A DNA stretch of 64,000 nucleotides, taken from the NCBI GenBank assembly GCA_964499705.1, contig CAZCME010000011.1:1-64000 (forward strand), given 5' to 3'. A program made the position numbers and the translations under genes. The stretch comes from an uncultured bacterium. Its GTDB lineage: Bacteria > UBA8481. The number at the start of each line of letters is the position of its first letter. Positions within the stretch are counted from its first letter, which is position 1. Below are positions 1-64,000 of the stretch, one piece after another. A model generated the notes under the pieces. The model was not told the DNA's origin. It saw nothing but the letters and a program-made list of their open reading frames with translations, and did no database searches.

Positions 1-33
1 TGGCAGGGCGAATTCGTGCAGAAGAAGAAATGA
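1..33 (+). CDS. 3' end of upstream gene (..WQGEFVQKKK*), possibly another CHASE2/class III adenylate cyclase
   Basis: Frame open from base 1 to TGA 31-33, overlapping ATG 30-32 (ATGA coupling); W-x-G-x(4-6)-K ending resembles C-termini of this cyclase family. Confidence 0.45.
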   Translation, partial: WQGEFVQKKK

Positions 34-3000
34 TCGCCGGATTCTCCAGGGAACGGATCGAGTATCTCCTCAAGAAACCACTCGTCCGCATCATGCTCCT
101 GACGATCCTCGTCTTCTCCCTGGTCGCGCTCCTGAACCTTCTCGGGCTTTTCAGCAGCAACGAATTCGTGCTTCTCGACGCGCGCTTCAAGACGAGGAAT
201 AAGATCCGCCCCGTTGAGGTCGATTCCTCGATTGTCACGATCGACTGGGACGAGGAATCCATCACGTCCCTCGGCCGCTGGCCATGGACCTGGAACCGCC
301 ATGCGGCGCTCTTCGAATTTCTGAAGCTCTACGACGCAAAACAGGCCGCGGTCGTGGACGATCAGTTTTCGACGATCGGAGAAGTATCGCTGCCGCGGGA
401 AGCCGCCGTCTCGCTTCATGACCAGATCGCCTCGACTCCCGGCGATTTCACGCCGCTTCTCCCCGACTACAACCAGCGCTTCGCCCGGCAGCTCCAGGAA
501 TTCGGTTCCGCCTTTCTCTGCGCCGACTTCTTCATTCCCGAGGAGGAAGGCTCCTTGACGGACGAGCAGCGCGCGGGCTGGATCGAACTGGTCCGCATCG
601 GACGCGACACGGACCGGCTCGATGCGATCAAGGCGACGGAGCGATACTCCCTGCGGGGATCCGCGTCGCTCATGACGCTCTCCGCCATCGACATGAAGCC
701 GCCGGTCCGGCTCCTCGGCGACCAGATCGCCGGGCTCGGATTCAACAGGATCATCCAGGATCCGGACGGCGTCATCCGCCAGACGCCCGCGGTCGTCAAT
801 TACGAGGGCCGGCTCTATTACACGCTCGCCATCGCCATGGCCGCCCACCGGTTCGGATGTCCGTTCGAGAAGATCCGGTTCGAGCCGGGAAAATACGTGG
901 AATTCGCGGGCACCTCCTATCCGGACGGTCGCCCCGTCCGCATTCCCGTGAACGACCGCGGCATGATGAGAATCAACTGGGCCGGACCCTACTACGGCCC
1001 CTTCCAGCACATGCCTTATATGGCACTTTCCGAGCAGATCGGCTTCATGAAGGCCAAGCGTGTCGTTTCGGGAATCCACATCACGGGGGCGAACCTGAGC
1101 GACGTGGAACAGACCGTCCTGGGAACGATCACATCCATGCGATTTTTCGATTCCCGCTTCAACGAGTACATCGCCCGCAACCTGATGTATGCCGCCGTGG
1201 CCGAGCAGTTCATCAAGAGCGGAGAAACATTCGAAAATTTCCTCGGATCCTATCTCGGCGGCAACGACGCGGACTCGGAAGGATGGGAGATCTGGAATTC
1301 CATCGCGATGAACAACCTGCTCGAAGTGGCGCTCGACAACGGAGAGACCGTCACCTACGCGCAACTGCTCGAAGCCGTCGGAGTCAAGGATACGCTCGTC
1401 TATCGCTTCAACTACGACCAGGCTTCCCATTTCCATTCCAAGGGGCTGCTCGCCGAGATGCACCCGCTCTACTTCCTCAAGCCCGTCTTCCGCACGATCG
1501 ATTCGCACACGGTCTATCCCGATCCGCTCCAGCTGAAAGGAAAGTCCGTCTTCATCGGCCTGACGGCGACCGCTCTGAACGCGCTGAACCCGACTCCCTA
1601 TGAGGACCGTTACATGATGCACGGCCAGCAGCCGAACGTTCTGAACACGATCCTGACCGGGCAATTCATCACCGATATCCCATCCTGGACCGTCTACATC
1701 TTCATCTTCGTCTACGCGCTCACCGTCGTCATCCTCGTGCTGTATCTTCCGACGATCGGACAGTTTCTCACCGCGTGCCTCCTGGGAGCCGTGCATATCG
1801 GCGCGTCCTGGTACTCCTTCGCCACGGGCGGCATCATCATCCCCATCGTCGCGCCCGTTATTTCCATCGTCGCCGCGTACAGCGGAACCGTGCTTTTCCG
1901 GTACATCGAGGAGCAGCGCGAGCGGAAGAAAGTCCGCGGACTCTTCTCCGCGATGGTCTCCCCCGACGTCCTGAAACTGATGGAGGATCACCCGGAGAAG
2001 ATCAGCCTGGCGGGCGAGAAGAAGGACGCGACGATGTTCTCCTCCGACGTCTCCGGATTCACGACGATTTCCGAAGGCGTCACGGCACAGGAACTCGCCG
2101 ACATCCTGAACATCTACCTCACGCCGATGTCGAATCTCGTCATGAAGTACGGGGGATACGTGGACAAGTACGAAGGCGACGCCATCAAGGCCTCGTTCGG
2201 AGTGCCGCTCCCGGACGAGGAGCATCCGTGGAAGGGAGCGTGTTCCGCGCTGGAGCAGCAGGAGGAATTGACCGCGATCGCGCGGATGCTGCTGCTGAAA
2301 TACGGCGTGAAGATCACGGCACGCATGGGCGTCAACACCGGCGTCGTCTCCGCGGGCAACATGGGATCCGAGAAGAAGATGCAATACACGGTGATGGGCG
2401 AGCAGGTGACTCTGGCGGAAGAGCTGGAGCCGATCAACAAGCTTTATGAGTCATGGATCGCGCTGGGGCCGGAGACGCAGAAGAGATCCGGCGGCATCGT
2501 CGAAACGCGCCATCTGGATACCGTCCTGATGGGACCTTCGAAGCATCATATCGATATCTACGAAGCGATGGGATGGGACCGCGATAAGTACATCGCCTAC
2601 TGGCGTGACAGGCCGGTTCCGCCGCTGTTCATCGAAGGCTGGAAGAAGATGTCGCCGGAGAAACTCCTCGGGTACGTCTACTACTTTGAGCGCAAGAACC
2701 TGCCGGATTCCCCCATCAAGAAGGAAGTCGAGCTCCTCATCTTCGGACTGACGGGCTTCGCGCTGGACGCGATGCATCACACCGACACGCTCCAGACGCT
2801 CCAGCTCCGCGACCAGGTCGCCGACCTGGAGGAACTGATCGCGAAGTACCGGCCGATGACGGCGGGCCAGCCTGTGCCGGCGTATCTCGTGCCGGAGCTC
2901 GAGACCGCGGACCGGAAGATCGCGGAATCGAAGGAGGAGTGGCAGGTTGTCATCTGGAAATGGAAGAAGCTGATCCGCGAGGCGACCGTGATCGGAGACC

Positions 3001-3536
3001 TCCTCTTCCAGAAGATTCCCGACGCCGAGCGCGACGAACTTCTCAAGCAGGTCGACACGCTCGACAAGCGCACGGAGTGCTATATCAAGCGCTGCTCCTT
3101 CCCGAAGCCCGACGACGACATCGCGTGGAAGCTGGCGGAACATCTGAAGAAGATCGTCGTCAACGTGTCGCCGGAATTCCTGAAGCAGAACCGCGACGGC
3201 CTGAAGACAAAGATCGCGGAGATGCAGAAGAAGATCACGGACGAGATGTCGTCGTTTCTCGCGACGCTGGCGGCGCCCGAGAGATCCCGTATGTATCACG
3301 AGTACATGGCCGACTTCTGTTTCACCCCGGAGAAGAAGAAGCAGGTCCGCGAAATCTTCAACCGGGGGCGCGCGCATTACCTGAAGCAGGAATGGGACTC
3401 CGCGGAGTCGGTCTTCCACGAAGGCCTGGAGGTCGATCCCGGAGACGGACCGTGCATCAAATACATCGAGCGCGTGCAGAAGTTCCGGAAGCACCCGCCG
3501 GCCGCGGACTGGGACGGAGCCTGGGAGGAGGAATAG
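30..3536 (+). CDS. CHASE2-domain membrane class III adenylate/guanylate cyclase-like protein with large insertions and TPR-like C-terminus
   Basis: GRWPW, DPDGVIR, INWAG CHASE2 motifs; 3 TM helices; FSSDVSGFT, DKYEGDAI, RMGVNTG cyclase motifs; PPAADWDG end. Confidence 0.9.
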   Translation: MIAGFSRERIEYLLKKPLVRIMLLTILVFSLVALLNLLGLFSSNEFVLLDARFKTRNKIRPVEVDSSIVTIDWDEESITSLGRWPWTWNRHAALFEFLKLYDAKQAAVVDDQFSTIGEVSLPREAAVSLHDQIASTPGDFTPLLPDYNQRFARQLQEFGSAFLCADFFIPEEEGSLTDEQRAGWIELVRIGRDTDRLDAIKATERYSLRGSASLMTLSAIDMKPPVRLLGDQIAGLGFNRIIQDPDGVIRQTPAVVNYEGRLYYTLAIAMAAHRFGCPFEKIRFEPGKYVEFAGTSYPDGRPVRIPVNDRGMMRINWAGPYYGPFQHMPYMALSEQIGFMKAKRVVSGIHITGANLSDVEQTVLGTITSMRFFDSRFNEYIARNLMYAAVAEQFIKSGETFENFLGSYLGGNDADSEGWEIWNSIAMNNLLEVALDNGETVTYAQLLEAVGVKDTLVYRFNYDQASHFHSKGLLAEMHPLYFLKPVFRTIDSHTVYPDPLQLKGKSVFIGLTATALNALNPTPYEDRYMMHGQQPNVLNTILTGQFITDIPSWTVYIFIFVYALTVVILVLYLPTIGQFLTACLLGAVHIGASWYSFATGGIIIPIVAPVISIVAAYSGTVLFRYIEEQRERKKVRGLFSAMVSPDVLKLMEDHPEKISLAGEKKDATMFSSDVSGFTTISEGVTAQELADILNIYLTPMSNLVMKYGGYVDKYEGDAIKASFGVPLPDEEHPWKGACSALEQQEELTAIARMLLLKYGVKITARMGVNTGVVSAGNMGSEKKMQYTVMGEQVTLAEELEPINKLYESWIALGPETQKRSGGIVETRHLDTVLMGPSKHHIDIYEAMGWDRDKYIAYWRDRPVPPLFIEGWKKMSPEKLLGYVYYFERKNLPDSPIKKEVELLIFGLTGFALDAMHHTDTLQTLQLRDQVADLEELIAKYRPMTAGQPVPAYLVPELETADRKIAESKEEWQVVIWKWKKLIREATVIGDLLFQKIPDAERDELLKQVDTLDKRTECYIKRCSFPKPDDDIAWKLAEHLKKIVVNVSPEFLKQNRDGLKTKIAEMQKKITDEMSSFLATLAAPERSRMYHEYMADFCFTPEKKKQVREIFNRGRAHYLKQEWDSAESVFHEGLEVDPGDGPCIKYIERVQKFRKHPPAADWDGAWEEE

Positions 3537-3541
3537 GGGAA

Positions 3542-3612
3542 AAGGATGAAGGATGAAGGATGAAGAAAACGGTCTTGCATTCCTCATACTTCATACTTCA
3601 TACTTCATCCTT
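3542..3612. repeat. Heptamer tandem-repeat inverted pair (AAGGATG)3 ... (CATACTT)n
   Basis: Left AAGGATG x3+AAG; right arm reverse complement AAGGATG AAGTATG x3. Confidence 0.85.
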
Positions 3613-3638
3613 ATTTTCTGATCAGGAGGCAACACACC

Positions 3639-4949
3639 ATGTTCGATACCAAGAAGCTCGCTGCGGCTGCGGAACGGGAGCGCGAGAATTGCGCCCGGTT
3701 TCTCCGCGACATCTGCCGGATTCCCGCCACGTCCAACCAGGAAGGCCCCGTCGTGGAACGCGTCAAACAAGAAATGAAGAAGGTCGGCTTCGACGAGATC
3801 CGGATCGACGGTTACGGCAACATTCTCGGCCGCATCGGAAACGGCAAGCGCGTCATCGCTTTCGATTCGCACCTGGACACGGTGGGCGTGGGGGACCGCG
3901 CGGAGTGGAAGCACGATCCCCACGTGGGCAAGCGCGTCACGATGGACATGAGCAAGTATTCCGATGCTCTTCCCGCGGATGCGACCTCCAAGGGCCCGCG
4001 CGACGTCATCTGGGCGCGCGGCGCCTCCGATCAGCGAGGCGGCATCGCGGCGATGGTCTATGCGGGCAAGCTCATCAAGCAGCTCGGCCTCGCCGCCGAC
4101 TGCACGATCTGGATGGTCGGCTCCATCTGCGAGGAAGACTCCGACGGCATCGCCTGGCTGTACATCCTGAAGAAGAAGGTTATCAATCCCGAGGTCGTCG
4201 TCGTTTCCGAACCCACCAATCTCAATATCTACCGCGGACATCGCGGGCGAATGGAGATCAAGGCGAAGATCACGGGCGTCTCCTGCCACGCATCCGCGCC
4301 GGAACGCGGCGTCAATCCCGTCTATCGCGCCGTTCCGTTCATCAAGGAGATCGAGAAGCTGCACACGCAGTTGAAGGGCGACAAGTTCCTCGGCAAGGGA
4401 ACGATCGCGGTGACGAAGATCCAGGAGGAGACACCGTCGCAATGCGCGGTGCCGGCTTCCGTGGAACTGCATCTCGACAGGCGGCTGGAAGTGACGGCCT
4501 CCAAGGAATCGGCCGTCGCGGAAGTGAAGGCCGCCATGAAGCGCGCCGGCATCAAGGACGGCAAGGTCTGGGTGCCCGTGTACAAGGTTCCATCGTGGAA
4601 AGGCACCGTCTTCCCGATGGAGAATTACTATCCCGGCTGGTGCCTGGAACCGGATCACTCGCTCGTGAAGATATCCGAGGAGACGCACAAGGCCGCCTTC
4701 AACAACAAGAAGGGCAAGGTCTCGCGATGGGTCTTCTCCACGAACGCCACGACCATCACCGGCATCTGCGGCGTTCCGGCGATCGGTTTCGGGCCGGGCG
4801 CGGAAGATAATGCGCACATGGCGATCGAGCACATGGCGGTCGACCACCTCATCGCCGCGATGAAATTCTACGCGGCGTTTCCGACGAAATACTCCGAGGC
4901 GGGCGGATTAAAGCCTGCCGACCGCAAGTATAAACCGAAGAGAAAGTAA
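3639..4949 (+). CDS. ygeY: YgeY-family M20 metallo-amidohydrolase
   Basis: DSHLDTVG, RGASDQRGG, EEDSDG, SEPT, RGHRGRMEI, FSTN motifs; SD AGGAGG; adjacent to ygeW. Confidence 0.88.
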   Translation: MFDTKKLAAAAERERENCARFLRDICRIPATSNQEGPVVERVKQEMKKVGFDEIRIDGYGNILGRIGNGKRVIAFDSHLDTVGVGDRAEWKHDPHVGKRVTMDMSKYSDALPADATSKGPRDVIWARGASDQRGGIAAMVYAGKLIKQLGLAADCTIWMVGSICEEDSDGIAWLYILKKKVINPEVVVVSEPTNLNIYRGHRGRMEIKAKITGVSCHASAPERGVNPVYRAVPFIKEIEKLHTQLKGDKFLGKGTIAVTKIQEETPSQCAVPASVELHLDRRLEVTASKESAVAEVKAAMKRAGIKDGKVWVPVYKVPSWKGTVFPMENYYPGWCLEPDHSLVKISEETHKAAFNNKKGKVSRWVFSTNATTITGICGVPAIGFGPGAEDNAHMAIEHMAVDHLIAAMKFYAAFPTKYSEAGGLKPADRKYKPKRK

Positions 4950-4960
4950 GGAGACCACTC

Positions 4961-6151
4961 ATGAGCAAACACTGCAAGAAGCTTTCCCATCTTGAAGACC
5001 TGGAATCGAATCTCTATGGCAGCGATTTTCTCCTGACGTCCGAGAAGACGAACGCGGAACTGGAGCTCGTGCTGGGGGCCGCCGACATGCTGAAGGCGAT
5101 GCACCAGCAGAATATCTCCAGCCGCGTCTTCGACACCGGCCTGGCCATCTCCATTTTCCGCGACCAGTCCACCCGCACCCGCTTCTCGTTCGCGTCGGCG
5201 ACGAGCCTGCTCGGGCTTGCCCACCAGGAATTCGAGGAAGGCAAATCGCAGGTCGCTCACGGCGAAACGGTCCGCGAGACGGCGAACATGATCTCCTTCC
5301 TTTCGGAGACCATCGGCATCCGCGACGACATGTTCATCGGCAAGGGAAACACCTACATGCGCGAAGTCGGCGCCGCCATGGATGACGGTTTCCGTAACGG
5401 CGTCCTCCACCAGCGCCCCGCGATCGTCAATCTCCAGTGCGACATCGATCATCCGACGCAGGCGATGGCCGACCTGGCCGCGCTGAAAGCTCATTTCGGC
5501 GGCTCCCTCGAAAATCTCCGCGGCAAGAAGATCGCCATGACATGGGCATACTCACCTTCCTACGGAAAGCCGCTCTCCGTCCCGCAGGGCATCATCACCC
5601 TGATGACCCGCTACGGCATGGATGTGTCTCTCGCCTATCCGAAGGGCTACGATCTGCTCCCCGATACGATCGAGGTCTCCAAGAAGCACGCGAAAGCGTC
5701 CGGCGGAAAGTTCTCCATCTCCAATTCGATGGAGGACGCCTTCAAGGACGCCGACATCGTCTACCCGAAATCGTGGGCGCCTTTTGCCGCGATGGAGAAG
5801 CGCACGAAGCTCGTGGAGACCCACGACCAGGACGGCATCAAGACCCTGGAAAAGGAGCTGCTGGCGAATAACGCCAAGTTCAAGAGCTGGGAATGCGACG
5901 AGAAGAAGATGAAGCTGACGAAGAAGGGCGAGGCTCTGTACATGCACTGCCTCCCCGCCGACATCACCGACGTCTCCTGCAAGGAAGGCGAAGTGAGCGC
6001 GAAGGTCTTCGAGAAATACCGGATCCCGACGTACATCGAGGCGAGCTACAAGCCGTTCGTCATCGCGGCGATGATCCTGACCTCGCGCTTCCGCGACCCC
6101 ATCGGAGTGCTGGACCGACTGCAGAGGCAGGGCACGCGCCGGAGGTATTAG
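4961..6151 (+). CDS. ygeW: Knotted carbamoyltransferase YgeW
   Basis: FRDQSTRTRFS, NLQCDIDHPTQ, WAYSPSYGKPLSVPQG, YMHCLPAD. Confidence 0.93.
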   Translation: MSKHCKKLSHLEDLESNLYGSDFLLTSEKTNAELELVLGAADMLKAMHQQNISSRVFDTGLAISIFRDQSTRTRFSFASATSLLGLAHQEFEEGKSQVAHGETVRETANMISFLSETIGIRDDMFIGKGNTYMREVGAAMDDGFRNGVLHQRPAIVNLQCDIDHPTQAMADLAALKAHFGGSLENLRGKKIAMTWAYSPSYGKPLSVPQGIITLMTRYGMDVSLAYPKGYDLLPDTIEVSKKHAKASGGKFSISNSMEDAFKDADIVYPKSWAPFAAMEKRTKLVETHDQDGIKTLEKELLANNAKFKSWECDEKKMKLTKKGEALYMHCLPADITDVSCKEGEVSAKVFEKYRIPTYIEASYKPFVIAAMILTSRFRDPIGVLDRLQRQGTRRRY

Positions 6152-6152
6152 A

Positions 6153-6263
6153 GGGGACATTCTCCAACATTCCAACATTGGGAATAATGGAGTTGCAAAA
6201 AGAGAGCGCCGTATTTCTTGTAAGTCGATTGTTCCCAATGTTGGAATGTTGGAGAATGTCCCC
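6153..6263. repeat. 111-bp palindromic MITE/REP-like element, copy 1 (GGGGACATTCTCCAACATT...)
   Basis: 36-bp arms with 1 mismatch (first 32 perfect); second copy at 37853-37952. Confidence 0.9.
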
Positions 6264-7370
6264 ATGAGAAGCTGGCTTCATCCGTCGCAGATCGGCCAGG
6301 ATCCTGCGTTTCAGGACCACCTGGACGCGCAGGCCGTCACGGGTATCAAGCTCCTCGGTGCGCTCCTTGTCTCGCTGGCGATCTTCGCGCAGGTTATTCT
6401 CAGGACGCTCTACCTCGCCGAGACCGTCAAGACGGTCGAAGGCATGCTGTTGTCGTTCCGATTCCTCATCCTCGGGCTCTTTCTCCTAGGCTCCCTGCGT
6501 CTTCCCATTCTCCACCGCATCGCCCGTCCGCTCCTCTTCACGATCATGTGCATTCTCCTCGCCGACACGATCCACCTGCAGATCAAGCTCCTCGTGGTTC
6601 ACCGGGCTCAGCTCGGGCTCTTCATTTCGGCGCTCCTCTTCATCGCCTTCACCTTCCTCCCCTACCGGCCCTGGGTCGTCGGCGTCTTCGGCCTCTACGG
6701 AGTCGCGACGATTCTCGTGGTCGCCTCCCGAATCGGGCGCGAGATCAATCCGTACGCCGACACCGGAGTCTTCTGGTTCGGGGCGCAGTTCCTGTCGCTC
6801 GCGATGATCACGCTCTTCTTTCGCGCCGCGAATCTCAACATGCAGATCAGCATGCATTCCATGAAGGAGGACATGGAGGACATCAAGAGCATTCTCTCCC
6901 GCGCGGAGAGCCAGAAGGTCGAGTTCAAATCCTCCTTTCGGTATGACTACAAGCAGAAGCTGGCCAACACGGAAATATCATCCGCCGTCATCAAGGCGAT
7001 CGCGGGCTTCCTGAACACCGACGGCGGCACGCTCATCCTCGGCGTGGACGACAACGGCCGGCCCGTCGGCCTCGAAAAAGACTACCTGACCCTCAAGAAG
7101 AAGAGCGCGGACGGTTACGAAATGTCCATCATCCAGGCGGTCTCGGAGGCCTGCGGAGCCGACGTCTGCCAGAATCTCCGATTTTCCTTTCTCCAGCTGG
7201 AGGGCAAGGACGTGTGCATCGTCCGGATCCGCTCCTCGTCCAAGCCGGTCTACGTCGAGCTCCGCGACCAATCCGTCTTTCACATAAGGACCGGGAATTC
7301 CACGCAGGGGCTGGACACGAAACGCGCCGTCGAATACATCCAGTCGCACTGGAAGAAGGGGCGGGCCTGA
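6264..7370 (+). CDS. Multi-TM protein with C-terminal Schlafen/AlbA_2 domain
   Basis: 5-6 hydrophobic helices then [35 protein letters not shown]. Confidence 0.85.
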
Positions 7371-7434
7371 TCCTCGCGGGATTCCCCTCCATCAAACGGT
7401 TGGTGATTGGAGCCTCTCTGAGTATGATAGTCGC

Positions 7435-8163
7435 ATGAATCCGAATCCCGCAGAGCTCGACGGGCTGGCTTCCGAGTACGCAGGCCGCCACCCGCGCGAC
7501 ATTCTCAGCATGGTGTTTTCCCGCTTCGATTCGATCGCCGTTTCCTTCAGCGGAGCCGAGGATGTCGTCCTTGTGGACATGGCCACCAGGCTGAAGCCGG
7601 ATCTCCAGGTCTTCTCCCTCGATACCGGCAGGCTGCATCCGGAAACCTACCGCTTTCTCGACGCCGTTCGCGAACGCTATGGGATCGCGATCGAGTGCCT
7701 GTTTCCGGATGCCGCGGCCGTCGAGAAGATGGTTCGCGAGAAAGGCCTTTTCAGTTTCTACAAGGACGGCCATGTCGAATGCTGCTCCATCCGCAAGGTC
7801 GCGCCGCTCGCACGAAAGCTTTCGATATTGGACGCCTGGATCACGGGTCAGAGGCGCGACCAGAGCCCGGACACGCGTAACAACGTGCCTGTCATCCAGA
7901 AGGACAGCGCTTTCTCAACGGACGCGCACCCGGTCGTCAAGATCAATCCTCTCGCGTTCTGGACATCCGCACAGGTGTGGGCTTATATCCGCGAGAACGA
8001 TGTGCCCTTTAACGAGCTGCATGCGCGGGGATTCGTGAGCATCGGGTGCGAGCCGTGCACGCGGGCGATCCTACCGGGTCAGCACGAACGGGAGGGCCGC
8101 TGGTGGTGGGAGGAAGCGACGCGCAAGGAATGCGGCCTTCATTCCGGTCCCGCGCCTAAATAG
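7435..8163 (+). CDS. cysH: (Phospho)adenylyl-sulfate reductase, Fe-S (APS reductase) type
   Basis: [45 protein letters not shown]. Confidence 0.93.
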
Positions 8164-8165
8164 CG

Positions 8166-8501
8166 ATGCGCATCACGCTCGTGAAGAAAATCCTCACGGA
8201 CGGATCGCCCTGCCGCAAATGCGGCGAGGTCGTCGCGCGGCTCGAAGAATCCGGAATGATGCGGCGGATCGACCGGGTCGTGATCGCCGACGAACGCGAC
8301 CCGTCCAGCGAAGGCATGATGCTCGCGGCGCGGCTGGGAGTGAAGCAAGCCCCCTTCTTCGTCGTCGAGTCGCAAGGTGCCGAAGTCGTGTACGAAACTT
8401 ACATGCGCTTTTTGCGCGAGGTGCTGGAAAAGCCCGTCACGGCCGTGGACGAAGCGAAGGAAATTCTCGAACGCCATTCGTCGGACCTGGATTTCCTGTG
8501 A
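8166..8501 (+). CDS. Small thioredoxin/glutaredoxin-like protein
   Basis: SPCRKC CxxC motif and APFF cis-Pro-like motif; between cysH and cysC. Confidence 0.65.
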   Translation: MRITLVKKILTDGSPCRKCGEVVARLEESGMMRRIDRVVIADERDPSSEGMMLAARLGVKQAPFFVVESQGAEVVYETYMRFLREVLEKPVTAVDEAKEILERHSSDLDFL

Positions 8502-9094
8502 TCTCGGCTGACGATCCAGGCGTGCTCCGCAGTGGAGTCCTCGGCCAGAAGGGAAGCACCGTCTGGCTGACGGGTTTTTCAGGCGCGGGCAAATCAACCA
8601 TTGCGCGGGAACTCGAAAGGCAGCTCCTCGCCCGCCGCAAGATTGCGTACGTGCTGGACGGAGACAACATCCGCAAGGGACTCAACCGCGACCTCGGATT
8701 CTCGCCCCGGGACCGGGAGGAGAACATACGCCGGATCGGCGAAGTGGCACGGCTCTTCGCGGATACCGAGATCATCGCCATTATAGCTTTCATCTCCCCT
8801 TATCGCGCCGACCGGGACCGGGCGCGCGCGCTGCACGACGAAGGATCGTTCTTCGAGATCCACGTCGACTGCCCGCTCCAGGTCTGCGAAGCGCGCGACA
8901 CCAAGGGGCTTTACGCGCGCGCAAGACGGGGTGAAGTGGCGGATTTCACCGGGATTTCTGCGCCATATGAGGCTCCCGAAAGCCCGGAACTTCGACTCGA
9001 TACTTCGGTATCTTCCCTGCCGGATTGCGTTGCCGCAATCCTAGCCCTGCTCAATTCAAACGGCCGCCTTCAAGGTTGGACCGCCCCCTCATGA
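8498..9094 (+). CDS. cysC: Adenylyl-sulfate kinase
   Basis: WLTGFSGAGKSTIA, LDGDNIR, ISPY, FTGISAPYE; GTG start overlapping upstream stop (start inferred). Confidence 0.92.
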   Translation: MISADDPGVLRSGVLGQKGSTVWLTGFSGAGKSTIARELERQLLARRKIAYVLDGDNIRKGLNRDLGFSPRDREENIRRIGEVARLFADTEIIAIIAFISPYRADRDRARALHDEGSFFEIHVDCPLQVCEARDTKGLYARARRGEVADFTGISAPYEAPESPELRLDTSVSSLPDCVAAILALLNSNGRLQGWTAPS

Positions 9095-9197
9095 CCCGAA
9101 TGTCATCCCAGGCTCGGTCCATGATGCCACATTGTCTCCCTCGTATCTCCATCAAGCTCTAACTCTCGAAATCCCACGGACCCATTACCTCCGGTTT

Positions 9198-9213
9198 CCG
9201 GCACGCGAATTGA
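9198..9213 (+). promoter_or_regulatory. Possible sigma54-like promoter of groESL (CCGGCACGCGAATTGA)
   Basis: GGCACG at -24 with TTGA rather than TTGC at -12; no CIRCE seen. Confidence 0.3.
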
Positions 9214-9267
9214 TTAAAACACCCTTGGAAATTCTCTAGCCGCAAAGGCATGAAAGGAGTTTGGTAG

Positions 9268-9558
9268 ATGGCAAAAGTACGTCCACTGAACGATCGGGTT
9301 CTCGTCCAACGAGTCGAGCCCGAAGAAAAGAAAAAAGGCGGAATCATCATTCCCGATTCAGCCAAGGAAAAGCCCCAGGAGGGCAAGGTAGTCGAGTGCG
9401 GACCGGGCAAGACCAATGATGACGGGAAGCGCACCGCTCTGCAGGTCAAGAAGGGCGACAAGATTCTGTTCGGAAAATATTCCGGTACGGAAGTGAAGAT
9501 CGACGACGAGGACTACATCATCATGCGTGAGGATGACATCCTCGCAGTACTGGAGTAG
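9268..9558 (+). CDS. groES: Co-chaperonin GroES
   Basis: [29 protein letters not shown]. Confidence 0.98.
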
Positions 9559-9567
9559 GAGGAAACG

Positions 9568-11193
9568 ATGGCAAAGCAATTACTGTTTCACGAGGATTCG
9601 CGCGCGAAGTTGAAGAGCGGCCTCGACAAGCTGGCGGCGGCCGTGGCCGCGACGCTCGGACCGCGGGGACGCCTTGTGGTCCTCGATAAGAAGTTCGGCT
9701 CGCCGACCGTCACGAAGGACGGCGTATCCGTCGCGAAGGAAATCGAGCTGGAAGATCCGTTCGAGAACCTGGGCGCGGAGATGGTGAAGGAAGTCGCCTC
9801 CAAGACGAACGACGTCGCGGGCGACGGCACGACGACGGCGACCGTTCTGGCGCAGGCGATCGTGAATCTCGGATTCCGCGCGGTAGCGGCGGGTTCCAAC
9901 CCGATGGCCGTCAAGCGCGGCATCGAGAAGGCGGTCGAGAAGATCGTCGAGCAGCTGAAGAACCAGTCGACGAAGGTGAAAGGTCGCGAGGAAATTTCCA
10001 ACGTCGCGTCGATCTCCGCCAACGGCGACAAGGAAATCGGCAAGCTCATCGCGGACGCAATGGAGAAAGTCGGCAAGGACGGCGTCATCACGGTCGAAGA
10101 GGCGAAATCGCTCGAGACCACGATGGAGCTCGTCGAAGGCATGCAGTTCGACAAGGGTTACATCTCGCCCTACTTCATCACCGACGCTCACCGGATGGAA
10201 GCCGTCCTCGAGGACGCTTTCATTCTCATCCACGACAAGAAAATCTCCGCGATGAAGGACATCCTTCCGACGCTGGAGAAGGTCGCGCAGAACGGCAAGC
10301 CGATCCTCATCATCTCCGAGGAAGTCGAAGGCGAAGCCCTCGCAACCCTGGTGGTCAATCACATCAGGAAGACGCTCGTCTGCGTCGCGGTGAAGGCCCC
10401 CGGATTCGGCGACCGCAGGAAGGCGATGCTCGAAGATATCGCCACGTTGACCGGCGGCAAGGTTATCACGGAAGAGCTCGGCATGAAGATGGACCAGGTT
10501 CAACTCTCGGATCTCGGACGCGCGAAGCGCGTCGTCATCGGCAAGGAAGAGACGACGATCGTGGAAGGCGCCGGGAAGAAGTCGGACATCCAGGGCCGCA
10601 TCTCCCAGATCAAGCTCCAGATCGACGAGACCACCTCGGATTACGACCGTGAAAAGCTCCAGGAACGCCTCGCGAAGTTGGCGGGCGGCGTCGCCGTCAT
10701 CAATGTCGGCGCGGCCACGGAGACGGAAATGAAGGAAAAGAAGCACCGCGTCGAGGACGCGCTATCCGCGACACGAGCTGCCGTTGAAGAAGGCATCGTG
10801 GTCGGAGGCGGAGTTGCGCTTCTTCGCGCCGCGAAGTCGCTCGACGAGCTGAAGCTGAAGAACGAAGACGAGATTGTCGGCGTCGATATCATCCGGAAGG
10901 CCGTTTCACAGCCGCTCCGGTGGATCTGCAACAACGCCGGCGTCGAAGGTTCGGTCGTCGTGGAGAAGGTTCTCGCGGGCAAGGGCAGCTTCGGCTTCAA
11001 CGCCGAGACGCTCGAGTACGAGGATCTCTCGGATGCCGGCATCATCGACCCGACAAAGGTGACGCGTTCCGCTCTGCAGAACGCGGCCTCGATCGCGGCC
11101 ATGATGTTGACGACGGAGTGCATCGTCACGGACATACCGGAGAAAGACAAGGGACCCGCCATGCCGCCGCACGGTGGTGGCGGAGACTACTAA
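9568..11193 (+). CDS. groEL: Chaperonin GroEL
   Basis: [35 protein letters not shown]. Confidence 0.99.
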
Positions 11194-11217
11194 GCTCTAC
11201 GCTGTAATGTAAGGCCC

Positions 11218-11250
11218 ACGCCGGGTTCCGCAAGGAGCCCGGCGTTTTTT
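11218..11250 (+). terminator. Intrinsic terminator after groEL
   Basis: ACGCCGGGTTCC-GCAA-GGAGCCCGGCGT stem-loop followed by T-tract. Confidence 0.88.
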
Positions 11251-11314
11251 ATTTAATGGGAAATTACACCCCGCGGCTTTCGGATACCGGCCGCGCGATC
11301 CGCTACACGGGCGA

Positions 11315-11491
11315 TCAGGGAAGAGGCTTTGCCTCGGGCGCTTCCGTCTCCGGCGCGGGAGACTCGACATCCTGAACGTCCTGAGCGGCGCGGGCGCGCT
11401 GTTCCTGCTTCTGGCGCCTCTTCTCTTCACGTTTCTTCTGTTGCGCCATTTCACGCTTGAACTTCTCGAATTGAAAATTCTTCCTTGCCAT
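11315..11491 (-). CDS. 58-aa small basic/charged protein (MARKNFQFEKFKREMAQQKKREEKRRQKQ...)
   Basis: ATG 11491, TGA 11315, upstream AAGGA SD; below the ORF-track length cut-off; Lys/Arg-rich helix then Pro/Glu tail. Confidence 0.7.
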   Translation of the reverse strand: MARKNFQFEKFKREMAQQKKREEKRRQKQEQRARAAQDVQDVESPAPETEAPEAKPLP

Positions 11492-11610
11492 GACCCGTCC
11501 TTTTCGCGTTCATACGATTGATAATTTCCGGTCGGTTCCGATCGGTATGTTTTCGCATCGGATCCTCGCCTGCTTCCAGGAAAGTAAGTATAGCTCATCC
11601 TTATCGCACG

Positions 11611-11883
11611 TCATGACAATTGCTTGACTCGATCCCGCTTGCAAACAGCTCGTTTGACGAGAGCTATTTTTTCGTCACGCGTCCACCTCTTGATCTCCGC
11701 TTCGCGTCGCAAGGCCCGGCCGCGCCCGCCATGTTCCTCGATATGAATCAACTTCACGGGTCTGCGCGACCGCGTGTACTTGGCGCCTTTCCCCTCGTTG
11801 TGCAGTCTCACCCTTGCCCCCGGGTCCGCAGCCACGCCCGTGTAGAGCGTTCCGTCGCGGCATCGCACGATATAGACGTACAT
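11611..11883 (-). CDS. GIY-YIG nuclease family protein (UPF0213-like)
   Basis: YVYIVRCRDGTLYTG, HNEGKGAKYTR, ALRREAEIK. Confidence 0.9.
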   Translation of the reverse strand: MYVYIVRCRDGTLYTGVAADPGARVRLHNEGKGAKYTRSRRPVKLIHIEEHGGRGRALRREAEIKRWTRDEKIALVKRAVCKRDRVKQLS

Positions 11884-11884
11884 C

Positions 11885-12364
11885 CTAGTCGTCCTGATTC
11901 GCCGAGCCGGTCCAACGACCGCTCCTGACAGACTGCACCATCTCGTCGAGCTTCTGCAGAAAGAGCGATCGATCCGATTTCTGGAAGGGCGGCGGTCCGT
12001 ATCGACGATCTTCCATCTCCCGTAGGTGCGACAGAATCTGGCGGGTCGCCAGCGCCTCGCTGATATTCTGGGCTGTGAAGGGACGTCCCTTGTGCCCGAG
12101 GACGAGCGCGGACTTTTTAAGGCAGCGCGCGGCGAGCGGAATATCGCCGGTGATCACGATATCCAGCTCGCCCACATGGTCGACGATCCAGTCGTCGGAG
12201 GCATCGAATCGGCCGCTCACGACTTCCAGCGTTATGCCTTCATTCTCGGGAAATCTCATCGGCGCGTTCGCCACGAGCTTCACCTTGAGCCCATATCGTT
12301 TTGCGACCCTGTAGACCTCGCCCTTTACGGGACACGCGTCCGCGTCCACGAATATGTCAAGCAT
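11885..12364 (-). CDS. YaiI/YqxD family protein (UPF0178)
   Basis: IFVDADACPVK, DIVITGDIPLA. Confidence 0.9.
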   Translation of the reverse strand: MLDIFVDADACPVKGEVYRVAKRYGLKVKLVANAPMRFPENEGITLEVVSGRFDASDDWIVDHVGELDIVITGDIPLAARCLKKSALVLGHKGRPFTAQNISEALATRQILSHLREMEDRRYGPPPFQKSDRSLFLQKLDEMVQSVRSGRWTGSANQDD

Positions 12365-13223
12365 GATTCACACGAATCGCCACCGCCGGAGATTCACGCA
12401 GCGCCAGAAGTGCCGCCGCCAGCGCCGTGGTCCGCCGCGGCGCATGACGTCGGACCATCAATCCTCGATCACGCAAATTCTCCATCACTCCGGCACGAAA
12501 GAAGTCGTTCTCCATAAGGGTCCCGCTCCAGCTCATCAGCGGATCAACCCCCAGTGACGCCGCCCTCGCGGCGGAGAACGCCAGCGCGGCAAGATGTTCC
12601 TGGGCGGCATGGACGATCACAGCGGATTCGGCATGACCTCTTTGGGCGGCAGTAATAATGGAGCCTGCCAGGGCGGCGACCCGGGCCACGCGGGAACGCC
12701 CGGAACGGCGGTCCGAGGAGCGAAGCTTGCGAAGCCCCGAATCCAGAGCCGCGCGTCCAATCCAATAGGCCGAACCCTCATCCCCGTGCACCGGTCCATG
12801 ACCCCCGCGACGGATCCCCCTCCCGTTCATCCCTCGTGCCAGGGCGATCGAGCCGGTGCCGGCGATCAGGATGATGCCCGGCCGTTCGTCCAGCGCGCCG
12901 TGATAGGCCGCCTCAACGTCGGAAGTCACGAGAACTCGTCGCGCATGGTCTGAAAGCTTTCTCCGCAACCGGTCACGCTCCTGCCTTGTCCAGACACCCG
13001 CCGAAGCCACAGCCAGCGACGGCAGGTCCGCGATCTTCCATCTCCGCCATAATTTATCGAGCGATGCGGAGATTCCGGCGACCGGCGGCGAAGGTTCGCG
13101 GTGAGAATAAATCGATCGGCCGCGCGCATCCACCGCCTCGATGCGCAGCCATGTTCCGCCGCGATCCACGCCGATGGCCGCCACCTTCCCCGCGAACATT
13201 CGCTTCCGGGTTACTTTTCGCAT
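12357..13223 (-). CDS. BadF/BadG/BcrA/BcrD family ATPase (amino-sugar kinase-like)
   Basis: GVDRGGT, SDVEAA, IAGTGSI, GDEGSAYWIG; start inferred. Confidence 0.8.
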   Translation of the reverse strand: MRKVTRKRMFAGKVAAIGVDRGGTWLRIEAVDARGRSIYSHREPSPPVAGISASLDKLWRRWKIADLPSLAVASAGVWTRQERDRLRRKLSDHARRVLVTSDVEAAYHGALDERPGIILIAGTGSIALARGMNGRGIRRGGHGPVHGDEGSAYWIGRAALDSGLRKLRSSDRRSGRSRVARVAALAGSIITAAQRGHAESAVIVHAAQEHLAALAFSAARAASLGVDPLMSWSGTLMENDFFRAGVMENLRDRGLMVRRHAPRRTTALAAALLALRESPAVAIRVNHA

Positions 13224-13269
13224 GGCTCTCCTATAATAGCCGGACGTATGCTCGTCAACGAATTCCACC

Positions 13270-14739
13270 ATGCTCACTGGCCCTGACTTTCTTCTCGTGG
13301 CGCTCCTCCTGGGAGCGCTCGTCTGGATGGGCGCGCGCTGCGGCCAGGGCCAGACGGACACGCGGGATTTCTTTCTCGCGCGCCGAAGCATCCCCGGGTG
13401 GGCCGCCGCGCTCTCCTTCGTGGCAACCGAAGTGAGCGCCCTGACGATCGTCTCCGTGCCGGCGACGGCGTACCGCGAGAACTGGCAATACGCGCAGTTC
13501 TTCATCGGGTCGGCGCTTGCGCGCCTCGTCGTCGCCTCGATCTTCATACCCGCTTTCTACGCGCACGACTGCGCGACGATCTACGAATACCTCCTGCGCC
13601 GTTTCGGACCATCCACCCAGCGCGCGGCCGTCGGCCTTTTCTTCGTGACTCGGCTCCTGGGATCGGGAGTCCGCCTGATGGTCGCCTCTCTCGGCGTTTC
13701 GATTCTCCTCGGCTGGAACATCGGCGCGACCATTCTCATCTTCACGGTCGTGGGGATTCTCTACCTGGGCGCCGGCGGCATCAAGGCGGCGATCTGGGGC
13801 AGCGTCCTCCAGGCCGTCTGCTTCATCGGCGCCGGAGTGGCGTCGCTATTCTATATTGCGCTCCAGGTCGAAGGCGGGTTCGGCGGAATCATCGCCATTG
13901 CATCAGCCGCCGGAAGAACGCATCTCATCAACTGGGGGCCCGCCCTGAGCGATCCCGGTTTTGTCGCAAAGACGCTCACCGATCCGAACATCATCTGGCT
14001 TGCGGCACTGAACGGCTTCATGACCTCTCTCGCCGCGTTCGGCACGGACCAGGACCAGATGCAGAGAATGCTCAGCGTCTCCACGCGTGAAGCGAGCGCG
14101 CGGTCGACGCGCTCCACCATCTTCTGGAGCGGATTCGTGGTCTCGCTCTTCCTGCTCCTCGGGTCCGCGCTCTTCGCCTACTACGCGACCCACCCCGACG
14201 CTCCGCTTCCTTCCACGCCGGACAAGGTCTTCCCGCATTTTGCGGCGACTATCATGCCTCCTCTCCTGCGCGGACTCGTGCTCGCCGCGATCATCATGGC
14301 CAGCATAGACTCGCCGCTCGGAGGACTGTCCGCGGCCTTCGTCACGGATGTCTACCGGCCTCTGCGCGGAGGGCGGTCGGAATCGCATTATCTTGCCGTA
14401 GCGCGAGGAGCCATCGTCGGATTCGGAATCATTCTCGCGGGAATCGCATACGGATTTCATTTCATGGATCGCCACCTCTGGCTCGCCTTCAAGATCGGAG
14501 GCGTCACATTCGGCAGCCTGCTGGGGGTTTTCCTGCTCGGTCTCCTGACCCGCCGCGGCCGCGACGATTCCAATATCGTGGCGATGCACCTGGCTGTCGG
14601 CATCAACCTGATGCTTCTCATCCTGTCCGAGGCTTCCGTCATTTCGCTCGCCTGGTCCTGGCTCGTGATCCTCGGGACAGGCATCACGATGACGATGGGC
14701 GCGGTGGAATTCAAGTTACGCGCTACGGCAGGTCGATGA
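13270..14739 (+). CDS. Sodium:solute symporter family protein
   Basis: DFFLARR, SFVATEVSALT, GTDQDQMQR; about 13 TM helices. Confidence 0.88.
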   Translation: MLTGPDFLLVALLLGALVWMGARCGQGQTDTRDFFLARRSIPGWAAALSFVATEVSALTIVSVPATAYRENWQYAQFFIGSALARLVVASIFIPAFYAHDCATIYEYLLRRFGPSTQRAAVGLFFVTRLLGSGVRLMVASLGVSILLGWNIGATILIFTVVGILYLGAGGIKAAIWGSVLQAVCFIGAGVASLFYIALQVEGGFGGIIAIASAAGRTHLINWGPALSDPGFVAKTLTDPNIIWLAALNGFMTSLAAFGTDQDQMQRMLSVSTREASARSTRSTIFWSGFVVSLFLLLGSALFAYYATHPDAPLPSTPDKVFPHFAATIMPPLLRGLVLAAIIMASIDSPLGGLSAAFVTDVYRPLRGGRSESHYLAVARGAIVGFGIILAGIAYGFHFMDRHLWLAFKIGGVTFGSLLGVFLLGLLTRRGRDDSNIVAMHLAVGINLMLLILSEASVISLAWSWLVILGTGITMTMGAVEFKLRATAGR

Positions 14740-14752
14740 TAAGCTGCTCCGC

Positions 14753-15688
14753 ATGATCCGCCGATCTCTTCTCGCGCTGCTCTGCCTCCTTTTGCCGCTT
14801 GCTCCATCGAATGCTCACCCGCATGTTACATCTCCTTCTCCGCCGGCCATGCACGTCGTTCTCATCAGCATCGACGGTCTCCGCGCGGATGCGATCGAGG
14901 CCGCTCCGGCGCCCAATCTCCTCGCCCTCATCCGTCGTGGCTCCTATTGTGCCGTGGCGCGCACGATCCAGCCCTCCATCACGCTTCCCAGCCACACCTC
15001 CATGCTGACCGGCCTGGATTTTTCACGACATGGTGTGTTCTGGAATATCGATCATGAGGGATCCATCGCCCATCCCACCGCGATGTCGGAGGCGAAGAAG
15101 GCGGGATACGCGACGGCCATGATCGCGTCCAAGAGCAAGTTCAGCTTTCTCGCCACGCCGGGTACGTGCGATTTCACGTTCGGCTTCGACCGGGACACGA
15201 ACGCCCGGTCGCGTTCGACGGCCGGGAGGATCGCGGAGCTCTTCGCGCGGGTATGGCCGGGCAGCAAATTCGGTTTCACGTTCATTCACCTGAGGGAGCC
15301 GGATGACGCCGGACACCGGCATCGGTGGATGAGCGATACCTACCTCGCGGCCGTGCGAGAAGCCGACAGCGCGGTCGGATCCATCGTCAGAACGCTCGGC
15401 GTGGACTCCTCTTTCGACAACGACAGCGTGATCCTGATCGTCACGGCCGATCATGGCGGGAAGGACACGACGCACGTCAAGCCGATCCCGGAAATCTACA
15501 CGATCCCCTGGATCTGCATCGGTCCCGGGATCCCCGCCGGCCGGAGGATCAAGCGCGTCATCCGCACCTATGACACGATGCCGACCGTCCTGAAGCTGCT
15601 CGGAGTGCCCATACCAGGGGGACTGGACGGGAAACCGGTCGTGGAAGTAATCCCGGAGAAACGATCGAGCTCATCCCACCGTCCTTGA
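14753..15688 (+). CDS. Secreted alkaline phosphatase-superfamily nucleotide pyrophosphatase/phosphodiesterase
   Basis: Signal peptide; ISIDGLR, PSITLPSHTSMLTG, PDDAGH, TADHGG. Confidence 0.85.
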   Translation: MIRRSLLALLCLLLPLAPSNAHPHVTSPSPPAMHVVLISIDGLRADAIEAAPAPNLLALIRRGSYCAVARTIQPSITLPSHTSMLTGLDFSRHGVFWNIDHEGSIAHPTAMSEAKKAGYATAMIASKSKFSFLATPGTCDFTFGFDRDTNARSRSTAGRIAELFARVWPGSKFGFTFIHLREPDDAGHRHRWMSDTYLAAVREADSAVGSIVRTLGVDSSFDNDSVILIVTADHGGKDTTHVKPIPEIYTIPWICIGPGIPAGRRIKRVIRTYDTMPTVLKLLGVPIPGGLDGKPVVEVIPEKRSSSSHRP

Positions 15689-15815
15689 CGGTCCGCGGCC
15701 GCTTTGGATTCGCACCGGTTCAGTTCGCGCGCCGCGATGCTGGGCGAACCGGCGGATATTCTTTTTCAACAAACCGACGCTCACGATGATGGAGCATGAC
15801 GTATAATTTCAAGTA

Positions 15816-15857
15816 ACAGGATGCTCATCCAGGGGGACAGGATGCTCATCCAGGGGG
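15816..15857 (+). repeat. Perfect 21-bp tandem duplication (ACAGGATGCTCATCCAGGGGG)x2 in a 5' leader
   Basis: Read directly; TATAAT at 15802-15807 upstream. Confidence 0.9.
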
Positions 15858-15866
15858 GTGATGACC

Positions 15867-16208
15867 ATGACCACAACCACAATACATCACACATCATCGT
15901 CGCAGCCGCTTTCGTCCGCGGAAATCTTTCTCTTCCTCAGCCGCATCGTCGATTATCTCTTCGGCATCGTATATGGCATAATGGCTTTCCGGCTGACGCT
16001 CGAGCTCTTCAACGCCAGCGAGAGCAATCCCTTCAAGGCAGCGTTGAACTGGCTGAGCGATCCCTTCGTGGGACCGTTCATCGGATTGTTCGAGTATCCC
16101 TTCAGTCCGCGCTGGGCGCTGGCCTTTTCCTATTTCGTGGCCTTCTGCGTTCTTCTCTTCATCGAGGCCGTCATCAAGGGATTTCTGCGGCTCTTCTGGA
16201 TGAAATAG
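15867..16208 (+). CDS. YggT-like small membrane protein
   Basis: RLTLELFNA..SNPF..LSDPFVGPFIGLF pattern; 2 TM. Confidence 0.65.
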   Translation: MTTTTIHHTSSSQPLSSAEIFLFLSRIVDYLFGIVYGIMAFRLTLELFNASESNPFKAALNWLSDPFVGPFIGLFEYPFSPRWALAFSYFVAFCVLLFIEAVIKGFLRLFWMK

Positions 16209-16262
16209 CGGTCCCGTATTTGATTCGAGACACGATCCCGGCCGTCCGCTAAAATCCGCCGC

Positions 16263-17027
16263 ATGAGAATCTCCTTCTGCTTCGCCCTGGGTCTTGCGCT
16301 GCTGACGTCGGGTCCGGCAACCGCCGATCCATGGGTCGAGCTGGAGGGGCGTTACTGGATCACGAATCTCGACGCCCGCGCGCGCGCCAGTATCTCGACC
16401 GGAACAAGCTTCGAGTTCGATCTCCCGAACGACCTCGGCATCGAGGATGAGAACCACGGAGACATCCGCTTCACGGTCCGGCCGCCGCTGTCCAACATGC
16501 GGTTCCGGCTGGCATACACGCCGATGAGCTATCGCGGAGACAGGACGATCAATCGCAGCGTCACTTTCGGAGGCCAGACCTATACGGCGGGAACGCGCCT
16601 GCAGACGGACATCGACATTCACTACGGGCGCGCCGCGTGGACCTGGCAGTTTGTGAAGGTGCCCTTCTCCGACATGGTCAAGATCGGCCCGATGATCGAA
16701 GCCAAGGGATTTTTCGTCCAGAATTCCCTGACGGCTTCCGGGTCGCAGAATGTTTCGCGCGACTTCGCCCTGGTGCTCCCGACCATCGGCCTTGCCGCCG
16801 ACATCAATCCTACGGAACACTGGAATATCTTCGCCGAAGTTGCCGGCATTCCCGGCGGACAGTACGGCCATTTTCTCGACGCGGAGATGGGGGTGCGGTA
16901 TGAGCCGCTTCCCTACATGAACGTCGTGGCCGGCTACCGGATCTTCGACATCGAGGCGAACAAGGAGCCGGACTTCGCAACCTTCCAGGTCGGCGGTCCC
17001 TTCGTGGGCGGCGCCTTCCGGTTCTGA
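16263..17027 (+). CDS. Outer-membrane beta-barrel protein
   Basis: Signal peptide, alternating beta strands, AGYR, C-terminal GPFVGGAFRF ending in Phe. Confidence 0.8.
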   Translation: MRISFCFALGLALLTSGPATADPWVELEGRYWITNLDARARASISTGTSFEFDLPNDLGIEDENHGDIRFTVRPPLSNMRFRLAYTPMSYRGDRTINRSVTFGGQTYTAGTRLQTDIDIHYGRAAWTWQFVKVPFSDMVKIGPMIEAKGFFVQNSLTASGSQNVSRDFALVLPTIGLAADINPTEHWNIFAEVAGIPGGQYGHFLDAEMGVRYEPLPYMNVVAGYRIFDIEANKEPDFATFQVGGPFVGGAFRF

Positions 17028-17035
17028 GGCGACAT

Positions 17036-17413
17036 TCAATCCCAGTCGATAGGCTGTTGACCGGCGCGGACGACAACAGGGGCCGGGATCACGGGTCGGG
17101 CTCGTTCCACAGCTTCCTCGTCATCCAGCGCCGCGGCGCGCGCCCGCGGAATTCGCTCCCGCACGATCTCGCTCCGGGCCTGTGAAAACTCCGCAGCTTC
17201 CGACGGTTGTCGCAGCACGGCATCCACGGTCCTCTTGAAAGATTCTTCGTCGTATCCTTCCGCGTTCAGGATCTGGCGCGCCTCCTGGGACGAGGATGTC
17301 TCCACAACAGCCGCCAGTCTTCCCAGCGCCGCCGGATCATGGATGCCTGTTTCCGCCGAACACGCCGCCAGAAGACAGGCTCCCAGGAAAATCGCTCCAT
17401 GACATTTCCGCAT
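17036..17413 (-). CDS. Hypothetical lipoprotein
   Basis: MRKCHGAIFLGACLLAAC lipobox; start inferred inside a longer ORF. Confidence 0.6.
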   Translation of the reverse strand: MRKCHGAIFLGACLLAACSAETGIHDPAALGRLAAVVETSSSQEARQILNAEGYDEESFKRTVDAVLRQPSEAAEFSQARSEIVRERIPRARAAALDDEEAVERARPVIPAPVVVRAGQQPIDWD

Positions 17414-17514
17414 ATCGCTCACCTCGTGGCGAATCGCTTCTCCGCCACAGGATATGAATGCAAGAGAGATTCCCGATTGATTCCCGGAGAGTTGAAAAAC
17501 GGATTCGCTGAGCT

Positions 17515-19740
17515 TCAGTGCGGCCCCGCCCATAAGTGCGGCCACCGATGCGCGGCATTTCGATCCGTGTCTCCTCCCGGCGCGCGCCGGCGCGCACTCC
17601 ACCCTTTTCGCCCTGCGGCGGCGAGGGCGGGCAGGGCGATGAGCGATCCGAACAGCGCGAAGATTGTCCCCGCGACGACGGCCACGCCGAAACGCTGAGT
17701 CGGAGGGAAATTCGAGAGGAGAAAGATCGCGAAGCCGCAGCTGACCGCCACGCTCGTGACGGCGGCCGGTTTCCAGAGGACGTTCAGGGATTCCGACCAC
17801 GCCTCGCCCGGAAACCTGCCCTTCAAGCGCAGCCGGCGCGCCATCGTCGTGAGCTGGAGCATGTCGGCAATGCCCATGGCGACCGCGATGTTGACGGCGG
17901 GTGCGGAGACGATGTCCACCGGCATGTTGAGGAGACCAATGCCTCCGAAAACAAGCGTCGCGGGAATGCAAAGCGTGACGACCATCGCGAGTATCCAGCG
18001 CAACGAGCGCGCGACAGCAGCGGCGACCAGGATGAAGCAACCGACCAGTTGAGCGAATCCGGTGAAGAGACTTTCGCGAATTAATCGGGAGAGCCGGCCC
18101 TGGAGAAAATACAGGCCGCCCGCCTGCTCGACCTTGAAACCCTGCCTGACCACAATGGCTTTAAGTTGCTCGATTTCGGTCAACCTGTGATCACGCCTCA
18201 CGTTTTCCTTCATGCGAAGAAAGAATAGCGCGGTGCGCCGATCCTGCGTCAGGAAGGCATTCGTGATCCTTCCGTATTTCGCGCCTTCCATTTTTTCAAG
18301 CAGGTATCGGTAGTTGAAGATGAACGCAAAAGGCGTCTTCTTCGCTTCGCTCATCAACGGAGCCGCTGACAGGACGGTTCCGACCGAAGGGTGCTTTTCG
18401 AGAGTGTTCTGCAGAGACCAGAGCTTGTCATAAGCCGGCTCGCTGTCGAACCGCATGCCTCCGGCGTCGCGAACCGTCAGCAGCAGCGGGCTGCTGCCGC
18501 CGTTGCGGTCGATATGCACAAGGCCTCTATGCAAGGCGCTTGTTTCGGAAAAGTAGGCCAGGAGACTCGGATCGGCATCGAGCCGACGCGCCGCGGGCAC
18601 CAGCGCAATGGCCGCTGCCAGGATAAGAAGGAGCGGAAGGACATGCGGCATCGCGAAGAACCGGGTCATGACGAACCATGACGATTGCCTCTGATCGGAA
18701 TTCCGTGAATGCGTAACGAGATGGAGAAAGTGCGGAAAGATCAGGTAGGCGCTGACGAAGGAGACGACAGCGCCGATGCCGCCGGAAATGCCGAGCTCCC
18801 GCAGCGGTCTCGCCTGCACCAGGAGAAGGCTCGCGAATCCCGCCATCGTCGTGACCATGCCCCACCACGAGGCGCTCCTCGTCATCGCCACGGTCGCCCG
18901 GACTGCCTCCCGTCGCGTGGTGGCGCTCACGTTCCGGATGTTGAAACCCAGGTAGACCGTATGCTGCAGCGTCATGATGAAGACGATCGTGAGGAGATTG
19001 GCCGTCAGGATTCCGATGGGAATTTGAAAGGCGTGAAGAATCAGAAGCGTCACGGAGCAGGCGAAAAAGCAGGACGACATGGTGCCGATCATCATCGTCA
19101 TCGATCGGAATGTAACGAGGACGATGATGCCGAAGACGACGACGGCCGCCGAGCTGAAGGCGGTCATATCCTCCTTCAGATTCCGGCGGATCAGTTCGAC
19201 GACATAGGGCACGCCCGACAGGGCCAGCTCGAAGGATCTGCCCTGGTGCTCCTCCATGACGCGCTCCAGGTCCTCGATGACGCGCGCGCGCGCATCTCCG
19301 CCGGAGGACATATCCCGGGCCAGCAGGACGACAAGAAGCGTGGACCGTCCGTCCTCACCCACGACCAGCCGCCGCCAGAAAGGGCCGGAGAAGGCCGCCG
19401 AGACGCTTCGAGGGCCGCGCGTCACGCTCTGCACGCTCTTCACGCCTTTCACATCCGCCAGAGCGCGCGTGAGCCGACCCACCTTGGCGAAATAGGCTAC
19501 GGCATTGAGATTGCCCGTCGCACTGACGATCACCTGCGGATCGCTCTCGAATGTCTCCGCGATCTTCGCGTCCATCTGGAAGGCAGGATCGTCTCCGGCG
19601 AAGAAGAAATTCTCATCCACGGCGGGGGCCAGCTCGACGAAGACTCCCACGAGCACCATGAGCATCAATGTGAGGCTTATGAGGAATGCGCGAAGGATTC
19701 GCAACCGGAGTCCGGAGCGATTCGATGTCGGATCATCCAT
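17515..19740 (-). CDS. MMPL/RND family transporter
   Basis: Two repeats of TM + soluble loop + 5 TM; TTMAGFASL, GFAIFLLSNFPPTQRFG; start uncertain (19740 or 19788). Confidence 0.85.
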   Translation of the reverse strand: MDDPTSNRSGLRLRILRAFLISLTLMLMVLVGVFVELAPAVDENFFFAGDDPAFQMDAKIAETFESDPQVIVSATGNLNAVAYFAKVGRLTRALADVKGVKSVQSVTRGPRSVSAAFSGPFWRRLVVGEDGRSTLLVVLLARDMSSGGDARARVIEDLERVMEEHQGRSFELALSGVPYVVELIRRNLKEDMTAFSSAAVVVFGIIVLVTFRSMTMMIGTMSSCFFACSVTLLILHAFQIPIGILTANLLTIVFIMTLQHTVYLGFNIRNVSATTRREAVRATVAMTRSASWWGMVTTMAGFASLLLVQARPLRELGISGGIGAVVSFVSAYLIFPHFLHLVTHSRNSDQRQSSWFVMTRFFAMPHVLPLLLILAAAIALVPAARRLDADPSLLAYFSETSALHRGLVHIDRNGGSSPLLLTVRDAGGMRFDSEPAYDKLWSLQNTLEKHPSVGTVLSAAPLMSEAKKTPFAFIFNYRYLLEKMEGAKYGRITNAFLTQDRRTALFFLRMKENVRRDHRLTEIEQLKAIVVRQGFKVEQAGGLYFLQGRLSRLIRESLFTGFAQLVGCFILVAAAVARSLRWILAMVVTLCIPATLVFGGIGLLNMPVDIVSAPAVNIAVAMGIADMLQLTTMARRLRLKGRFPGEAWSESLNVLWKPAAVTSVAVSCGFAIFLLSNFPPTQRFGVAVVAGTIFALFGSLIALPALAAAGRKGWSARRRAPGGDTDRNAAHRWPHLWAGPH

Positions 19741-19945
19741 GTTCAGAAACGCCTCCCATCCTTCGCCTGCTCCTCTCTTCCACCGCATATCTCATGCCGC
19801 GGGTAATGTCCTTTCGCGACACACAGAAAGCGAAAACGCGCATGTGGAGCAAAAAGGAAATTAAACTGTGCGCACGAAACTCTCGCCCCGATGCGTTTTC
19901 ATGCTCTCAGGGCGGGAGGACTTTTCAGAATACTGCAGTTGCAAT

Positions 19946-19962
19946 CGGGCACGTGCCTTGCT
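19946..19962 (+). promoter_or_regulatory. sigma54 (-24/-12) promoter
   Basis: CGGGCACGTGCCTTGCT: GG(19948-49)-N10-GC(19960-61) with GGCACG and TTGC consensus blocks. Confidence 0.7.
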
Positions 19963-19972
19963 TTTACGCTTG

Positions 19973-20169
19973 GCGATGCGGATCGACGATCGGAGTCGGA
20001 TTCGCATTCGCGGATTCATGATCACCCGATGCTGATGCTCAGTAAACGGGGGGACAAGAGGGGCTTATCGGCGACGGAAAACTCCCGCCATGCCCTCACA
20101 TGGGGAGCGGACCGTGCCGGTAACAATAAAGGCCCACGCCGGGTTCCTTGGGGAGCCCGGCGTATTTTT
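19973..20169 (+). ncRNA. Candidate structured small RNA (~197 nt)
   Basis: Starts at predicted sigma54 +1, three hairpins, AACAATAAA single-stranded tract, intrinsic terminator; no credible ORF. Confidence 0.6.
20136..20169 (+). terminator. Intrinsic terminator nearly identical to groEL terminator
   Basis: ACGCCGGGTTCC-TTGG-GGAGCCCGGCGT-ATTTTT. Confidence 0.8.
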
Positions 20170-20357
20170 CATCCGCATCCTTTTTTCCTGGAAGCGTTTC
20201 GCGTATGCTGCGAAGCGGACATGAGCTCACCACATGCAGGCAGGCGGACACTTCGTTGAAATTTCCCGATCGGGAAGATCTCCGGGCGACAGGCCGACAT
20301 GAAGCGTCAGACTCCTCCAGGCGAGCATGCTCTTCTCAGCTCGTCGAACGCGGGAGT

Positions 20358-21404
20358 GTGACCCGGCTCATCCTGCCGGTGCTGGTCACTCTCATTCTCG
20401 CACTGACACCTCCGGCGCACGCGGAGTTCGTGCGGGGAATCTACACGTTCAGCGCCTCGACCTACGACACGATCGTGTCCCTCGGCTTCAACATGGTCGT
20501 CAGCGGGCCCGCATGGGAAACGGAACTGGTCAAAGCGAGGCAACTCGGGTTGAAGGTGATCCCTTCCTGGTACGGGGATGACACGACGGCATATGATCTG
20601 ATGCGATCCCTGGATACGGATCCGATGATCATGGCGTGGTATCCCTTCGATGAACCGGACATCTACCATTATTCCAAGGAGGTTGTTCGCGATAAGATCG
20701 CGATCCTGCGCCGGAACAATCTCAAGAAACCCGTCTACCTGACCGTCTTCTCACCGCTGCACTACTCAACCTACCTACCCAGCGCTGATATATTCGGAAT
20801 CACGCCCTATCCGATCGGATCGAATCCCGAACGGATCAACATGGATATCGTCGGAAGGTACACCCGCCGCGCGAGAATTCTCGCCCCGGACAAGCCGCTC
20901 CTTGTCTGCATACCGGCCTTTTTCCAGCGACCATGGCAATACAGATCGCCCGATCCGGAGGAACTTCACAACATCGTGTACCAGGCTCTGACGGGCTATC
21001 CCGACGGTGTCATCTTTTTCATCTGGCAGGTCCAGAGCATGGACGGCGAGATCTGGAATCTCGACCAGCACCCCGATCTCCTGGAGGAAATGGGAGTCAT
21101 AAACAGCGAGCTGATCGAACTGGATGAAGTGCTGACGAAAGGCGAGCCGGTGCCGGACGCCACCGTATCGCCCCACACGGTCTACCAGCGCGTCTCCAGC
21201 CACAGGAACGCTCAATACTGGATCATGGCCAATCCGTACGCCGACCCCGTCACGGCGACTCTCGCACTTCCAGGAAAGGTCACCCATGCGCGGATCATGT
21301 TCGGGCGAAGAGCGGAGTTGGGTGACGCCCCGGACAGCCGAACGATCGCGGTGAATCTCGGCGCCCTGGGCTACGCGACCGTACGAATCGAAGCCGGCCG
21401 GTAG
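20358..21404 (+). CDS. Secreted glycoside hydrolase-like TIM-barrel protein
   Basis: Signal peptide ..PPAHA; LGFNMV, AWYPFDEPD, ADIFGITPYPI; GTG start inferred. Confidence 0.6.
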   Translation: MTRLILPVLVTLILALTPPAHAEFVRGIYTFSASTYDTIVSLGFNMVVSGPAWETELVKARQLGLKVIPSWYGDDTTAYDLMRSLDTDPMIMAWYPFDEPDIYHYSKEVVRDKIAILRRNNLKKPVYLTVFSPLHYSTYLPSADIFGITPYPIGSNPERINMDIVGRYTRRARILAPDKPLLVCIPAFFQRPWQYRSPDPEELHNIVYQALTGYPDGVIFFIWQVQSMDGEIWNLDQHPDLLEEMGVINSELIELDEVLTKGEPVPDATVSPHTVYQRVSSHRNAQYWIMANPYADPVTATLALPGKVTHARIMFGRRAELGDAPDSRTIAVNLGALGYATVRIEAGR

Positions 21405-21500
21405 TGAGAGAAGGCTCCGCAAAACCGGACTGAAGCGGAAGCCTCTTTCATTCGCCAACGCGATCCAGACTGTCGAGGTGAGCGGAAATCCGCTTGTCAT

Positions 21501-21585
21501 TGCCCGGGGCGGGATTCGAACCCGCACCTGCCTTTCGGCAAAGAGGATTTTAAGTCCTCCGCGTATGCCATTTCGCCACCCGGGC
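21501..21585 (-). tRNA. tRNA-Leu(UAA)
   Basis: GCCCGGG acceptor stem, GAGGA-CTTAAAA-TCCTC anticodon arm, long variable arm, GGTTCGAATCC T-arm; CCA not encoded. Confidence 0.95.
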
Positions 21586-21709
21586 CGGACCACGAGGAGT
21601 ATAGCTCATGCCTCTGGACAGGTCTCCGTCGATGAATGAAACCGCCGCTTTTCGTCACGGACCAGGATCTTGGCTTGCGAGGCTCTCATGCCGGAGCGAG
21701 AATGCCGGC

Positions 21710-22469
21710 ATGAAATATTTTCCGCTGGCTTGTCTCGGCTTCCTCGCGGCTTGCGCCGGTTCGGCCTTGCCCGATGATCCCGCTGTCGACACGCCCATCG
21801 TCCTTGCTCAGCAGGCCTCGACATTCCCGGCCGACTCGGCGCCCTTCTGTGCCGTCGGTTATTTTCCCGAATGGGCCGTCTATGCGAAACATTATACCGT
21901 CGACAGGATTCCCGCGGATTCGCTCACTCACGTCAACTATGCCTTCGCGAAAGTTCTCGCGAACGGTTCTGTGGAGGCCTGGGACGCCCACGCCGCGTTT
22001 GATCGGCCATCACGCGCCCATCCGCGGTACTGACGGACGGAGCATGACCGATGCTGTCCTCAGGTTGATCGACGCGGGTCTACCGCCGGATAAGATCGTG
22101 CCCGGTCTCCCGCTCTACGGTAGAAGTTTCTCGGGCGTGGACTCACCCGGCGCCATTGGATCCCCATTCGCGGGAGCCGGACCTGGCTCCACCGAACCGG
22201 GCGTGATCGATTACACGGATCTATCGGCATGTTACATCGACTCAATTTCCTATCAGTCGCGATGGGATTCCGCCGCGGAAGCATCCTCGCTTTACAGCGC
22301 GCGGCACCAGATCTTCATCAGCTTCGAGAGCGTTTCCTCCGCCGAGCGGAAGGTCGCATGGATCCGAAGCCGGGGCTTGCGGGGAATCATGTTCTGGGAA
22401 TTGTCCCAGGATTTCGGCGGGATCATCGGTTGTGCTCGTCCCTTCCCGCGTCGCCGGCAATCCCCTTAA
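21710..22469 (+). pseudogene. GH18 chitinase-like lipoprotein, frameshifted and internally deleted
   Basis: Frame 1: lipobox, VGYFPEW, LTHVNYAFA, stop at 22033; frame 2: KIVPGLPLYGRSF, GLRGIMFWEL; DxDxE catalytic segment absent. Confidence 0.75.
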
Positions 22470-22509
22470 GGACTGGATATTTTTCCTGAAGTGAGAAAGA
22501 CTGGACGCA

Positions 22510-24165
22510 ATGCCGACGGAGCCGAACCAGCAGGAACCTAGTGTAAGTCAGGATTCCGCGCCGGATATTCTGTCCGAACTTCTGCCGGCTCCTTCCCAGG
22601 AATCCTCCAAGGTCGAGCCACCGCGGCCATCCGTCCGGGGCACCGATACAATCTTCGTTCTCCTTTCCATCGTCGCGGGAGACATCCTTCTCTACCGCGC
22701 GCCGGGCATGACAGGCTACGCGCTCCTTCTCCTCGCGCTTCTCGCGGGTCTTCTGGTCTCCCGGACCGACGCGAAATTCACCTTGAACATGGCCCTGCTG
22801 CTCTTCTGCATTCCGCTCCTCATTCTCCGTTGCATCTGGCAGGCGGGTTTCTGGAGCGTCCTGTGGCCCGTCGTCCTGATCGCCGCGTTCGCGACGATCC
22901 AGCGGACGGCCGTGACGCACGCGCTCGAGGCTTCCGTGCACGGCATGATCTCACTCGCCTTCGGCTTCGTTCCGCTCCTTCAGCATCTTCGAAACGCGAC
23001 GCTGCGGGCGGGAGGTTCTCTCCTGAAAAAGCGCCGGGCCGGCGAGCTGCGACTCGACATCGCCCTCGGAGCCATCATCACGGCCGGCATCTTCGGGGCC
23101 ATCTTCACCGTGGCCAATCCGATCTTCGAACGGCTCCTGGACCGCATATTCCGGGATTTTTTCCATTACTTCGATTTCCTGCTTCCCAGTCCGACGCGAA
23201 TCCTCCTCTGGCTGCTGGTCGGCGTCTGCGCCGCGGGTCTGGCGAGCCCCGTCCTGTCACGCTTCCGTTTCCAGTTCGCGGAAGATGATCTTGACTCCGC
23301 TCCCTCGCCCCTTCCTTTCACCGGTTCCATCGGCTCGGTGGCGCTGGGTGTTCTCTTCGGAGCCAACCTCATCTTCCTGCTTAACAATGCTCTCGATACC
23401 GTCTATCTCTGGGGCGAGGCTCGTCCTCCCTCGGGAATCTCCTTTTCCGATTTCGCGCGTCGCGGCGCGGGTTGGCTCACGTTCGCGCTCTTCCTCAGCA
23501 CGGTCCTGATCGGCGTATCGACATGCCGCTCTGCGCTTCTCTCGAAGCAATCCCGCTGGATTCGCCGCCTGTCTTTTCTCTGGATCGCCCAGGATATTTT
23601 CCTCGCCGTCGGAGTCTATCGGCGCATCGGACTGTACGTGGGTTTCAACGGGCTCACGCCGATGCGGATCCTGGGGATCTGGGGAACGACGGCCGTCGCG
23701 GCGGCGCTTCTCGTCATGGCCGTCAAGATCCATCGCGAAAAGAACCTGGTCTGGCTCCTGCGGCAGTTCGCGGTCGTCTTCATCGCGGGCATGACGCTCT
23801 ATGCGGCCTTCCCCGATCAGCTCGCCTGCGCCCGTTTCAACGCGGACCAGGCCTTGAACGGCAATATCCGTCCTCTCGTCTGGCTCTTCGAGCAGGACAT
23901 CACGGCGGAAGGTTCCTCGGCGCTTGTGCCGTTGCTGCACCATCCGGATCCGGTCGTCGCGCGTGGCGTCTCCGCGATCCTGGCGGACCGGCTTTCCACG
24001 TGCGAAAAATCCAGAAACGAGAACTGGAGAAAATTTCAGGCTTCCTCGGAGGCGGCGTTCGCGACCCTCGATCCGCTCCGGCCGGGCCTCATCCCGGATT
24101 CCTCCGCCCGCGAAGCGCTCCGTTCCGCGGTCTGGATCTACCGGAACCATTCCTTCTATTATTGA
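22510..24165 (+). CDS. DUF4153/DUF4173-like integral membrane protein
   Basis: ANPIF, FARRG, RIGLYVGFNGLTPMRI; multiple TM. Confidence 0.75.
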   Translation: MPTEPNQQEPSVSQDSAPDILSELLPAPSQESSKVEPPRPSVRGTDTIFVLLSIVAGDILLYRAPGMTGYALLLLALLAGLLVSRTDAKFTLNMALLLFCIPLLILRCIWQAGFWSVLWPVVLIAAFATIQRTAVTHALEASVHGMISLAFGFVPLLQHLRNATLRAGGSLLKKRRAGELRLDIALGAIITAGIFGAIFTVANPIFERLLDRIFRDFFHYFDFLLPSPTRILLWLLVGVCAAGLASPVLSRFRFQFAEDDLDSAPSPLPFTGSIGSVALGVLFGANLIFLLNNALDTVYLWGEARPPSGISFSDFARRGAGWLTFALFLSTVLIGVSTCRSALLSKQSRWIRRLSFLWIAQDIFLAVGVYRRIGLYVGFNGLTPMRILGIWGTTAVAAALLVMAVKIHREKNLVWLLRQFAVVFIAGMTLYAAFPDQLACARFNADQALNGNIRPLVWLFEQDITAEGSSALVPLLHHPDPVVARGVSAILADRLSTCEKSRNENWRKFQASSEAAFATLDPLRPGLIPDSSAREALRSAVWIYRNHSFYY

Positions 24166-24170
24166 TCCGG

Positions 24171-26669
24171 CTACTCGTACAGTGACGCGAGAATCCTTCC
24201 GATCTTGCCTTCCAATTCTCTCTTCATCCGCGTTGCTTCGGGTATCGTGATGCGTTCCTCGATCTGGGGAGGATACGTGACGGATGTCAGGAAAGGGGGA
24301 TAGTACTTGTTGTTCTTTCGCGCGGCCTTGATGAGCTGCGCGACGAGCGAACAGGCGGAAGCCATGGCCTGGCGGTCGATCATGCGCGTGCCGAATCGCA
24401 CCGCCACGAAACCGCCATCCACAAGCTTGAAGCAGAGCTCGGACGCGGGATCGACCGTGAGATTCGCGGCGGGCAACTGAGCGAAGTGCCAGAGATCCTT
24501 GCCGGCGGGCCTGCGCTCGATCCGGTAGCATTCCACCGGAAGGCCCCGGGAGAAGCGGCTGATGTAGGACGCGTTCGACGCGAGGCTGTAGCGCGCATCC
24601 TCCTTCGCGCATGTCCACGCATCGCATTTACCCTGGTCGTCCACGAGGAGAAATCCCGCGCGCACTGTCCCGGATTTGTCGACGACGTCGAACTCGAAGA
24701 CCGCCTCGGCGCGGGGCCGGGCGCGCGTCATGATTTCGGAGATGAGCTTGCCGCATTCATCGGTCGGAACGCGCGCGAACTGGAATAACCCGCCGCGCCG
24801 ACCGACTTCCAGCAGCAGGTTCTCAGGCGAGTTCATGTCGAACGGAGCACATTCGCGGATGAGCACGTATCGCTGCTGATCCTTCAGGACGAACATCCGC
24901 GTTTCCTTCGGCGCGAGGGCCCCCGCAAGGACCGCGATCGTTTCCGCCGAATCAGGACCGGTCGCCGCATCGAGAAGAAATTCATACCCTGATTTCGCCG
25001 GAGGAACGGACAGGATCCACGCGATCATCGACGACAGGCCGCTCTCGCCCGAGAAGACGCGATACTCCACGACGTCCCAGGTCGTCCTCGTCATCACGGT
25101 CAACTGGCGCGTCGCCAGGTCCTTCGCATTGGACTGCTCGAAGACGATGAAGTGCCGATCCGGCGCGGAGGGGCGCTCCAGGGAATCCGGTGACGCTGAG
25201 AAATCGAACAGCCTTGAGAGCGCGTCGCAGATCTCGGGCACTTTTCTCGGGAAGAGATCGGTCGGCCAGCCCCTGATCTCGGTCTTGCCCTTCACAAGGA
25301 GCCGGTTCTTCAGGGCGAAGGCGATCAACGGCACGGCGGCGGGCGCGGTCTTGATGCCCTTCACGAGCGCGAAGATCGGGCGGCCGACGAAGCGCTGCAA
25401 TGAAAGCGTCCATTCCTGCGTGTCGGGATTCTGCACCATCGAGATCGACGGCTCTCCGCGCGAAGGAACGTCGGCGAATGTCAGGTTCTCGATCACCGGC
25501 CCGCTGCCTCCTCGCAGGACGATCCTGCGGGTCAGCAGGCGGAGCTTGGCGGGATTGATGCCGAGGCCTCCGTAGCTGCTGATCTCCCGGAGCGACGCCT
25601 GGAGATACTTCGCGATGAGCCCGGAAAACCGGATGCGCGTCTCGAACGGCCATTCGAAATATTGATCGAGCTTCTCGACCTCGATCGGCTTGCCGATCGC
25701 CTGGAAGCGGGCCGCGATCAGCCGATCGCGATTGCGACGGTGACGGTCCTGGGATGTTTCTTCGGCGACCATCTTCAAATAGAGAACCGTCTTCAGGAAT
25801 TCATGATCCTCCTCGGCCTTGATGGACTTGAAATATTCCCACAGGTAATCCAGCAGCAGCATGTACGAATCCGGAAGCATTCCGCTTTCCACGCGGTCCG
25901 CGTACACCTCCGCGGGTAGCTTGTCGTTCGGACGCGCGGCCAAGCGCCTGAGGAGCGCGACCTTCAGGGCGGACTTGAAGGGCTTCTGCAGGGCTTTCTC
26001 CAGCTGCGTCAGGCAGGCGGACAGGTACTGTTCCGTGGTGAGATGCGGGATCTTCCCGAAGTCGATCGCGAGCGGCTCCGTGCTGCCCCACGCGAGCGGT
26101 TCGAGTCCGGCGGCGTACACATAGGTCCGGAGAAATTCATCCTTCAGGAGCGCTCCGAATTCGCCCGCGTTCTCCTCGTCGTAGCAGAACGTCGCCTTCT
26201 GGATCTCGCCGAGGTCATGGATGTAGAAATGAATTTCGAGGCCGGCATACTGCATCGCCCAGTTCTCGATCGCGCGGAGCTTCGTTCCGAGCTGCTCGCG
26301 CTCCAGCGTGGAGATCGCCTTGGCGGGGTGAATGAGCCAGAAATCGACGTCGGAGGCGGACGTGAAGCAGACGCTGCCGACCGAACCCATCGCGTACAGG
26401 CCGAGGAAGGTATTGCGGCGAGGAGGAACAACCGTGCCACGGAGCTCCGGGAAAAGTTCCGCCGCCGCCGGCATCGTCTCCGGGAGAAAGAACGCGCGGA
26501 TGAATCCGTGCGGTTCCAGCCCGTCCTTGCCTCCGGGCAGGGATGGAATGCTGTAGTGCAGCAGGGCGGGCAGCGCACAAAATGCTTTCCACTTCTGAGT
26601 GGTCAGGGATTCCTGGAGCGAAGCGAGCTTTTTGCGGTTGTGCGCGGCGAAGATATCGCGGTTCGGCAT
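24171..26669 (-). CDS. cyaA: Class I adenylate cyclase
   Basis: YAMGSVGSVCFTSASDVDFW, LLKDEFLRT, KPFKSALK, LYLK correspond to class I cyclase conserved blocks; start inferred. Confidence 0.8.
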   Translation of the reverse strand: MPNRDIFAAHNRKKLASLQESLTTQKWKAFCALPALLHYSIPSLPGGKDGLEPHGFIRAFFLPETMPAAAELFPELRGTVVPPRRNTFLGLYAMGSVGSVCFTSASDVDFWLIHPAKAISTLEREQLGTKLRAIENWAMQYAGLEIHFYIHDLGEIQKATFCYDEENAGEFGALLKDEFLRTYVYAAGLEPLAWGSTEPLAIDFGKIPHLTTEQYLSACLTQLEKALQKPFKSALKVALLRRLAARPNDKLPAEVYADRVESGMLPDSYMLLLDYLWEYFKSIKAEEDHEFLKTVLYLKMVAEETSQDRHRRNRDRLIAARFQAIGKPIEVEKLDQYFEWPFETRIRFSGLIAKYLQASLREISSYGGLGINPAKLRLLTRRIVLRGGSGPVIENLTFADVPSRGEPSISMVQNPDTQEWTLSLQRFVGRPIFALVKGIKTAPAAVPLIAFALKNRLLVKGKTEIRGWPTDLFPRKVPEICDALSRLFDFSASPDSLERPSAPDRHFIVFEQSNAKDLATRQLTVMTRTTWDVVEYRVFSGESGLSSMIAWILSVPPAKSGYEFLLDAATGPDSAETIAVLAGALAPKETRMFVLKDQQRYVLIRECAPFDMNSPENLLLEVGRRGGLFQFARVPTDECGKLISEIMTRARPRAEAVFEFDVVDKSGTVRAGFLLVDDQGKCDAWTCAKEDARYSLASNASYISRFSRGLPVECYRIERRPAGKDLWHFAQLPAANLTVDPASELCFKLVDGGFVAVRFGTRMIDRQAMASACSLVAQLIKAARKNNKYYPPFLTSVTYPPQIEERITIPEATRMKRELEGKIGRILASLYE

Positions 26670-26765
26670 TGTGGGAATTATCGGAGATGACTCCCGATTT
26701 TTCAATTGTGAATTGCCGCCCGTCTGGCGATAATTTGTCCCAGCGGTCCGCGATCGCACACCATC

Positions 26766-27611
26766 ATGCTGAACCGTCAGACATTACTCCATGCTCTCCT
26801 CTTCACCCTCGTCTTCTCGTGCACGCTCGCCTGGTCGCTCCCCCTGGATCTCGTCGCATCCCGCTTCGTCTTCCAGCGCATCGCCAACTCCACCGGCGTC
26901 ACCGTCTCCGCCGAATCCGTCCGCTTCGGCCTCCCGTTCTCGCTCGTGCTGCGCAACGTGTCGCTCTCGTCGACGACCCGGAAGAGCATCCTTCCCGACA
27001 AAATCCCCGAGGCGCGCTTCTCGCCTTCCCTCCAACTGCTGCGGGGAAAGAAGGACGGCCGCGTCGAGATTCAATTCCCGAGCGGATCGTTCCACCTGGA
27101 GGCCGATGACGGTCTGTTCCGATTTTCTGGAACCGATCTCGAGGCCTCCACGATCAAGTCGCTCTTCGGATCGACGGGATGGTCCTTGAAGGGAAGGTTG
27201 AATTTCTCCGGCGAGTTCAGCGGAAACGATCTCCAGACGGGCGCGGGAAAACTCGATCTGTCCCTGAAGGACGCCCTGCTGTCGAAGACCAGGATCATGG
27301 GCATGGAATTGCCCGATCTTCTCTTCGGCACGTTCGACGGGAAATTGAAGATCGAGAAAGGACGCATGGATATCGTGGTGGCGCGTTCGACGGGCGGAAA
27401 TCTCCAGCTCGATCTGTCCGGCGGAATGACGATCGCGAAACCCTTCTCTCAATCGGTCATGGGACTGACAACGAAGGTCGCCACGACACCCGCCTTCGAA
27501 TCGGCGCTGGGACCCGTTTCATCGCTTATGGCGAAGGCGAAGAAACCGGACGGATCGATTCTCATAGGGACGGACGGTCCGATGGCGGCTGTGACGAACA
27601 GCTTCCGGTGA
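26766..27611 (+). CDS. gspN: Type II secretion system protein GspN-like
   Basis: N-terminal TM ending in LP, beta-rich body, LPDLLFG, LDLSG. Confidence 0.6.
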   Translation: MLNRQTLLHALLFTLVFSCTLAWSLPLDLVASRFVFQRIANSTGVTVSAESVRFGLPFSLVLRNVSLSSTTRKSILPDKIPEARFSPSLQLLRGKKDGRVEIQFPSGSFHLEADDGLFRFSGTDLEASTIKSLFGSTGWSLKGRLNFSGEFSGNDLQTGAGKLDLSLKDALLSKTRIMGMELPDLLFGTFDGKLKIEKGRMDIVVARSTGGNLQLDLSGGMTIAKPFSQSVMGLTTKVATTPAFESALGPVSSLMAKAKKPDGSILIGTDGPMAAVTNSFR

Positions 27612-27639
27612 AGGGAATAACGACTTATTTGTAGTCATT

Positions 27640-27700
27640 AATTTGAAATATCGAATTTGTAATTTTCATCTATGCATGATTCATCCCATGACAGATGAAA
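27640..27700. repeat. Degenerate heptamers (AATTTGA AATATCG AATTTGT AATTTTC) plus TTTCATCT/AGATGAAA hairpin between convergent genes
   Basis: AT-rich gap; read directly. Confidence 0.5.
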
Positions 27701-27706
27701 TATCTT

Positions 27707-29011
27707 TCAGCCCGCGGCGACGGCGTCTTTCTTTGTGACCAGCGCTTCCAGCACGTCCATGGTGATCGACTTCGGACGGAAGATGGGGGCTCCGAGCGCC
27801 CGGGCGAGAACGGCCTGCGATGCGACGCCGATCGTGCGGGAAACGCCGAAGAGGACCGTGTAGAAAGGAAACTCCGTCATGCCGTAGTGATACAGGAGCG
27901 AACCGGAGACGGCGTCGACGTTCGGCCACGGATCCTTGATCTTCTTCACCTGCTGCAGGACGCCGGGCACGATCTCGAAGACCTTCCGGACGATCTGGAA
28001 AACGGGATCGTCATGGAGAAATTTCTTTCCGAAATCGTAGAAGGCGTCGAAGCGGGGATCGGTGATGCGGAGCACGGCGTGGCCGTAGCCCGGGATGACA
28101 TGCCCCGCGTTCAATGTTTCCCACGCGAACTTCTCCACCTGCTCGTCCGTCGGCACGCCGTTGAACTTCTCATGAACCATGAGGATCCACTTGATGCAGT
28201 CCTGGTTCGCGAGACCGTGGAGCGGGCCGGCGAGGCCGTTCAGGCCCGCGGCGAGGCTCAAATACAGATCCGAGAGCGCGGAGTTGACGACGGCCGTCGT
28301 CATCGCGCTGACGTTGGCGCCTTCGTGGTCGGAATGGAGAACGAGATAAAGCCGGATGAGGTCGGCGAACTGGCCGCTGGGATCCTTGATGCCGAGGAGC
28401 CGGGCGAAGTTGAGAGACAGCGGAAGCTTGAGGTCGCCCTCGATGCGCGGCCCTTTTTCATAGTGGATCCGATAGATCCCGGCCGCGATGACGGGAACGC
28501 GGGCGACGAGGTCGAGGCAATCTTCCAGGGTTGTGATCCAGTAATCTTCCTTCTTCGCGCCGTTTTCATAGGCGTTGCGGAATTTCGATTCCGGGGCCAT
28601 CGAGTTGATCGCGACGCAGAGCATCGTCATCGGATGCGAATTCCGCGGCATGGATTCCAGGATGTCCCAGACGTAATCGGGAACCTCGCGGCGCGCCGCC
28701 AGATCCTCGGTCAGGTTCTTCGCCTGCTCCGGCGTGGGCATCTCTCCGGTGAGGAGGAGCCACAGGGTTTCCTGCGGGGTCTTGTCGACAAGATCGAGAA
28801 TGGGATAGCCGCGTACCGTGAGGCCGGTGTCGGGTTCGACGGAAGACGTGTCGCAGACAATCGAGCGGACGCCGCGCATGCCGCCGCAGATCTGCTCGAC
28901 GGTCACCTCGGAAATGACGGTCGATCCGTGCGCCTTGACGAACTCCCGGGCGTGCGTGCGCATTCCAGGAATCAGTTCCGCAAGCCTTGCCGCCAGCATT
29001 CCCATGGTCAC
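27707..29011 (-). CDS. gltA: Citrate (Si)-synthase, eukaryote-type
   Basis: GGMRG, LHSDHEGANVS, NGLAGPLHGLANQ, PGYGHAVLR, WPNVDAVSG. Confidence 0.95.
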   Translation of the reverse strand: MTMGMLAARLAELIPGMRTHAREFVKAHGSTVISEVTVEQICGGMRGVRSIVCDTSSVEPDTGLTVRGYPILDLVDKTPQETLWLLLTGEMPTPEQAKNLTEDLAARREVPDYVWDILESMPRNSHPMTMLCVAINSMAPESKFRNAYENGAKKEDYWITTLEDCLDLVARVPVIAAGIYRIHYEKGPRIEGDLKLPLSLNFARLLGIKDPSGQFADLIRLYLVLHSDHEGANVSAMTTAVVNSALSDLYLSLAAGLNGLAGPLHGLANQDCIKWILMVHEKFNGVPTDEQVEKFAWETLNAGHVIPGYGHAVLRITDPRFDAFYDFGKKFLHDDPVFQIVRKVFEIVPGVLQQVKKIKDPWPNVDAVSGSLLYHYGMTEFPFYTVLFGVSRTIGVASQAVLARALGAPIFRPKSITMDVLEALVTKKDAVAAG

Positions 29012-29137
29012 GTCTCCTCTAGATGAATTCGTTCGAAGACTACCATAAATATCGAAATTGATAAGCGGAATCGGCTCAAAAAAGTCGAATCAGTCGGTTC
29101 AAGGTCCTGATTTCTCTTCGCGTTTACGGATTCGGCA

Positions 29138-30106
29138 TCATCCCTTTACAACGCGGGTTCCCGTCCTGCCGTTCAGGGCATCGTGAATTTTATCCGTGGA
29201 TGTGATGATTACATCAGGTCCGCCCGACTCGATGCAATGAACCGCGGCCTGGATCTTCGGCCCCATGGATCCCGGAGGAAATTGTCCCTCCGCCAGGTAT
29301 TTTTTCGCGTCGGAAACGGTCAGCGTGGACAGGCTCTTCTCATCCGGCTTCCGGAAATTCACCTTCACCTGCTCGACGCCCGTCAGGATGACGAAGAGAT
29401 CCGCCTTCACCTCCAGGGCAAGAAGCGCGCTGGCGATGTCCTTGTCGATGACGGCTTCCACGCCGACGAGATATCCCGTCGCCGCGTTCCGCATCACGGG
29501 AATTCCTCCGCCGCCGCACGCGACGACCAGCGTTCCCGAATCCATCAGCGTCTTGATCGCACGCCTCTCGATGATTTCCTTCGGCCACGGCGACGGCACG
29601 ACGCGCCGCCATCCCCGGCCCGAATCCTCAATCACAACCCATCCGAATTTCTCCGCGCGTTCCGCGGCCATCTCCGGGGTCATGAACGATCCGATTGGTT
29701 TCGTCGGTTTCTTGAATGCGGGATCGGACGCGTCGACGATGCAACGGGTGATGACCGTGACGACATCGGCGTCGAGATTCTGCTTCTCCAGGACGTTGCG
29801 CATGACCTGCTGCAGCATGTAGCCCATGCCACCTTGTGTGTCGGAGACGCAGGTGTCGAGGGGCAGGGGATAAATTTCGTGCTGGGAAAGTTCCACGCGC
29901 CGCAGGAGATTACCGACCTGGGGACCGTTCCCGTGCGTCAACGCCACGACATGGCCGTCCGCGACGATCTTCGCGATCTCGCGGCACGCCTCGATCGAGT
30001 TGGCGAACTGCTCCTGGATGTTGCCGACCTGCTCGGCCTTCTGAATCGCGTTTCCTCCGAGCGCTATGACGAACTTTTTACCCACAGTATCCTCCGAATG
30101 GGCCAT
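29138..30106 (-). CDS. arcC: Carbamate kinase
   Basis: IALGGNA, THGNGPQVG, PTKPIG, RRVVPSP, EAVIDKD, GSMGPK. Confidence 0.96.
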   Translation of the reverse strand: MAHSEDTVGKKFVIALGGNAIQKAEQVGNIQEQFANSIEACREIAKIVADGHVVALTHGNGPQVGNLLRRVELSQHEIYPLPLDTCVSDTQGGMGYMLQQVMRNVLEKQNLDADVVTVITRCIVDASDPAFKKPTKPIGSFMTPEMAAERAEKFGWVVIEDSGRGWRRVVPSPWPKEIIERRAIKTLMDSGTLVVACGGGGIPVMRNAATGYLVGVEAVIDKDIASALLALEVKADLFVILTGVEQVKVNFRKPDEKSLSTLTVSDAKKYLAEGQFPPGSMGPKIQAAVHCIESGGPDVIITSTDKIHDALNGRTGTRVVKG

Positions 30107-30254
30107 AGGCCCGTAGCGATCATGATAGAAGGCAACCGGGAAAAGTGAAAGAATCTTCGCGACGATTCCACGGGCGCGGGCGAAGCGGAGGAGAGGCGGG
30201 GCGAAGAGCGGCCGGAACGGAGCGATCGGAGCAGCGCTCGCTGAGTTCCCTGTT

Positions 30255-31502
30255 TCAGCTCTCCCGCACGTTGTAGATCACGAACCCGTCCTTCAGCTTC
30301 GGCTCGAACCAGGTCGATTTCGGAGGCATGATCTCCCCCGCATCGGAGATCGCCATCAGTTCATCGAGCGACGTCGGATACAGCGAGAACGCGACCGCTT
30401 CTTTTCCGCCCGCGTTCGACTCCGCGACGCGGCGCTCCAGTTCCGCCGTTCCGCGGATCCCGCCGACGAAGTCGATCCGCTTGTCGCGCCGGGGATCGAC
30501 GATGCCGAGTATCGGAGCCAGGAGGTTCTCCTGGAGAATCGAGACGTCGAGGCTCTTCACAGGACTGGCCTCGTCGAATGTGCCGGGCTTCGGAGCCAGG
30601 CCGCGCCAGTGGCCGTCGAGGTAGAGCGCAATCTCGTGACGGCGCGCGGGCGAAGGCTGCGCGGTGGACGTAAGCGTGAACTTCTCGGAGATACGGTCCA
30701 GGAGCGCAGATCCGGTGTGCCCGTTCAGGCCGAAGACGATCCGGTTGTACGGAAGGATCCGGAGCTGATCGTGCGGAAAGATGACGGCGAGGAAATAATT
30801 GTAGGCTTCCGTTCCCGTGTGCGCCGCATGGGACGCGCGTTTTCGCGCGCCGACCTTCGAATAGGACGCCGCGCGGTGATGGCCGTCGGCGATGTAGAGC
30901 GCGGGGATTCGCGCGAACGCCGCGGCCAGTTCTCCCGGGTTTTCCACGACCCAGATCTCGTTCCTGACGCCGTCATACGTCGTCAGGTCGTAATGCGATG
31001 GTTCCGTCGTGATCTTCGCGACGAGCGCATCGATCACGGCCTCCTTGCGGTGCACAAGGAAGACGGGACCCGTGTGCGCCTCGAGCGCTTCCGTGTGCTT
31101 CGTCCTGTCCTCCTCCTTGTCCGCGCGCGTCAGTTCGTGCTTTTTGATGAGCCCGCTCTCGTATTCATGAACGGAGGCTCCTGCCAGGACGCCCGTCTGG
31201 CTGCGCCCCTCCCGCGTCAGGCGATAGATATAGAGAACGGGATTCTCGTCCCGGACGAAGTAACCCTTGTCCATGAAGAGGTTGAAGTTCTCCCTCGCCT
31301 TCGCATATACGGTCGGATCATACAGGTCGATCGAGGGATCGAGATCGATCTCCGGCTTGGAGACATGCAACCACGACTGCGGATTTCCATCGGCAAGATC
31401 GCGGGCCTCCTCGGAGGAGAGCACATCGTACGGCGGAGCGACAACGCGGGAGGCAATATCGGTTCGCGGACGGATGCCGCGGAAGGGATGAATGTCGGAC
31501 AT
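30255..31502 (-). CDS. DUF1015 family protein
   Basis: APPYDV, IKKHELT, YIADGHHR, MPPKSTWFEPKL. Confidence 0.9.
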   Translation of the reverse strand: MSDIHPFRGIRPRTDIASRVVAPPYDVLSSEEARDLADGNPQSWLHVSKPEIDLDPSIDLYDPTVYAKARENFNLFMDKGYFVRDENPVLYIYRLTREGRSQTGVLAGASVHEYESGLIKKHELTRADKEEDRTKHTEALEAHTGPVFLVHRKEAVIDALVAKITTEPSHYDLTTYDGVRNEIWVVENPGELAAAFARIPALYIADGHHRAASYSKVGARKRASHAAHTGTEAYNYFLAVIFPHDQLRILPYNRIVFGLNGHTGSALLDRISEKFTLTSTAQPSPARRHEIALYLDGHWRGLAPKPGTFDEASPVKSLDVSILQENLLAPILGIVDPRRDKRIDFVGGIRGTAELERRVAESNAGGKEAVAFSLYPTSLDELMAISDAGEIMPPKSTWFEPKLKDGFVIYNVRES

Positions 31503-31540
31503 GGGGAAATATTAGATCCGATTTCCTATCTTGGGAATTC

Positions 31541-31589
31541 GATTTTAGATTTTAGATTTTAGATTTTAGATTTCAGATCTTGGATTCCA
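31541..31589. repeat. Heptamer tandem array (GATTTTA)4 plus 3 degenerate units, single arm
   Basis: Read directly; overlaps the stop of the DUF4126 gene. Confidence 0.9.
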
Positions 31590-32187
31590 GTTTAGTTCTC
31601 CGCCTGCGCAGGATCCGCATCGAGATGAAGACGACGAGAACGATCACTCCCGCCAGCGCCACGACGGGGAAGATGATCGCCATGACCGACAACAGCACCG
31701 TCAGGATATCCTCGATGACGGAAATGACCGGCGCGGCGAAGCCGAGGGTCGCCGTGTTCGCCACGAGCCTTCCCTTTGCTTTCGCGAGGCCGATCCCGCC
31801 GGCGATCGATCCTCCCGCCACCGCTCCCACGACGCAGGCGATGAGCGGATCGAGGGTCACGAGGGGCGCCGCCATGATAAGTGCGCCGACGACGGGCTTC
31901 ACGAAGATGCCGATCGCATCAAGCGCGTGATCGACGACGGGAAACTTGTCGCCGATGAACTCCAGGATCACGGCGACCGTGAAGGTGATGAGCGCGGCGT
32001 TGGAGGAGAGCCACTCGAAACTTCCATTCAGGGGCAAAATATCCAGGCGGGCCGCCCATGACAGCAGGCAGAGCGGAAGGAAGACGCGGAAACCGGTCGC
32101 GCCGGCAAGGCAAAGCCCCATGGTGACCGGAACCACGAGCGCCTTCAGGAACTCGATGTCTAGACCCGCTTCAGGCAATGCACGCAC
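31573..32187 (-). CDS. DUF4126 domain membrane protein
   Basis: GFRVFLPL, EFIGDKFPVVDHALD, SVIED. Confidence 0.85.
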   Translation of the reverse strand: MRALPEAGLDIEFLKALVVPVTMGLCLAGATGFRVFLPLCLLSWAARLDILPLNGSFEWLSSNAALITFTVAVILEFIGDKFPVVDHALDAIGIFVKPVVGALIMAAPLVTLDPLIACVVGAVAGGSIAGGIGLAKAKGRLVANTATLGFAAPVISVIEDILTVLLSVMAIIFPVVALAGVIVLVVFISMRILRRRRTKLESKI

Positions 32188-32396
32188 CCCTTAATGACGA
32201 TCCGCTCGCGCCCTTCCTTTTTGACGCCCGTCCGTTCCGCCAGGATATTCTCGCCGATCTTCAGCTCATGTCCGCATATCGGACAGGCGCGCATCAGGAC
32301 AAGCGGCTCTTTTGTCGGGCCCGACTTGAAGATGAAGAGAGCCGCGACGATGAGGAGAGTGAGAAAGACGGCCGCGACGATGGCGACTTCGAACAA
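32160..32396 (-). CDS. Small membrane-anchored zinc-ribbon protein
   Basis: N-terminal TM, CPIC...CVHC. Confidence 0.65.
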   Translation of the reverse strand: MFEVAIVAAVFLTLLIVAALFIFKSGPTKEPLVLMRACPICGHELKIGENILAERTGVKKEGRERIVIKGCVHCLKRV

Positions 32397-32420
32397 GGAA
32401 TGCTCCCGCGCATCCTTCGC

Positions 32421-35288
32421 CTACTGGGGCTTCTCGGCGTCCTTGATCTCGAACCACTGCCGGTCCACCAGCTCGCCGCTCTTCATCTCCTTGCCCCATT
32501 CCTGGTCCAGAGCTTCCTGCTCGCTTCGGGCTTCCGTCAGGCGCCGGCGCAGATCCTCCAGCTGCTGCTGCTCGAAAGACTGCACTCGCTGCAATAGGGT
32601 CCGCCCGTTCTCCTCGCGCAACTTCGCGAGTCCCGCTCGCATCGCCGCAAGCTGCCGCTCCATCTTCGTCATCTCGCGGCGCTTATCCTCCACTTCGGTC
32701 CGCACCTTCCGGAGCTCATCGTTCGTGACGCCGGCGCGTTCTTCCGTCGACCAGTCCTCGCGCAGTTGCTGGAATTCCACGCGCGCATCGGCCAGCAGGC
32801 GGTCGAGATTCTCGCGCTCGCGCGCCTCCTTCAGGCGGAGCATGTCCCGCAGATCCCGCAGGTCCGCCGCTCCACGCATGGCGCGCTCGCGCTCCATGCT
32901 CGTCAGCTCCGCTTCCAGCACTCCCAGCCGATCACGGGCGGCACCAGCCGTCCGTTCGCTCTCTTCGCGCCGCCGTTCCAGCTCGACGCGTTCCGCTTCC
33001 AGGCGCGCGCGGCGCGCCGTCAGTTCCGACTCGGTCTCGCGGAGCCGGCCGAGGAGGCTTTCCTTCTCGATGACGGCGGTCTGCAATGTCTCCAGACGCG
33101 CATGAAACGATTCCCATTCGTTCTTCGCCAGGGCGGTCCGGTCGCCGGCGATCGTCGTCTCTTCCTTCAGGCGCGCGAGCTCCCGCACGGAAGCGCTCTT
33201 CAGGACATTCATCTCGTCGATCTCCGCGTGAGCCCGGTCCACATGAACCTTCGTCTCGGAGAGCTCGCGAAGCGTGGCTTCGAGCGCGACCTCGACTTCA
33301 TGGCGCGCTTCCTGCGCGGAACGCGCGATCGCCTCGTTCTCCTCCCGAAGAGAACGCGCGGCTTCGATCGCGCTCTCCTTCTCCTGTTCCAACGCCTCGA
33401 GCTCCGACCGCCGGACGCTAATGGCTTCCTCCAGCGAAAGATTCTGCTGTTCCATCTCCGCGATCCTGGCCTGGGCCGCCGTAGCCTGGCTCGTGAAGTT
33501 CGCGAGATCGCTCTCGACCTGCAGATACGAATCCAGGACGTTGCCCCGGAGACGGCGCAGTTCCTCGATCGCGCCCTCGTGCACGCCCCGCTCGCGCTTC
33601 AAGGCATCGACTTCGCACTGGAGCGAACGGAGGTCGACGGAATGCGTCGCGAGCTGACCCGTCTTGTCCGCGATCTCCGACGCCAGGCTCGTCTTCTCGG
33701 CGAGCAGTTCGAAGATGCGCGCTTCTTCCGTGACGATCTGCGTCCGGATTTCCTCGCGCTCGCGGCGGTACTCGGCAAGCCGCTCGGATTCCTCGTAGCA
33801 GAGCACCGTGATCGATTTCAGCTCGGTCTTGATCTCCTCGGCGCGCGATCGCGTCTCCTCGACGGCCGCCCGCGCCGCGGCAAGTTCCGCGTCGACGCGC
33901 GCCTCCTCGCCCAGTTTCTCGATGAGCCCCGCGATGTCGCTCTCGCGGCTGCGGAGCCGGTCGGTGATCTCCGTGATGACGGAGAGTCCCTCCCGCCTCG
34001 TCTCGGCGTCGGCCTCGCGCGCTTCCGTCCAGACCGCGGTCATCGACCGCATGTCGGCGAGCGTGGACTTGATGTTCTCGAAAGCATTGGAGACCTGCTC
34101 GCCGAGCATCGCCTGCGCCAGGAGTCGTTTCTCCTCCAGGTCGGCCGTCTCCGCTCGGATCATGGAGAGCCGCTCGGAGACGAGCTTGATCTCCGCGTCG
34201 TGCGCGTTGCGCTGCATCCGGAACTTCTCGAGCTCGGATCGGACGGCGGCGATATCCTTGTCGATGACGGTCCGCTCGGCCTTCAGGCGCTCGATCTCCT
34301 CCAGCCGCAGCTCGATCGTGGAGACCTCCTCGCGAATTGTGCTCAGGCGGGTTTCGTTCGCCTCGATTTCCCGGCGAATGGTGTCCAGCGATGTTCCGGT
34401 CCGCTCGAATTCGGCGGAGCGTTCCGCGCAGCCGGAGGCGAGATCGTCGAGGTTCTTCCGGCGCAAAGCGACTTCCTCGTCGAGGGAGATGATCTCGTTC
34501 TGGAGCCCGATCCTGCGGTCGGACAGCTCTCGCGCGGCCGCTTCGGATTCGGCCTTGCTCCCGGCCAAAGCGGCTCGATCCTTTTCCAGGGATCCGGCCA
34601 GCTCGTTTCTCTCGACGACGCTCGATTCAATATCGGCATTCACCAGCTCGAGCTCTTTGCGGCGCGCGACGACATCGGCGGTCACGCGCTCGAGGTCCTT
34701 CCCGCGCGATGCAATGTCCTCGTTCAGCTTCTTCGACTGGAGAAGTTTCTCGTCGGCGGCCTTCAGTTCAGCGCGCCTGGCGGCGAGGTCCTTCTCGAGT
34801 CCGGCGATCTCGGCAGTGACGGCCTCTTTCTTCTTCGCGGCATCGGTCGCGGCGGAAAGTTCCTTGTTGATCTTTTCCACTTCAGCGCGACGCGCAGCTA
34901 GATCGGCGGAGAGTTTATCGTTCTCCTTCTGGAAATCCGCGCGGGCGGATGTGATCTTCTTCCGGAGATCGGCCAGTTCCGCGGCGAGCTTCTGGGCTTC
35001 GGCTTCGTTCGTGCTCGCGCCATGGGAGGCGCCGGATTCGATCGACGAACCCGGAGCGGCGCCCGCGACGGGACCGGAAACCGCGGCGTTGGGAGAAACA
35101 TTCGAGACATGCTTCTGAAAAATCCGCGCGACGATCGGATGCTCGGACGCCAGCGCCCAGGTGCCCGATCGTTGATCCCAGATAAGTGTCGTGGTGTCGA
35201 TTTTTCCTTCGAGAACCATCCGGTTCGTCTCGTCCAGATTAACCGGCCCGTAAGCCTGACCTTCGCGTGCTATGTAGAATTCCTGCAT
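32421..35288 (-). CDS. GYF_2 (DUF4339) domain plus very long coiled-coil protein
   Basis: FYIAREGQAYGPV..TLIW...W; about 850 aa of heptad-rich sequence; SD GGAGG/AAGGA. Confidence 0.8.
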   Translation of the reverse strand: MQEFYIAREGQAYGPVNLDETNRMVLEGKIDTTTLIWDQRSGTWALASEHPIVARIFQKHVSNVSPNAAVSGPVAGAAPGSSIESGASHGASTNEAEAQKLAAELADLRKKITSARADFQKENDKLSADLAARRAEVEKINKELSAATDAAKKKEAVTAEIAGLEKDLAARRAELKAADEKLLQSKKLNEDIASRGKDLERVTADVVARRKELELVNADIESSVVERNELAGSLEKDRAALAGSKAESEAAARELSDRRIGLQNEIISLDEEVALRRKNLDDLASGCAERSAEFERTGTSLDTIRREIEANETRLSTIREEVSTIELRLEEIERLKAERTVIDKDIAAVRSELEKFRMQRNAHDAEIKLVSERLSMIRAETADLEEKRLLAQAMLGEQVSNAFENIKSTLADMRSMTAVWTEAREADAETRREGLSVITEITDRLRSRESDIAGLIEKLGEEARVDAELAAARAAVEETRSRAEEIKTELKSITVLCYEESERLAEYRREREEIRTQIVTEEARIFELLAEKTSLASEIADKTGQLATHSVDLRSLQCEVDALKRERGVHEGAIEELRRLRGNVLDSYLQVESDLANFTSQATAAQARIAEMEQQNLSLEEAISVRRSELEALEQEKESAIEAARSLREENEAIARSAQEARHEVEVALEATLRELSETKVHVDRAHAEIDEMNVLKSASVRELARLKEETTIAGDRTALAKNEWESFHARLETLQTAVIEKESLLGRLRETESELTARRARLEAERVELERRREESERTAGAARDRLGVLEAELTSMERERAMRGAADLRDLRDMLRLKEARERENLDRLLADARVEFQQLREDWSTEERAGVTNDELRKVRTEVEDKRREMTKMERQLAAMRAGLAKLREENGRTLLQRVQSFEQQQLEDLRRRLTEARSEQEALDQEWGKEMKSGELVDRQWFEIKDAEKPQ

Positions 35289-35483
35289 TCCTTTAACCTC
35301 CCCGGTCTTCCCCATAACATCATCGTAAATGCCTAATTTTGTGTCAATCATGAATTGCTGGAAATTATTTGAAATCAACGGGGCAGGCACCCGCCGTTTT
35401 TCGTTGCACCTCAGCCGGGCATGCCTTAGAAAGAACAGCCGCAGTCTATTTTCGCGCCAGAGCTTCTGTGCGGGAGGTCATTC

Positions 35484-36911
35484 ATGAACACACTCATCAA
35501 GGGTGCCAGGGTTGTCACGGCTTCGGATTCGTTCGACGCCGATGTCAGGATCACGGGCGAATCCGTCTCCGAAATCGGCAAGGGTCTGAGCGCTGCGGGC
35601 GGAGACAAGGTCATCGACGCCAACGGCCGCTGGCTCATCCCCGGAGGTATCGATCCGCACGTTCACCTGGAGCTTCCCTTCATGGGCACGGTCTCCCGCG
35701 ACGACTTCGACTCCGGCACCGCCGCCGCGCTCGCCGGCGGAACGACCTGCCTCATCGACTTCGCGATTCCTCCGAAGGGCCAGACGCTTTCGAGCGCGAT
35801 GCAGGCATGGGACGCCAAGTCAAAGCCGAAAGCGCGCTGCGATTTCGCCTATCACATGGCGGTGACGGACTGGAGCGACGACATCGAGCGGGAAATCCCG
35901 AAGGTCGTGAACGAGTTCGGCATCAACTCCTTCAAGATCTTCCTCGCCTATATGGGCGTTCTCGGCGTCGACGACAACCAGGCCTTCAAGATCTGTCGCG
36001 CCGTCAAGCGCGCGGGCGGGATCGTCACGGTCCATGCCGTCAACGGAAACGTTCTCGTCGCGATGGCGGAGGAGATGTGCAAAAACGGACAGACCGATCC
36101 GATCTATCATGCGCTCTCCCAGCCGCCGGCCGCCGAAGGCGAAGCCGCGGGCCGGATCATCCGCTTCACGGAAATCAACGGCGGCGCGATCTACATCGTC
36201 CACACCACCGTCATCGACGCCTTGCAGGAAATCGCCGCGGGCCGCGCGCGAGGCCGGGCCACGATCATCGGCGAAACCTGCACCCAGTATTTCTTCCTCT
36301 CGCAGGATCTGTACGAGCTGCCGAACTGGGAAGGAGCGAAATACGTTCTCTCGCCGCCGATCAGGCCGCGCGAGCATTGCGACGCCATGTGGAAGGCCCT
36401 GAACGACCGGACAATCCAGGTCATCGGCACGGATCATTGCTCCTTCGATTTCAACGGCCAGAAAAATCTCACCGGCAAGACCGCCGACGGCAAACCGTTC
36501 GACGCGAAGAAAGATTTCCGCTTCATCCCGAACGGCTTCAACGGTCTCGAGGAGCGCCTTGCGATGATGTACACGTACGGCGTCAAAGAGGGCAGGATCT
36601 CGCCCGAACGCTGGGTGGAGACTTGCTGCACGAACGCGGCGAAGGTCTTCGGCCTTCCGAAGAAGGGAACGATCGCGGTCGGCGCCGACGCCGATCTCGT
36701 CCTCTGGGATCCCGATGCCTCCGGCGTCATCAGCGCCAAGACGCACAAATCACGCTCGGACTATAACGTGTATGAGGGCTACAAGATCGGCGGCAAGGCT
36801 TCCGTCACGTTCGTCCGCGGCAATGTCGCCTATGAAAACGGCGAAGTCATCGCGGCACCGGGAACTGGCCGATACGTGAAGCGGGGGAAATTCTCCGCGA
36901 AATCCATCTGA
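35484..36911 (+). CDS. hydA: Dihydropyrimidinase / D-hydantoinase family amidohydrolase
   Basis: PGGIDPHVH, GGTT, SFKIFLAY, VHA, SPPIR, TDHCSF, IPNG, GADADLV. Confidence 0.92.
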   Translation: MNTLIKGARVVTASDSFDADVRITGESVSEIGKGLSAAGGDKVIDANGRWLIPGGIDPHVHLELPFMGTVSRDDFDSGTAAALAGGTTCLIDFAIPPKGQTLSSAMQAWDAKSKPKARCDFAYHMAVTDWSDDIEREIPKVVNEFGINSFKIFLAYMGVLGVDDNQAFKICRAVKRAGGIVTVHAVNGNVLVAMAEEMCKNGQTDPIYHALSQPPAAEGEAAGRIIRFTEINGGAIYIVHTTVIDALQEIAAGRARGRATIIGETCTQYFFLSQDLYELPNWEGAKYVLSPPIRPREHCDAMWKALNDRTIQVIGTDHCSFDFNGQKNLTGKTADGKPFDAKKDFRFIPNGFNGLEERLAMMYTYGVKEGRISPERWVETCCTNAAKVFGLPKKGTIAVGADADLVLWDPDASGVISAKTHKSRSDYNVYEGYKIGGKASVTFVRGNVAYENGEVIAAPGTGRYVKRGKFSAKSI

Positions 36912-36938
36912 TCATGAAGGAATGAATCTTTCCCCGGC

Positions 36939-37853
36939 GTGAAAGTACGGTTCAAGGAATACGAAATCCCCATTCCGATTGTCACAATCGCTCTGGTGGC
37001 CCTGAATCTTTTCGTCCAGGTTTACGCATCCTACCTCGGCGTTCTCGGAGTTCCGCCTTCCATCAACAAGGACCTGAAATCGATGGAGGAGGAATACGAC
37101 GCCGAGGCGCAGGCGCTGTACAAGCAGATCAGCGCCGAATACACGGCCGCCCTGCGCTCGGGCGGATCGACCGAGGGATTCCAGAAACGCTACGAGGACG
37201 GCATCCACGATCTCGAGAGGAAATATTCCCGCAAGGCGCAGCCTCTCCTCGATGGCGTCCCGTTCATTGGATTTCTACGGACCTTCGGCGTCTACCCCGA
37301 CCGCTACAATCGCGGCATGCAGGAAATCCACGGCAGGCTCCGCTCCGGCGTCGACAAGATTCTCTGGTATGGGGTCACGTTCATCTCGTATCAATATCTG
37401 CACGGCGACTGGAGCCATTTCTTCTGGAACATGGTCTTCCTGCTCCTCTTCGGCCTGACGATCGAGTTCGAAATCGGCAGCCTCCTGTTTCTCGCCTTCT
37501 ACCATCTCGGCGGCATCGCCTCGGCGATCACGCAGGTCGGCATCAATCCCGGCGCCACGACGCTCCTCATCGGAGCCAGTGGATCCATCGCAGCGGTGAT
37601 GGGAGGATTCCTCATCGTGGCTCCCACCGCCCAGATCTCGCTCGGCTGGATCCTCGGTCCGCTGGGCTTTCTCCTCGGCCGCACCTCCGCCGCGATCTTC
37701 CTTCTCATCTGGATCGGCGGCAACTACCTGAACGGCGTCTCATCCCTGGGAGAGGGAGGTACCGGAGGCGTCGCCTGGTTCGCCCACGTCGGAGGATTCG
37801 CCATCGGTGTCGGATGGTTTCTCGCCATGGAGGCGAGGGAGGTTTTCAGATAG
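36939..37853 (+). CDS. Rhomboid family intramembrane serine protease with ~100-aa soluble insert
   Basis: LHGDWSHFFWNM, IGASGSIAAVMG, VAWFAHVGGF. Confidence 0.9.
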   Translation: MKVRFKEYEIPIPIVTIALVALNLFVQVYASYLGVLGVPPSINKDLKSMEEEYDAEAQALYKQISAEYTAALRSGGSTEGFQKRYEDGIHDLERKYSRKAQPLLDGVPFIGFLRTFGVYPDRYNRGMQEIHGRLRSGVDKILWYGVTFISYQYLHGDWSHFFWNMVFLLLFGLTIEFEIGSLLFLAFYHLGGIASAITQVGINPGATTLLIGASGSIAAVMGGFLIVAPTAQISLGWILGPLGFLLGRTSAAIFLLIWIGGNYLNGVSSLGEGGTGGVAWFAHVGGFAIGVGWFLAMEAREVFR

Positions 37854-37952
37854 GGGACATTCTCCAACATTGCAACATTGGCGTTATTGAAGTTACAGGC
37901 CCATCCCTGTAAGTCTATTATTCTGAATGTTGCAATGTTGGAGAATGTCCCC
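37853..37952. repeat. 100-bp palindromic MITE/REP-like element, copy 2
   Basis: 27-bp perfect arms GGGGACATTCTCCAACATTGCAACATT. Confidence 0.9.
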
Positions 37953-39003
37953 TTAACCACCTCTTCACGACCTCCTCGCCTTCCCTGCCCTTCGGAGAAT
38001 AATTCGTCGCTTCCGTTCCCGGCAGGTCCCACTCGTACACAAACGCTCCTGAAAATCCGGGGGTTTTCTTCCAGGCTTCGAAGAACGCCGCGAGGGCCCG
38101 GGCCTGTTCCTCGTCATCACGGGTGGTCTGCATCGTGTAATTCCACGGATACACGGCGCCGCCATCGACGGCGGGACAGCCGATCTCCGTGAAGAGGAGC
38201 GGTTTGCTTTCGGGAAGCCAGTCGAGCAGGTCCTGGCGGACCTTCATCCACGATAATTCCAGATCGGTACGCGTTGCTTCCGAATCGTGTGTCAGTTCGA
38301 AATATCCGGAAATCCCCACCTGATCCAGCAGATCCCAGAACTCGACGACATCGTAATGATCCCAGTTCGCGCTGTAGATCAGTTTTCCCCGGTATTCGCT
38401 CCGGACGCCGGCAATCACTTTCTGCCATCGGGCCCGCTCGCGCTCGGACCAAAGCAGCTCCGATCCCACGGACAAGGACTCCGCGCCTTTCTCATCCGCG
38501 ACACGGGCGAGGTCCTTCAGGAGCGATTCGTAATTCCTCCACCATGCATCCGGATCTTCAGGCTCCATCACGCCCCGCCATTCCCTGTCGCCCGCGGATT
38601 CCAGGAGGACGATCGGAAGCAGATGCACGCGCAGGCCCATTCCGCGAGCCGTTTCGATCGTCCTCGCGATTCGTCGCAAGGAGGGTGTTCGTCCCTTGAC
38701 GCTCCGGGGTTCCGACGACCGGACATCGGCCTGGTACCACGCGATCACCAGCTCGACGCTGTTCGCGCCGAGCTCCCGGATCTCCGCCAGTGCCGGTTCG
38801 TAATCGTAGTTATCGCTGCCCGCGTGAAGTCCGAGTGCCATGCCCCGCACTTCGGCGGACGCATCGATTCGCGGGCGGATTTGCGGCGGACGGCGAAGGA
38901 GAAGGGCCGAGGCGGAAGATTCCGCCGAATCCGTCGTGAAGTACGCGGCGGCGGCAAGGATGATCGAAACGCCGGCGAGGATCGCAACAAGATTTTTTCT
39001 CAT
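37918..39003 (-). CDS. Glycoside hydrolase family 113-like (beta-mannanase type) protein
   Basis: WRG, VGSEL, YSANWD, GISGYF, FTEIG, FVYEW. Confidence 0.82.
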   Translation of the reverse strand: MRKNLVAILAGVSIILAAAAYFTTDSAESSASALLLRRPPQIRPRIDASAEVRGMALGLHAGSDNYDYEPALAEIRELGANSVELVIAWYQADVRSSEPRSVKGRTPSLRRIARTIETARGMGLRVHLLPIVLLESAGDREWRGVMEPEDPDAWWRNYESLLKDLARVADEKGAESLSVGSELLWSERERARWQKVIAGVRSEYRGKLIYSANWDHYDVVEFWDLLDQVGISGYFELTHDSEATRTDLELSWMKVRQDLLDWLPESKPLLFTEIGCPAVDGGAVYPWNYTMQTTRDDEEQARALAAFFEAWKKTPGFSGAFVYEWDLPGTEATNYSPKGREGEEVVKRWLRGHSPTLQHSE

Positions 39004-39713
39004 CGCTTATCCTTCCACCAGAGCACCGCGATCATCCCGAGAATCTTGACGCCCGCGCCGATCGTGCCCTTCACGGTCCCGCTGATCTTCGAGACGCCGA
39101 TCCTCCTGCGATAGCTGACCGGAATTTCCACGACCTTCATCCCCACTTGAATCGCCTTCACCTGCATCTCCACGGTCCAGCCGTACGTCCTGTCCCGCAT
39201 GCCGAGCTTGTCCAGCGCATCGCGGCGGATCGCACGGAACGGGCCGAGGTCGGTCGTGTGGTGCCGCCAGATGCCGCGGATGAGCGCCGAGGCGAGCGCA
39301 TTTCCGAATCTCTGCTGCGGCGTCAATGCTCCGGGTTCCGCGATTCCCAGCGCGCGCGAGCCGATGGCGAGATCCGCTCCGTCCGCGACGGCGCTCACCA
39401 ATCCGGTCGCTTCCTCCGCCGCGTCCGATCGATCCGCATCGGCGAAGAGCACGATATCGACGGTCGAGAGCGCCGCGATTCCGGCCAGGCAGGCCGACCC
39501 GTATCCTCTCCCGGTCTCCGTCACGACGCGCGCTCCCGCTTCCGCGGCCATCGCCGCCGTCCGATCCGTCGACGCGTTGTCGCAGACGACGATCTCGTCG
39601 ATGAGGCGTGTTCCGTCCCGATTCACGCCCAGAAAATCCCGGACGACAAGGCCGACGGATTTTTCCTCGTTCCAGGCGGGGATGACCATCCCGATCCTAG
39701 ATCCCTGAAACAA
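39000..39713 (-). CDS. Glycosyltransferase family 2 (polyprenol-phosphate glycosyltransferase-like)
   Basis: IPAWNEE, DNASTD, GYGSAC, DADRSD, TDLGPFRAI, YGWTVEMQ. Confidence 0.92.
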   Translation of the reverse strand: MFQGSRIGMVIPAWNEEKSVGLVVRDFLGVNRDGTRLIDEIVVCDNASTDRTAAMAAEAGARVVTETGRGYGSACLAGIAALSTVDIVLFADADRSDAAEEATGLVSAVADGADLAIGSRALGIAEPGALTPQQRFGNALASALIRGIWRHHTTDLGPFRAIRRDALDKLGMRDRTYGWTVEMQVKAIQVGMKVVEIPVSYRRRIGVSKISGTVKGTIGAGVKILGMIAVLWWKDKR

Positions 39714-41058
39714 CGCCGACCTCCCTGCCGCGCCACACGCGGAAAAATTCTCGCGCGACGACCATCAGAACCGGCAGCATCACGACAAACTGGAGCCCGG
39801 CATTTTCCTGCCACGCTCCCGCGCGATGCGAGAACAGAACTGAGTAGGATGCTCCCGCCGCGACAGTCCAGAGCAGGAAACCGGCGAGCGGTTTCACGGC
39901 CAGGAGCGGCAGGAGCCAGGTCACATACCAGGGATGAATCGTGGGCTGGACGAGGAGAAAGAGACCCAGTCCCCAGACGGCCGCGGATTTCAGGGACGCT
40001 TCACCCGCTCCCGCGGCCAGCCCGAGGGCCAGGAGCGCGCAGGAAGCGATCAATCGTCCGGCACCTTTTTCCCAAGCGTTGCCCTTGCCCAACGACTGTT
40101 CCTCGCCACGCGCGAGGAGATACCGGGGTACGGATATCCAGTAGTCCACGCCGAGCAGACGATGCAGCACGCCGTTGAATTCCCAGTTGCCTTCGTACCG
40201 GGCCGCCGCTTCGAGCATCCGCGGCGCGGAGCGCGCGTAGGGCGAGAGCAGGAGCACCGCCGCGAGCAGAGCTCCGAGAATCATCCGTCCGCTCGTGCGC
40301 CGTGACAACGCGGCCGCCGCCAGTGGAAGCGAGATGAGCTTCGTGAGTACGCTCGCGACAAAGCAGGCTCCCGCCAGAAAATCCTTCCGGAGAAGAAATA
40401 ATCCGATGGCCGCGGCCAGCATGCCGACGCCGGCCGCGTCGATGTGAGCCGAGGAGTAGAACTCCGTCACGAGAAGCGGCGACCAGGCGTAAACGAGAAA
40501 GCCAGAAGCTCTTCCTGCTCGCAGAAGACCGCACGCCAGGAGCATGGCGCCTCCCCACTCGATCGCGGCGAGCGTCGCTTTCCAGGCCGAGAGCGGCGAA
40601 AGTCCTGCCGTGCGTTCGAGCTTATGGCTCGCGCGGGAGATCATCTGCGCGAAGGGCGGATAGATAGTCGGATACTCCTTGTGGTTGATTCTCGAAAAGA
40701 CTTCTTCGTCACGCAGCGGGATAAGTTCGTCCGCAACCGGCGCGTACCTGTACGGATCGATGCCCGCGTGCGCGACGCGGCCATCCCAGATATTCCGCCA
40801 GGCATCATCCGAGAGCGACGGCTGGAGGGGCATGAGCGTCAGGCGAAAGAGCAGCCCGAAAAGTCCGATGACCACCACCGAACGCCGGTCGTCTCCGGGG
40901 ATCAACGGCGACAACTTCTTCAGGAGAGTGAGATGCAGCGCTCCGCCGCCGACGAGAATGGTCATCCACCGGACGACATCGGGAACAGGATCGAGGGGCA
41001 GGCAGGCGAGAAGCAGGATCGCCTCCAGGGCAATTCCTCCCGCGCAGAGCGTCTTCAA
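39697..41058 (-). CDS. GT-C (GT87/DUF2029-like) membrane glycosyltransferase
   Basis: SDDAWRNIWDG, PYRYAP, TIYPP, YAWSPL, WEFNG, PTIHPWY. Confidence 0.8.
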   Translation of the reverse strand: MKTLCAGGIALEAILLLACLPLDPVPDVVRWMTILVGGGALHLTLLKKLSPLIPGDDRRSVVVIGLFGLLFRLTLMPLQPSLSDDAWRNIWDGRVAHAGIDPYRYAPVADELIPLRDEEVFSRINHKEYPTIYPPFAQMISRASHKLERTAGLSPLSAWKATLAAIEWGGAMLLACGLLRAGRASGFLVYAWSPLLVTEFYSSAHIDAAGVGMLAAAIGLFLLRKDFLAGACFVASVLTKLISLPLAAAALSRRTSGRMILGALLAAVLLLSPYARSAPRMLEAAARYEGNWEFNGVLHRLLGVDYWISVPRYLLARGEEQSLGKGNAWEKGAGRLIASCALLALGLAAGAGEASLKSAAVWGLGLFLLVQPTIHPWYVTWLLPLLAVKPLAGFLLWTVAAGASYSVLFSHRAGAWQENAGLQFVVMLPVLMVVAREFFRVWRGREVGVVSGI

Positions 41059-42519
41059 TCAGCAGGATTCGCGGAGCTGCCCGCCGATCGAAAGCGCCAG
41101 GCCTCCAAACAGCAGAAGCGTCCAGGGGAGCATCGGCCAGCTGAGAGCGAAGGCCGCCCGCAGGAGCCAGGCGCCGTACAGAAGGAACGCCGCTTCCGCC
41201 ACAATGAACGGATCCATCTTCAGCGTATAGGAGGCGCTCAATCCGTCTCCGCGCTTGGGAGTCCTCACGAACGGAGAATCCCGCATGAGAAATCCTTCCG
41301 TCACGGCGCGCGTGGCGTTGACGACATTTCCGGCCCCGACGACAAGCAGGGCCGCGAACCGTCTCAGCAAGTCCGCAAGGCCTCTTCCCGGTCGTTCCTC
41401 CCATTCCGAAGCCGCATGAAAAACGAAGACGAGGCACGTCGTCGCAAGCAACGACATCGCGTAAAAACTCCGCAACGCCCTGAAATCGCCTCCGGCGTAG
41501 AGCAGCGGCATGAGGAGAAGAAACGAGAAGAGCGTCATGGGATATGTCAGGGGCGCAAGCAGATGCGCGCAGGCCTCGATCTTGACGCGCGGCGGAAGAG
41601 GCGCGAGGAGAAGGGACGGGAGAAGTTTCCGCGCGACCTGAGCCATCCCCTTCATCCATCGGAACTGCTGAGCCTTGTATGAGCGCATCGTCGGAGGAAG
41701 CTCCGAATCGCACGCGATGTCATCGCGATACACGAACTTCCAGCCGCGAAGCTGCGCTCGATAGGAGAGATCGAGGTCTTCCGTGAGCGTGTCTCCCTGC
41801 CATCCTCCCGCGTCACGGATTGTCTCCGCGCGCCAGATCCCGGCCGTCCCGTTGAAGTTGAAGAAACAGCCGGATCGGTATCTCGCCTGGTGCTCGATCC
41901 TGAAATGCGCGCGCAGCGAGAGAGCCTGCGCCTCGGTCAGGAAGGAATCGCGCTCGTTCAGAAAAGTCCACCTCGCCTGGACCATGCCGGTCATGGGGTC
42001 CGCGAAATGCAGCACCGTCCGGCGCAGAAAATCGGCGGGCGGAAGAAAATCCGAATCGAAGATCGCGATGAATTCTCCTCGGGCCCGGGCGAGGCCGTTC
42101 GCCAGGGCGCCCGCCTTGAAATTCGCGCGGTCCGCCCGCCGGATGCAGCGGATGTCGACGCCGGTCTCGCGCAACCGGGCCGCCGTTTGCTCCGCCAGCC
42201 CGGTCGTGCCGTCCGTGGAATCGTCGAGCACCTGGATCTCGAACCGGTCGCGGGGCCAATCCATCGAAGCGGCCGCCGTGAGCAATCGCTCGACCACGGC
42301 GAGCTCGTTGTACAGCGGAAGCTGGATCGTGACGCACGGAATTTCGTCAAGCGCTGCGATTCCGCGGATCTCGACCTTCGGATTCAGGATGTTCCCTCCA
42401 TGCCAGACGAATAAGAGCACGGCGCGATGCAGCCCATAGCAGATGAAGCCCAGGGACAGGATCCCCAGCAGGAGGCTCAGCAGCACGACGATGATCCCGC
42501 GGCCGTCGGGGAACAGCAT
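41059..42519 (-). CDS. Processive GT2, cellulose synthase-like (glucomannan synthase type)
   Basis: QLPLYNE, DDSTD, KAGAL, FDSDF, FNGTAG, TED, QQFRW. Confidence 0.92.
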   Translation of the reverse strand: MLFPDGRGIIVVLLSLLLGILSLGFICYGLHRAVLLFVWHGGNILNPKVEIRGIAALDEIPCVTIQLPLYNELAVVERLLTAAASMDWPRDRFEIQVLDDSTDGTTGLAEQTAARLRETGVDIRCIRRADRANFKAGALANGLARARGEFIAIFDSDFLPPADFLRRTVLHFADPMTGMVQARWTFLNERDSFLTEAQALSLRAHFRIEHQARYRSGCFFNFNGTAGIWRAETIRDAGGWQGDTLTEDLDLSYRAQLRGWKFVYRDDIACDSELPPTMRSYKAQQFRWMKGMAQVARKLLPSLLLAPLPPRVKIEACAHLLAPLTYPMTLFSFLLLMPLLYAGGDFRALRSFYAMSLLATTCLVFVFHAASEWEERPGRGLADLLRRFAALLVVGAGNVVNATRAVTEGFLMRDSPFVRTPKRGDGLSASYTLKMDPFIVAEAAFLLYGAWLLRAAFALSWPMLPWTLLLFGGLALSIGGQLRESC

Positions 42520-45023
42520 TCGAATGTCTCGTCATTCGCTCCGGGAGCGATGATCCTGAACATGCCCTTGTAGGGCGCCACAGCCAGTTTGGCGGCGGTG
42601 TCCGTGCAGACCTCCACCGGAACTCCGCGCGGAAACCAATGCCCTTCCTCGTCCGAAATCCCCTTGAACGGACCGAGATAGACGGCTTTTTGTCCCTGGA
42701 ATACACAACCGGCGGACTTCGCATACTTGTAGCCGCGCAGCGTGACGGAGAAGAACCTGTAACCCTCCACGTCCTTCCAGAAGCTGCGCTTCAGAATCTG
42801 CACGCCGTAGAATCCTGTTCGCTCGGTAAGGGCAAGCAGTTCATCCTCGGTCAGGGCGCCGCTGATGCATTCGCCCCAGAGCCGGGGATCGCGTCGCTGC
42901 CACGGCGGAACCTCCGCGTCGGACACGATATCGGAGATGACCATCCGGCCGTGATTGCGGAGGACGCGCCAGATCTCCGAGAAAACCTTCGGCTTGTCGG
43001 GCGACAGGTTGATGACGCAGTTGGATGTCACGACGTCGACGGATCGATCGTCGAGCGGCACTTTCTCCAGGAATCCCTTGTGAAATTCCACGATGTCGTA
43101 TCCGAGGTTCGCGGAGACGACCTTCTTCTGCTCATGGGCGACCGCGAGCATCCTGTCGGTCATGTCGACTCCGATCGCTCGTCCCGTCGGCCCCGTCTTC
43201 TTCGCGGCGATGAAGACATCGATGCCGGCTCCGGAGCCGAGATCGAGCGTCACTTCGCCGGGCTTGATCCGCGCATCGCCGACGGGCGAACCGCATCCGT
43301 AGAAGCGGTCGACGACATCCTTCGGGATATGCGCGAGATCGGCGGGATCGGGGCGGACGGGGCAGCAGAGGTCTTCCTTCGGCTTCTCCGCGGCATCGCC
43401 GTAGAACTCCCGGACCAGCTTGCGGGGCGCATCGAGGTCGAACGAGAGGACGCACTCGGAACGCGTCGTGCGGACGCGCTCGGAATCCTCTCCGGCCGCC
43501 ACGGATTCGCTCGCGCAATGAACCGCTCCCTCCCCCATGCCCGTCAGGACGACCGGCGAGCCGAATCCGGTGTCGCGCCGCAGCAGAGCCGCGCGCGAAG
43601 ACGTCAGATCGAGGAGCGCGTCGCGGATCATCGCCTTGTGCAATTCGCAATAGGGATCGTGATCGGCCAGGGAATCCAGCGATCGGGAAGGCGCATAGAA
43701 GTACGCGTGCTCGATATCTCCTCCGCCGCAGAGAAATCTGATCGAGCAATCGGGACAGTGCGGCTTCTTCGCCAGGGTCATTCCGCGAAACGCGCGCGTC
43801 ACTTCGCTCTCCCGCCAGATCGTCTCGAGCGATTGCTCCAGGATCGATCCGCAGCAAAGCTCGGGAATCTGGACCATCGCGGCGGACGGATAGATCCGGC
43901 CGTCGCTGTAAAGGCAGAGCGTATTGACGCCGGCGCCGGAGAGATCGGTCTTCGTTCCCGGCCATCCTCGCATCCGCGCCTTCATCGCCTCGTGATTATC
44001 GACGATCACGCCGTGGGCGGCGCCCGCCTGTCTAGCGCGGCGAACGGCGGCGATCAGCGCGTCGTTGTCCGGCGTCGCATCCACGGGCTGATGGCCGTTG
44101 AGAGATGCGCGCCCCTTGCGGTGCATCCAGAGCAGATGATGGCTCCGGCCGCCGCACTCCCCGACAAGCCGCGTGATATCGGAGAGTTCCTCCACGTTGG
44201 ATTTCGTCACGACCGTGCTGACCGTGATGTCGAGACCCGCGGTGACGGCCGCGCGAATTCCTTCGACGATGCGCGCAAAACTCCCCTCTCCACGGATCGG
44301 ATCGTTCGTCTCCGGACGCGCGCCGTCCAGGCTCACCTGGAATCTCAGGCGAGGAATGCCCGCGTCGACCGCGCTCCGCGAGCGCATTTCGCCGAGCAAC
44401 TCGCCCTTGAACTGCAATCCGTTCGTCAGGATGGCCAGTTCCGCGTCCTGATCGACAAGCACTGCATCGACCAGGTCGAGAATATCCTTCCGGATGAGAG
44501 GTTCACCGCCCGTGAAGAAGAAACGCGTCGCGCCCAGGGCGCGCGCGTCCCGGATCGCGGAGATGATCCTGGCCGCGGAGAGCCCCCGGTCGCCGTCCGG
44601 ACCCGATGAGACGAGACAGTGCGTGCAGGCGAGGTTGCAGGAATTATTCGTATGGATCCAGAAATCCCGCAGCGGTTCCTGCGAGAGCGCCGACTGCCGA
44701 CCTGTGTAGGCGGGCCCCTGAGCGGATTCCACCCCAAGAAATTTATACCGGACCGCGTCACCCGTTATGGTGGCAACATCCTGCATCGCCCGCGTGAGTT
44801 CGAGTCCATGCCGGTCCGCGTGTTCGAACGCGGTGTCCTGGATGGACCGGGATCCGTCGAAGGAGTCCAGGATCGCCAGTCCCGCGTCGTCGATGCCGAT
44901 CCAGTTCGGCATGTCCGGATTCAGGAGGACATGCAGGCCTTCGCCGCTGATAAGCTCGTTAGGAGCGATTACAGGCCCGGATCCTGGATGAGGGCTCTTG
45001 CTGTTTCTGACGGGATCGGACAT
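42477..45023 (-). CDS. PqqD-like + radical SAM/SPASM + arsenite methyltransferase (ArsM)-like fusion
   Basis: [45 protein letters not shown]-terminal CC pairs. Confidence 0.85.
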
Positions 45024-45128
45024 GGGTCGATATTTTATCCCACGTTCATCGAACCACAAACAATTCCCTTGAGAGATCTGTAACCAGTAATTGAGGGCGA
45101 TGGATTTCGCATGCTGAAATCCAATTCG

Positions 45129-45217
45129 TCATCAGTCATCGTTCATTCGCCATTCGCCATCGCGTTGACTTTATCTGGATTCCAAATGACGAATGGCGAA
45201 TGAACGATGACTGATGA
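45129..45217. repeat. Heptamer-unit inverted repeat, 32-bp arms, 25-nt loop
   Basis: TCATCAGTCATCGTTCATTCGCCATTCGCCAT vs reverse complement of 45186-45217, 1 mismatch. Confidence 0.9.
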
Positions 45218-45331
45218 ACATTTCTCTCAATATCCCTTTGCGCGCTGAATAATGGACACGCACCGCATGATTTCGTCCGCCCGAATCTCTCATCTCTTGC
45301 TCCCATCCTCCTCGAATGCTACCGTGGAATC

Positions 45332-48097
45332 ATGTCCCCGAGCTCCGACGATTCCGCTTCCCGTAGCCGGATCTTCAAGCGTTTTCTCCTGCTCGCCTGC
45401 CTGATCGGTTTCATCACGACCGGTGCCGCCGTGTTCGCCATGATGAGCAACCGCGCGGACGCGCCAGCGGAGTCGGTCGGTTATCGGAGGCCGCTTATGC
45501 CTCAACTGCGGACGCAGTTTCCGGATAACGCGCTGCGGCGGGAGAAGCTGGCCTGGAGCGACCTTTCGCTCTCACTCAGTATCCTCGGGGCGCGTGATGA
45601 CATTTCCCTTTCCGTCGGCCCGGACGGCATGGCATCCGTCGATTCGGTTTCCTACAACGTAGGCGACCTCGGCAGCTTGAAGAACGCTCTCCATGCCGTG
45701 GCGCGGGATCGACTCCGGGAGGACACGCCTGATCCATCAACCGCGAGGGCTGCCGATTCCTGGGAGAAGCTTCTGCTTTCCGAGCCGGACGATCTGATCG
45801 GGATCGTGCCGGGCCGGGCGTCGTCAGAATATTTCGAGGGGGCCCGCCAGGCCGCGATGGAGGGTTTCTACTTCCAGACTTTCACCTCCATCGGCATCAC
45901 GGATCAACTCGCGGTCCGCTCACTCGTGCTGGAGGCGATCGCCCGTGCGCGCGGCGGCGCGATCCCGGCCGATCCGCTCCTGGATGCTTTCCAGGCCATC
46001 GCCTGGGGCCGCCCCCACCTCGCGCGCGCCGAACTGACTGGCGACTCCTCCGTCGTCAGTACCGCGCTGGCGGCCTGGCTTCGCGGCGACTTCGCGGCGC
46101 TTCCCGCCACGGGCAGCCGTCCTCAGAAGCTCTTCGGCGTGCTCTTCCGGATCTTCGATGATCGCCATCCGCCCTTCACGGTATTGGCCGACGAGCTGGG
46201 ACTTCCGGAATCCGATGCGCACTCGCTGAGATTTTTCCTGGAAAGCATGGCGGATGTCTCCGACCAGCATGTCCAGTCGATGCGCATGCTCGGCCTCGCC
46301 GCGGAGCGCGCGCGGCACATCGTGACGGGCGATCCCACGAGACCCGTCCCCAATAATGTCTCACGCGAGACCCTGGGTTATTGGCTGAGCTCGGCCAGCC
46401 AGGCCGTCTCGGCGCGCCACAATGCTCCGGATCCCCTGCCCCAGCTCCTGGCCGAATCCTGGCTGTACATGGCCGGACATCTCCGGCTCGATTTTCTCTG
46501 GTCACGGTTCGGCCACCAGGAGAGTTGTCGCGAGGAGACGGAGTGGCTCGCCTCCGTGCTCGGCGACAGTTTTCCGCTCATTCCCATCTGGCGTGCCAGG
46601 AAGTATCCGCTCGAAAAGGAACTATGCCGGGCGCGGTACGAGGCGGCGAAGAATTACTGGGATGACAACGCCCGCTACAGCGCGCTCAATGCGTTGTCGG
46701 AAGTCGACAGCGAGGCGTCGAGCGCCGAGGTGATCGCGATGGAGGACGCGCGGAGAGCGGAGACTTTTCGCGACACGAACATCCGGACGATCGCGCACCG
46801 GCGTTACGACGATGAGGAGACGGAGCAGATCCCGGAGATCCGTCACGAGGAACTCGAGAGGCTGCTCGCTCTGGATCCCAGCCGGCCAAGCCACTATTCG
46901 GCGGGCGACGACACGCTCGTGCTGCTGGGGATCTCCAGGATCCCGTCGTCCCTGCTTCTGCGAGCCGAGCTTGCCTACCGTGTCGCGTGGAAGGAACCGC
47001 TCCGGGAGGAGAATCTCGAGAAGGCGTCTTCGATCCTGGGGCCCATGATTTTCCAGAGCAGCGAGCCGCTGCGCGCGCTGCTGCAGTACGGCCAGTATCA
47101 ATGGAATCTCGCGAAGTACGAGAAGGCAAAGCGTGCTTACCGTGAATGGCTGACGCGCCATCCCCAACAGGATCTCTGGCGCTCGCATGTTCTCTCTGAA
47201 TTCGGCCTCCTCCTCTTCGAAAGCGGCGAGACCGCGAAAGGTCTCATTCTCCTGGAAGAAGGCTCTCAATCCGGAGCGTATGCGACGATGAACCGATATG
47301 CGATCGCGCTCGAAGCGCAGGGACGAACCTCCGAAGCGGAAGATCTGTGGCGCTCATGCGCGGACCGATATCCGGAGAACGGGTGGTACGACCTCGTCGC
47401 GTTCCTCGACAGGAAAGGCAAATCGAGCGACGCCGCGGATATCGTCCGTAAAAATCTGCAGGGCATGACCGACGGCAGCACGCGGGGAACGTTCGTGAAC
47501 GAGATGTTCGGACTGGACCCGGAAAGGCTCGCGTGGATATACCAGGAGGGAGTCTGGCCGGTGGCGTCCGCATACGACGACGCCAATCTCGCCGTCTGTT
47601 CGCTCATCATGGGGGAGGATTACTCGAAGGCTCTCCGACATCTCAAGGCCGGAGACGATGCGGGCCGCCGCCTCGGTACCGTCCTCTGGTTTCACAGCCT
47701 TCTGAAGCTACGGATCGAGGGACAGAAGGCCGCGATCGCCTTCCTGGACCGCAATCGCGATCTCATGGTGAGCGGCCCGTCGGATCGCGCTCTGGAGCAG
47801 GTTCTGCTCGGCAACATCGACGCGGTGGACGCTCAGACCTTTGTCGACTGCCTGCCGGACGGACGCTATTTACCGAGGCTCTACCTGATAACGTCGCTTC
47901 TGAAGCAGGCCAGCGGCGACGGCAAGAGCGCGCGGCTCTGGCTCGACCGCTGCGTCCGCACCGGCGCGCCGCTCGATTACATCCAGGTCCTGGCCCGGCG
48001 CGAAGCGAAGCTGCCGGTGGGTCAGTACTGGTGGACCATCGGCCCCCGCGCGCCTTATATCAAGGCGCAGCATATCGCCGCCAATTGCGATATCTGA
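45332..48097 (+). CDS. Membrane-anchored TPR-like helical repeat protein
   Basis: N-terminal TM; TPR-like units (YEKAKRAYREWL, GRTSEAEDLW). Confidence 0.6.
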   Translation: MSPSSDDSASRSRIFKRFLLLACLIGFITTGAAVFAMMSNRADAPAESVGYRRPLMPQLRTQFPDNALRREKLAWSDLSLSLSILGARDDISLSVGPDGMASVDSVSYNVGDLGSLKNALHAVARDRLREDTPDPSTARAADSWEKLLLSEPDDLIGIVPGRASSEYFEGARQAAMEGFYFQTFTSIGITDQLAVRSLVLEAIARARGGAIPADPLLDAFQAIAWGRPHLARAELTGDSSVVSTALAAWLRGDFAALPATGSRPQKLFGVLFRIFDDRHPPFTVLADELGLPESDAHSLRFFLESMADVSDQHVQSMRMLGLAAERARHIVTGDPTRPVPNNVSRETLGYWLSSASQAVSARHNAPDPLPQLLAESWLYMAGHLRLDFLWSRFGHQESCREETEWLASVLGDSFPLIPIWRARKYPLEKELCRARYEAAKNYWDDNARYSALNALSEVDSEASSAEVIAMEDARRAETFRDTNIRTIAHRRYDDEETEQIPEIRHEELERLLALDPSRPSHYSAGDDTLVLLGISRIPSSLLLRAELAYRVAWKEPLREENLEKASSILGPMIFQSSEPLRALLQYGQYQWNLAKYEKAKRAYREWLTRHPQQDLWRSHVLSEFGLLLFESGETAKGLILLEEGSQSGAYATMNRYAIALEAQGRTSEAEDLWRSCADRYPENGWYDLVAFLDRKGKSSDAADIVRKNLQGMTDGSTRGTFVNEMFGLDPERLAWIYQEGVWPVASAYDDANLAVCSLIMGEDYSKALRHLKAGDDAGRRLGTVLWFHSLLKLRIEGQKAAIAFLDRNRDLMVSGPSDRALEQVLLGNIDAVDAQTFVDCLPDGRYLPRLYLITSLLKQASGDGKSARLWLDRCVRTGAPLDYIQVLARREAKLPVGQYWWTIGPRAPYIKAQHIAANCDI

Positions 48098-48106
48098 ATC
48101 CGAAGC

Positions 48107-49180
48107 CTACTTCGACGGCGTGGTGTAATACGCGAGATGGCTGTTCGAGCGCTCGTTGCCGTGGAGCGAACCCAGGCGCTTGTCTTCACCCAGCCGGCTC
48201 ATCGTGAAGTCGCCGACCGTGCCTTCCAGCTTCAGGCCCTTCAGAAGTATCCAGTCGTTCTCCTGCATCGACGTCCACGTGCCCTGAGTCGTCCTGCCCT
48301 CGTCCGTGTGCGTGAACGAACCATTGGCGCGGATCGTGAGCCTCCCGAAGTCGGTCTTCAGGCGCGGATCGCGATGCCGGTACAGGGACCATGTGCGCTG
48401 AAAAAATGAAGGCTTTGTCCAGGGATCGAGATCGAGGAACTCGGTCGATGGTGCTCTCCAGCCGCGAAATCCGGCGCCTCCTCCGTTCAGGGACTGGATC
48501 GTGATCTCGCCGTCCTTTCCCTTCGTGACCGCGAGATCTCCGAAGCCTGTCTTGGCATCTCCTCCCCAGAGCACGATGCCGCCATGGACATAGCCTCCGC
48601 GCGTCTCCGTATTCACCGTCCACCGGCCGCGGTACTTGATGTTGTTCGCGGTCACGCGGACGAACGTGCCGTCCGCCTTGATGTGCGTATATCCACCGAC
48701 GGCTCCGCCGCCCCGCTTGCTCCATTCGCGGATATATTCATTATTGATCCGTTCGGACTTGACGACGTTGAAGACGACGTGCCCCTGCGTCAGCCACGTG
48801 CCGATGAAGTATTCGGCTCCGGTCGTGTCTCCGGTCGCCGCAGGCCCCGTCTGGGGATTTTCACCGGCGGGTGGGATCGTCTTCGGCATTTCCGCGGGTG
48901 CGACGCCCCCATCCCGGGGACGAACTTCCTCGGGTTTGTAGTAGCTGGAGAAGCTGGTGCTCGGATCGTATCTCCCGTCCGCAAGAGGGAGCATGACAAG
49001 AACTCCGTACTCATTATGACGAATGACACGGCCGTCCTTCCATTCCCCGTATCGAAGAACGGAAACTTCCTGCCCTTCGGTGAATGTCGCGGCCCGCGTC
49101 GTCGCGATCCCCGAAACCGTAAAAAGAAGGATATTCGCAAGGCAGATCATTTTGAAGCGAGACATCTTCAGGACCTCCAT
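48107..49180 (-). CDS. Secreted hypothetical protein (SH3/Tudor-like domain plus two lipocalin-like repeats)
   Basis: Signal peptide; GQEVSV..GEWKDGRV; repeated F..TW ... A.G.F ... G.W. Confidence 0.55.
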   Translation of the reverse strand: MEVLKMSRFKMICLANILLFTVSGIATTRAATFTEGQEVSVLRYGEWKDGRVIRHNEYGVLVMLPLADGRYDPSTSFSSYYKPEEVRPRDGGVAPAEMPKTIPPAGENPQTGPAATGDTTGAEYFIGTWLTQGHVVFNVVKSERINNEYIREWSKRGGGAVGGYTHIKADGTFVRVTANNIKYRGRWTVNTETRGGYVHGGIVLWGGDAKTGFGDLAVTKGKDGEITIQSLNGGGAGFRGWRAPSTEFLDLDPWTKPSFFQRTWSLYRHRDPRLKTDFGRLTIRANGSFTHTDEGRTTQGTWTSMQENDWILLKGLKLEGTVGDFTMSRLGEDKRLGSLHGNERSNSHLAYYTTPSK

Positions 49181-49236
49181 AAGGATGCTGTACTACCGGC
49201 TGCAGCATAACCAATCCCGCGCGGGCGGGCGAATGA

Positions 49237-51795
49237 TTATCTCTTCCGCAGGAGAAGCGCGGTGGCCGGAAGGAGAAATGGCCGGACCAGCAGGGTATCC
49301 ACGAGGACTCCCGCGGTGACGCCCAGGCCCACCTGCTGCAGGAAGGCGACGCGCGACAAGGCCAGCGCCGCGAATGTGCCGGCCAGGACAAGTCCGCACG
49401 ATGAAACGACGGGACCCGTGACCTCCAGCGCTTTCGCCAGTCCCGCTTCGAAATCCGAGTGCGCCGCTTCCACGCGCGCGCGTCCGAGGAGAAAGATTCC
49501 GTAGTCGGCGCCGATGGCGACGAGGAGCACGAAGAGGAAGAACGGCGTCTTCCAGTCCACGCCCGGCCAGATTCCCCATCGCGCGCAGACAGACAGCACA
49601 CCTAGAGCGGCAAAATAGGACGCGAGAAGATAGACCGTCACGGCGGCCGGCAAGGCGAATCCTCCCAGGAGTAGAACGAGAAGGATGAAGACACCCGCCA
49701 CGACAAGGATTCCCACGAGGCGAAGATCCTGGGTTGTGATCGCTTCGAGATCCGCCGTGATCGGCGTCGGTCCGCCGACGAAAGCTGTCGCGCCCGCCAG
49801 ATCATGGATCTCGAACCAGAGAGGAAACCGGGCATGCAGATCGCTCAAGGTCTTCACCGCCTCCGGTGAGTTGGGTGACGCCTCGAGTTCCACTTCAAAG
49901 AGCGCGGCCTCCCCGCCTTCGGATACGAAATGATCCATGACGCGCGCGAGTTCCGGAATCGCGTCATAGTCGTCCACGGAAAGGGCGAGGCGATCGAGCG
50001 CTTTCGCCGCCTCGGGGGAATTCAACATGATCTTCAGGCGGTCCGCTCCACGGTCGAGTCCTTCCGCCAAAGCCTGCGCCCCTTCCTCCCCGCGGGCCAG
50101 GCCCAATTCCAATTTCCGCATGTCCGACGCGAATCCGTCCAGATCACGCCGCGCATCGTCAAAGCGGCGACCGGCCAGCAGAGCGGCCAGCGAGCCGCGC
50201 CTGTCCTTCTCAAGCGCGGCCTTTTTTTCCTCGATCTCCCGTCCGCCGCGCACAACCTCATGGCGCGCTTCTCCCAATCCCTTTCCCAGCGCGTGCGCGC
50301 CATGAACGGCCTTTCGGAGTCCCGCCTCGATCTCGACCATCTGGCTCCGGATCGTTCCCCTTTCGAAAAGCCCCGCCGCTCCCGTCGGCCGCGTCGCGCT
50401 GTGAACGACCGCCACGCCGGGCGTCACCGCCAATCGTTCCGTGAATTGATGAAGCGCGCTCAATCCCTCCGGTCCACGCCAGCCATCCGGCAATGTTCCG
50501 CTCTTCGCCGGAATCCGGATCATGACGGCCAGCGGTCCCGCGGATGAAAGCGAAAAGTGGCGCTGAAGCGCGGCGTAGCCGGCTTCGGACGGGCTCGCGA
50601 CAGGAATATCAATCTCGTTCTCGAACGTCGGACGGGAGGATGTTCCCAGATAAAGAACAGGAGACAGCGAAAGCGCGACAACGATGAGCATGAGAAGCGG
50701 ATGAGCGAGAACGAGGCGGGCGATGCCGGGCCAGAGCCATCCACGCCGGGCATTTTCGGGGCGGGACGGCCAGAAGAGGTGCGAGCCCAGGAGGCGCATC
50801 AACGCCGGCGCAAGCGTGAGTGTCGCAACCAGTGCCGTTGCGACGCCGATCGCGAGCGCGGCGCCGGAGAAGCGGAAGAGCCCGAATTGCGCGAACTCCA
50901 TGAGCCCGCACGCGACGCCGACGGCGAACGCGCTCCCCACGATGACATGGAGCGAACCTCGCCACGCAGCGCCGATCGGATCTTTCGATCCCGCCGCGGC
51001 TTCCTCTCTCGCGCGCGCGAAGAGAAGAAGGCAGTAGTCCGTGCCGACACCGTACACGATCGCGACGAGAAAGGAGCGCGCCTGGTACGCCACGGAGAGA
51101 CCCAGGGATGCCGCCAGAGTTACAAGGCCGAACGTCGCGCCGAGCGCGGCGCCGAGCGTGAGAATCGAAACGCCGGCAGCCACCGGCGAACGATAGACGA
51201 CGAGAAGAATCACGATGACGAGGAAAATCGTCGCCCACGCGGATCGCGCTCCGCCTTCATCGATCGCGCGATCGTAATCGCGGCCCAGGGTGGCGTCGCC
51301 GGACAGGAATATCCGGAATCCTTTCTCGCCCGCCTCCTTTGCCAGTCGCTCCACCTCATCGACAACGCGCGCTCCTTCTTCGGACGCGAAGCCCACGGAC
51401 AGCTGGACCAGGACGAGTGCGGCACGGCTGTCGGACGCGACGAGGCGATGTTCGAGGATGGGATTGTCCGTCGGAGCGAGCACAGCGGAAACCAGCGAGG
51501 TGGATTGGAGATGGCGCAGGAGGTCAGCAAGCCCGGCAATCCGATCGCGCGCGGTCGACATATCCGAGTCGGACTCGATCACGAGGACGATCTGCGAAAG
51601 AGGAGACGCTCCCGGAAAGAGTTTCTCGATCTCTTCACGGGCGATCCGATGCGGAGAATCCGGCGGGAAGAAGGAACCGGGATCCGTCACCGCGACTTCA
51701 TGCAGATGCGGAATGCATGCGAATCCCGCGATCGCGCCGACGATCCAGGCTGCGACGACGATGATCGACGCGGCGCGCGCTCTCATCAGCGACAT
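49237..51795 (-). CDS. MMPL family transporter
   Basis: YGVGTDYCL and VAIGADYGIFL motifs, GVLVDTLLVR, coiled-coil insert. Confidence 0.9.
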   Translation of the reverse strand: MSLMRARAASIIVVAAWIVGAIAGFACIPHLHEVAVTDPGSFFPPDSPHRIAREEIEKLFPGASPLSQIVLVIESDSDMSTARDRIAGLADLLRHLQSTSLVSAVLAPTDNPILEHRLVASDSRAALVLVQLSVGFASEEGARVVDEVERLAKEAGEKGFRIFLSGDATLGRDYDRAIDEGGARSAWATIFLVIVILLVVYRSPVAAGVSILTLGAALGATFGLVTLAASLGLSVAYQARSFLVAIVYGVGTDYCLLLFARAREEAAAGSKDPIGAAWRGSLHVIVGSAFAVGVACGLMEFAQFGLFRFSGAALAIGVATALVATLTLAPALMRLLGSHLFWPSRPENARRGWLWPGIARLVLAHPLLMLIVVALSLSPVLYLGTSSRPTFENEIDIPVASPSEAGYAALQRHFSLSSAGPLAVMIRIPAKSGTLPDGWRGPEGLSALHQFTERLAVTPGVAVVHSATRPTGAAGLFERGTIRSQMVEIEAGLRKAVHGAHALGKGLGEARHEVVRGGREIEEKKAALEKDRRGSLAALLAGRRFDDARRDLDGFASDMRKLELGLARGEEGAQALAEGLDRGADRLKIMLNSPEAAKALDRLALSVDDYDAIPELARVMDHFVSEGGEAALFEVELEASPNSPEAVKTLSDLHARFPLWFEIHDLAGATAFVGGPTPITADLEAITTQDLRLVGILVVAGVFILLVLLLGGFALPAAVTVYLLASYFAALGVLSVCARWGIWPGVDWKTPFFLFVLLVAIGADYGIFLLGRARVEAAHSDFEAGLAKALEVTGPVVSSCGLVLAGTFAALALSRVAFLQQVGLGVTAGVLVDTLLVRPFLLPATALLLRKR

Positions 51796-51896
51796 GTCTC
51801 ACATCCGGCGGAGACCGAATGAATCTCAACTCTTCCTCTTGAGGTCGCTCCTTCTTCGAAGCACAATGAATGCGGCATGATGATTACGTCCCGACC

Positions 51897-53069
51897 ATGA
51901 ACAGCGGAATCCTGCGCATCGGCAAATGGCTCTTTCTCGCCCTGATTCTCGCGATCACGTCTGGCGCCGTCGTCCTGGAGTGGATGGACAACACGATCGA
52001 GGCGCCGGGCTTCATCGCGGGCAGCCTGCTGCTCGCGGTCACGGTCCTCTACTACACGCAGAAGGGAAGAAAGGCGGCCGTCGTCATCTTCTCGCTGGCG
52101 GGATTCCTGATCGCGGCGCACATGCTGGTCGCCTTTTCCGGCCAGGGCGACTCCGCGCTCTATTCCGTCTACTTCATTCCCATCCTGATCGCCGCCGGTC
52201 GATTCGGCCTCGCGGGTTCGTCCGTGACGGGAATCATCGTGACCATCCTGTACGCCACGTTTTTCCTGCACGCCACGGAGCAGGAGATCCAGGCGGAGCT
52301 TCTCGAGGAAACCATCACGCTGATGTTCATCGCGCTCCTCTCCGGTTATCTCGTCGACCGACTGAAGGATGAAGAACAGCGGAGGTTCGCCGCGGAACGA
52401 CAGGAGCGGGATCGCGAGCGGCTGGCCGAGATCGGGCTCCTCGCCGCCCAGGTCGCCCACGAATTCCGCAATCCGCTCCAGGTGATCGAAGGATCCGCGG
52501 AGACGCTGGCCGCGCGGGGCTGGGTGGCCGAGGCGGGGAGAATTCTCCTGGCCGACCTGAAGGAGCAGGCCCGACGCATGTCGATTCTCGCCGCGGATTT
52601 TCTCGCGTATGGAAAACCCGTGCTCCGCGCGAGAACTTTCGTAAATCTTCACGGTCTGGTGGACCAGGCCGCGATCGGCGTGGGCGCCGTCGTCGTGAAG
52701 AACATGGTCGCGGAATCCCTTGGTACCGACGCCGATCCCGATGCCCTGGAGCGCGTCTTCCGCAACCTGTTCACTAACGCGCGGAAATCTTCCGCGACGC
52801 GCGTCACGGTCTCATGCTCCGCGTCAGGCGGTGAACTCGTCGTCCGTGTCAGCGACGACGGAACCGGCATTCCGGAGGATCTTGCTCCGCAGCTCTTCCA
52901 GCCCTTCCGCACCGGCCGTCCCGGTGGTGTCGGGCTGGGGCTCGCCATCGCGCGCCGTATCGTCGAAGCGCATGACGGGCGGATCGGGATCGCGGCGACG
53001 TCTCCTTCAGGAACCACGATGCAGATCGTTTTTCCCTCGCGCCTGTCTTCACACGGGTCGGCATCATGA
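51897..53069 (+). CDS. Membrane sensor histidine kinase
   Basis: 5 TM; AHEFRNPL, NLFTNA, DDGTGI, GVGLGL. Confidence 0.92.
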   Translation: MNSGILRIGKWLFLALILAITSGAVVLEWMDNTIEAPGFIAGSLLLAVTVLYYTQKGRKAAVVIFSLAGFLIAAHMLVAFSGQGDSALYSVYFIPILIAAGRFGLAGSSVTGIIVTILYATFFLHATEQEIQAELLEETITLMFIALLSGYLVDRLKDEEQRRFAAERQERDRERLAEIGLLAAQVAHEFRNPLQVIEGSAETLAARGWVAEAGRILLADLKEQARRMSILAADFLAYGKPVLRARTFVNLHGLVDQAAIGVGAVVVKNMVAESLGTDADPDALERVFRNLFTNARKSSATRVTVSCSASGGELVVRVSDDGTGIPEDLAPQLFQPFRTGRPGGVGLGLAIARRIVEAHDGRIGIAATSPSGTTMQIVFPSRLSSHGSAS

Positions 53070-54439
53070 GCCACGAGTCCTCGTATGCGACATCCATCCT
53101 CCTCGTGGATGACGAAGCGCCCATCCGGCGTCTCCTCGAAACCCAGGTGAACGATCTCGCCCGTGTCCTCACCGCCGGCTCCGCCGAAGCGGCATGGGAG
53201 ATTCTGCGGCGCACAGACATCGACGTCATCGTGACCGATTTCCGGATGCCGGGCATCGACGGGCTCCAGTTCCTCCAGCGCGTCCGGGACTGGGACAAGG
53301 AGGTGCCCGTCATCGTCGTGACGGCGTTCGGAACGATCGAAACCGCCGTGGAGGCGATGCGCGCGGGCGCCTTCGACTTTCTCACCAAGCCCGTGGAGAT
53401 GAAAATATTCCGCCAGACCGTGGAGCGCGCTCTCGCCTTCAGGCGGCTTCGCGAGGAAAACCGTTATCTCCGCGAACGGCTCGGCGAGGAGGACATGCCG
53501 GAGTTCATCGGGACATCGGCGGAGAGCCTCGACGTAAAGAGAAAAATGCGGGAGGCGGCGCCGAGCAGCGCGACTGTGCTCCTGACCGGAGAGAGCGGAA
53601 CGGGAAAGACGATCGTCGCTCGCACGATTCACGCGCTCTCCAACCGCCCGGGACTCTTCGTCCGGATCAACTGCGCCGCCCTGCCGGAAGCGCTTCTCGA
53701 GAGCGAGCTCTTCGGCCATGTGCGCGGCGCCTTCACCGGCGCCCACCAGAACCGCAAGGGAAAGTTCCTGCTCGCGGACAAGGGCACGCTCTTTCTCGAC
53801 GAGATCGGAACGCTCTCCCTCCCCCTGCAGGCCAAGCTCCTTCACGTCCTGGAGGAAGGCGAATTCTCGCCCGTCGGGGCCGACGTGAGCCTGCGGTCGT
53901 CGGCGCGCATCATCGCCGCGACGAACGAGAATCTCGACGACGCCGTGAAGACGCGGCGGTTCCGGTCCGATCTCTTCTGGAGATTGAACGTTCTCATGAT
54001 CCCGATTCCGCCCCTGCGCGTGCGACGCGAGGACATTCCGCTGCTCGCCCATCACCTTCTCGCCCGCTTGAACGCGGGACGAACCGTGTCTCTTTCCGCG
54101 GAAGCCATGGCCGCTCTGACGGCGCAAGCCTGGCCCGGCAACGTGCGCGAATTGCAGAACGTCCTGCAGCGCGCCCTCGCGCGGTACCACGGCGAGGAGA
54201 TGCTCCCCGCGGAGGCCTTCGACGAGACGATGTGGGAAGCGCGCGATACGCTTTCCCTGAAGGAATCGCTCGCGCGCGTCGAGCGGGCGCTCATCGCCGA
54301 GGCGCTCCGGCGGACGAAAGGGCACAAGACCGCCGCGGCCGAACTGCTCGGGCTCACGCCGCGCATGGTCTCCTACTACCTCGACAAGTATCCCGATCTC
54401 ATGGACGCGGTCGACGCGGAACGGAAAACCAGGGATTAA
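53066..54439 (+). CDS. NtrC-family sigma54-dependent response regulator
   Basis: LLVDDE..TDFRMP..TKP receiver; GESGTGK, ESELFGH, GAFTGA, WPGNVREL; Fis HTH. Confidence 0.95.
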   Translation: MSHESSYATSILLVDDEAPIRRLLETQVNDLARVLTAGSAEAAWEILRRTDIDVIVTDFRMPGIDGLQFLQRVRDWDKEVPVIVVTAFGTIETAVEAMRAGAFDFLTKPVEMKIFRQTVERALAFRRLREENRYLRERLGEEDMPEFIGTSAESLDVKRKMREAAPSSATVLLTGESGTGKTIVARTIHALSNRPGLFVRINCAALPEALLESELFGHVRGAFTGAHQNRKGKFLLADKGTLFLDEIGTLSLPLQAKLLHVLEEGEFSPVGADVSLRSSARIIAATNENLDDAVKTRRFRSDLFWRLNVLMIPIPPLRVRREDIPLLAHHLLARLNAGRTVSLSAEAMAALTAQAWPGNVRELQNVLQRALARYHGEEMLPAEAFDETMWEARDTLSLKESLARVERALIAEALRRTKGHKTAAAELLGLTPRMVSYYLDKYPDLMDAVDAERKTRD

Positions 54440-55602
54440 GTCGCTTCCCACAGTTGTCCCGTGACCAGTCCCTCATCCACTTTTTCGACGCGTGAGGCGA
54501 GCGTGCGGGGGAAGCTGACGGCGCGCGCCGCCCAGTGCGAGCAGAGATCGCACCGGAAACATTTTCCGGGCAGACATCCCCCTTTCCTGAAGACGAGATC
54601 GAGGTAGCCGTCCAGGGATCGATTATCGATCCGGATCTGATCCTCGATGTCGAACGCCGGGCGGGCGGCGCGCGCCAGGCCCAGCAGCCTGCGCCAGCCT
54701 CCGCGCATCACGGCGGCGAAGCCTGTCGCGGCGTCGATATGCACCGGCCCGCGCCGCATCAGGTCCATCAGGTTTCCGTCATATCGTCGTTCCGCATATG
54801 CGCGCGTTCGCGCGACAAGATCTTTCGTGGAACATCCCCGCCCCGCGATCTTGAAGTGGCGATACCCGAAGGCCTCGTAGCGCGGAAGATCCTCGGGGCG
54901 GATCCAGTCCTGCATGAGAAGCCGCGACGGATCCTTCAGGAATCCCGTGTGGCACTGGAAATAGCAGGCGTCCGGAGCCGGCGTCTTGCGCCGCGACGCG
55001 GCGCCGAGATCGGCGGCGTGGCAGGGCGCCCAGGCGCAACCGAGCTCGCAACGATTATTCACGAGGAGTTCCAGTTCGCCGCGGCCCGCCATCGCCCGCA
55101 TGATCGCGTTCAGCCGGTCGGGATCGCGGTTCACGAGCATCGAGTCCAGGACGATCCGGTGCGCGCCCTCGTCGAACCATGCGCGCGCCTTCCGTTCGTC
55201 ATCGACCCGCGAAAACACGCTGACACGCACCTTCAATTTCGTGTGGCGGACGATGACGCGGAGAAAGAGCGGCGACACGACGGTCACCCATTCCACGCCG
55301 CACTCGGAGATGCGATCGAGGAGCTTCCTCAGGCGGCGGTAACCTTCCGGCGTCGCGATGTCGCCCGTTCCTCCGTCCGCGGCGTTCAGGAGGTAATCGA
55401 ACGCGATCCCCTTCGACCGCGCATGCTCCACGTGCTTCCGGAACCGGTGCCATCCGATCTTTGGCACGAGAAATCGCGGGCGGCCTCCCCCGAAACCGTC
55501 ACCCTCGATCTTCCCGTAGATCTGGGACACGGGTAGATCGGCGACGCCGTCGATCAGTTCATCCTCGAAACTTGTCGCGAGCGAAAACGCGGATCCGGTC
55601 AT
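54436..55602 (-). CDS. U32 'peptidase' family Fe-S protein
   Basis: GGGR, YLLNA, ELLVNNRCELGC..CH, CYFQC, WIRPEDL, FKIAGR, C-terminal CxxxCxxCxxC. Confidence 0.85.
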   Translation of the reverse strand: MTGSAFSLATSFEDELIDGVADLPVSQIYGKIEGDGFGGGRPRFLVPKIGWHRFRKHVEHARSKGIAFDYLLNAADGGTGDIATPEGYRRLRKLLDRISECGVEWVTVVSPLFLRVIVRHTKLKVRVSVFSRVDDERKARAWFDEGAHRIVLDSMLVNRDPDRLNAIMRAMAGRGELELLVNNRCELGCAWAPCHAADLGAASRRKTPAPDACYFQCHTGFLKDPSRLLMQDWIRPEDLPRYEAFGYRHFKIAGRGCSTKDLVARTRAYAERRYDGNLMDLMRRGPVHIDAATGFAAVMRGGWRRLLGLARAARPAFDIEDQIRIDNRSLDGYLDLVFRKGGCLPGKCFRCDLCSHWAARAVSFPRTLASRVEKVDEGLVTGQLWEAT

Positions 55603-55603
55603 G

Positions 55604-56674
55604 TCAGATTCCTTTCCAGCGGCAGACCGCGAAGTCCATGGAGAATCCCGGGCCCACGGCCAGAATCCCCGCCGTCTCGCCGAATGGGGCCGAGGCCCGA
55701 TTCGACCAGTATTTTTCCAGGACGAAATAGATGGTGGCGGAGGAAAGATTCCCGACGCGGCGAAGGACGCCGCGACTCTCTTCGAGCCCGCCATGCGGTA
55801 TGCCCAGTGCTTCCTCCATTGCGTTCAGGATCTTCGCTCCGCCGGGATGCACAAGCCACCGGATCGCGCCCAGGGATGGAACGGAACTCAGGAGCGACTT
55901 CACCGTGGGCACGAGTTCCTCGCGGATGAAGGCGGGAATTCGCGGAGACAGGAAGATGTGGAAACCTGTCTCACGGAGATCGAATCCCATGAAGTCGAGG
56001 GTGTTCCGGAAGAAGTGCGATCCCGTGGATTCGATGCGGAGCCCGGAGACCGGCTTGCCGGTCACGAGAGCGCCTGCGGCTCCATCGCCGAAGATCGCCG
56101 TGGAGATGACATGCGCGCCGTCGAAATCCGTCGGCTGAAACGTAAGCGTCGTCAGTTCAACGGCCAACAGGAGCACGGTCGAATCGGGAAAAGCCCGGAT
56201 GTGATCGTGGGCCATCCGGAGAGATGCGACTCCGGCCGCGCACCCCAGTTCCGTCACGGGCAACCGCTTGATGTCCGAACGGAATCCGAAACGATTGATG
56301 AGATACGCGTCCACGGCGGGGATCATGAATCCCGTGCAGGAAGTCGTTATGATGAGATCGACGTCCTCGATGCGCAGCGGACTTCTCTCGAAAAGCCTGA
56401 CCACGACTTCCTCGGATAGCCGGCGCGCCGTTTCCATGTAGGTCTGATTCTTCTTCCGGAGCGCGGGATCTTCCATCAGCTCCTCGATGGGAATCGAACT
56501 GTACCGCGTCTCGACTCCCGCGTTGTCGTAGGCGCGCCGCGCCGTGGCCAGCGGGATCGGAGCACCGCTGTCGGGAGCCTTGAGATACCATCGTTCCAGG
56601 AGCCGCTTCGCGCGTTCCTGCGTGAAAAGATTGGACGGCAGCGCCGTGGCCACGCCCGCGATCGTGGCCGTCAT
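55604..56674 (-). CDS. Type III polyketide synthase
   Basis: ELGCAAG (Cys), VHPGG (His), GNLSS (Asn), FGDGAAG, GPGF. Confidence 0.93.
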   Translation of the reverse strand: MTATIAGVATALPSNLFTQERAKRLLERWYLKAPDSGAPIPLATARRAYDNAGVETRYSSIPIEELMEDPALRKKNQTYMETARRLSEEVVVRLFERSPLRIEDVDLIITTSCTGFMIPAVDAYLINRFGFRSDIKRLPVTELGCAAGVASLRMAHDHIRAFPDSTVLLLAVELTTLTFQPTDFDGAHVISTAIFGDGAAGALVTGKPVSGLRIESTGSHFFRNTLDFMGFDLRETGFHIFLSPRIPAFIREELVPTVKSLLSSVPSLGAIRWLVHPGGAKILNAMEEALGIPHGGLEESRGVLRRVGNLSSATIYFVLEKYWSNRASAPFGETAGILAVGPGFSMDFAVCRWKGI

Positions 56675-57267
56675 GACGCCACCCTGTTCTTTCCCCGCAC
56701 CGTGAATGTGATCTTCACGTCATCGGAGACCTTGAAGAAAAGAAATCCCGGAGGCTCCATGCCGAAATCCGTGATCTTCACCCGCGCGGTTCCCGTCACG
56801 GCAAGATCGGACCCCGCGAAACCCGCCATGATCTCCACCGGAACCCGGCGTGTCGTCCCGTGCACTGTCAGATCTCCCGACGCCGTCGCCGTGAAGGTGT
56901 CGGAGCCCGTCCATCGCGGCGCCTTGAGTTCGCGCAGCTTGAAGACAATCTCCGACTTCTCATCGCCGCCGAAGATCTTGTACATCTCGTTGTCGCGCGC
57001 GCTGATGCCGGTCTTCAATGTGCGGATCGGAATCCGCGCCTCGCCGAACGCGGTCTCCGCGACCTTCTGCCGGTCGCAGCCGAACTCACCCTTCACAACC
57101 GCGGTCTTCCCCTCGAAATCGTGGCCCGTGGAATGCGCGTGAAACACGAGCGAATTCCTCGCGCCGGTCATGTCATATTTCTGCACGGCCCCCGACGCGG
57201 CCACGGCCAGGAGAAGCGTCAATCCCGCAAGCCAACCCATGTTTCTTCTGATATTCCAGATCATCAT
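56671..57267 (-). CDS. YceI-family periplasmic lipid/polyprenyl-binding protein
   Basis: Signal peptide; HDFEG, LKTGISARD, GDLTVHGTTR, TDFGMEPP. Confidence 0.88.
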   Translation of the reverse strand: MMIWNIRRNMGWLAGLTLLLAVAASGAVQKYDMTGARNSLVFHAHSTGHDFEGKTAVVKGEFGCDRQKVAETAFGEARIPIRTLKTGISARDNEMYKIFGGDEKSEIVFKLRELKAPRWTGSDTFTATASGDLTVHGTTRRVPVEIMAGFAGSDLAVTGTARVKITDFGMEPPGFLFFKVSDDVKITFTVRGKNRVAS

Positions 57268-57434
57268 TCCTGTATGCTCCCTTCGCTTATTCGTGGAATT
57301 CTACTGCACAAATGGGGCCCGCCAATAAACGATCGCAAATCGCCTGCTTTCAAGGAAGCCCTTACAGAAAACGTAACGGACGGGGATTGCGCGAACCGAG
57401 GAGTGAAAATTTCAAAAATTCTCGATCAAACAAT

Positions 57435-57571
57435 ATTAACAGGATGAGCAGGATAGGCAGGATCGATTCAGGGTAGAAAAGAAGGTAATGTAGTCCTGTA
57501 ATCGGGGAAGAGTTTTCTTTTTGCTCTTCTTTCTTTTTTCACATCCTGCCCATCCTGCCCATCCTGTTAAT
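57435..57571. repeat. Nonamer-unit (CAGGATRRG) inverted repeat, 29-bp arms, 79-nt spacer
   Basis: ATTAACAGGATGAGCAGGATAGGCAGGAT vs reverse complement of 57543-57571, 2 mismatches. Confidence 0.88.
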
Positions 57572-57690
57572 TCACAGCCAAAGGATGGGGAACTTCTGTG
57601 AAAATTTCCTGATCCTTGATCGTCCACGGCATCCGTTCTATGATCGACGCATGAAATTCGGACGTCTTAACAACCAGGGGGTGATCCGCC

Positions 57691-59094
57691 ATGTCTGACG
57701 TACTTTCCCGACTTGCTTCCCGACCCGTTGCAGAGCAACAGCCGCAGGACGCGCCGATGCGCTCGGACGGCGGACGCGAAATCAACCTGGCCTGCGACCG
57801 CCCGCGCGAGCCCCAGACGGTCGAGGAGATGGGCATTCCCGAAGCCTTCATCGAGGACATGATCCTGAAGCTCCTCTCGCAGCAGGGCGCGATGACGGAG
57901 CACCAGATCAGCTGGTCCCTGAAGGTTCCCAAGCACATCGTCTCCCAGTTCACCAAGGATCTCTCCAAGAGAAAACTCGTCGGGCCTCCGCCTTCCAATC
58001 CGAACGCCTTCATATGCGGATCGGAGGGCAAGGATCGGGCGGAAGACGCCTCCAAGACGACGCGGTATCTCGGGCCGGTTCCGGTCTCCGTCGATGAATA
58101 CGTCCGCCTGATGCGCCAGCAGGTCGGCCGTCCGCTCCAGTTCTCCCAGAAGGATATCGAGGCCGCCTATTCGAAGATCGTGATGTACGACCAGGACTTC
58201 CGCGAGCGCATCGGTCCCGCGGTCCGGTCTCAGCGAAGCATTCTCCTGTACGGAGCCCCCGGAAACGGAAAGACGATCATGGGCAAGTGCCTCACGTCGC
58301 TCATGAAATCGGACCTCATGATTCCCTACTCCATCTTCGCGCACGGCCAGGTCATCAAGGTCTTCGATTCCGCCTTCCACAAGCCCATCCTGTCCGACGA
58401 ATACAAGGAATACGACATCGAGAAGACGGACGACGCGCGATACGACATGCGATGGAACATCATCAATGTGCCCTACGTCGAAGTCGCCACGGAATTCACG
58501 CTGGCCGGATTCGAGCTCTCTTACAACGAATACGCGAAGTACTACGAGATGGCGACGCACGTGAAGGCCAACGGAGGAGTCTTCTTCATCGACGACTTCG
58601 GACGCCAGAAGGGTAAGGCGGAGGAATACCTGAACCGCCTCATCACGCCCCTGCAGTCGCGCGAGGACATCCTCCAGCTCTCCGCGACCGGAGGCCAGAT
58701 CCGAGTCCCGTTCTACTGCATCCCGCTCTTCTCCACCAACTTCACGCTCGACAAGATCGGCGACGAAGCCTTCCTCCGCCGCTTCAAGTACAAGATCCTC
58801 GCCCGCAGCCCCGGGGAAAAGGACCTCGAGGACATCTTCAAGTTCGAATGCATGCGCAGTGGCATCGATTTCAACAAGGAGATGTACGAATATTTCCTCG
58901 ACCGCGTGAAGAAGCGCGACCTGAAGCTGCGGAGCTGCCTGGCCAACGACATTCTCTCCAAGATCATCGATCATTGTTCCTTCCACACCATGAAGGCGGA
59001 GATGTCGAAGGAGCTTATCGATCTCGCGTTCGAGCTGAACTTCTCGGAGCAGACGGAGACGTGGGCGTTCGGGACGAAGGAAGAGAAGAAGTAA
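57691..59094 (+). CDS. AAA+ ATPase with N-terminal winged helix
   Basis: YGAPGNGKT Walker A; KANGGVFFIDDFGRQ Walker B; FSTN; DEAFLRR. Confidence 0.85.
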   Translation: MSDVLSRLASRPVAEQQPQDAPMRSDGGREINLACDRPREPQTVEEMGIPEAFIEDMILKLLSQQGAMTEHQISWSLKVPKHIVSQFTKDLSKRKLVGPPPSNPNAFICGSEGKDRAEDASKTTRYLGPVPVSVDEYVRLMRQQVGRPLQFSQKDIEAAYSKIVMYDQDFRERIGPAVRSQRSILLYGAPGNGKTIMGKCLTSLMKSDLMIPYSIFAHGQVIKVFDSAFHKPILSDEYKEYDIEKTDDARYDMRWNIINVPYVEVATEFTLAGFELSYNEYAKYYEMATHVKANGGVFFIDDFGRQKGKAEEYLNRLITPLQSREDILQLSATGGQIRVPFYCIPLFSTNFTLDKIGDEAFLRRFKYKILARSPGEKDLEDIFKFECMRSGIDFNKEMYEYFLDRVKKRDLKLRSCLANDILSKIIDHCSFHTMKAEMSKELIDLAFELNFSEQTETWAFGTKEEKK

Positions 59095-59171
59095 TGTTTA
59101 ATTTCTAATTTGTAATTTGTAATGTCTATTTTGAATGACATTACAAATTACAAATTGGAAATTAAACATTA
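59092..59171. repeat. Heptamer-unit inverted repeat, 35-bp arms, 10-nt loop
   Basis: TAATGTT TAATTTC TAATTTG TAATTTG TAATGTC / reverse complement, single T-G pair. Confidence 0.92.
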
Positions 59172-59177
59172 AAAATA

Positions 59178-61457
59178 ATGATGAATAATCTCAATCCCGA
59201 GCAGCTCGCCGCCGTCACGACGACCGAAGGGCCGCTCCTCATCTTCGCCGGCGCCGGTAGCGGAAAGACGCGCGTCATCTGCCACCGCATCGCGCACCTG
59301 ATCACGGACAAGCACGTCGATCCCGGCGAGATCCTCGCCGTCACGTTCACCAACAAGGCCGCGAACGAGATGAAGGAGCGCGTGGAGCACCTGACCGGGC
59401 TCGCCACGAGAAACCTCTGGGTCTCCACCTTTCACAGCGCGGCGGTGCGCATGCTCCGATCCGATCTCCCTCGCATTGGGCGTCCCCGCGACTTCACGAT
59501 CTACGACGACGACGACTCGGAGAAACTCCTGAGGCTCATCATCCGTGAACGTGGGCTCGATCCGAAGGAAGATAAGCCGGCGGTCTTCTCCGAGATCATC
59601 AGCCGCGCCAAGGATGAGCTGCTTCCGCCCGATGCGTGGCTCGATAAGAGCAGGATGCCCCGGGCGAAGGCGGAACTGGCTCACGCGATCTACGCGGACT
59701 ACCAGCGACGGCTCCGTGCCGCCAACTCGCTTGACTTCGGCGATCTCCTCTTCGAGGTCGTGCGGCTCCTCGAACACAAGGAAGTCCTGGAACGGTATCA
59801 TGAGAAATTCCGGTATATTCTCGTCGACGAATACCAGGACACGAACGCGGCGCAGTGCCGGATGATCCAGCTTCTCGCGTCGAAGCACAGGAATCTCTGC
59901 GTCGTCGGCGACGACGATCAGTCGATCTACGAGTGGCGCGGAGCCGACCGCAGGAATATTCTCGCGTTCGAGTCGGCCTACCCCGACGCGAAGGTCGTCC
60001 TGTTGAATCGCAACTACCGGTCCACGCAGCCGATCCTCTCGGCCGCGTCCAGCCTCATCAACTTCAATGTCCGCCCCAGGGACAAGACGCTCGTCACGGA
60101 CAAGACGGGCGGTCAGGCGCCTCAGGCGATCTGCGTCGCATCGGAATACAGGGAGGCCGAGAGCATTCTCGACCTCATCCGCGCGAACGTCCGCAAGGGC
60201 GACAAGCTCGCCGACCACGCCGTCTTCTTCCGGACGCACGCGCAATCGCGCGTCATGGAGGAGACGCTGTCCGGATCGGGGATTCCCTACCAGCTCCTGT
60301 CCGGCCTCTCCTTCTACCAGCGCGCGGAGATCAAGGATGTGATGGCCTGGCTGCGGCTCGTGCATAATCCCGCCGACGATGTCTCCCTGAGGCGCATCAT
60401 CAACAATCCTCCACGTGGCATCGGCGAGACAACGTTGGCGCGCATCGCCGGCGCGTCGGCCGGGCGCAATCTCTTCGAGACGATGCGGACGATCGAGGGC
60501 GTCGGCGAGATCAGCGAAGGGCTGCGCCGGAAGATCAGGGAGTTCACGGCGCTCATCCATAAGTTCGCCGACCAGGTGCTCGACCTGGGCATCGCCGAGC
60601 TTCTGGAACTCGTGCTGGAGGAGACGAAGTATCTGGAGCAATACGAGACGGGCGACGAAGCGGACGAGGCCCGGATCGAGAACGTCCGAGAGCTTCTCTC
60701 CGTCGCGGAGGAGTTCCAGTCTTCGACCGATGATCCTTCGCTCGAAGCCTTTCTCGAACGAACCGCGCTCGCCATGGACGTCGACAAGCTCGATCCGGAC
60801 GCGGATGCCGTCCTCCTGTCGTCCATGCACTCGGCGAAGGGGCTCGAATTCAAGCACGTCTTCATCATCGGCTGCGAGGAGACGCTCTTTCCGCACTCGC
60901 GCGCCTACAACAGTTCCAATCCGCAGGCCATCGAGGAGGAGCGCCGACTGGCATATGTCGGCATGACCCGCGCGATGGAAACGCTGCGCCTTTATTACTG
61001 CATGGAGCGCCGCCTGTATGGGCGCCTGATGACCAATGCGCCATCGCGTTTCATCCACGAAGCCGGGATAGAACTTCCGGTCGGCACCCGCATCCTGCGG
61101 AACGATTTTTCGCGAAGCTCCTGGTCACGGAACGAGAACGATTGGCTGACGGACTCCGGATACGCGGATTCAAATCTCCTGCGTAAAAGCGCGCCAGCTC
61201 GAACCGCACGGCAAAGCGCCCTGCGCCGGGACGCTCCCCGGGACGTCACTCCTCCCCTGCCGCTGTCCGTTCCGCCGGACAAGCCGGAACTCTGCGGAAA
61301 GCTCAGCGAAGGAGATTCCGTCCGCCACCGCAAGTTCGGTCTCGGCCGCGTCATCTACGTCTCCGACTCGGGCGATGAAAATGAAGTCCTCCGGATCCAG
61401 TTCCCATCCGGGATCAAGCAGTTGATGAGCCGGTACGCGAACCTGGAGAAGGCCTGA
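59178..61457 (+). CDS. pcrA: UvrD/PcrA ATP-dependent DNA helicase
   Basis: AGAGSGKT, VDEYQDTN, VGDDDQSIY, NYRST, HSAKGLEF, EEERRLAYVGMTRA, C-terminal HRKFGLG. Confidence 0.95.
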   Translation: MMNNLNPEQLAAVTTTEGPLLIFAGAGSGKTRVICHRIAHLITDKHVDPGEILAVTFTNKAANEMKERVEHLTGLATRNLWVSTFHSAAVRMLRSDLPRIGRPRDFTIYDDDDSEKLLRLIIRERGLDPKEDKPAVFSEIISRAKDELLPPDAWLDKSRMPRAKAELAHAIYADYQRRLRAANSLDFGDLLFEVVRLLEHKEVLERYHEKFRYILVDEYQDTNAAQCRMIQLLASKHRNLCVVGDDDQSIYEWRGADRRNILAFESAYPDAKVVLLNRNYRSTQPILSAASSLINFNVRPRDKTLVTDKTGGQAPQAICVASEYREAESILDLIRANVRKGDKLADHAVFFRTHAQSRVMEETLSGSGIPYQLLSGLSFYQRAEIKDVMAWLRLVHNPADDVSLRRIINNPPRGIGETTLARIAGASAGRNLFETMRTIEGVGEISEGLRRKIREFTALIHKFADQVLDLGIAELLELVLEETKYLEQYETGDEADEARIENVRELLSVAEEFQSSTDDPSLEAFLERTALAMDVDKLDPDADAVLLSSMHSAKGLEFKHVFIIGCEETLFPHSRAYNSSNPQAIEEERRLAYVGMTRAMETLRLYYCMERRLYGRLMTNAPSRFIHEAGIELPVGTRILRNDFSRSSWSRNENDWLTDSGYADSNLLRKSAPARTARQSALRRDAPRDVTPPLPLSVPPDKPELCGKLSEGDSVRHRKFGLGRVIYVSDSGDENEVLRIQFPSGIKQLMSRYANLEKA

Positions 61458-61481
61458 CAGAGCACCCGATCCTCCGGCCGG

Positions 61482-63311
61482 CTACACCCTCACCCGCATC
61501 AGGTTCTGCTCGCGCGAGACGCCCTTCAGCGTGGCGGCGAACATGTCGGTCCGAGCATTCCGCGCGGCCAGCAGGGAGGCGATCTCGGGATCTCCATACA
61601 GGTTCTCCGACAGAATGATGTCGTCTCCCGACGATTCGCCGTGCAGTCGCGCGGCGACATTGACGGTGCGGCCGAAATAGTCGAGCCGGTCGTTGGAGTT
61701 CACGGCGATCACCGGGCCGCGGTGCGCGCCGAGCTTCAACGAGATCGCCTCGACCATGTTTTCGCGAGCGTTGAATTCCATCACCTTCGACTGGATGTCG
61801 AGACAGGTCGCGACGGCGGAGCGGCCTGAAGCGAAGACGGCCATGACGGAATCCCCGATCGTCTTGACGATGGCTCCATTGTGTGACCGGATCCGTTCCT
61901 CGAGAAATGCGAAATGCTGCCGAACAAGGGCGTAGGCGCGGGCGTCGCCGACTTTTTCGTACAGCTCGGTCGAGGACTTGAGATCGGAGAAGACGATCGC
62001 CAGGGAGCGGATGGAGAGATCGTTCTCCGGAGCCAGGACTTCCGCGTCGAAGAGATCGCGGAAATCCTGCAGCGCCGTCACCATGGCCGCCGACGCGGCT
62101 TTTTCTCCCCAGTCTTCCTCCTCCAGGATGAACAGCATTTCCGTGCCGCATTCATTCGTCACCTGAAGATCGATGCGTTCGCCCGTGAAGAGAATCTCGG
62201 CGGGCTGGAATCCGTCGGGCTTCGCCAGCACCGCGTTGCGCCGATTCTCGCTCCCTTCGATCCATTCGATCCGGCCGTAACCTTTGACCTGCGGCGAACG
62301 GATTCGAAACCGGTCGCGCGACAAGGCGACGGATATCTCCCTCGTCTCCCCGGCGGGAATCCGAGCCTGGCAGACGATGTGCCGCGTGTTCGCGGGCCCT
62401 CCGATGCAGTACACCGCATCGAGCGTTTTCCGCATGATCGGGTGGATCGTGAACCGCACCTCCACGGCCTGGTCGAAATCGAGATCGAACTTCATGCCGC
62501 ATGCGTCGCAGGATCCCTCATTCCGGAGATCGCGGAGCGTGGCCACCTCTCCCTTGGCGCCGCGGCAATGCGGGCAGATCGGAACCCATTTCATGTCGAG
62601 TATCCCGACCTGGGTCGCCGCGAGAAATGTCCGCAGCACGTCCATCCGGTTCTCGCCCCATTGGTCCGCAAGAGCGAACGGCCGCATGCGGATCAGGTCG
62701 TCATCCTGCGCCTCCCGGCAATACTCCAGGAATTTTCCGAGAATCCTCTTCTTCAATTCATGATCGATCCGGACGGCGGCCGCGAGAATCGCGTCCTCGT
62801 TCAGATGACTCTTCAGAACGGTCCCCTGGAACGGCTTGCGAACTTTCCCCTTGAGATAATCCTCGATCTGCCGAACACCCCGCGTGAAATCCGACAGCAC
62901 CTTGCGGCCCATGAGGTTCGCGACGACGACACCCATCCCGCCCCGGGGAACGAATCTCCCTTCGATATGCACCCTGGTGCGACCGGCGACCGCGCCTGCC
63001 GCGTCGAGTCTTTCGAGAGCGAAGATCCCGGTCATCTTCGCCAGCGGTCCGCCGACATACTCCCGCTCGACGGAAAATCCTTCATGGCGAACCCATTCGA
63101 AGGGATTTTCGCGCCAGGCGAGAGGGACCGGCCCCATCCGCGCGGATGCCATGCGCGCCGTCGTTCCGTCGGGAAGCGGCACATTTCGATATGTGACGGC
63201 GGGAAGGCCGATCGACCGGTTCATCCGGTCGGTATCGGAGACGTACTCCCAGATCTCCTCGGGAGGAAAATCCACGATGACATCCGTGGCGAAGATGATC
63301 GGATCGGCCAT
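61482..63311 (-). CDS. SRPBCC + DUF5939-like + class III adenylate/guanylate cyclase
   Basis: SDTDRMNR; CPHC..CDAC, CIGGP; FSDLKSST, VKTIGDSVM, DYFGRTVNVAARL. Confidence 0.9.
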   Translation of the reverse strand: MADPIIFATDVIVDFPPEEIWEYVSDTDRMNRSIGLPAVTYRNVPLPDGTTARMASARMGPVPLAWRENPFEWVRHEGFSVEREYVGGPLAKMTGIFALERLDAAGAVAGRTRVHIEGRFVPRGGMGVVVANLMGRKVLSDFTRGVRQIEDYLKGKVRKPFQGTVLKSHLNEDAILAAAVRIDHELKKRILGKFLEYCREAQDDDLIRMRPFALADQWGENRMDVLRTFLAATQVGILDMKWVPICPHCRGAKGEVATLRDLRNEGSCDACGMKFDLDFDQAVEVRFTIHPIMRKTLDAVYCIGGPANTRHIVCQARIPAGETREISVALSRDRFRIRSPQVKGYGRIEWIEGSENRRNAVLAKPDGFQPAEILFTGERIDLQVTNECGTEMLFILEEEDWGEKAASAAMVTALQDFRDLFDAEVLAPENDLSIRSLAIVFSDLKSSTELYEKVGDARAYALVRQHFAFLEERIRSHNGAIVKTIGDSVMAVFASGRSAVATCLDIQSKVMEFNARENMVEAISLKLGAHRGPVIAVNSNDRLDYFGRTVNVAARLHGESSGDDIILSENLYGDPEIASLLAARNARTDMFAATLKGVSREQNLMRVRV

Positions 63312-63352
63312 GAAAAAACGTTACTAGCCCGGGACGGCCGTGACAAGGACAG

Positions 63353-64000
63353 CTATGCCGGTCCCGCGCCTTCCCGCCCGACCGGTTCCAGCAACCTGTC
63401 CAGCAGTTCCGCCAGCATGCCCGCGTCGGGCAGCGCGCGCCCCGCCCGATCGCGAACCGTCGTTCCCGGAACCAAATCCATGGCCGCCTTCAACGACGGG
63501 AGGTTCATCGTGCCGGACGTGCGCAACACAGGTTCGAGAACCTCGCATCCGAAATAGACACCCTCCCCGTCCGCGGCGAATCCATAGGCACGGCAGACCA
63601 GCGGCCGCGATTCATAGATGGAGCATCGGCCGTTTTCGAGAAGCGGACAGGGTCCCATGAGATTGACCGGTTCAACGTCCTGTGGTTTCGCATCCAGCCG
63701 GCCCACGGCGGCATGCACCGCCCCGATGAGATCCGTCGCGACTTCCGCGGGTTCACCCGTGCTGATCCTCGCCGACAACGCAGCGATGCGTTGGCGAATC
63801 CTGTCCCGCAGTCCCGGGTCCAGCGCCGCCACTCCCCGAGCCGCCTCCCTGGCTTCGATGGCCGTGACCGGAAGAGCGGCCGATCGTTCGCAGCACTTCG
63901 AGCACGGATTCGGACAGCGAAACTCCGCCGGCCACGAAGCGCGGTCCCGCGTTTCCGCTTCCGTCCAGGCGTCATACACGACCGAAAGTTTCGCCAGGGA
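63353..64000 (-). CDS. YkgJ-family CxxCxxCC cysteine cluster protein (5' partial)
   Basis: CPNPCSKCC, CPLLENGRCSIYESRPLVCR; frame open to window edge. Confidence 0.85.
   Translation of the reverse strand, partial: SLAKLSVVYDAWTEAETRDRASWPAEFRCPNPCSKCCERSAALPVTAIEAREAARGVAALDPGLRDRIRQRIAALSARISTGEPAEVATDLIGAVHAAVGRLDAKPQDVEPVNLMGPCPLLENGRCSIYESRPLVCRAYGFAADGEGVYFGCEVLEPVLRTSGTMNLPSLKAAMDLVPGTTVRDRAGRALPDAGMLAELLDRLLEPVGREGAGPA

Follow-up and report, generated by a model that had tools for sequence, protein, structure and literature searches.

In the intervening sequences of 23S rRNA an S23p ORF (PF05635) lies between terminal inverted repeats, which pair over about 28 bp and carry tandem heptamers in the arm. 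As far as the accessible text of the source goes (Warrier et al. 2016, PMC4990558), the intervening sequence of Coxiella contains three tandem heptamers upstream of a four-helix-bundle ORF and a 28-bp terminal stem that is cut by RNase III at the first repeat, and the ORF-bearing intervening sequences of Coxiella burnetii and Leptospira are regarded as selfish inserts. Another kind of repeat, the REP/REPIN elements with RAYT or TIR-associated tyrosine transposases, consists, according to the available part of the report (Di Nocera et al. 2013, PMC3733652), of palindromic doublets that are intergenic and in most cases follow a gene, with a single Y1 transposase gene amid the copies of its repeat. 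Furthermore, heptameric tandem repeats were described for Xanthomonas and Nostoc (GGGAATC; Rehm et al. 2015, PMC4692102) and for Beggiatoaceae (TAACTGA; MacGregor 2015, PMC4679880). In the accessible portions of these two papers the arrays are intergenic, lie near stops and starts, vary in number among relatives and are often inverted pairs in Xanthomonas; G-quadruplex formation or regulation is proposed there, and those portions draw no link to mobile genes or four-helix-bundle proteins.

The window analysed here, a stretch of 64,000 nucleotides from a groundwater bacterium (genome G+C 0.61; draft 96% complete), contains eight sites which an earlier note had grouped into one class of dispersed inverted repeats. 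In our reading, which we regard as probable while leaving considerable room for error, these sites belong to at least six unrelated hairpin-repeat families, namely REPIN-like doublets (6153 and 37852) and gene-less stem-loop cassettes (3542, 45129, 57435, 59092, 31541 and 27640). A stem-loop cassette is an inverted pair of arms made of tandem 6-9-nt units, and its filled form holds one small gene, most often for a four-helix-bundle protein (PF05635, the 23S-rRNA-IVS protein family) or for a GxxExxY nuclease of the PD-(D/E)XK type (PF13366). The sites are as follows, with the computed RNA folds in brackets.

3542..3612, unstranded: family F hairpin, gene-less, arms of 3-4 units of 7 nt (GGATGAA versus its complement, with G-T positions), 5 nt past the CHASE2-cyclase stop codon and 26 nt ahead of the M20 peptidase gene (-29 kcal/mol, z -6.2).
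6153..6263, unstranded: family A REPIN-like doublet with GGGGACATTCTCC... arms, 32 bp perfect, beginning 1 nt beyond the TAG stop of a carbamoyltransferase-like gene (-79.9 kcal/mol, z -15.1).
27640..27700, unstranded: weak site, a one-armed degenerate relic of family-E-like 7-nt units with a small local stem.
31541..31586, unstranded: a lone array of family H type, in which the 7-nt unit GATTTTA is repeated 6.6 times in tandem, between the DUF1015 and DUF4126 genes.
37852..37953, unstranded: family A REPIN-like doublet overlapping the TAG stop of the rhomboid gene, in a convergent gap with the GH113 gene opposite (-60.4 kcal/mol, z -10.6).
45129..45217, unstranded: family G hairpin of TCATTCG-like 7-nt units forming a stem of 28-32 bp, with the radical-SAM/methyltransferase gene and a TPR gene diverging on its two sides (-51.2 kcal/mol, z -9.4).
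57435..57571, unstranded: family C element, MITE-like, about 145 nt, with 9-nt units CAGGATGGG and 29-bp arms, in a divergent gap; interior and outer flanks are conserved within the family (-62.5 kcal/mol, z -7.1).
59092..59171, unstranded: family E hairpin of 7-nt units TAATTTG with a 35-bp stem, its first three bases being the TAA stop of the upstream gene and the start of the UvrD-like gene lying 6 nt downstream (-43.4 kcal/mol, z -12.3).

Six of the eight sites proved to be very stable hairpins, as had been claimed for their positions, with folds between -29 and -79.9 kcal/mol (z -6.2 to -15.1) that none of 200 shuffles matched. The other two did not hold as hairpins: the array at 31541 lacks an inverted partner arm and does not fold above its shuffles (z +0.2 and -0.75), and the site at 27640 shows no significant hairpin (z -0.78), 43 of 200 shuffles folding equally well. 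Stems in the window span 24-35 bp, their arms are built of 7-, 8- or 9-nt tandem units, and with an arm G+C of 0.17-0.47 against 0.61 for the genome they are AT-richer than the genome, and the architecture given in the earlier note was confirmed in these respects. Its statement that the sequences are mostly unrelated applies overall, except that 6153 and 37852 form one family. A single element class had to be abandoned, because these two doublets are REPIN-like repeats of a tyrosine transposase and a related 9-nt family constitutes the ends of a DDE insertion sequence. At gathering thresholds the sole Rfam match in the whole window was one tRNA.

The hairpins are not peculiar to the window. 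With an arm of at least 18 nt, at least 85% pairing and a loop of at most 200 as criteria, 166 hairpins were found in the genome, 118 of them with arms of at least 24 nt; a simulated genome of matched composition gave 11 hairpins and none with arms of that length, and the observed number is thus far above chance expectation. Family A contributes 44 copies, families B and C 21 each, and family F comprises about 40 arms genome-wide, 32 of 40 being one-armed. The sites at 3542, 45129, 57435 and 59092 are members of such genome-wide tandem-unit hairpin families (for families D and E-I the comparison of arm identity within versus between copies is confounded, as sub-families were lumped). The earlier view of the elements as non-autonomous, dispersed and replaceable was supported.

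Most of the family-assigned copies (118 of 137) are intergenic, as are 152 of 207 period-7 arrays. The proximity to stop codons noticed in the window extends through the genome: copies of families A and B lie within 3 nt of the stop on 51 of 70 stop-facing sides, and the sides of tandem-unit copies have a median distance of 12.5 nt if they face a stop and of 79 nt if they face a start. The proposal that pairs of elements bracket gene modules was rejected, since any two adjacent copies of an intergenic element necessarily enclose genes and the pairing is a by-product of that location. The G-U asymmetry of the arms is real; it is, however, inherited inside families, independent of the sense strand and no sign of an RNA function. 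Of 42 co-directional tandem-unit copies, 20 were stabler on the sense and 18 on the antisense strand and 4 were tied, and the orientation of arrays relative to genes was near random; consequently, no mark of a strand-specific RNA role is left. Strand biases in families C and D, considered as a possible RNA signal, were traced to mismatches shared by descent.

The end repeat of a RAYT-type tyrosine transposase makes up the REPIN-like doublets at 6153 and 37852, which are elements of a known kind. As in REP/REPIN systems, many copies of the palindromic repeat are intergenic, often as inverted doublets and for the most part behind a gene (44 hairpins for family A and 21 for family B), and a Y1 (HuH) transposase gene is flanked by the same repeat. 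The cognate gene of family A at C13:80043-81065, a Y1_Tnp / REP-associated tyrosine transposase gene, adjoins copies of that family (C13:79846-80094 and near 82829-82871) and scores 37.8 bits with PF01797 and 69.3 bits with NF047646, the latter under the cut-off of 80. A second Y1 gene, on contig C17, has half-sites of family B on both sides. TAG or ATAG, a possible counterpart of the unpaired GTAG-type tag that such elements have at one end, precedes many family A copies and often doubles as the stop codon. In the window the likeness is limited to these two sites; a tyrosine transposase partner is lacking for the tandem-unit families.

For the tandem-unit families, the evidence comes from gene-filled copies. 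Unlike the 23S rRNA intervening sequences, which sit inside rRNA, the copies in the window are gene-less and occupy gaps between protein-coding genes. A PF05635 ORF within inverted repeats is absent from the window, but elsewhere in this genome inverted tandem-unit arms enclose all three PF05635 genes, arm families E and G being common to them and the window, as well as both PF13366 genes. The statement in the earlier note that such repeats flank four-helix-bundle and GxxExxY genes was correct for five of five genes here, and it also holds in the other four genomes of this phylum and in two phyla beyond it. A long-range scan retrieved all five filled copies, with arms of 27-41 nt at 90-97%; families C, D3, E and G and a 6-nt G+C-rich type are represented among them. 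In the control set a PF05635 match was obtained for Bacteroides thetaiotaomicron. Arm families are common to filled and empty copies: family G arms, as at 45129, enclose a four-helix-bundle gene at C5:106813-107103, family C-type arms, as at 57435, a GxxExxY gene at C8:30753-31115, and family E arms, as at 59092, a four-helix-bundle gene at C9:122971-123249. Families F and H have no copy with such a small gene in this genome, which counts against the cassette reading, as does the one-armed state of many arrays; family H arms instead flank a 216-aa ORF without family match and an IS1380-like gene. Within the phylum relatives alone, clear arms were present at 7 of the 9 loci evaluable on both sides, the remaining two being weak or complex. 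In the two other phyla an inverted repeat joining the flanks (score of at least 13 between 200-nt flanks) was found at 19/27 and 21/28 GxxExxY loci and at 12/28 and 25/28 four-helix-bundle loci, counts which include related loci and are not independent; for comparison, controls shifted by 1 kb gave none in 120.

Across the three phyla the period of the arms varies with the type of cargo, with 7 (or 6) nt around four-helix-bundle genes and 8-9 nt around GxxExxY genes. For the former (n = 37) the period was 7 in 31 loci, 8 in four and another value in two; for the latter (n = 40) it was 8 in 20, 9 in 14, 10 in three and another value in three, and never 7. The cargo is also oriented, running with its neighbours in 53 of 57 loci; where the flanks are co-directional, 28 of 31 GxxExxY and 25 of 26 four-helix-bundle genes point the same way (flank genes were called crudely as the longest ORFs). 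The predicted nuclease active site of GxxExxY is conserved: among 32 sequences E27, D66 and K78 never vary and E76 hardly does, and the structure model (pLDDT 96) shows a PD-(D/E)XK fold. A fold search placed the protein in the PD-(D/E)XK superfamily, where DNA and RNA nucleases were not separated by it, and a sequence search of the PDB gave a chance-level match only. In the literature searched, no paper was found that joins GxxExxY to inverted tandem arms or gives the period rule. The packaging around two very common tiny genes is little described and present in many bacteria; new here are the period rule, the rule of cargo orientation and the differing content of orthologous sites.

This content was compared for cassette sites across five congeneric genomes and differed at four of four sites, the states being absence, a solo arm, an empty 7-nt hairpin or another cargo inside homologous arms. 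At one orthologous site a 7-nt four-helix-bundle cassette stands against a 9-10-nt GxxExxY cassette. Such swaps of cargo in conserved arms weaken the case for arms that always move with their gene. Of the window sites, 59092, 6153 and 31541 differ from their counterparts in relatives; at 3542, 37852, 45129 and 57435 broken synteny with the four relatives precluded a comparison. At the 59092 site one relative (G003) carries a hairpin of different 7-nt units and three (G001, G002 and G004) carry none, and the array at 31541 is absent from the orthologous position in G002 and G003.

The excision of the 23S rRNA intervening sequence by RNase III is the nearest experimental precedent for these cassettes, and an RNase III gene is present in the host genome. 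The cassettes differ from it by a second cargo, GxxExxY with its 8-9-nt period, and by further cargo. We put forward, as a tentative idea with some chance of being right and a greater one of being wrong, that the four-helix-bundle 'IVS' and GxxExxY proteins, which are among the largest families of small, so far uncharacterised proteins of bacteria, drive widespread cassettes, reading arms of their own period, that the arms fold in read-through transcripts and the cassette is cut from the message in the manner of a protein-coding intervening sequence, that the arms act as slots for cargo exchange and that much of the excess of intergenic 7-9-nt repeats in bacteria is the resulting footprint. 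Within the main reading itself, the encoded protein would recognise its own periodic arms. The cassette may be promoterless and depend on read-through, and in the read-through transcript the arms could pair into a long stem to be cut by RNase III as in Coxiella. Cutting of the stem would make an intergenic insertion little harmful and leave hairpins at transcript ends, and the gene-less hairpins may be copies that lost or never had a cargo. As for the DNA step of spreading, the candidates are recombination via the genes on either side, insertion at hairpins already in place, and the action of transposases in trans.

An explanation that we consider unlikely, yet deserving of attention, is that the hairpins belong to the host, as transcript-end or processing structures (mRNA stabilisers or terminator substitutes) in which small genes lodge preferentially. 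Their position near stop codons would be accounted for, and the irrelevance of orientation is what a symmetric hairpin predicts. Furthermore, relatives carry classical intrinsic terminators at the 6153 site, and cassette-free alleles of genus g9 have G+C-rich palindromes in the same gap, so that different hairpins evidently substitute each other between stop and start codons. Against this, many copies adjoin start codons only, in divergent gaps such as those of 45129 and 57435; the stems are long and A+T-rich, lacking the G+C stem of a terminator; families A, B and C behave as mobile repeats, with copy-paste spread and conserved interiors; and if the hairpins were landing pads provided by the host, arm period would not be expected to track the enclosed protein family, as it does. 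An identity with intrinsic terminators was itself rejected by eye, as no clear T-run follows the A+T-rich stems of 24-35 bp.

Lower still is the probability we assign to MITEs with tandem-unit terminal repeats that are moved in trans by DDE transposases and take the small genes along as passengers. An IS4-like element (PF01609, 381 aa) at C8:146626-147771, with a decayed second copy on contig C24, ends in inverted repeats of about 55 nt with 9-nt units, and these end sequences are common to family D2 hairpins; the D2 arms thus terminate a DDE insertion sequence that has MITE derivatives, and a transposase could move arms of this kind. Family C copies, too, resemble a uniform 145-nt MITE, with an interior conserved among their own copies and unlike the GxxExxY cassette, which indicates that family C spreads as a unit of its own. 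Ends in common with an autonomous insertion sequence are confined to family D2, which is not represented in the window, and for families C, E, F and G no transposase with such arms was found in the 96%-complete draft. Cassettes are present in the majority of genomes in three phyla, each time with other arms, and by the period rule the arms belong with the small protein rather than with a transposase. Target-site duplications were not noticed in an unsystematic inspection. Finally, it is very improbable that the arrays are mere simple-sequence repeats of the published heptamer class, unlinked to mobile genes, with phase variation or non-B DNA (G-quadruplex, cruciform) as their mode of action: period-7 arrays do strongly favour intergenic sites and those of Xanthomonas, Nostoc and Beggiatoaceae are, in the accessible text, placed alike, but the A+T-rich units of the window (GGATGAA, TAATTTG, TCATTCG, GATTTTA) have no runs of three or more G, the arms are common to gene cassettes, 70-75 inverted pairs are given in the available part of the report of Rehm et al. 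(PMC4692102), and PDB entry 2gsc, a four-helix-bundle protein of Xanthomonas campestris, hints that the heptamer arrays there are the same system.

If the cassette proposal is true, the excess of intergenic 7-9-nt tandem repeats in many phyla, the 23S rRNA intervening sequences and two very large families of tiny genes without function would have a common origin. The period rule and the conserved putative nuclease site make binding of the arms by the protein and their cleavage experimentally addressable, and with the period rule annotators can classify intergenic hairpins otherwise taken for terminators or noise. For the window itself, the hairpins are to be read as mobile or replaceable repeats and not as regulators particular to the adjacent operons.

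With respect to natural variation, the contigs of four DNA metagenome runs, at low depth, contained no element-lacking allele over 39400-59399, which speaks against the cassette reading. The only joint inside an element, from 57456 to 57539, was considered as a polymorphism; it has one side of 29 nt and most likely stems from further family C copies. Metagenome contigs span the sites at 45129 and 59092 unchanged.

When the whole window was run through an inverted-repeat finder, six loci headed the list; these are given below together with a one-armed array and the sequence family (A–I, the hairpin repeat families of the host genome) to which each belongs.

Tandem-unit elements of the window
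3542-3612: inverted repeat, arms of 24 nt, 92% complementary, family F
6153-6263: inverted repeat, arms of 49 nt, 90% complementary, family A
31541-31586: one-armed array of 7-nt units, 6.6 copies, no partner arm, H-like
37852-37953: inverted repeat, arms of 48 nt, 81% complementary, family A
45129-45217: inverted repeat, arms of 32 nt, 97% complementary, family G
57435-57571: inverted repeat, arms of 29 nt, 93% complementary, family C
59092-59171: inverted repeat, arms of 35 nt, 97% complementary, family E

Tandem Repeats Finder returned units of 7, 8 or 9 nt for the arms of the six hairpins, whose RNA folds lay between -29 and -79.9 kcal/mol (z -6.2 to -15.1) with none of 200 shuffles being as good, while the fold of the 31541-31586 array was no better than its shuffles. 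The earlier note had listed eight sites as one dispersed class of tandem-unit inverted repeats at stop codons: six of them stood as strong inverted repeats with 7-9-nt units, 31541 turned out to be one-armed and 27640 was reduced to a weak relic by the fold test. The finding is real but composite, two sites belonging to a known kind of repeat and the others being gene-less members of a cassette type, whose filled form has one small gene enclosed by a pair of inverted arms of tandem 6-9-nt units. Separately, a 21-nt sequence occurs twice as a perfect direct repeat (15816-15857) where a small called gene of the window starts.

The window belongs to contig C11 of the host draft genome (4.67 Mb, 61% G+C). 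A genome-wide scan of this draft found 166 hairpins, of which 118 have arms of at least 24 nt; a simulated genome matched in size and second-order composition yielded 11, none with such arms. Nine sequence families take in 137 of the 166 (A, 44 copies; D, 27; B, 21; C, 21; H, 7; E, 6; G, 4; F, 4; I, 3), and outside family A each window hairpin belongs to a different one. Although gene calls cover 92% of the genome, 118 of the 137 family-assigned hairpins lie outside them. Arrays of period 7 (152 of 207 intergenic) and period 9 (87 of 245 intergenic) are both in excess, and the one-armed state is common among short-period arrays.

Families A and B, the former including the window sites 6153 and 37852, are REPIN-like and hence a known kind of repeat. 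Long-range inverted repeats and Pfam/NCBIfam scans placed a Y1 tyrosine transposase gene (contig C13, 80043-81065) next to family A copies, its top NCBIfam match, 'REP-associated tyrosine transposase', scoring 69 bits and falling short of the cut-off (80), and a second Y1 gene was located on C17 between family B half-sites. Both families show the known REP/RAYT arrangement, or the variant with long terminal repeats as outlined by Di Nocera et al. (2013, PMC3733652). Of 70 stop-facing sides in these families, 51 are no more than 3 nt away from a stop codon, and many family A copies are directly preceded by TAG, which explains the starts at TAG reported at 6149 and 37851. Nesting of one repeat in another was seen at C29:27024-27319, where a family A element carries a family C element in its loop.

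The host genome contains three four-helix-bundle (4HB) genes (PF05635) and two genes of the GxxExxY family (PF13366; TIGR04256 confirmed), and all five are enclosed by inverted tandem-unit arms, so that the link between such arms and these genes suggested in the earlier note was borne out within the same genome. The 4HB genes carry 6-nt G+C-rich units (C21), family E arms (C9) and family G arms (C5), and the GxxExxY genes 9-nt D-type arms (C4) and family C-type arms (C8). Since arms of families E, G and C also enclose these genes, the window hairpins 59092, 45129 and 57435 are, judged by their arms, gene-less relatives of filled cassettes. At C9:122819-123345 a complete empty family E hairpin lies directly beside the 4HB gene (arm, loop, arm, gene, arm), so that a single left arm has two possible right-arm partners. 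Two paralogues, each about 2.2 kb long and without Pfam match (C14:29806-32155 and C9:115777-118112) have family E hairpins at both ends, and their gene calls extend into the arms.

Other arms have other contents. The 9-nt arms of subfamily D2 are part of the terminal inverted repeats (about 55 nt) of an IS4-like element with a 381-aa DDE_Tnp_1 transposase, present as one intact copy (C8:146400-147950) and one decayed copy (C24:17900-19200), the latter reduced to two short ORFs. The end sequences of this element recur in several hairpins whose loops measure 100-150 nt and which look like its MITEs. An IS1380-like gene, broken into two ORFs, lies between family H arms, as does, at another locus, a 216-aa ORF without family match. 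Family C copies have a conserved interior and asymmetric outer flanks and therefore propagate as one unit, about 145 nt long.

Within the host's phylum, represented by only five genomes in the collection, both gene families occur in all five, and in the four relatives clear arms were found at seven of the nine loci evaluable on both sides, the other two being weak or complex; two further loci, cut by contig ends, lie outside the nine. For two other phyla, the best ungapped inverted repeat between 200-nt flanks was scored at 30 loci per gene family, with the same loci shifted by 1 kb as controls (n=120). A score of at least 13 was reached at 19 of 27 and 21 of 28 GxxExxY loci and at 12 of 28 and 25 of 28 4HB loci in the first (that of genome G008) and second phylum (that of G016), respectively, and by none of the 120 controls (highest 11.5). 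Autocorrelation of the scoring loci gave arm periods of 8 (20 loci), 9 (14), 10 (3) and other values (3), never 7, for GxxExxY (n=40), and of 7 (31), 8 (4), 10 (1) and 12 (1), never 9, for 4HB (n=37). Period 7 versus all others separates the cargoes at a Fisher p of about 7e-16, which is overstated because some loci are orthologous. The same rule was read by eye in the host's phylum, with 9 nt at seven GxxExxY genes and 6-7 nt at six 4HB genes. In the window, the rule assigns copies 3542, 31541, 45129 and 59092 to the 4HB type and 57435 to the GxxExxY type. Furthermore, GxxExxY arms share a loose consensus across phyla (ACCAC-RRAG-N-CAC-RRAG), which the host's 8-nt family D1 (13 gene-less hairpins) also fits. 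At one GxxExxY cassette of a relative (G002:C236), three tandem left-arm copies of 9-10-nt units, each followed by a short spacer, lie upstream.

Four cassette sites of G008 were compared with four congeneric genomes (G025-G028), and the content differed at all four.

Content of orthologous sites in the genus of G008
Site 1: G008, GxxExxY cassette; G025 and G027, 48-51-nt spacers holding an unrelated G+C-rich hairpin; G028, a solo arm; G026, an unrelated 378-aa ORF between homologous arms
Site 2: G008 and three others, 4HB cassette; G027, left arm kept, 325-aa ORF
Site 3: G008 and G027, GxxExxY cassette; G025 and G026, G+C-rich palindrome; G028, empty hairpin of 7-nt units
Site 4: G008, 4HB cassette whose arms have 7-nt units; G027, GxxExxY cassette whose arms have 9-10-nt units; G025, the same arms as G027 enclosing a truncated GxxExxY gene; G026, G+C-rich palindrome; G028, a different ORF, no arms

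At every site the variation takes in the entire intergenic gap, bounded by the stop and start codons of the neighbouring genes. One G+C-rich palindrome (CCTC...CTCCTAA / TTAGGAG...GAGG type) recurs in cassette-free alleles of G025, G026 and G027 at three of the four sites and is probably a further dispersed hairpin family of this genus. Among the host's relatives, the site orthologous to 59092 holds in G003 a hairpin of different 7-nt units, again right at the stop, and no hairpin in G001, G002 and G004; the 6153 site is occupied by ordinary intrinsic terminators in G002 and G003, where the 31541 array is missing as well. No absence allele of the window elements was seen in metagenome DNA contigs (four runs, 39400-59399, low depth). 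Over 53400-54740 these contigs reached a depth 10-30x that of adjacent bins and showed numerous joints and loose ends, a pile-up likely due to a conserved domain common to many other organisms in the samples. The orthologues of an amidohydrolase gene (35484-36911) and a gene without Pfam match (57757-59094) are adjacent in G001 and G002, 10-20 nt apart; in the window they are separated by 21 kb, and the hairpins 37852 and 57435 lie near both junctions.

Between co-directional flanking genes, taken crudely as long ORFs, the cargo points in the same direction at 28 of 31 GxxExxY loci and 25 of 26 4HB loci. This orientation agrees with cassettes that have no promoter of their own and are expressed through the host transcript; simple selection against antisense insertions would produce it too. 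Array orientation relative to genes was near random, and among 42 tandem-unit hairpins between co-directional genes no bias towards a sense-strand fold was observed (sense 20, antisense 18, ties 4); mismatches shared by descent account for the excess of G-U pairs in families C and D. For cassettes read from the host transcript, the stems may be processed by RNase III, which we propose by analogy with the Coxiella intervening sequence because stems of 24-35 bp, as measured here, would be long enough, the host genome has an RNase III gene and a published case exists. As described for the Coxiella 23S rRNA intervening sequence by Warrier et al. (2016, PMC4990558), three tandem heptamers precede the 4HB ORF and the terminal repeats form a 28-bp stem, the first repeat being the RNase III cut site.

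Published accounts of the cassette design are confined to rRNA intervening sequences and to heptamer arrays, the latter lacking the gene link; in the literature, supplements aside, we found no paper stating the general design, the GxxExxY branch or the period rule. The rRNA intervening sequences share the design and carry a 4HB ORF, whereas the window members are gene-less. The published heptamer arrays have tandem units as in the cassettes but were described without a gene link.

With respect to the proteins, G22, G24, E27, Y30, D66, K78, Q90, Y94, N107 and R117 are invariant in 32 aligned GxxExxY sequences from three phyla, and E76 is nearly so; a further alignment covered 45 sequences. Together the conserved residues make up a complete D...ExK nuclease site. 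Modelled with AlphaFold, the protein has a high-confidence structure (pLDDT 96), and its best structural matches, at TM-scores of 0.4-0.6, comprise 4ic1 (titled only 'Crystal structure of SSO0001'), the Cas4 protein 4r5q, lambda exonuclease, the Holliday-junction resolvase Hjc and archaeal splicing endonucleases. On the basis of these matches GxxExxY is a predicted minimal PD-(D/E)XK nuclease, for which a DNA or an RNA substrate are both possible. The 4HB protein encoded on C21 matches PDB 2gsc, an uncharacterised protein of Xanthomonas campestris; for Xanthomonas, GGGAATC heptamer arrays with 70-75 inverted pairs are described in Rehm et al. (2015, PMC4692102).

Follow-up and report, generated by a model that had tools for sequence, protein, structure and literature searches.

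A gene-free gap between two diverging genes of an uncultured bacterium contains what we regard, on sequence grounds, as a credible, well-delimited and unconserved sRNA candidate, in which a sigma-54-type promoter, a strongly folded stretch and an intrinsic terminator follow each other in order on one strand. The reading that we favour, tentatively, is a stand-alone, sigma-54- and activator-dependent sRNA, probably Hfq-assisted and acting in trans. The host is represented by a draft genome of 4.67 Mb (61% G+C, 45 contigs, 96% complete), and its phylum-level group holds five genomes, the host included, in the genome collection searched. The window is the 64,000-nucleotide stretch of contig C11 (positions 1-64000) that was analysed; positions on other contigs are given with the contig name. 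The original prediction of a novel sigma-54-dependent sRNA survives in part: the region has no Rfam match, appears non-coding and has promoter, structure and terminator in order, while no homologue was found, the third hairpin is not the one proposed and the GGA trinucleotides are not in excess.

Table 1. Elements of the candidate sRNA gene and its neighbours (window coordinates)
Feature	Position	Strand	Basis or remark
MMPL/HAE3-type RND transporter gene	ORF 17515-19788, likely start 19743	minus	left of gap
Candidate activator/operator element, two blocks	19841-19876		71-106 nt upstream of promoter motif
Sigma-54-type -24/-12 promoter, GGGCACG-TGCC-TTGCT	19947-19962	plus	one mismatch to TGGCAC-N5-TTGCW
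Hairpin 1 (5' hairpin), 15 pairs, two bulges	19973-20011	plus	MFE and centroid folds
GGA linker between hairpins 1 and 2, single-stranded	20012-20014	plus	unpaired probability 0.92-0.95
Hairpin 2	20015-20060	plus	MFE; apical part 20025-20050 well defined
Domain 3, long-range three-part stem	20061-20135	plus	MFE fold
Unpaired A-rich tract ACAAUAAA	20123-20130	plus	MFE and ensemble
Intrinsic terminator: 12-bp stem, UUGG loop, AUUUUUC	20136-20170	plus	stem 20136-20163
Gene for 348-aa protein	likely GTG start 20358, end 21404	plus	right of gap
tRNA gene	21501-21585	minus	after downstream gene

The promoter had been described as near-consensus, and GGGCACGTGCCTTGCT at 19947-19962 indeed agrees with the sigma-54 consensus at 15 of 16 positions; the lone mismatch falls at position 1, the least conserved, which varies too among the 24 other intergenic sites of the genome. 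With C19961 taken as -12, transcription is predicted to start at G19973, and this is, as proposed, the first base of a hairpin (hairpin 1 of the MFE fold). By itself the motif is not remarkable, being no commoner than chance in the window, where two matches stand against 0.76 expected and at least two arose in 20 of 100 shuffles. A scan of the whole genome, keeping the GG and GC invariant and tolerating up to one mismatch, gave 47 matches, 25 of them within the 14% of the genome left as intergenic by a crude ORF and codon-usage gene caller (3109 calls covering 86%); a co-oriented next gene lies ahead of 23 of these 25. Matches wholly inside intergenic DNA number 24, against 7.8 ± 3.1 in dinucleotide-shuffled intergenic DNA (30 shuffles, maximum 17), and therefore roughly two thirds of them should be real promoters, about one third being expected by chance. 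The proteins of a sigma-54 unit are encoded as well as its consensus and spacing being present: rpoN lies at C6:159481-159951 (213 bits), and the enhancer-binding proteins of the host comprise 21 strong Sigma54_activat (PF00158) matches (E 1e-37 or better).

Upstream of the promoter lies a possible activator or operator site, which we treat as a lead; its two blocks are CATGTGGAGC (19841-19850) and the near-palindrome CTGTGCGCACG (19866-19876). Both recur as a contiguous 20-mer at C6:101574-101593, which precedes a second intergenic sigma-54 motif (C6:101468) by 106-126 nt; we roughly estimate the probability of such a double-block match by chance at ~0.004. The first ORF after that second motif has a weak Flp/Fap-pilin-like segment (23.2 bits, under the 32.2 cut-off). 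A 14-mer shared by the regions upstream of the candidate and of C12:19487 was rejected as an activator site, as it is actually the start-codon region of a divergent gene.

At the other end of the unit, the proposed intrinsic terminator is strong: its stem-loop at 20136-20163 has 12 pairs (9 G-C) around a loop of 4 nt, and ATTTTTCATC comes next. The folding energy is -24 kcal/mol, and the pairing probability in the ensemble runs from 0.90 (outermost pair) to 1.00. Its U-tract has just five U and is interrupted. No stable alternative that could serve as an antiterminator was found in the RNA, the 5' half of the terminator, when the 3' half is withheld, finding only a 5-bp partner. Neither of the diverging flanking genes needs a terminator in the gap. 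The groEL gene of the same contig (9568-11193) is followed at 11211-11250 by a near-identical terminator; the likeness covers the stem plus the 7 nt before it and amounts to 88% identity over 40 nt. Both stem arms are identical and the loops differ. This likeness points to duplication, and would fit either a young gene built from existing parts or a meaningless leftover.

Terminators are rare in gaps between diverging genes: in a simple genome-wide scan, which counts nested variants separately, 14 of the 283 records, amounting to six distinct loci, fell in the 448 divergent gaps. The candidate's own terminator was classed there as 'cds', only because the gene caller sets the start of the downstream ORF too far upstream, at TTG 20148. 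A terminator on the same strand within 600 nt downstream was found at three of the 25 intergenic sigma-54 sites, the studied site included. At the other two the motif is followed by a gene call at a distance of 42-46 nt, and the studied site alone is without an ORF. Each element is only moderately significant when taken alone, and it is the rarity of the combination that makes an accidental meeting of promoter, structure and terminator unlikely.

The 200-nt transcript would fold at -93.9 kcal/mol, compared with -72.7 ± 4.6 for 200 dinucleotide shuffles, none of which was as stable (z -4.65). Without the terminator, the core (19973-20135) has z -3.35 in the sense orientation, again with 0 of 200 shuffles as stable, and z -1.50 in antisense; the flanks score -1.28 (204 nt upstream) and +0.35 (187 nt downstream), excess folding being seen only from promoter to terminator and only in the sense orientation. 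A second estimate for the core, made with our own script, gave z -2.85, a value as extreme as which was reached by 2 of 70 random intergenic windows.

Hairpin 1 exposes a 7-nt loop, GAUCGGA (19988-19994), with an unpaired probability of 1.0. Hairpin 2 occurs in the MFE fold as it had been drawn, pairing CCCG with CGGG (20025-20028 with 20047-20050) and UGCUGA with UCAGUA (20030-20035 with 20039-20044); its basal pairs are weak, and the MFE and centroid folds disagree on them. The third hairpin of the original prediction (GAGGGGC...GCCCUC) is not confirmed as drawn, since it is only a local, suboptimal fold of -16.4 kcal/mol: the best full-length fold with this hairpin lies 10 kcal/mol above the MFE fold, where the 20061-20135 stem takes its place. 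This third domain has internal loops at 20078-20081 and 20108-20111 and an apical loop CCCUCA at 20093-20098. The A-rich tract noticed earlier is present and is unpaired at 20123-20130 in both the MFE fold and the ensemble; with A20122 added, the tract becomes AAC-AAU-AAA, which resembles (ARN)3.

We agree with the earlier view that the gap holds no credible CDS. The one sizeable frame, ORF 19891-20259 (122 aa), begins upstream of the promoter and passes through the terminator; it has a codon score of -21.3, no Pfam family and no homologue among the 67-214-aa proteins of a 5.8-billion-protein collection, from which five word-sharing candidates all failed to score. For comparison, the codon scores are +90.6 for the downstream gene, counted from its GTG, and +171.1 and +75.4 for the gene calls on either side. 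That the RNA belongs to no known family, as had been supposed, is likewise upheld by Rfam, which at gathering scores finds only tRNA in the whole window. At E ≤ 10 on 19700-20400 its sole match is mir-1825 (16.2 bits, cut-off 70), a chance hit; there was no Rfam match to GlmY/GlmZ, Qrr, NrsZ, CsrB/RsmY/RsmZ, CrcZ or riboswitches and leaders. Two known classes were considered and set aside. One is 6S RNA (RF00013), which is rod-like with a central bubble: the candidate fold is multi-hairpin, and the genome has a canonical 6S RNA elsewhere (C25:58805-58983, 67.1 bits). The other is a riboswitch or attenuator class, for which the region offers just the weak 5-bp alternative to the terminator, no homologues and no Rfam match; antitermination mediated by a protein might still operate.

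Searches for relatives of the RNA were negative throughout. BLAST of 19940-20175 in 61 genomes returned the query itself, plus a 23-nt chance match in one other genome (G054). A covariance model (R1), built from the single sequence and its MFE structure, found no paralogue in the host genome, no match in any of four relatives (three of the same family and one of the same order, 86-96% complete) and only itself in the five-genome phylum set. Among metagenome contigs, a pattern made of the promoter and 5' end matched one (L037) that is unrelated, having no BLAST similarity; this match overlaps, by eye, the start of an apparent reading frame and lies in a different context. The hairpin-1 pattern gave two chance matches in genome contigs (a Marvinbryantia MAG and a Streptomyces genome), the plasmid and phage searches gave none, and of 87 pattern matches to the downstream protein in metagenome contigs none was confirmed. 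By these comparisons the candidate RNA appears to be an orphan, present in single copy and without relatives in the collections searched; its putative fold is without covariation support, and the gene bears no apparent sign of selection.

The gap itself measures about 615 bp (19743-20357), somewhat more than the ~570 bp first given, and the base composition of the locus is ordinary. The 348-aa protein encoded downstream has a signal-peptide-like N-terminal segment, judged by eye, and no family match in Pfam or NCBIfam. Its orthologues, present in three of the four relatives at 70, 54 and 45% identity, lie in all three directly behind a malic-enzyme-like or leuS-like gene, without a gap (read by eye from the DNA), and none of the three has a sigma-54 motif on the gene's strand within 1.5 kb upstream, at up to two mismatches. 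The MMPL gene has no orthologue in any of the four relatives at E ≤ 1e-20. The locus is a rearranged or accessory, lineage-specific spot. Between the terminator and the downstream gene lies a perfect 14-nt palindrome (20263-20276), unique in the genome and of the kind found in operators, which suggests that the downstream gene has its own regulated promoter.

Several features weigh against the sRNA reading, namely the one-third chance rate of the motif, the short interrupted U-tract, the groEL-like terminator, the rearranged locus and the lack of a homologue, and two other explanations draw on them or on the position of the downstream gene. In one, the sigma-54-like motif is there by chance, the terminator after it is a relic duplicate of that of groEL, left in a rearranged accessory gap, and any RNA made is noise or a very young, unselected transcript. 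We think this rather unlikely. About 7.8 of the 24 intergenic motif matches are expected by chance, the duplicated sequence includes the 7 nt preceding the terminator, the collections searched hold no homologue, the locus lacks synteny to relatives, and 2 of 70 random intergenic windows exceed their shuffles as far as the core does; what such an accident leaves unexplained is the coincidence, in order and on the same strand, of four independent features, namely a promoter, a predicted +1 at the start of a helix, a bounded sense-specific structure and a terminator. As a rough calculation, if ~1% of gaps carry a motif and ~1.5% of divergent gaps a terminator, the product predicts well under one such case in 448 divergent gaps. 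In the other explanation, which we judge unlikely, the promoter serves the secreted-protein gene (GTG 20358) and the structured 165 nt with the terminator form its cis control region, a short RNA being the by-product; a protein, a ligand or the translation of a short ORF would override the terminator and let polymerase pass. The promoter and gene are co-oriented, with the start 396 nt downstream of the promoter, and a gene whose upstream neighbour diverges needs a promoter, whereas a consensus scan found no sigma-70 promoter in 19600-20500; the gene is also relocated relative to the relatives. Yet the nascent RNA has only the 5-bp alternative to set against a -24 kcal/mol terminator, the 187 nt from terminator to gene are unstructured (z +0.35) and carry the unique palindrome, Rfam gives no riboswitch or leader match, and the sigma-54 motif is absent upstream of all three orthologous genes. 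At the other co-oriented sigma-54 sites (n=23), the next gene call lies within ~70 nt in 12 cases, at 71-240 nt in six and at 437-1720 nt in five. We favour a stand-alone sRNA over a leader because there is no credible antiterminator and because an unstructured, palindrome-bearing stretch precedes the next gene.

A role in titrating a protein is very unlikely, whether the GGA at 19992, 20012 and 20109 were to sequester CsrA, as in CsrB/RsmY/RsmZ, or the A-rich tract to titrate Hfq, as in CrcZ. The host encodes CsrA, three of the nine GGA, including one in a hairpin loop, have an unpaired probability of 0.9 or more, and CGGA is mildly enriched (6 against 2.4 ± 1.4, P 0.018). The original prediction was right that several GGA are present, but nine is not above chance (6.9 ± 1.8 in shuffles, P 0.18; at least nine in 7% of 8334 intergenic windows), and merely 3-4 such sites are exposed. 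CrcZ/CrcY-type sponges carry several A-rich AANAANAA motifs, and the candidate has a single A-rich tract; the earlier hint at GGA/CsrA-type or CrcZ-type motifs falls on these two counts, and the RNA can be placed neither with the CsrB/RsmY/RsmZ-type nor with the CrcZ/CrcY-type sponges, there being no Rfam match to any of them. Moreover, csrA sits in a flgL-fliW-csrA-flagellin block, although the FliW match is under NCBIfam cut-offs, and we take the host CsrA to be of the type antagonised by the protein FliW; we know of no dedicated sponge sRNA for a CsrA of that type. A specific version, in which a sigma-54-controlled decoy sequesters CsrA via the GGA in the hairpin-1 loop, the linker and the internal loop, we hold to be highly improbable. 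If true, it would add to the FliW-CsrA-flagellin circuit an RNA antagonist switched by an enhancer-binding protein, and a young gene assembled with a groEL terminator copy would be compatible with it. Least probable of all, indeed extremely so, is a very small protein, encoded by a 19-codon frame from ATG 19976 or, within ORF 19891-20259, by the 76 codons from ATG 20027. Both frames are open, but ATG 19976 is inside the 15-bp stem of hairpin 1 and is without a Shine-Dalgarno sequence, and the long frame crosses the terminator, scores -21.3 as a whole and -13.2 from 20027, and has no Pfam family or homologue.

For the stand-alone sRNA, the elements observed, their order and statistics and the RpoN, activators and Hfq that the host encodes lead us to infer transcription, an activator, Hfq binding and targets in trans along the following lines. 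The locus would be a non-coding RNA gene of ~195 nt, from 19973 to about 20168. An enhancer-binding protein would bind upstream, possibly at 19841-19876, and activate RNA polymerase-sigma54 at the -24/-12 promoter, transcription beginning at about G19973. The RNA would then form two hairpins, the 5' one protective, and the long three-part stem, and end at a constitutive intrinsic terminator. A 5' end locked in a helix is common in stable sRNAs. Hfq would most likely hold the RNA via the unpaired A-rich tract and the 3' U-tail; an A-rich (ARN) run and a terminator U-tail are the usual pair of Hfq contact sites, and 20123-20130 is presumably the distal-face site. The hfq gene lies at C31:10626-10811, and with the terminator followed by U5 and the unpaired ACAAUAAA the sequence features expected of an Hfq-dependent sRNA are present. 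The exposed loops and linker might pair with mRNAs in trans, in the way that Qrr sRNAs, for instance, are Hfq-dependent and trans-acting. Predicted duplexes of the whole sRNA with gene starts were long and non-specific, and for the two neighbouring genes they scored no better than shuffled sequence (P 0.38 and 0.74). By eye, 20079-20086 shows 8 nt of perfect complementarity to the Shine-Dalgarno region of the downstream gene (20351-20358); we estimate that this would arise by chance about once in ten, and within domain 3 this segment of the RNA is already base-paired.

In architecture the candidate matches the known sigma-54-dependent sRNAs, whose principle is well established, and by Rfam it has no membership in their families. 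GlmY and GlmZ of Enterobacteriaceae are described as stand-alone multi-hairpin sRNAs with a sigma-54 promoter and an activator bound upstream (PMC3045617). The candidate resembles that description as a putatively stand-alone unit in the ~150-200 nt range, with a sigma-54-type promoter, several predicted hairpins and an intrinsic terminator; it differs in having no Rfam match, no identified three-site activator array or IHF site and no known link to a glmS-type target, and in coming from an unrelated phylum. NrsZ of Pseudomonas aeruginosa is reported as an RpoN-dependent intergenic sRNA, induced by NtrC, that acts on an mRNA in trans via a loop motif (PMC4253122). The candidate is likewise an intergenic unit of stem-loop modules with a sigma-54-type promoter, but its three domains are dissimilar, unlike the three similar, processed modules in the account of NrsZ, and here too there is no Rfam match. 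The Qrr sRNAs of Vibrio are presented as sigma-54- and activator-dependent (PMC10162802, PMC3352281), and share with the candidate a sigma-54-type unit with a terminator; they are, however, ~100 nt long and form paralogue families, whereas the candidate has ~195 nt, is in single copy and has no Rfam match. A looser likeness is to CJnc230 (FlmE) of Campylobacter jejuni, characterised as an RpoN-dependent sRNA that arises by processing of the flgE mRNA at its 3' end (PMC11187230). Both are RpoN-type sRNAs, in the candidate's case putatively, of a flagellated bacterium; unlike CJnc230, the candidate is preceded by a promoter of its own, and the diverging genes on either side of it have no connection with flagella.

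A full-text literature search found no paper on small RNAs in Hydrogenedentes. If real, the RNA would give a barely sampled, uncultured lineage a first concrete candidate for an sRNA, and the combination of sigma-54, activator and sRNA that is known from Proteobacteria and Campylobacterota would be used in the host lineage too. In future transcriptomes the 5' end of the RNA is predicted to map to 19973 ± 2 and its 3' end to about 20165-20170. The twin of its terminator behind groEL hints at how a new sRNA gene may arise from existing parts.

The intrinsic terminator of the putative sigma-54-dependent sRNA unit has a near-twin 3' of groEL, identical in both stem arms and in the 7 nt upstream; the sole difference is the loop, GCAA after groEL vs UUGG in the candidate. 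No third copy occurs in the genome. The two blocks upstream of the candidate, a possible activator element, also recur as a 20-mer (C6:101574-101593) upstream of a sigma-54 motif on another contig, where the first downstream ORF encodes a 306-aa protein with a weakly Flp/Fap-pilin-like N-terminus. TPR proteins follow it, and on the opposite side a small divergent gene begins 11 nt away. With no GC at -12 and a position within a gene call, a second sigma-54-like match in the window, TGGCACGGTTGTTCCT, is probably due to chance.

Features of the window and of the source genome (G000; C-numbers are its contigs)
Feature	Position	Strand	Remark
groEL terminator	window 11211-11250		3' of groEL (9568-11193)
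Sigma-54 motif	C6:101453-101468	-	20-mer upstream (locus L042)
Sigma-54-like match	window 26424-26439	-	inside gene call
Palindrome, perfect, 14 nt	window 20263-20276		genome-unique
Upstream ORF, 20 codons	window 20299-20361		stop overlaps GTG start 20358
Divergent-gap terminator-like hairpins	C8:2043-2068		
	C10:136274-136299		
	C19:20949-20984		
	C23:68332-68350		
	C33:20390-20416		
	C1:463940-463965		
Canonical 6S RNA	C25:58805-58983	-	RF00013, 67.1 bits
flgL-like, fliW, csrA (84 aa), flagellin	C5:224753-227908		flagellar block (L008)

On the upstream side of the candidate, the divergent MMPL transporter gene (window 17515-19788) is without an orthologue in any of the four nearest genomes; the downstream secreted-protein gene (20358-21404) lies, in the relatives, behind leuS-like or malic-enzyme-like genes, as read by eye. 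The locus thus represents a rearrangement specific to this lineage. Between the candidate and the secreted-protein gene, ~85 nt upstream of the start of the latter, lies the palindrome TTCCCGATCGGGAA, preceded by a TTGAAA hexamer. The palindrome probably acts as the operator of a promoter that belongs to the secreted-protein gene itself. The stop of the 20-codon ORF overlaps the GTG start within GTGTGA, and this overlap may couple its translation to that of the secreted-protein gene.

Elsewhere in the genome, six further terminator-like hairpins occupy gaps between diverging genes, each a possible sign of another small RNA or leader. The host CsrA, encoded in the flagellar block, is of the FliW-partner type.

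Follow-up and report, generated by a model that had tools for sequence, protein, structure and literature searches.

An operon encoding YceI-like, type III polyketide synthase and U32-like proteins in an uncultured bacterium

Gene content of the locus

The window analyzed here, a stretch of 64,000 nt of an uncultured bacterium of the UBA8481 lineage (GCA_964499705.1, contig CAZCME010000011.1), encodes three consecutive, translationally coupled genes on the minus strand. The original prediction, which described three tightly coupled genes, a polyketide synthase (PKS) with an intact Cys-His-Asn triad and a Cys-rich U32 protein, is confirmed in these respects. The features of the region are as follows:

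49237–51795, minus strand: MMPL-family RND transporter (852 aa), possible exporter of the lipid
51870–54439, plus strand: histidine kinase (HK; 51870–53069) and sigma-54 NtrC-type response regulator (53066–54439), convergent with the operon, possible regulators
54436–55602, minus strand: U32-like putative Fe-S protein (388 aa), candidate O2-independent hydroxylase
55604–56674, minus strand: type III PKS (356 aa), Cys145-His276-Asn309
56671–57267, minus strand: yceI, predicted secreted YceI-like lipid-binding protein (198 aa), first gene of the operon
57298–57325, minus strand: sigma-70-like promoter match upstream of yceI (TTGGCG-16-TAGAAT)
57435–57571, no strand assigned: 29-nt inverted repeat (93% complementary, 79 nt between the arms) in the divergent intergenic region upstream of yceI, possible regulatory site

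The yceI stop and the PKS start overlap as ATGA, and one base separates the PKS stop from the U32 ATG. The longest open reading frame of the U32 gene starts at 55794 and would overlap the PKS by 190 nt, but alignment with homologues supports the ATG at 55602. The stop codons of the NtrC gene and the U32 gene overlap within TTAA. A scan for promoters found two promoter-like sites in the region against 0.6 expected; the site upstream of yceI is a consensus match only, and the GG-N10-GC element overlapping it (8 of 12 consensus positions) is weak.

The YceI protein matches PF04264 (E 2.2e-18, profile positions 6–148 of 150) and its N-terminus looks like a Sec signal peptide (MMIWNIRRNMGWLAGLTLLLAVAASGA); it scores far below the cut-off of the NCBIfam equivalog for Escherichia coli YceI (25.5 against 232 bits), indicating a family member but not an orthologue. 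The PKS contains both chalcone/stilbene synthase domains above the cut-offs (PF00195, E 1.3e-21; PF02797, E 1.6e-17), and C145 (LGCAAG), H276 (VHPGG) and N309 (GNLSSA) align with the catalytic motifs of the solved type III PKSs 1U0M, CylI and Pks11. The transporter matches PF03176 (E 1.5e-104), and the HK–NtrC pair was likewise identified by Pfam.

The U32-like protein, which contains 11 Cys, matches PF01136 with only 27.7 bits (cut-off 22.4) over residues 90–152, although most of its homologues carry a precomputed PF01136 assignment. A profile of 58 homologues retrieved the U32 structure 5D88 (E 1.9e-17), and the AF2 model (pLDDT 93.2) gave 5D88 as the top Foldseek hit (E 3.2e-11, TM 0.73 on the target), followed by generic TIM barrels; the predicted fold is thus that of a U32 TIM barrel. 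C185, C189, H195, C217, C348, C351 and C354 are invariant in the 58 sequences, and C213 is present in most bacterial members. The resulting CX3CX23CX3C motif differs in spacing from the CX6CX15CX3/4C motif that binds a [4Fe-4S] cluster in most U32 families (Pelosi 2019), but its first two Cys, C185 and C189, align with the UbiU ligands C169 and C176. An extra C-terminal C-X4-CxxCxxC group is absent from the characterized U32 proteins as described by Pelosi 2019 and weakly resembles ferredoxin (E 0.32). The original prediction drew on UbiU/UbiV, TrhP and RlhA, but of these the comparison was made with UbiU and UbiV: hhalign to UbiU gave a probability of 75% (E 2.6e-5) and to UbiV a probability of 0.8%, NCBIfam contains no model for the protein, the genome encodes a single copy, and there is no SCP2 gene (the family of UbiT) in the operon. 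The protein therefore represents a distinct subfamily and does not belong to the UbiU/UbiV subfamily.

Distribution and context of the PKS–U32 linkage

To interrogate whether the linkage is conserved, a criterion that had been set beforehand as a possible refutation, we examined the window's small phylum, metagenomic loci and a second phylum. The linkage is conserved in all three. It was found in 3 of 5 genomes of the window's phylum, and the trio occurs at 52–63% identity in two other genera (represented by the genomes G003 and G001). YceI orthologues lie directly upstream of the PKS in the loci L018, L019 and L139. Of the 10 closest U32 homologues, 5 appear to share a contig with close PKS homologues, an inference made only from matching lengths of the contigs.

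Of 80 metagenomic loci holding U32 relatives at 34–40% identity, 28 carry a type III PKS within 4 kb, of which 27 are on the same strand and 12 lie within 100 nt; among the 20 loci with at least 3 kb on both sides, 11 carry one. These loci often also carry a UbiE-like methyltransferase, YceI or MMPL, the methyltransferase being present in most relatives. Pfam confirmed 5 of 5 PKS genes checked. The linkage survives rearrangement, with the orders YceI-PKS-U32-MT (MT, UbiE-like methyltransferase), YceI-PKS-MMPL-x-MT-U32, U32-MT-PKS, U32-PKS and MT-U32-KAS-B12 rSAM-PKS, and possible U32-MT fusions seen as long merged reading frames with unverified joins. In a 401-genome sample of another phylum (that which holds the locus L014), 42 genomes have the family; of the 30 best-matching loci, 5 have the PKS, and 4 of those read YceI-PKS-U32-MT. 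YceI was found in 11 of 83 loci by clustering and in 4 of these 30 loci, with YceI-like genes upstream of the PKS in both sets. In the phylogenetic tree of U32 the window's clade groups with the YceI-PKS-linked clade. The occurrence of the trio in two other genera of the phylum and the recurrence of PKS–U32 adjacency in unrelated contigs show that the arrangement is more than chance, and the possibility that the adjacency has no functional meaning and that the U32 gene encodes a peptidase (the Pfam name of the family) or an RNA-modifying enzyme is very unlikely, given the recurrence of same-strand adjacency in several gene orders in at least two phyla plus metagenomes and the translational coupling; the resemblance to UbiU, although only remote, also counts against this possibility.

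It should be noted, however, that the family is not PKS-specific. One clade of 17 rows sits beside squalene-hopene cyclase, polyprenyl synthase and chorismate mutase genes, 14 of the 30 loci from the other phylum sit beside B12 radical SAM genes, and the 13 archaeal relatives pair with DUF5402; none of these has a PKS. Conversely, YceI-PKS can persist without U32: the sister genus G002 keeps YceI-PKS and the convergent HK–NtrC pair (44% and 61% identity) but has no U32, and, as a natural contrast in favor of the explanation given below, an FAD_binding_3/QhpG-like flavoprotein gene sits in its HK–NtrC operon. This flavoprotein scores below the curated cut-offs and equally resembles geranylgeranyl reductases. 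The HK–NtrC pair was not found beside the trio in G003 or G001.

An orthologue of the MMPL transporter (54% identity) lies on the same strand upstream of the trio in G003, and a recurring transporter gene of ~760 aa lies between the PKS and U32 genes in the loci L024, L026 and L027, with Pfam MMPL confirmed for the L024 member. None lies within 14 kb in G001, and none was found in the 17.5-kb locus of G002. A chorismate mutase–DAHP synthase fusion family (Pfam checked for one member) lies directly next to U32 relatives in 6 loci, and the window's genome has a CM_2 gene; prephenate is the O donor for UbiU/UbiV (PMC10990095). No flavin monooxygenase is among the recurrent neighbors. The window's operon has neither a methyltransferase nor a flavoprotein, and the best UbiE-like gene in its genome is unlinked. 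The genome encodes three heme-copper oxidase homologues (COX1 family) and MqnA/D of the futalosine menaquinone pathway; the organism is therefore neither an obligate anaerobe nor dependent on this lipid as its only quinone, and nothing forces an O2-free route or a new quinone.

A putative oxygen-independent phenolic-lipid pathway

The original interpretation, an anaerobic hydroxylation of a PKS product to a redox-active lipid with a periplasmic carrier and possibly MMPL export, is partly supported. The analysis shows the coupling of the genes, the recurrence of the linkage and, at the level of sequence only, a type III PKS with an intact triad that would build an aromatic polyketide; the hydroxylation, the quinone product and its redox role, Fe-S cluster binding, and the carrying and export of the lipid are all inferred. 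The explanation we favor, as somewhat more likely than not, is that the three genes form one operon that makes and handles a modified phenolic lipid, as an oxygen-independent counterpart of the srsABC/pkqABC/hidABC pathways. In this view the most likely PKS product is a long-chain alkylresorcinol-type ring made from a fatty-acyl starter plus malonyl-CoA, and the U32-like protein would add a hydroxyl group to this ring without O2, by analogy with UbiU/UbiV using prephenate as the oxygen donor. It would take the place of the flavin monooxygenase (SrsC/PkqC/HidB), giving a hydroxyquinol/benzoquinone-type head group, and the two conserved Cys groups of the single polypeptide may together do the work of the two [4Fe-4S] clusters of the UbiU-UbiV heterodimer. 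Secreted YceI would hold the lipid in the periplasm, and the nearby MMPL transporter may export it. The product would be unmethylated or methylated by an unlinked enzyme, and may serve as an electron carrier, an antioxidant or an envelope lipid.

The linkage shows functional coupling only and not the reaction, and no U32 protein has yet been shown to hydroxylate anything in vitro (PMC10990095). The U32-like protein may thus perform other chemistry on the polyketide, such as reductive dehydroxylation, ring reduction or oxidative coupling, or act as an electron-transfer partner, in which case the product would not be a hydroxylated quinone precursor. The extra C-terminal Cys group and the relatives beside radical SAM enzymes and squalene-hopene cyclase are in line with this, but we consider it unlikely, as all three characterized U32 systems are genetically tied to O2-independent hydroxylation of aromatic or heteroaromatic rings, the protein occupies the operon position held by a hydroxylase in the aerobic PKS-methyltransferase-oxidoreductase operons (PMC10896814; PMC9927152), and chorismate mutase lies beside relatives.

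The nature of the PKS product is likewise tentative, as the nearest solved relatives make different products. The best of these is the tetrahydroxynaphthalene synthase (THNS) of Streptomyces coelicolor (1U0M, E 1.1e-61, 211.8 bits), ahead of CylI (2.6e-47) and Pks11 (1e-46), and the window's PKS is only 26–31% identical to the PKSs of the other U32-linked clusters. The active-site Cys of the SCTGF motif is shared with THNS, and an aromatic residue (Phe231) stands where THNS has Tyr224. An enzyme using only malonyl-CoA, with U32 converting the naphthalene polyol without O2 into a flaviolin-type hydroxynaphthoquinone as a small pigment or shuttle, is therefore possible but seems improbable: the partners are lipid handlers, automatic annotations of close homologues read alkylresorcinol/alkylpyrone synthase, the residue three positions before the catalytic His is Trp as in CylI and Pks11 instead of Tyr as in THNS, and the window has GNLSSA where THNS has GNIASA.

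More speculative, and in our estimate unlikely, is that a single-subunit, two-cluster U32 enzyme uses prephenate to hydroxylate a polyketide ring, so that bacteria across several phyla could make a polyketide hydroquinone/quinone lipid in the complete absence of O2, delivered by the MMPL and YceI proteins to the periplasm or outer membrane to act as an extracytoplasmic redox lipid (electron shuttle or antioxidant). As alkylresorcinol-type substrates are small and available, such an enzyme could also give the first in vitro assay for any U32 hydroxylase.

Comparison with known systems

Operons pairing a type III PKS with tailoring enzymes are known, whereas no paper among those we could search links U32 with a type III PKS. 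In srsABC (Streptomyces griseus) and pkqABC (Mycobacterium smegmatis, Streptomyces), a type III PKS sits in an operon with enzymes that turn an alkylresorcinol into a methylated, hydroxylated benzoquinone lipid (PMC9927152), and relatives of the window's cluster similarly carry a UbiE-like methyltransferase in the same operon. The hydroxylase there is an O2-dependent oxidoreductase, in whose place a U32 putative Fe-S protein stands here; the window's operon lacks the methyltransferase and adds a predicted secreted YceI and a neighboring MMPL, and resorcinol formation by its PKS is inferred.

The hidABC operon of picocyanobacteria and the methyltransferase-FAD oxidoreductase-type III PKS operon of Planctomycetota (58 of 96 planctomycetal PKS genes) are three-gene phenolic-lipid operons; in ‘Saltatorellus ferox’ the operon also holds a lipoprotein gene and a lipid/isoprenoid-binding protein gene (PMC10896814), which parallels YceI here. 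They differ in gene order and in encoding an FAD-dependent oxidoreductase instead of U32, which that paper does not mention. The window's operon, lacking both methyltransferase and flavoprotein, would work like the srsABC/pkqABC/hidABC operons but is not a member of this type, and its relatives with the methyltransferase carry U32 instead of the flavoprotein.

The UbiU-UbiV-UbiT system of E. coli comprises U32-family Fe-S proteins needed for O2-independent ring hydroxylation of a lipid quinone precursor, working with a lipid-binding accessory protein (UbiT). The similarity to UbiU is remote, and the window has one U32 gene instead of a heterodimer pair, the extra C-terminal 4-Cys group, a Cys spacing of CX3CX23CX3C against CX6CX16CX38C, and as putative carrier a secreted YceI instead of a cytoplasmic SCP2 protein; the substrate would be a polyketide and not a prenylphenol. 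Mk0906 of Methanopyrus kandleri (5D88) is the only solved U32 structure found by sequence or fold search and the top match in both; it has no known function, shares 20% sequence identity and covers only the barrel core (residues about 51–179 by profile).

A YceI–type III PKS–U32 gene cluster and its surroundings

Three consecutive genes on the minus strand were found in the window, and the observation made in the original prediction, of three tightly coupled genes with an intact PKS triad and a Cys-rich U32 protein, is thereby confirmed.

57267-56671, minus strand: yceI, 198 aa (PF04264, E 2.2e-18), with an N-terminus that looks like a Sec signal peptide
56674-55604, minus strand: type III PKS, 356 aa, with both chalcone-synthase domains
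55602-54436, minus strand: Cys-rich U32-like gene, 388 aa

In the PKS, Cys145, His276, and Asn309 sit in the LGCAAG, VHPGG, and GNLSSA motifs, which align with solved type III PKSs. The longest open reading frame of the third gene starts at 55794, inside the PKS; this start was rejected, as alignment with first 23 and then 57 homologues puts it at the ATG at 55602. The yceI stop and the PKS start overlap as ATGA, and one base separates the PKS stop from the U32 start. A Shine-Dalgarno-like AAGGGAG and a sigma-70-like match (TTGGCG-16-TAGAAT, 57325-57298) precede yceI, and no terminator-like site above the chance level lies inside the operon. A sigma-54 promoter upstream of yceI was also considered, but the one GG-N10-GC element matches 8 of 12 consensus positions, is not distinguishable from chance, and is not claimed here. 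The divergent intergenic region between yceI and an AAA-like gene holds a 29-nt inverted repeat, 93% complementary and built from GGCAGGAT-like units. The features surrounding the operon are as follows.

57435-57463 and 57543-57571: arms of the 29-nt inverted repeat
51870-53069, convergent with the operon on its downstream side: histidine kinase (HK)
53066-54439, convergent with the operon: sigma-54 NtrC-type regulator
54436-54439: palindrome TTAA, within which the stop codons of the U32 and NtrC-type regulator genes overlap, leaving no intergenic space for terminators
49237-51795, minus strand, beyond the regulators: MMPL transporter, 852 aa (E 1.5e-104)
Upstream of the operon, opposite strand: an AAA-like protein and UvrD
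42477-45059, minus strand: 860-aa fusion of radical SAM, SPASM, and a UbiE-like methyltransferase domain, next to glycosyltransferase genes
61482-63311, minus strand: 609-aa protein combining an SRPBCC (Polyketide_cyc2) domain, DUF5939, and an adenylate/guanylate cyclase domain

The 860-aa fusion was considered as the methyltransferase missing from this operon; however, its methyltransferase domain matches the cluster methyltransferases only weakly (33% over 123 aa), and no link to the operon was established. The genome is 4.67 Mb in 45 contigs and 96% complete, and belongs to a Phylum with only five species genomes in the collection, one of which is labeled by NCBI, through its proteins, as Candidatus Hydrogenedentota. 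It encodes three COX1-family proteins, no cytochrome bd, two MqnA/D homologues, three UbiA-family proteins, and a chorismate mutase; the organism probably respires O2 or NO and makes menaquinone. A 230-aa open reading frame on its contig C3 (10763-11425, minus strand; locus L020:6734-7426) corresponds to only the N-terminal half of a type III PKS, 51% identical to residues 1-215 of the PKS in the window; no C-terminal half was found nearby, so it is probably a remnant paralogue.

A separate U32 subfamily with two conserved Cys groups

Pfam U32 matches only residues 90-152 of the U32-like protein (27.7 bits), and NCBIfam returned nothing. A profile of 58 family members hits the one solved U32 structure, 5D88, at E 1.9e-17, and an AlphaFold model built on that alignment is confident (pLDDT 93.2, pTM 0.92), with 5D88 as its best fold match (E 3.2e-11, TM 0.73 on the target), followed only by generic TIM barrels. 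Invariant across the 58 sequences are C185, C189, H195, C217, C348, C351, and C354; C343 is nearly invariant, and C213 is present in most bacterial members. Profile comparison with Escherichia coli UbiU gives a modest match (probability 75%, E 2.6e-5), in which C185 and C189 align with UbiU C169 and C176, two of the four [4Fe-4S] ligands shown by mutagenesis (Pelosi et al. 2019); there is no match to UbiV. The protein therefore represents a separate U32 subfamily with a U32-type Cys motif of altered spacing (CX3CX23CX3C) plus an extra C-terminal C-X4-CxxCxxC group. We read the second group as a possible second cluster in one polypeptide, where UbiU–UbiV has one cluster per subunit, although this is inferred from sequence alone.

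Codistribution of U32 and type III PKS genes

Within the Phylum, three of five genomes have the U32 gene, and all three read YceI-PKS-U32 (U32 60-63% identical, PKS about 52%, YceI 44-55%). In one of these, genome G003, an MMPL orthologue and a B12-binding radical SAM gene precede the trio on the same strand. Of the ten closest U32 homologues, five lie on contigs equal in size to those of close PKS homologues, from which their colocalization is inferred only. To interrogate the linkage more broadly, metagenomes were scanned with the family alignment, which found 519 relatives; among the best 80 loci, which were kept (34-40% identity), 28 carry a type III PKS within 4 kb, of which 27 are on the same strand and 12 lie within 100 nt. 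Among the 20 loci with at least 3 kb on both sides, 11 carry one, and five of five checked are type III PKSs by Pfam.

The gene orders observed are YceI-PKS-U32-MT; YceI-PKS-MMPL-x-MT-U32; SOD-U32-MT-PKS; U32-PKS; and MT-U32-KAS-B12 rSAM-PKS, where MT is a UbiE/COQ5-type methyltransferase. Long merged open reading frames (610-775 aa) suggest possible U32-MT fusions, although this rests on merged frames with unchecked joins. An Fe/Mn superoxide dismutase family (SOD; confirmed by Pfam for locus L083) directly precedes U32 in four metagenomic loci (L056, L058, L081, and L083); in L058, L081, and L083 the full order is SOD-U32-MT-PKS, whereas L056 ends before a PKS could be seen. This fits a redox-active product.

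In a 401-genome sample of another Phylum, the one holding metagenomic locus L014 (recorded as Desulfobacteraceae), 42 genomes have the family at E <= 1e-40. Of the 30 best-matching loci, taken with 1.5-kb flanks, five have the PKS, four of these reading YceI-PKS-U32-MT and one U32-MT-PKS. In a tree of 83 U32 sequences, the clade of the window groups with the 13-row clade of YceI-PKS-linked genes (SH-aLRT 84), and PKS-linked genes occupy several clades; four rows (L041, L045, L057, and L070) have very long branches, probably from the trimming of their open reading frames, and their placement was ignored. Linkage kept through rearrangement and across Phyla shows functional coupling.

However, the family is not only a PKS partner. 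A 17-row clade has no PKS (5 of its rows have at least 3 kb of flank on both sides) and lies beside squalene-hopene cyclase, polyprenyl synthase, and a chorismate mutase-DAHP synthase fusion. Loci of this PKS-less kind, directly beside one or more of these genes, are L029, L032, L033, L035, L045, L048, L070, and L077, and also L022, L047, L072, L075, and L092; this may point to O2-independent modification of hopanoid-type lipids and to a local prephenate supply. In the other Phylum, 14 of the 30 loci lie beside B12-binding radical SAM genes, and a lower-scoring branch of the family there occurs as tandem U32 pairs and/or next to such genes (L117, L130, L132, and others of L117-L136). In archaeal relatives (L001-L013, from MAGs labeled ANME-2, Methanosarcinales, or Nanoarchaeia), U32-like genes of about 350 aa, 30-36% identical, are followed by a 128-aa DUF5402 gene in 13 of 13 loci, which says nothing about function, and 0 of 13 have a PKS or YceI. 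The chorismate mutase neighbors, found in six loci, are still a useful lead: Chorismate mutase makes prephenate, and prephenate is the oxygen donor of UbiU/V-dependent hydroxylation (PMC10990095).

A natural contrast is provided by G002, a 96%-complete genome of the same family as that of the window but of a sister genus. It has YceI-PKS (49% and 48% identity) convergent with the same HK-NtrC pair (44% and 61%), with no U32 between them and none found elsewhere in the genome with this query. Directly upstream, overlapping the HK start, is a flavoprotein with an FAD_binding_3 match (about 4197-5432, plus strand, of locus L139, which is G002:C6:40000-57500), whose best NCBIfam hits are the monooxygenase QhpG and the geranylgeranyl-reductase superfamily, both below their cut-offs. 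An 860-aa open reading frame beside this cluster is a SpoU-type protein, unrelated to the 860-aa radical SAM fusion of the window. The genome of the window encodes, unlinked to the operon, a 697-aa fusion of a full-length FAD_binding_3 (aromatic-ring monooxygenase type) domain and a SAM methyltransferase domain (contig C17:65127-67220; locus L140:5128-7221, plus strand), which could be an O2-dependent tailoring enzyme. These facts fit a picture in which flavin and U32 hydroxylases substitute for each other, but are also compatible with unrelated functions.

Inferred chemistry and comparison with aerobic phenolic-lipid operons

The interpretation in the original prediction, an O2-independent hydroxylation of the PKS product, is supported in part: the gene arrangement and its conservation are established from the sequences, whereas nothing here shows chemistry, and the hydroxylation, the prephenate dependence, the cluster binding, and the product class are inferred. 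We consider the proposed mechanism slightly more likely than not. Among solved structures, the PKS is closest to tetrahydroxynaphthalene synthase (E 1.1e-61), and it is only 26-31% identical to the PKSs of the other U32-linked clusters, so a naphthalene product cannot be excluded, although the lipid-handling partners argue for a long-chain product. A Trp three residues before the catalytic His was considered as a marker of resorcinol formation but dropped, as it is also present in Pks11 and another PKS, and its mapping to ArsB W281 could not be verified. The U32 route would, like UbiUVT in E. coli, widen the O2 range rather than serve a strict anaerobe.

U32 proteins are thought to form a widespread class of O2-independent, prephenate-dependent hydroxylases, for which only three substrates are known (ubiquinone precursors, tRNA, and rRNA); most subfamilies are uncharacterized, and no in vitro activity exists (PMC10990095). 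A conserved pairing with type III PKSs would add secondary and lipid metabolism to their range, and would also explain how organisms at low or zero O2 can make the phenolic-lipid quinones that aerobes make with flavin monooxygenases. These polyketide quinones are reported to serve as alternative electron carriers under oxygen limitation in actinobacteria (PMC9927152). The system is compact, with one PKS and one U32, making the hydroxylation question directly testable in E. coli. Full-text literature searches found no paper that links U32 with type III PKSs, or YceI with type III PKSs, although supplementary material was not covered and gene tables such as those of PMC10896814 or of U32 surveys might list such neighbors.

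The aerobic operons srsABC, pkqABC, hidABC, and the planctomycetal operon combine a type III PKS, a methyltransferase, and an FAD-dependent oxidoreductase, and make methylated, hydroxylated alkylresorcinol derivatives and alkylbenzoquinones (PMC10896814; PMC9927152). One planctomycete-like operon also holds a lipid/isoprenoid-binding protein gene (PMC10896814). The clusters found here have the PKS and usually the methyltransferase, but U32 stands where the flavoprotein would be; this mirrors the replacement of UbiI/H/F by UbiU/V in ubiquinone synthesis. The version in the window is the minimal one, without a methyltransferase.
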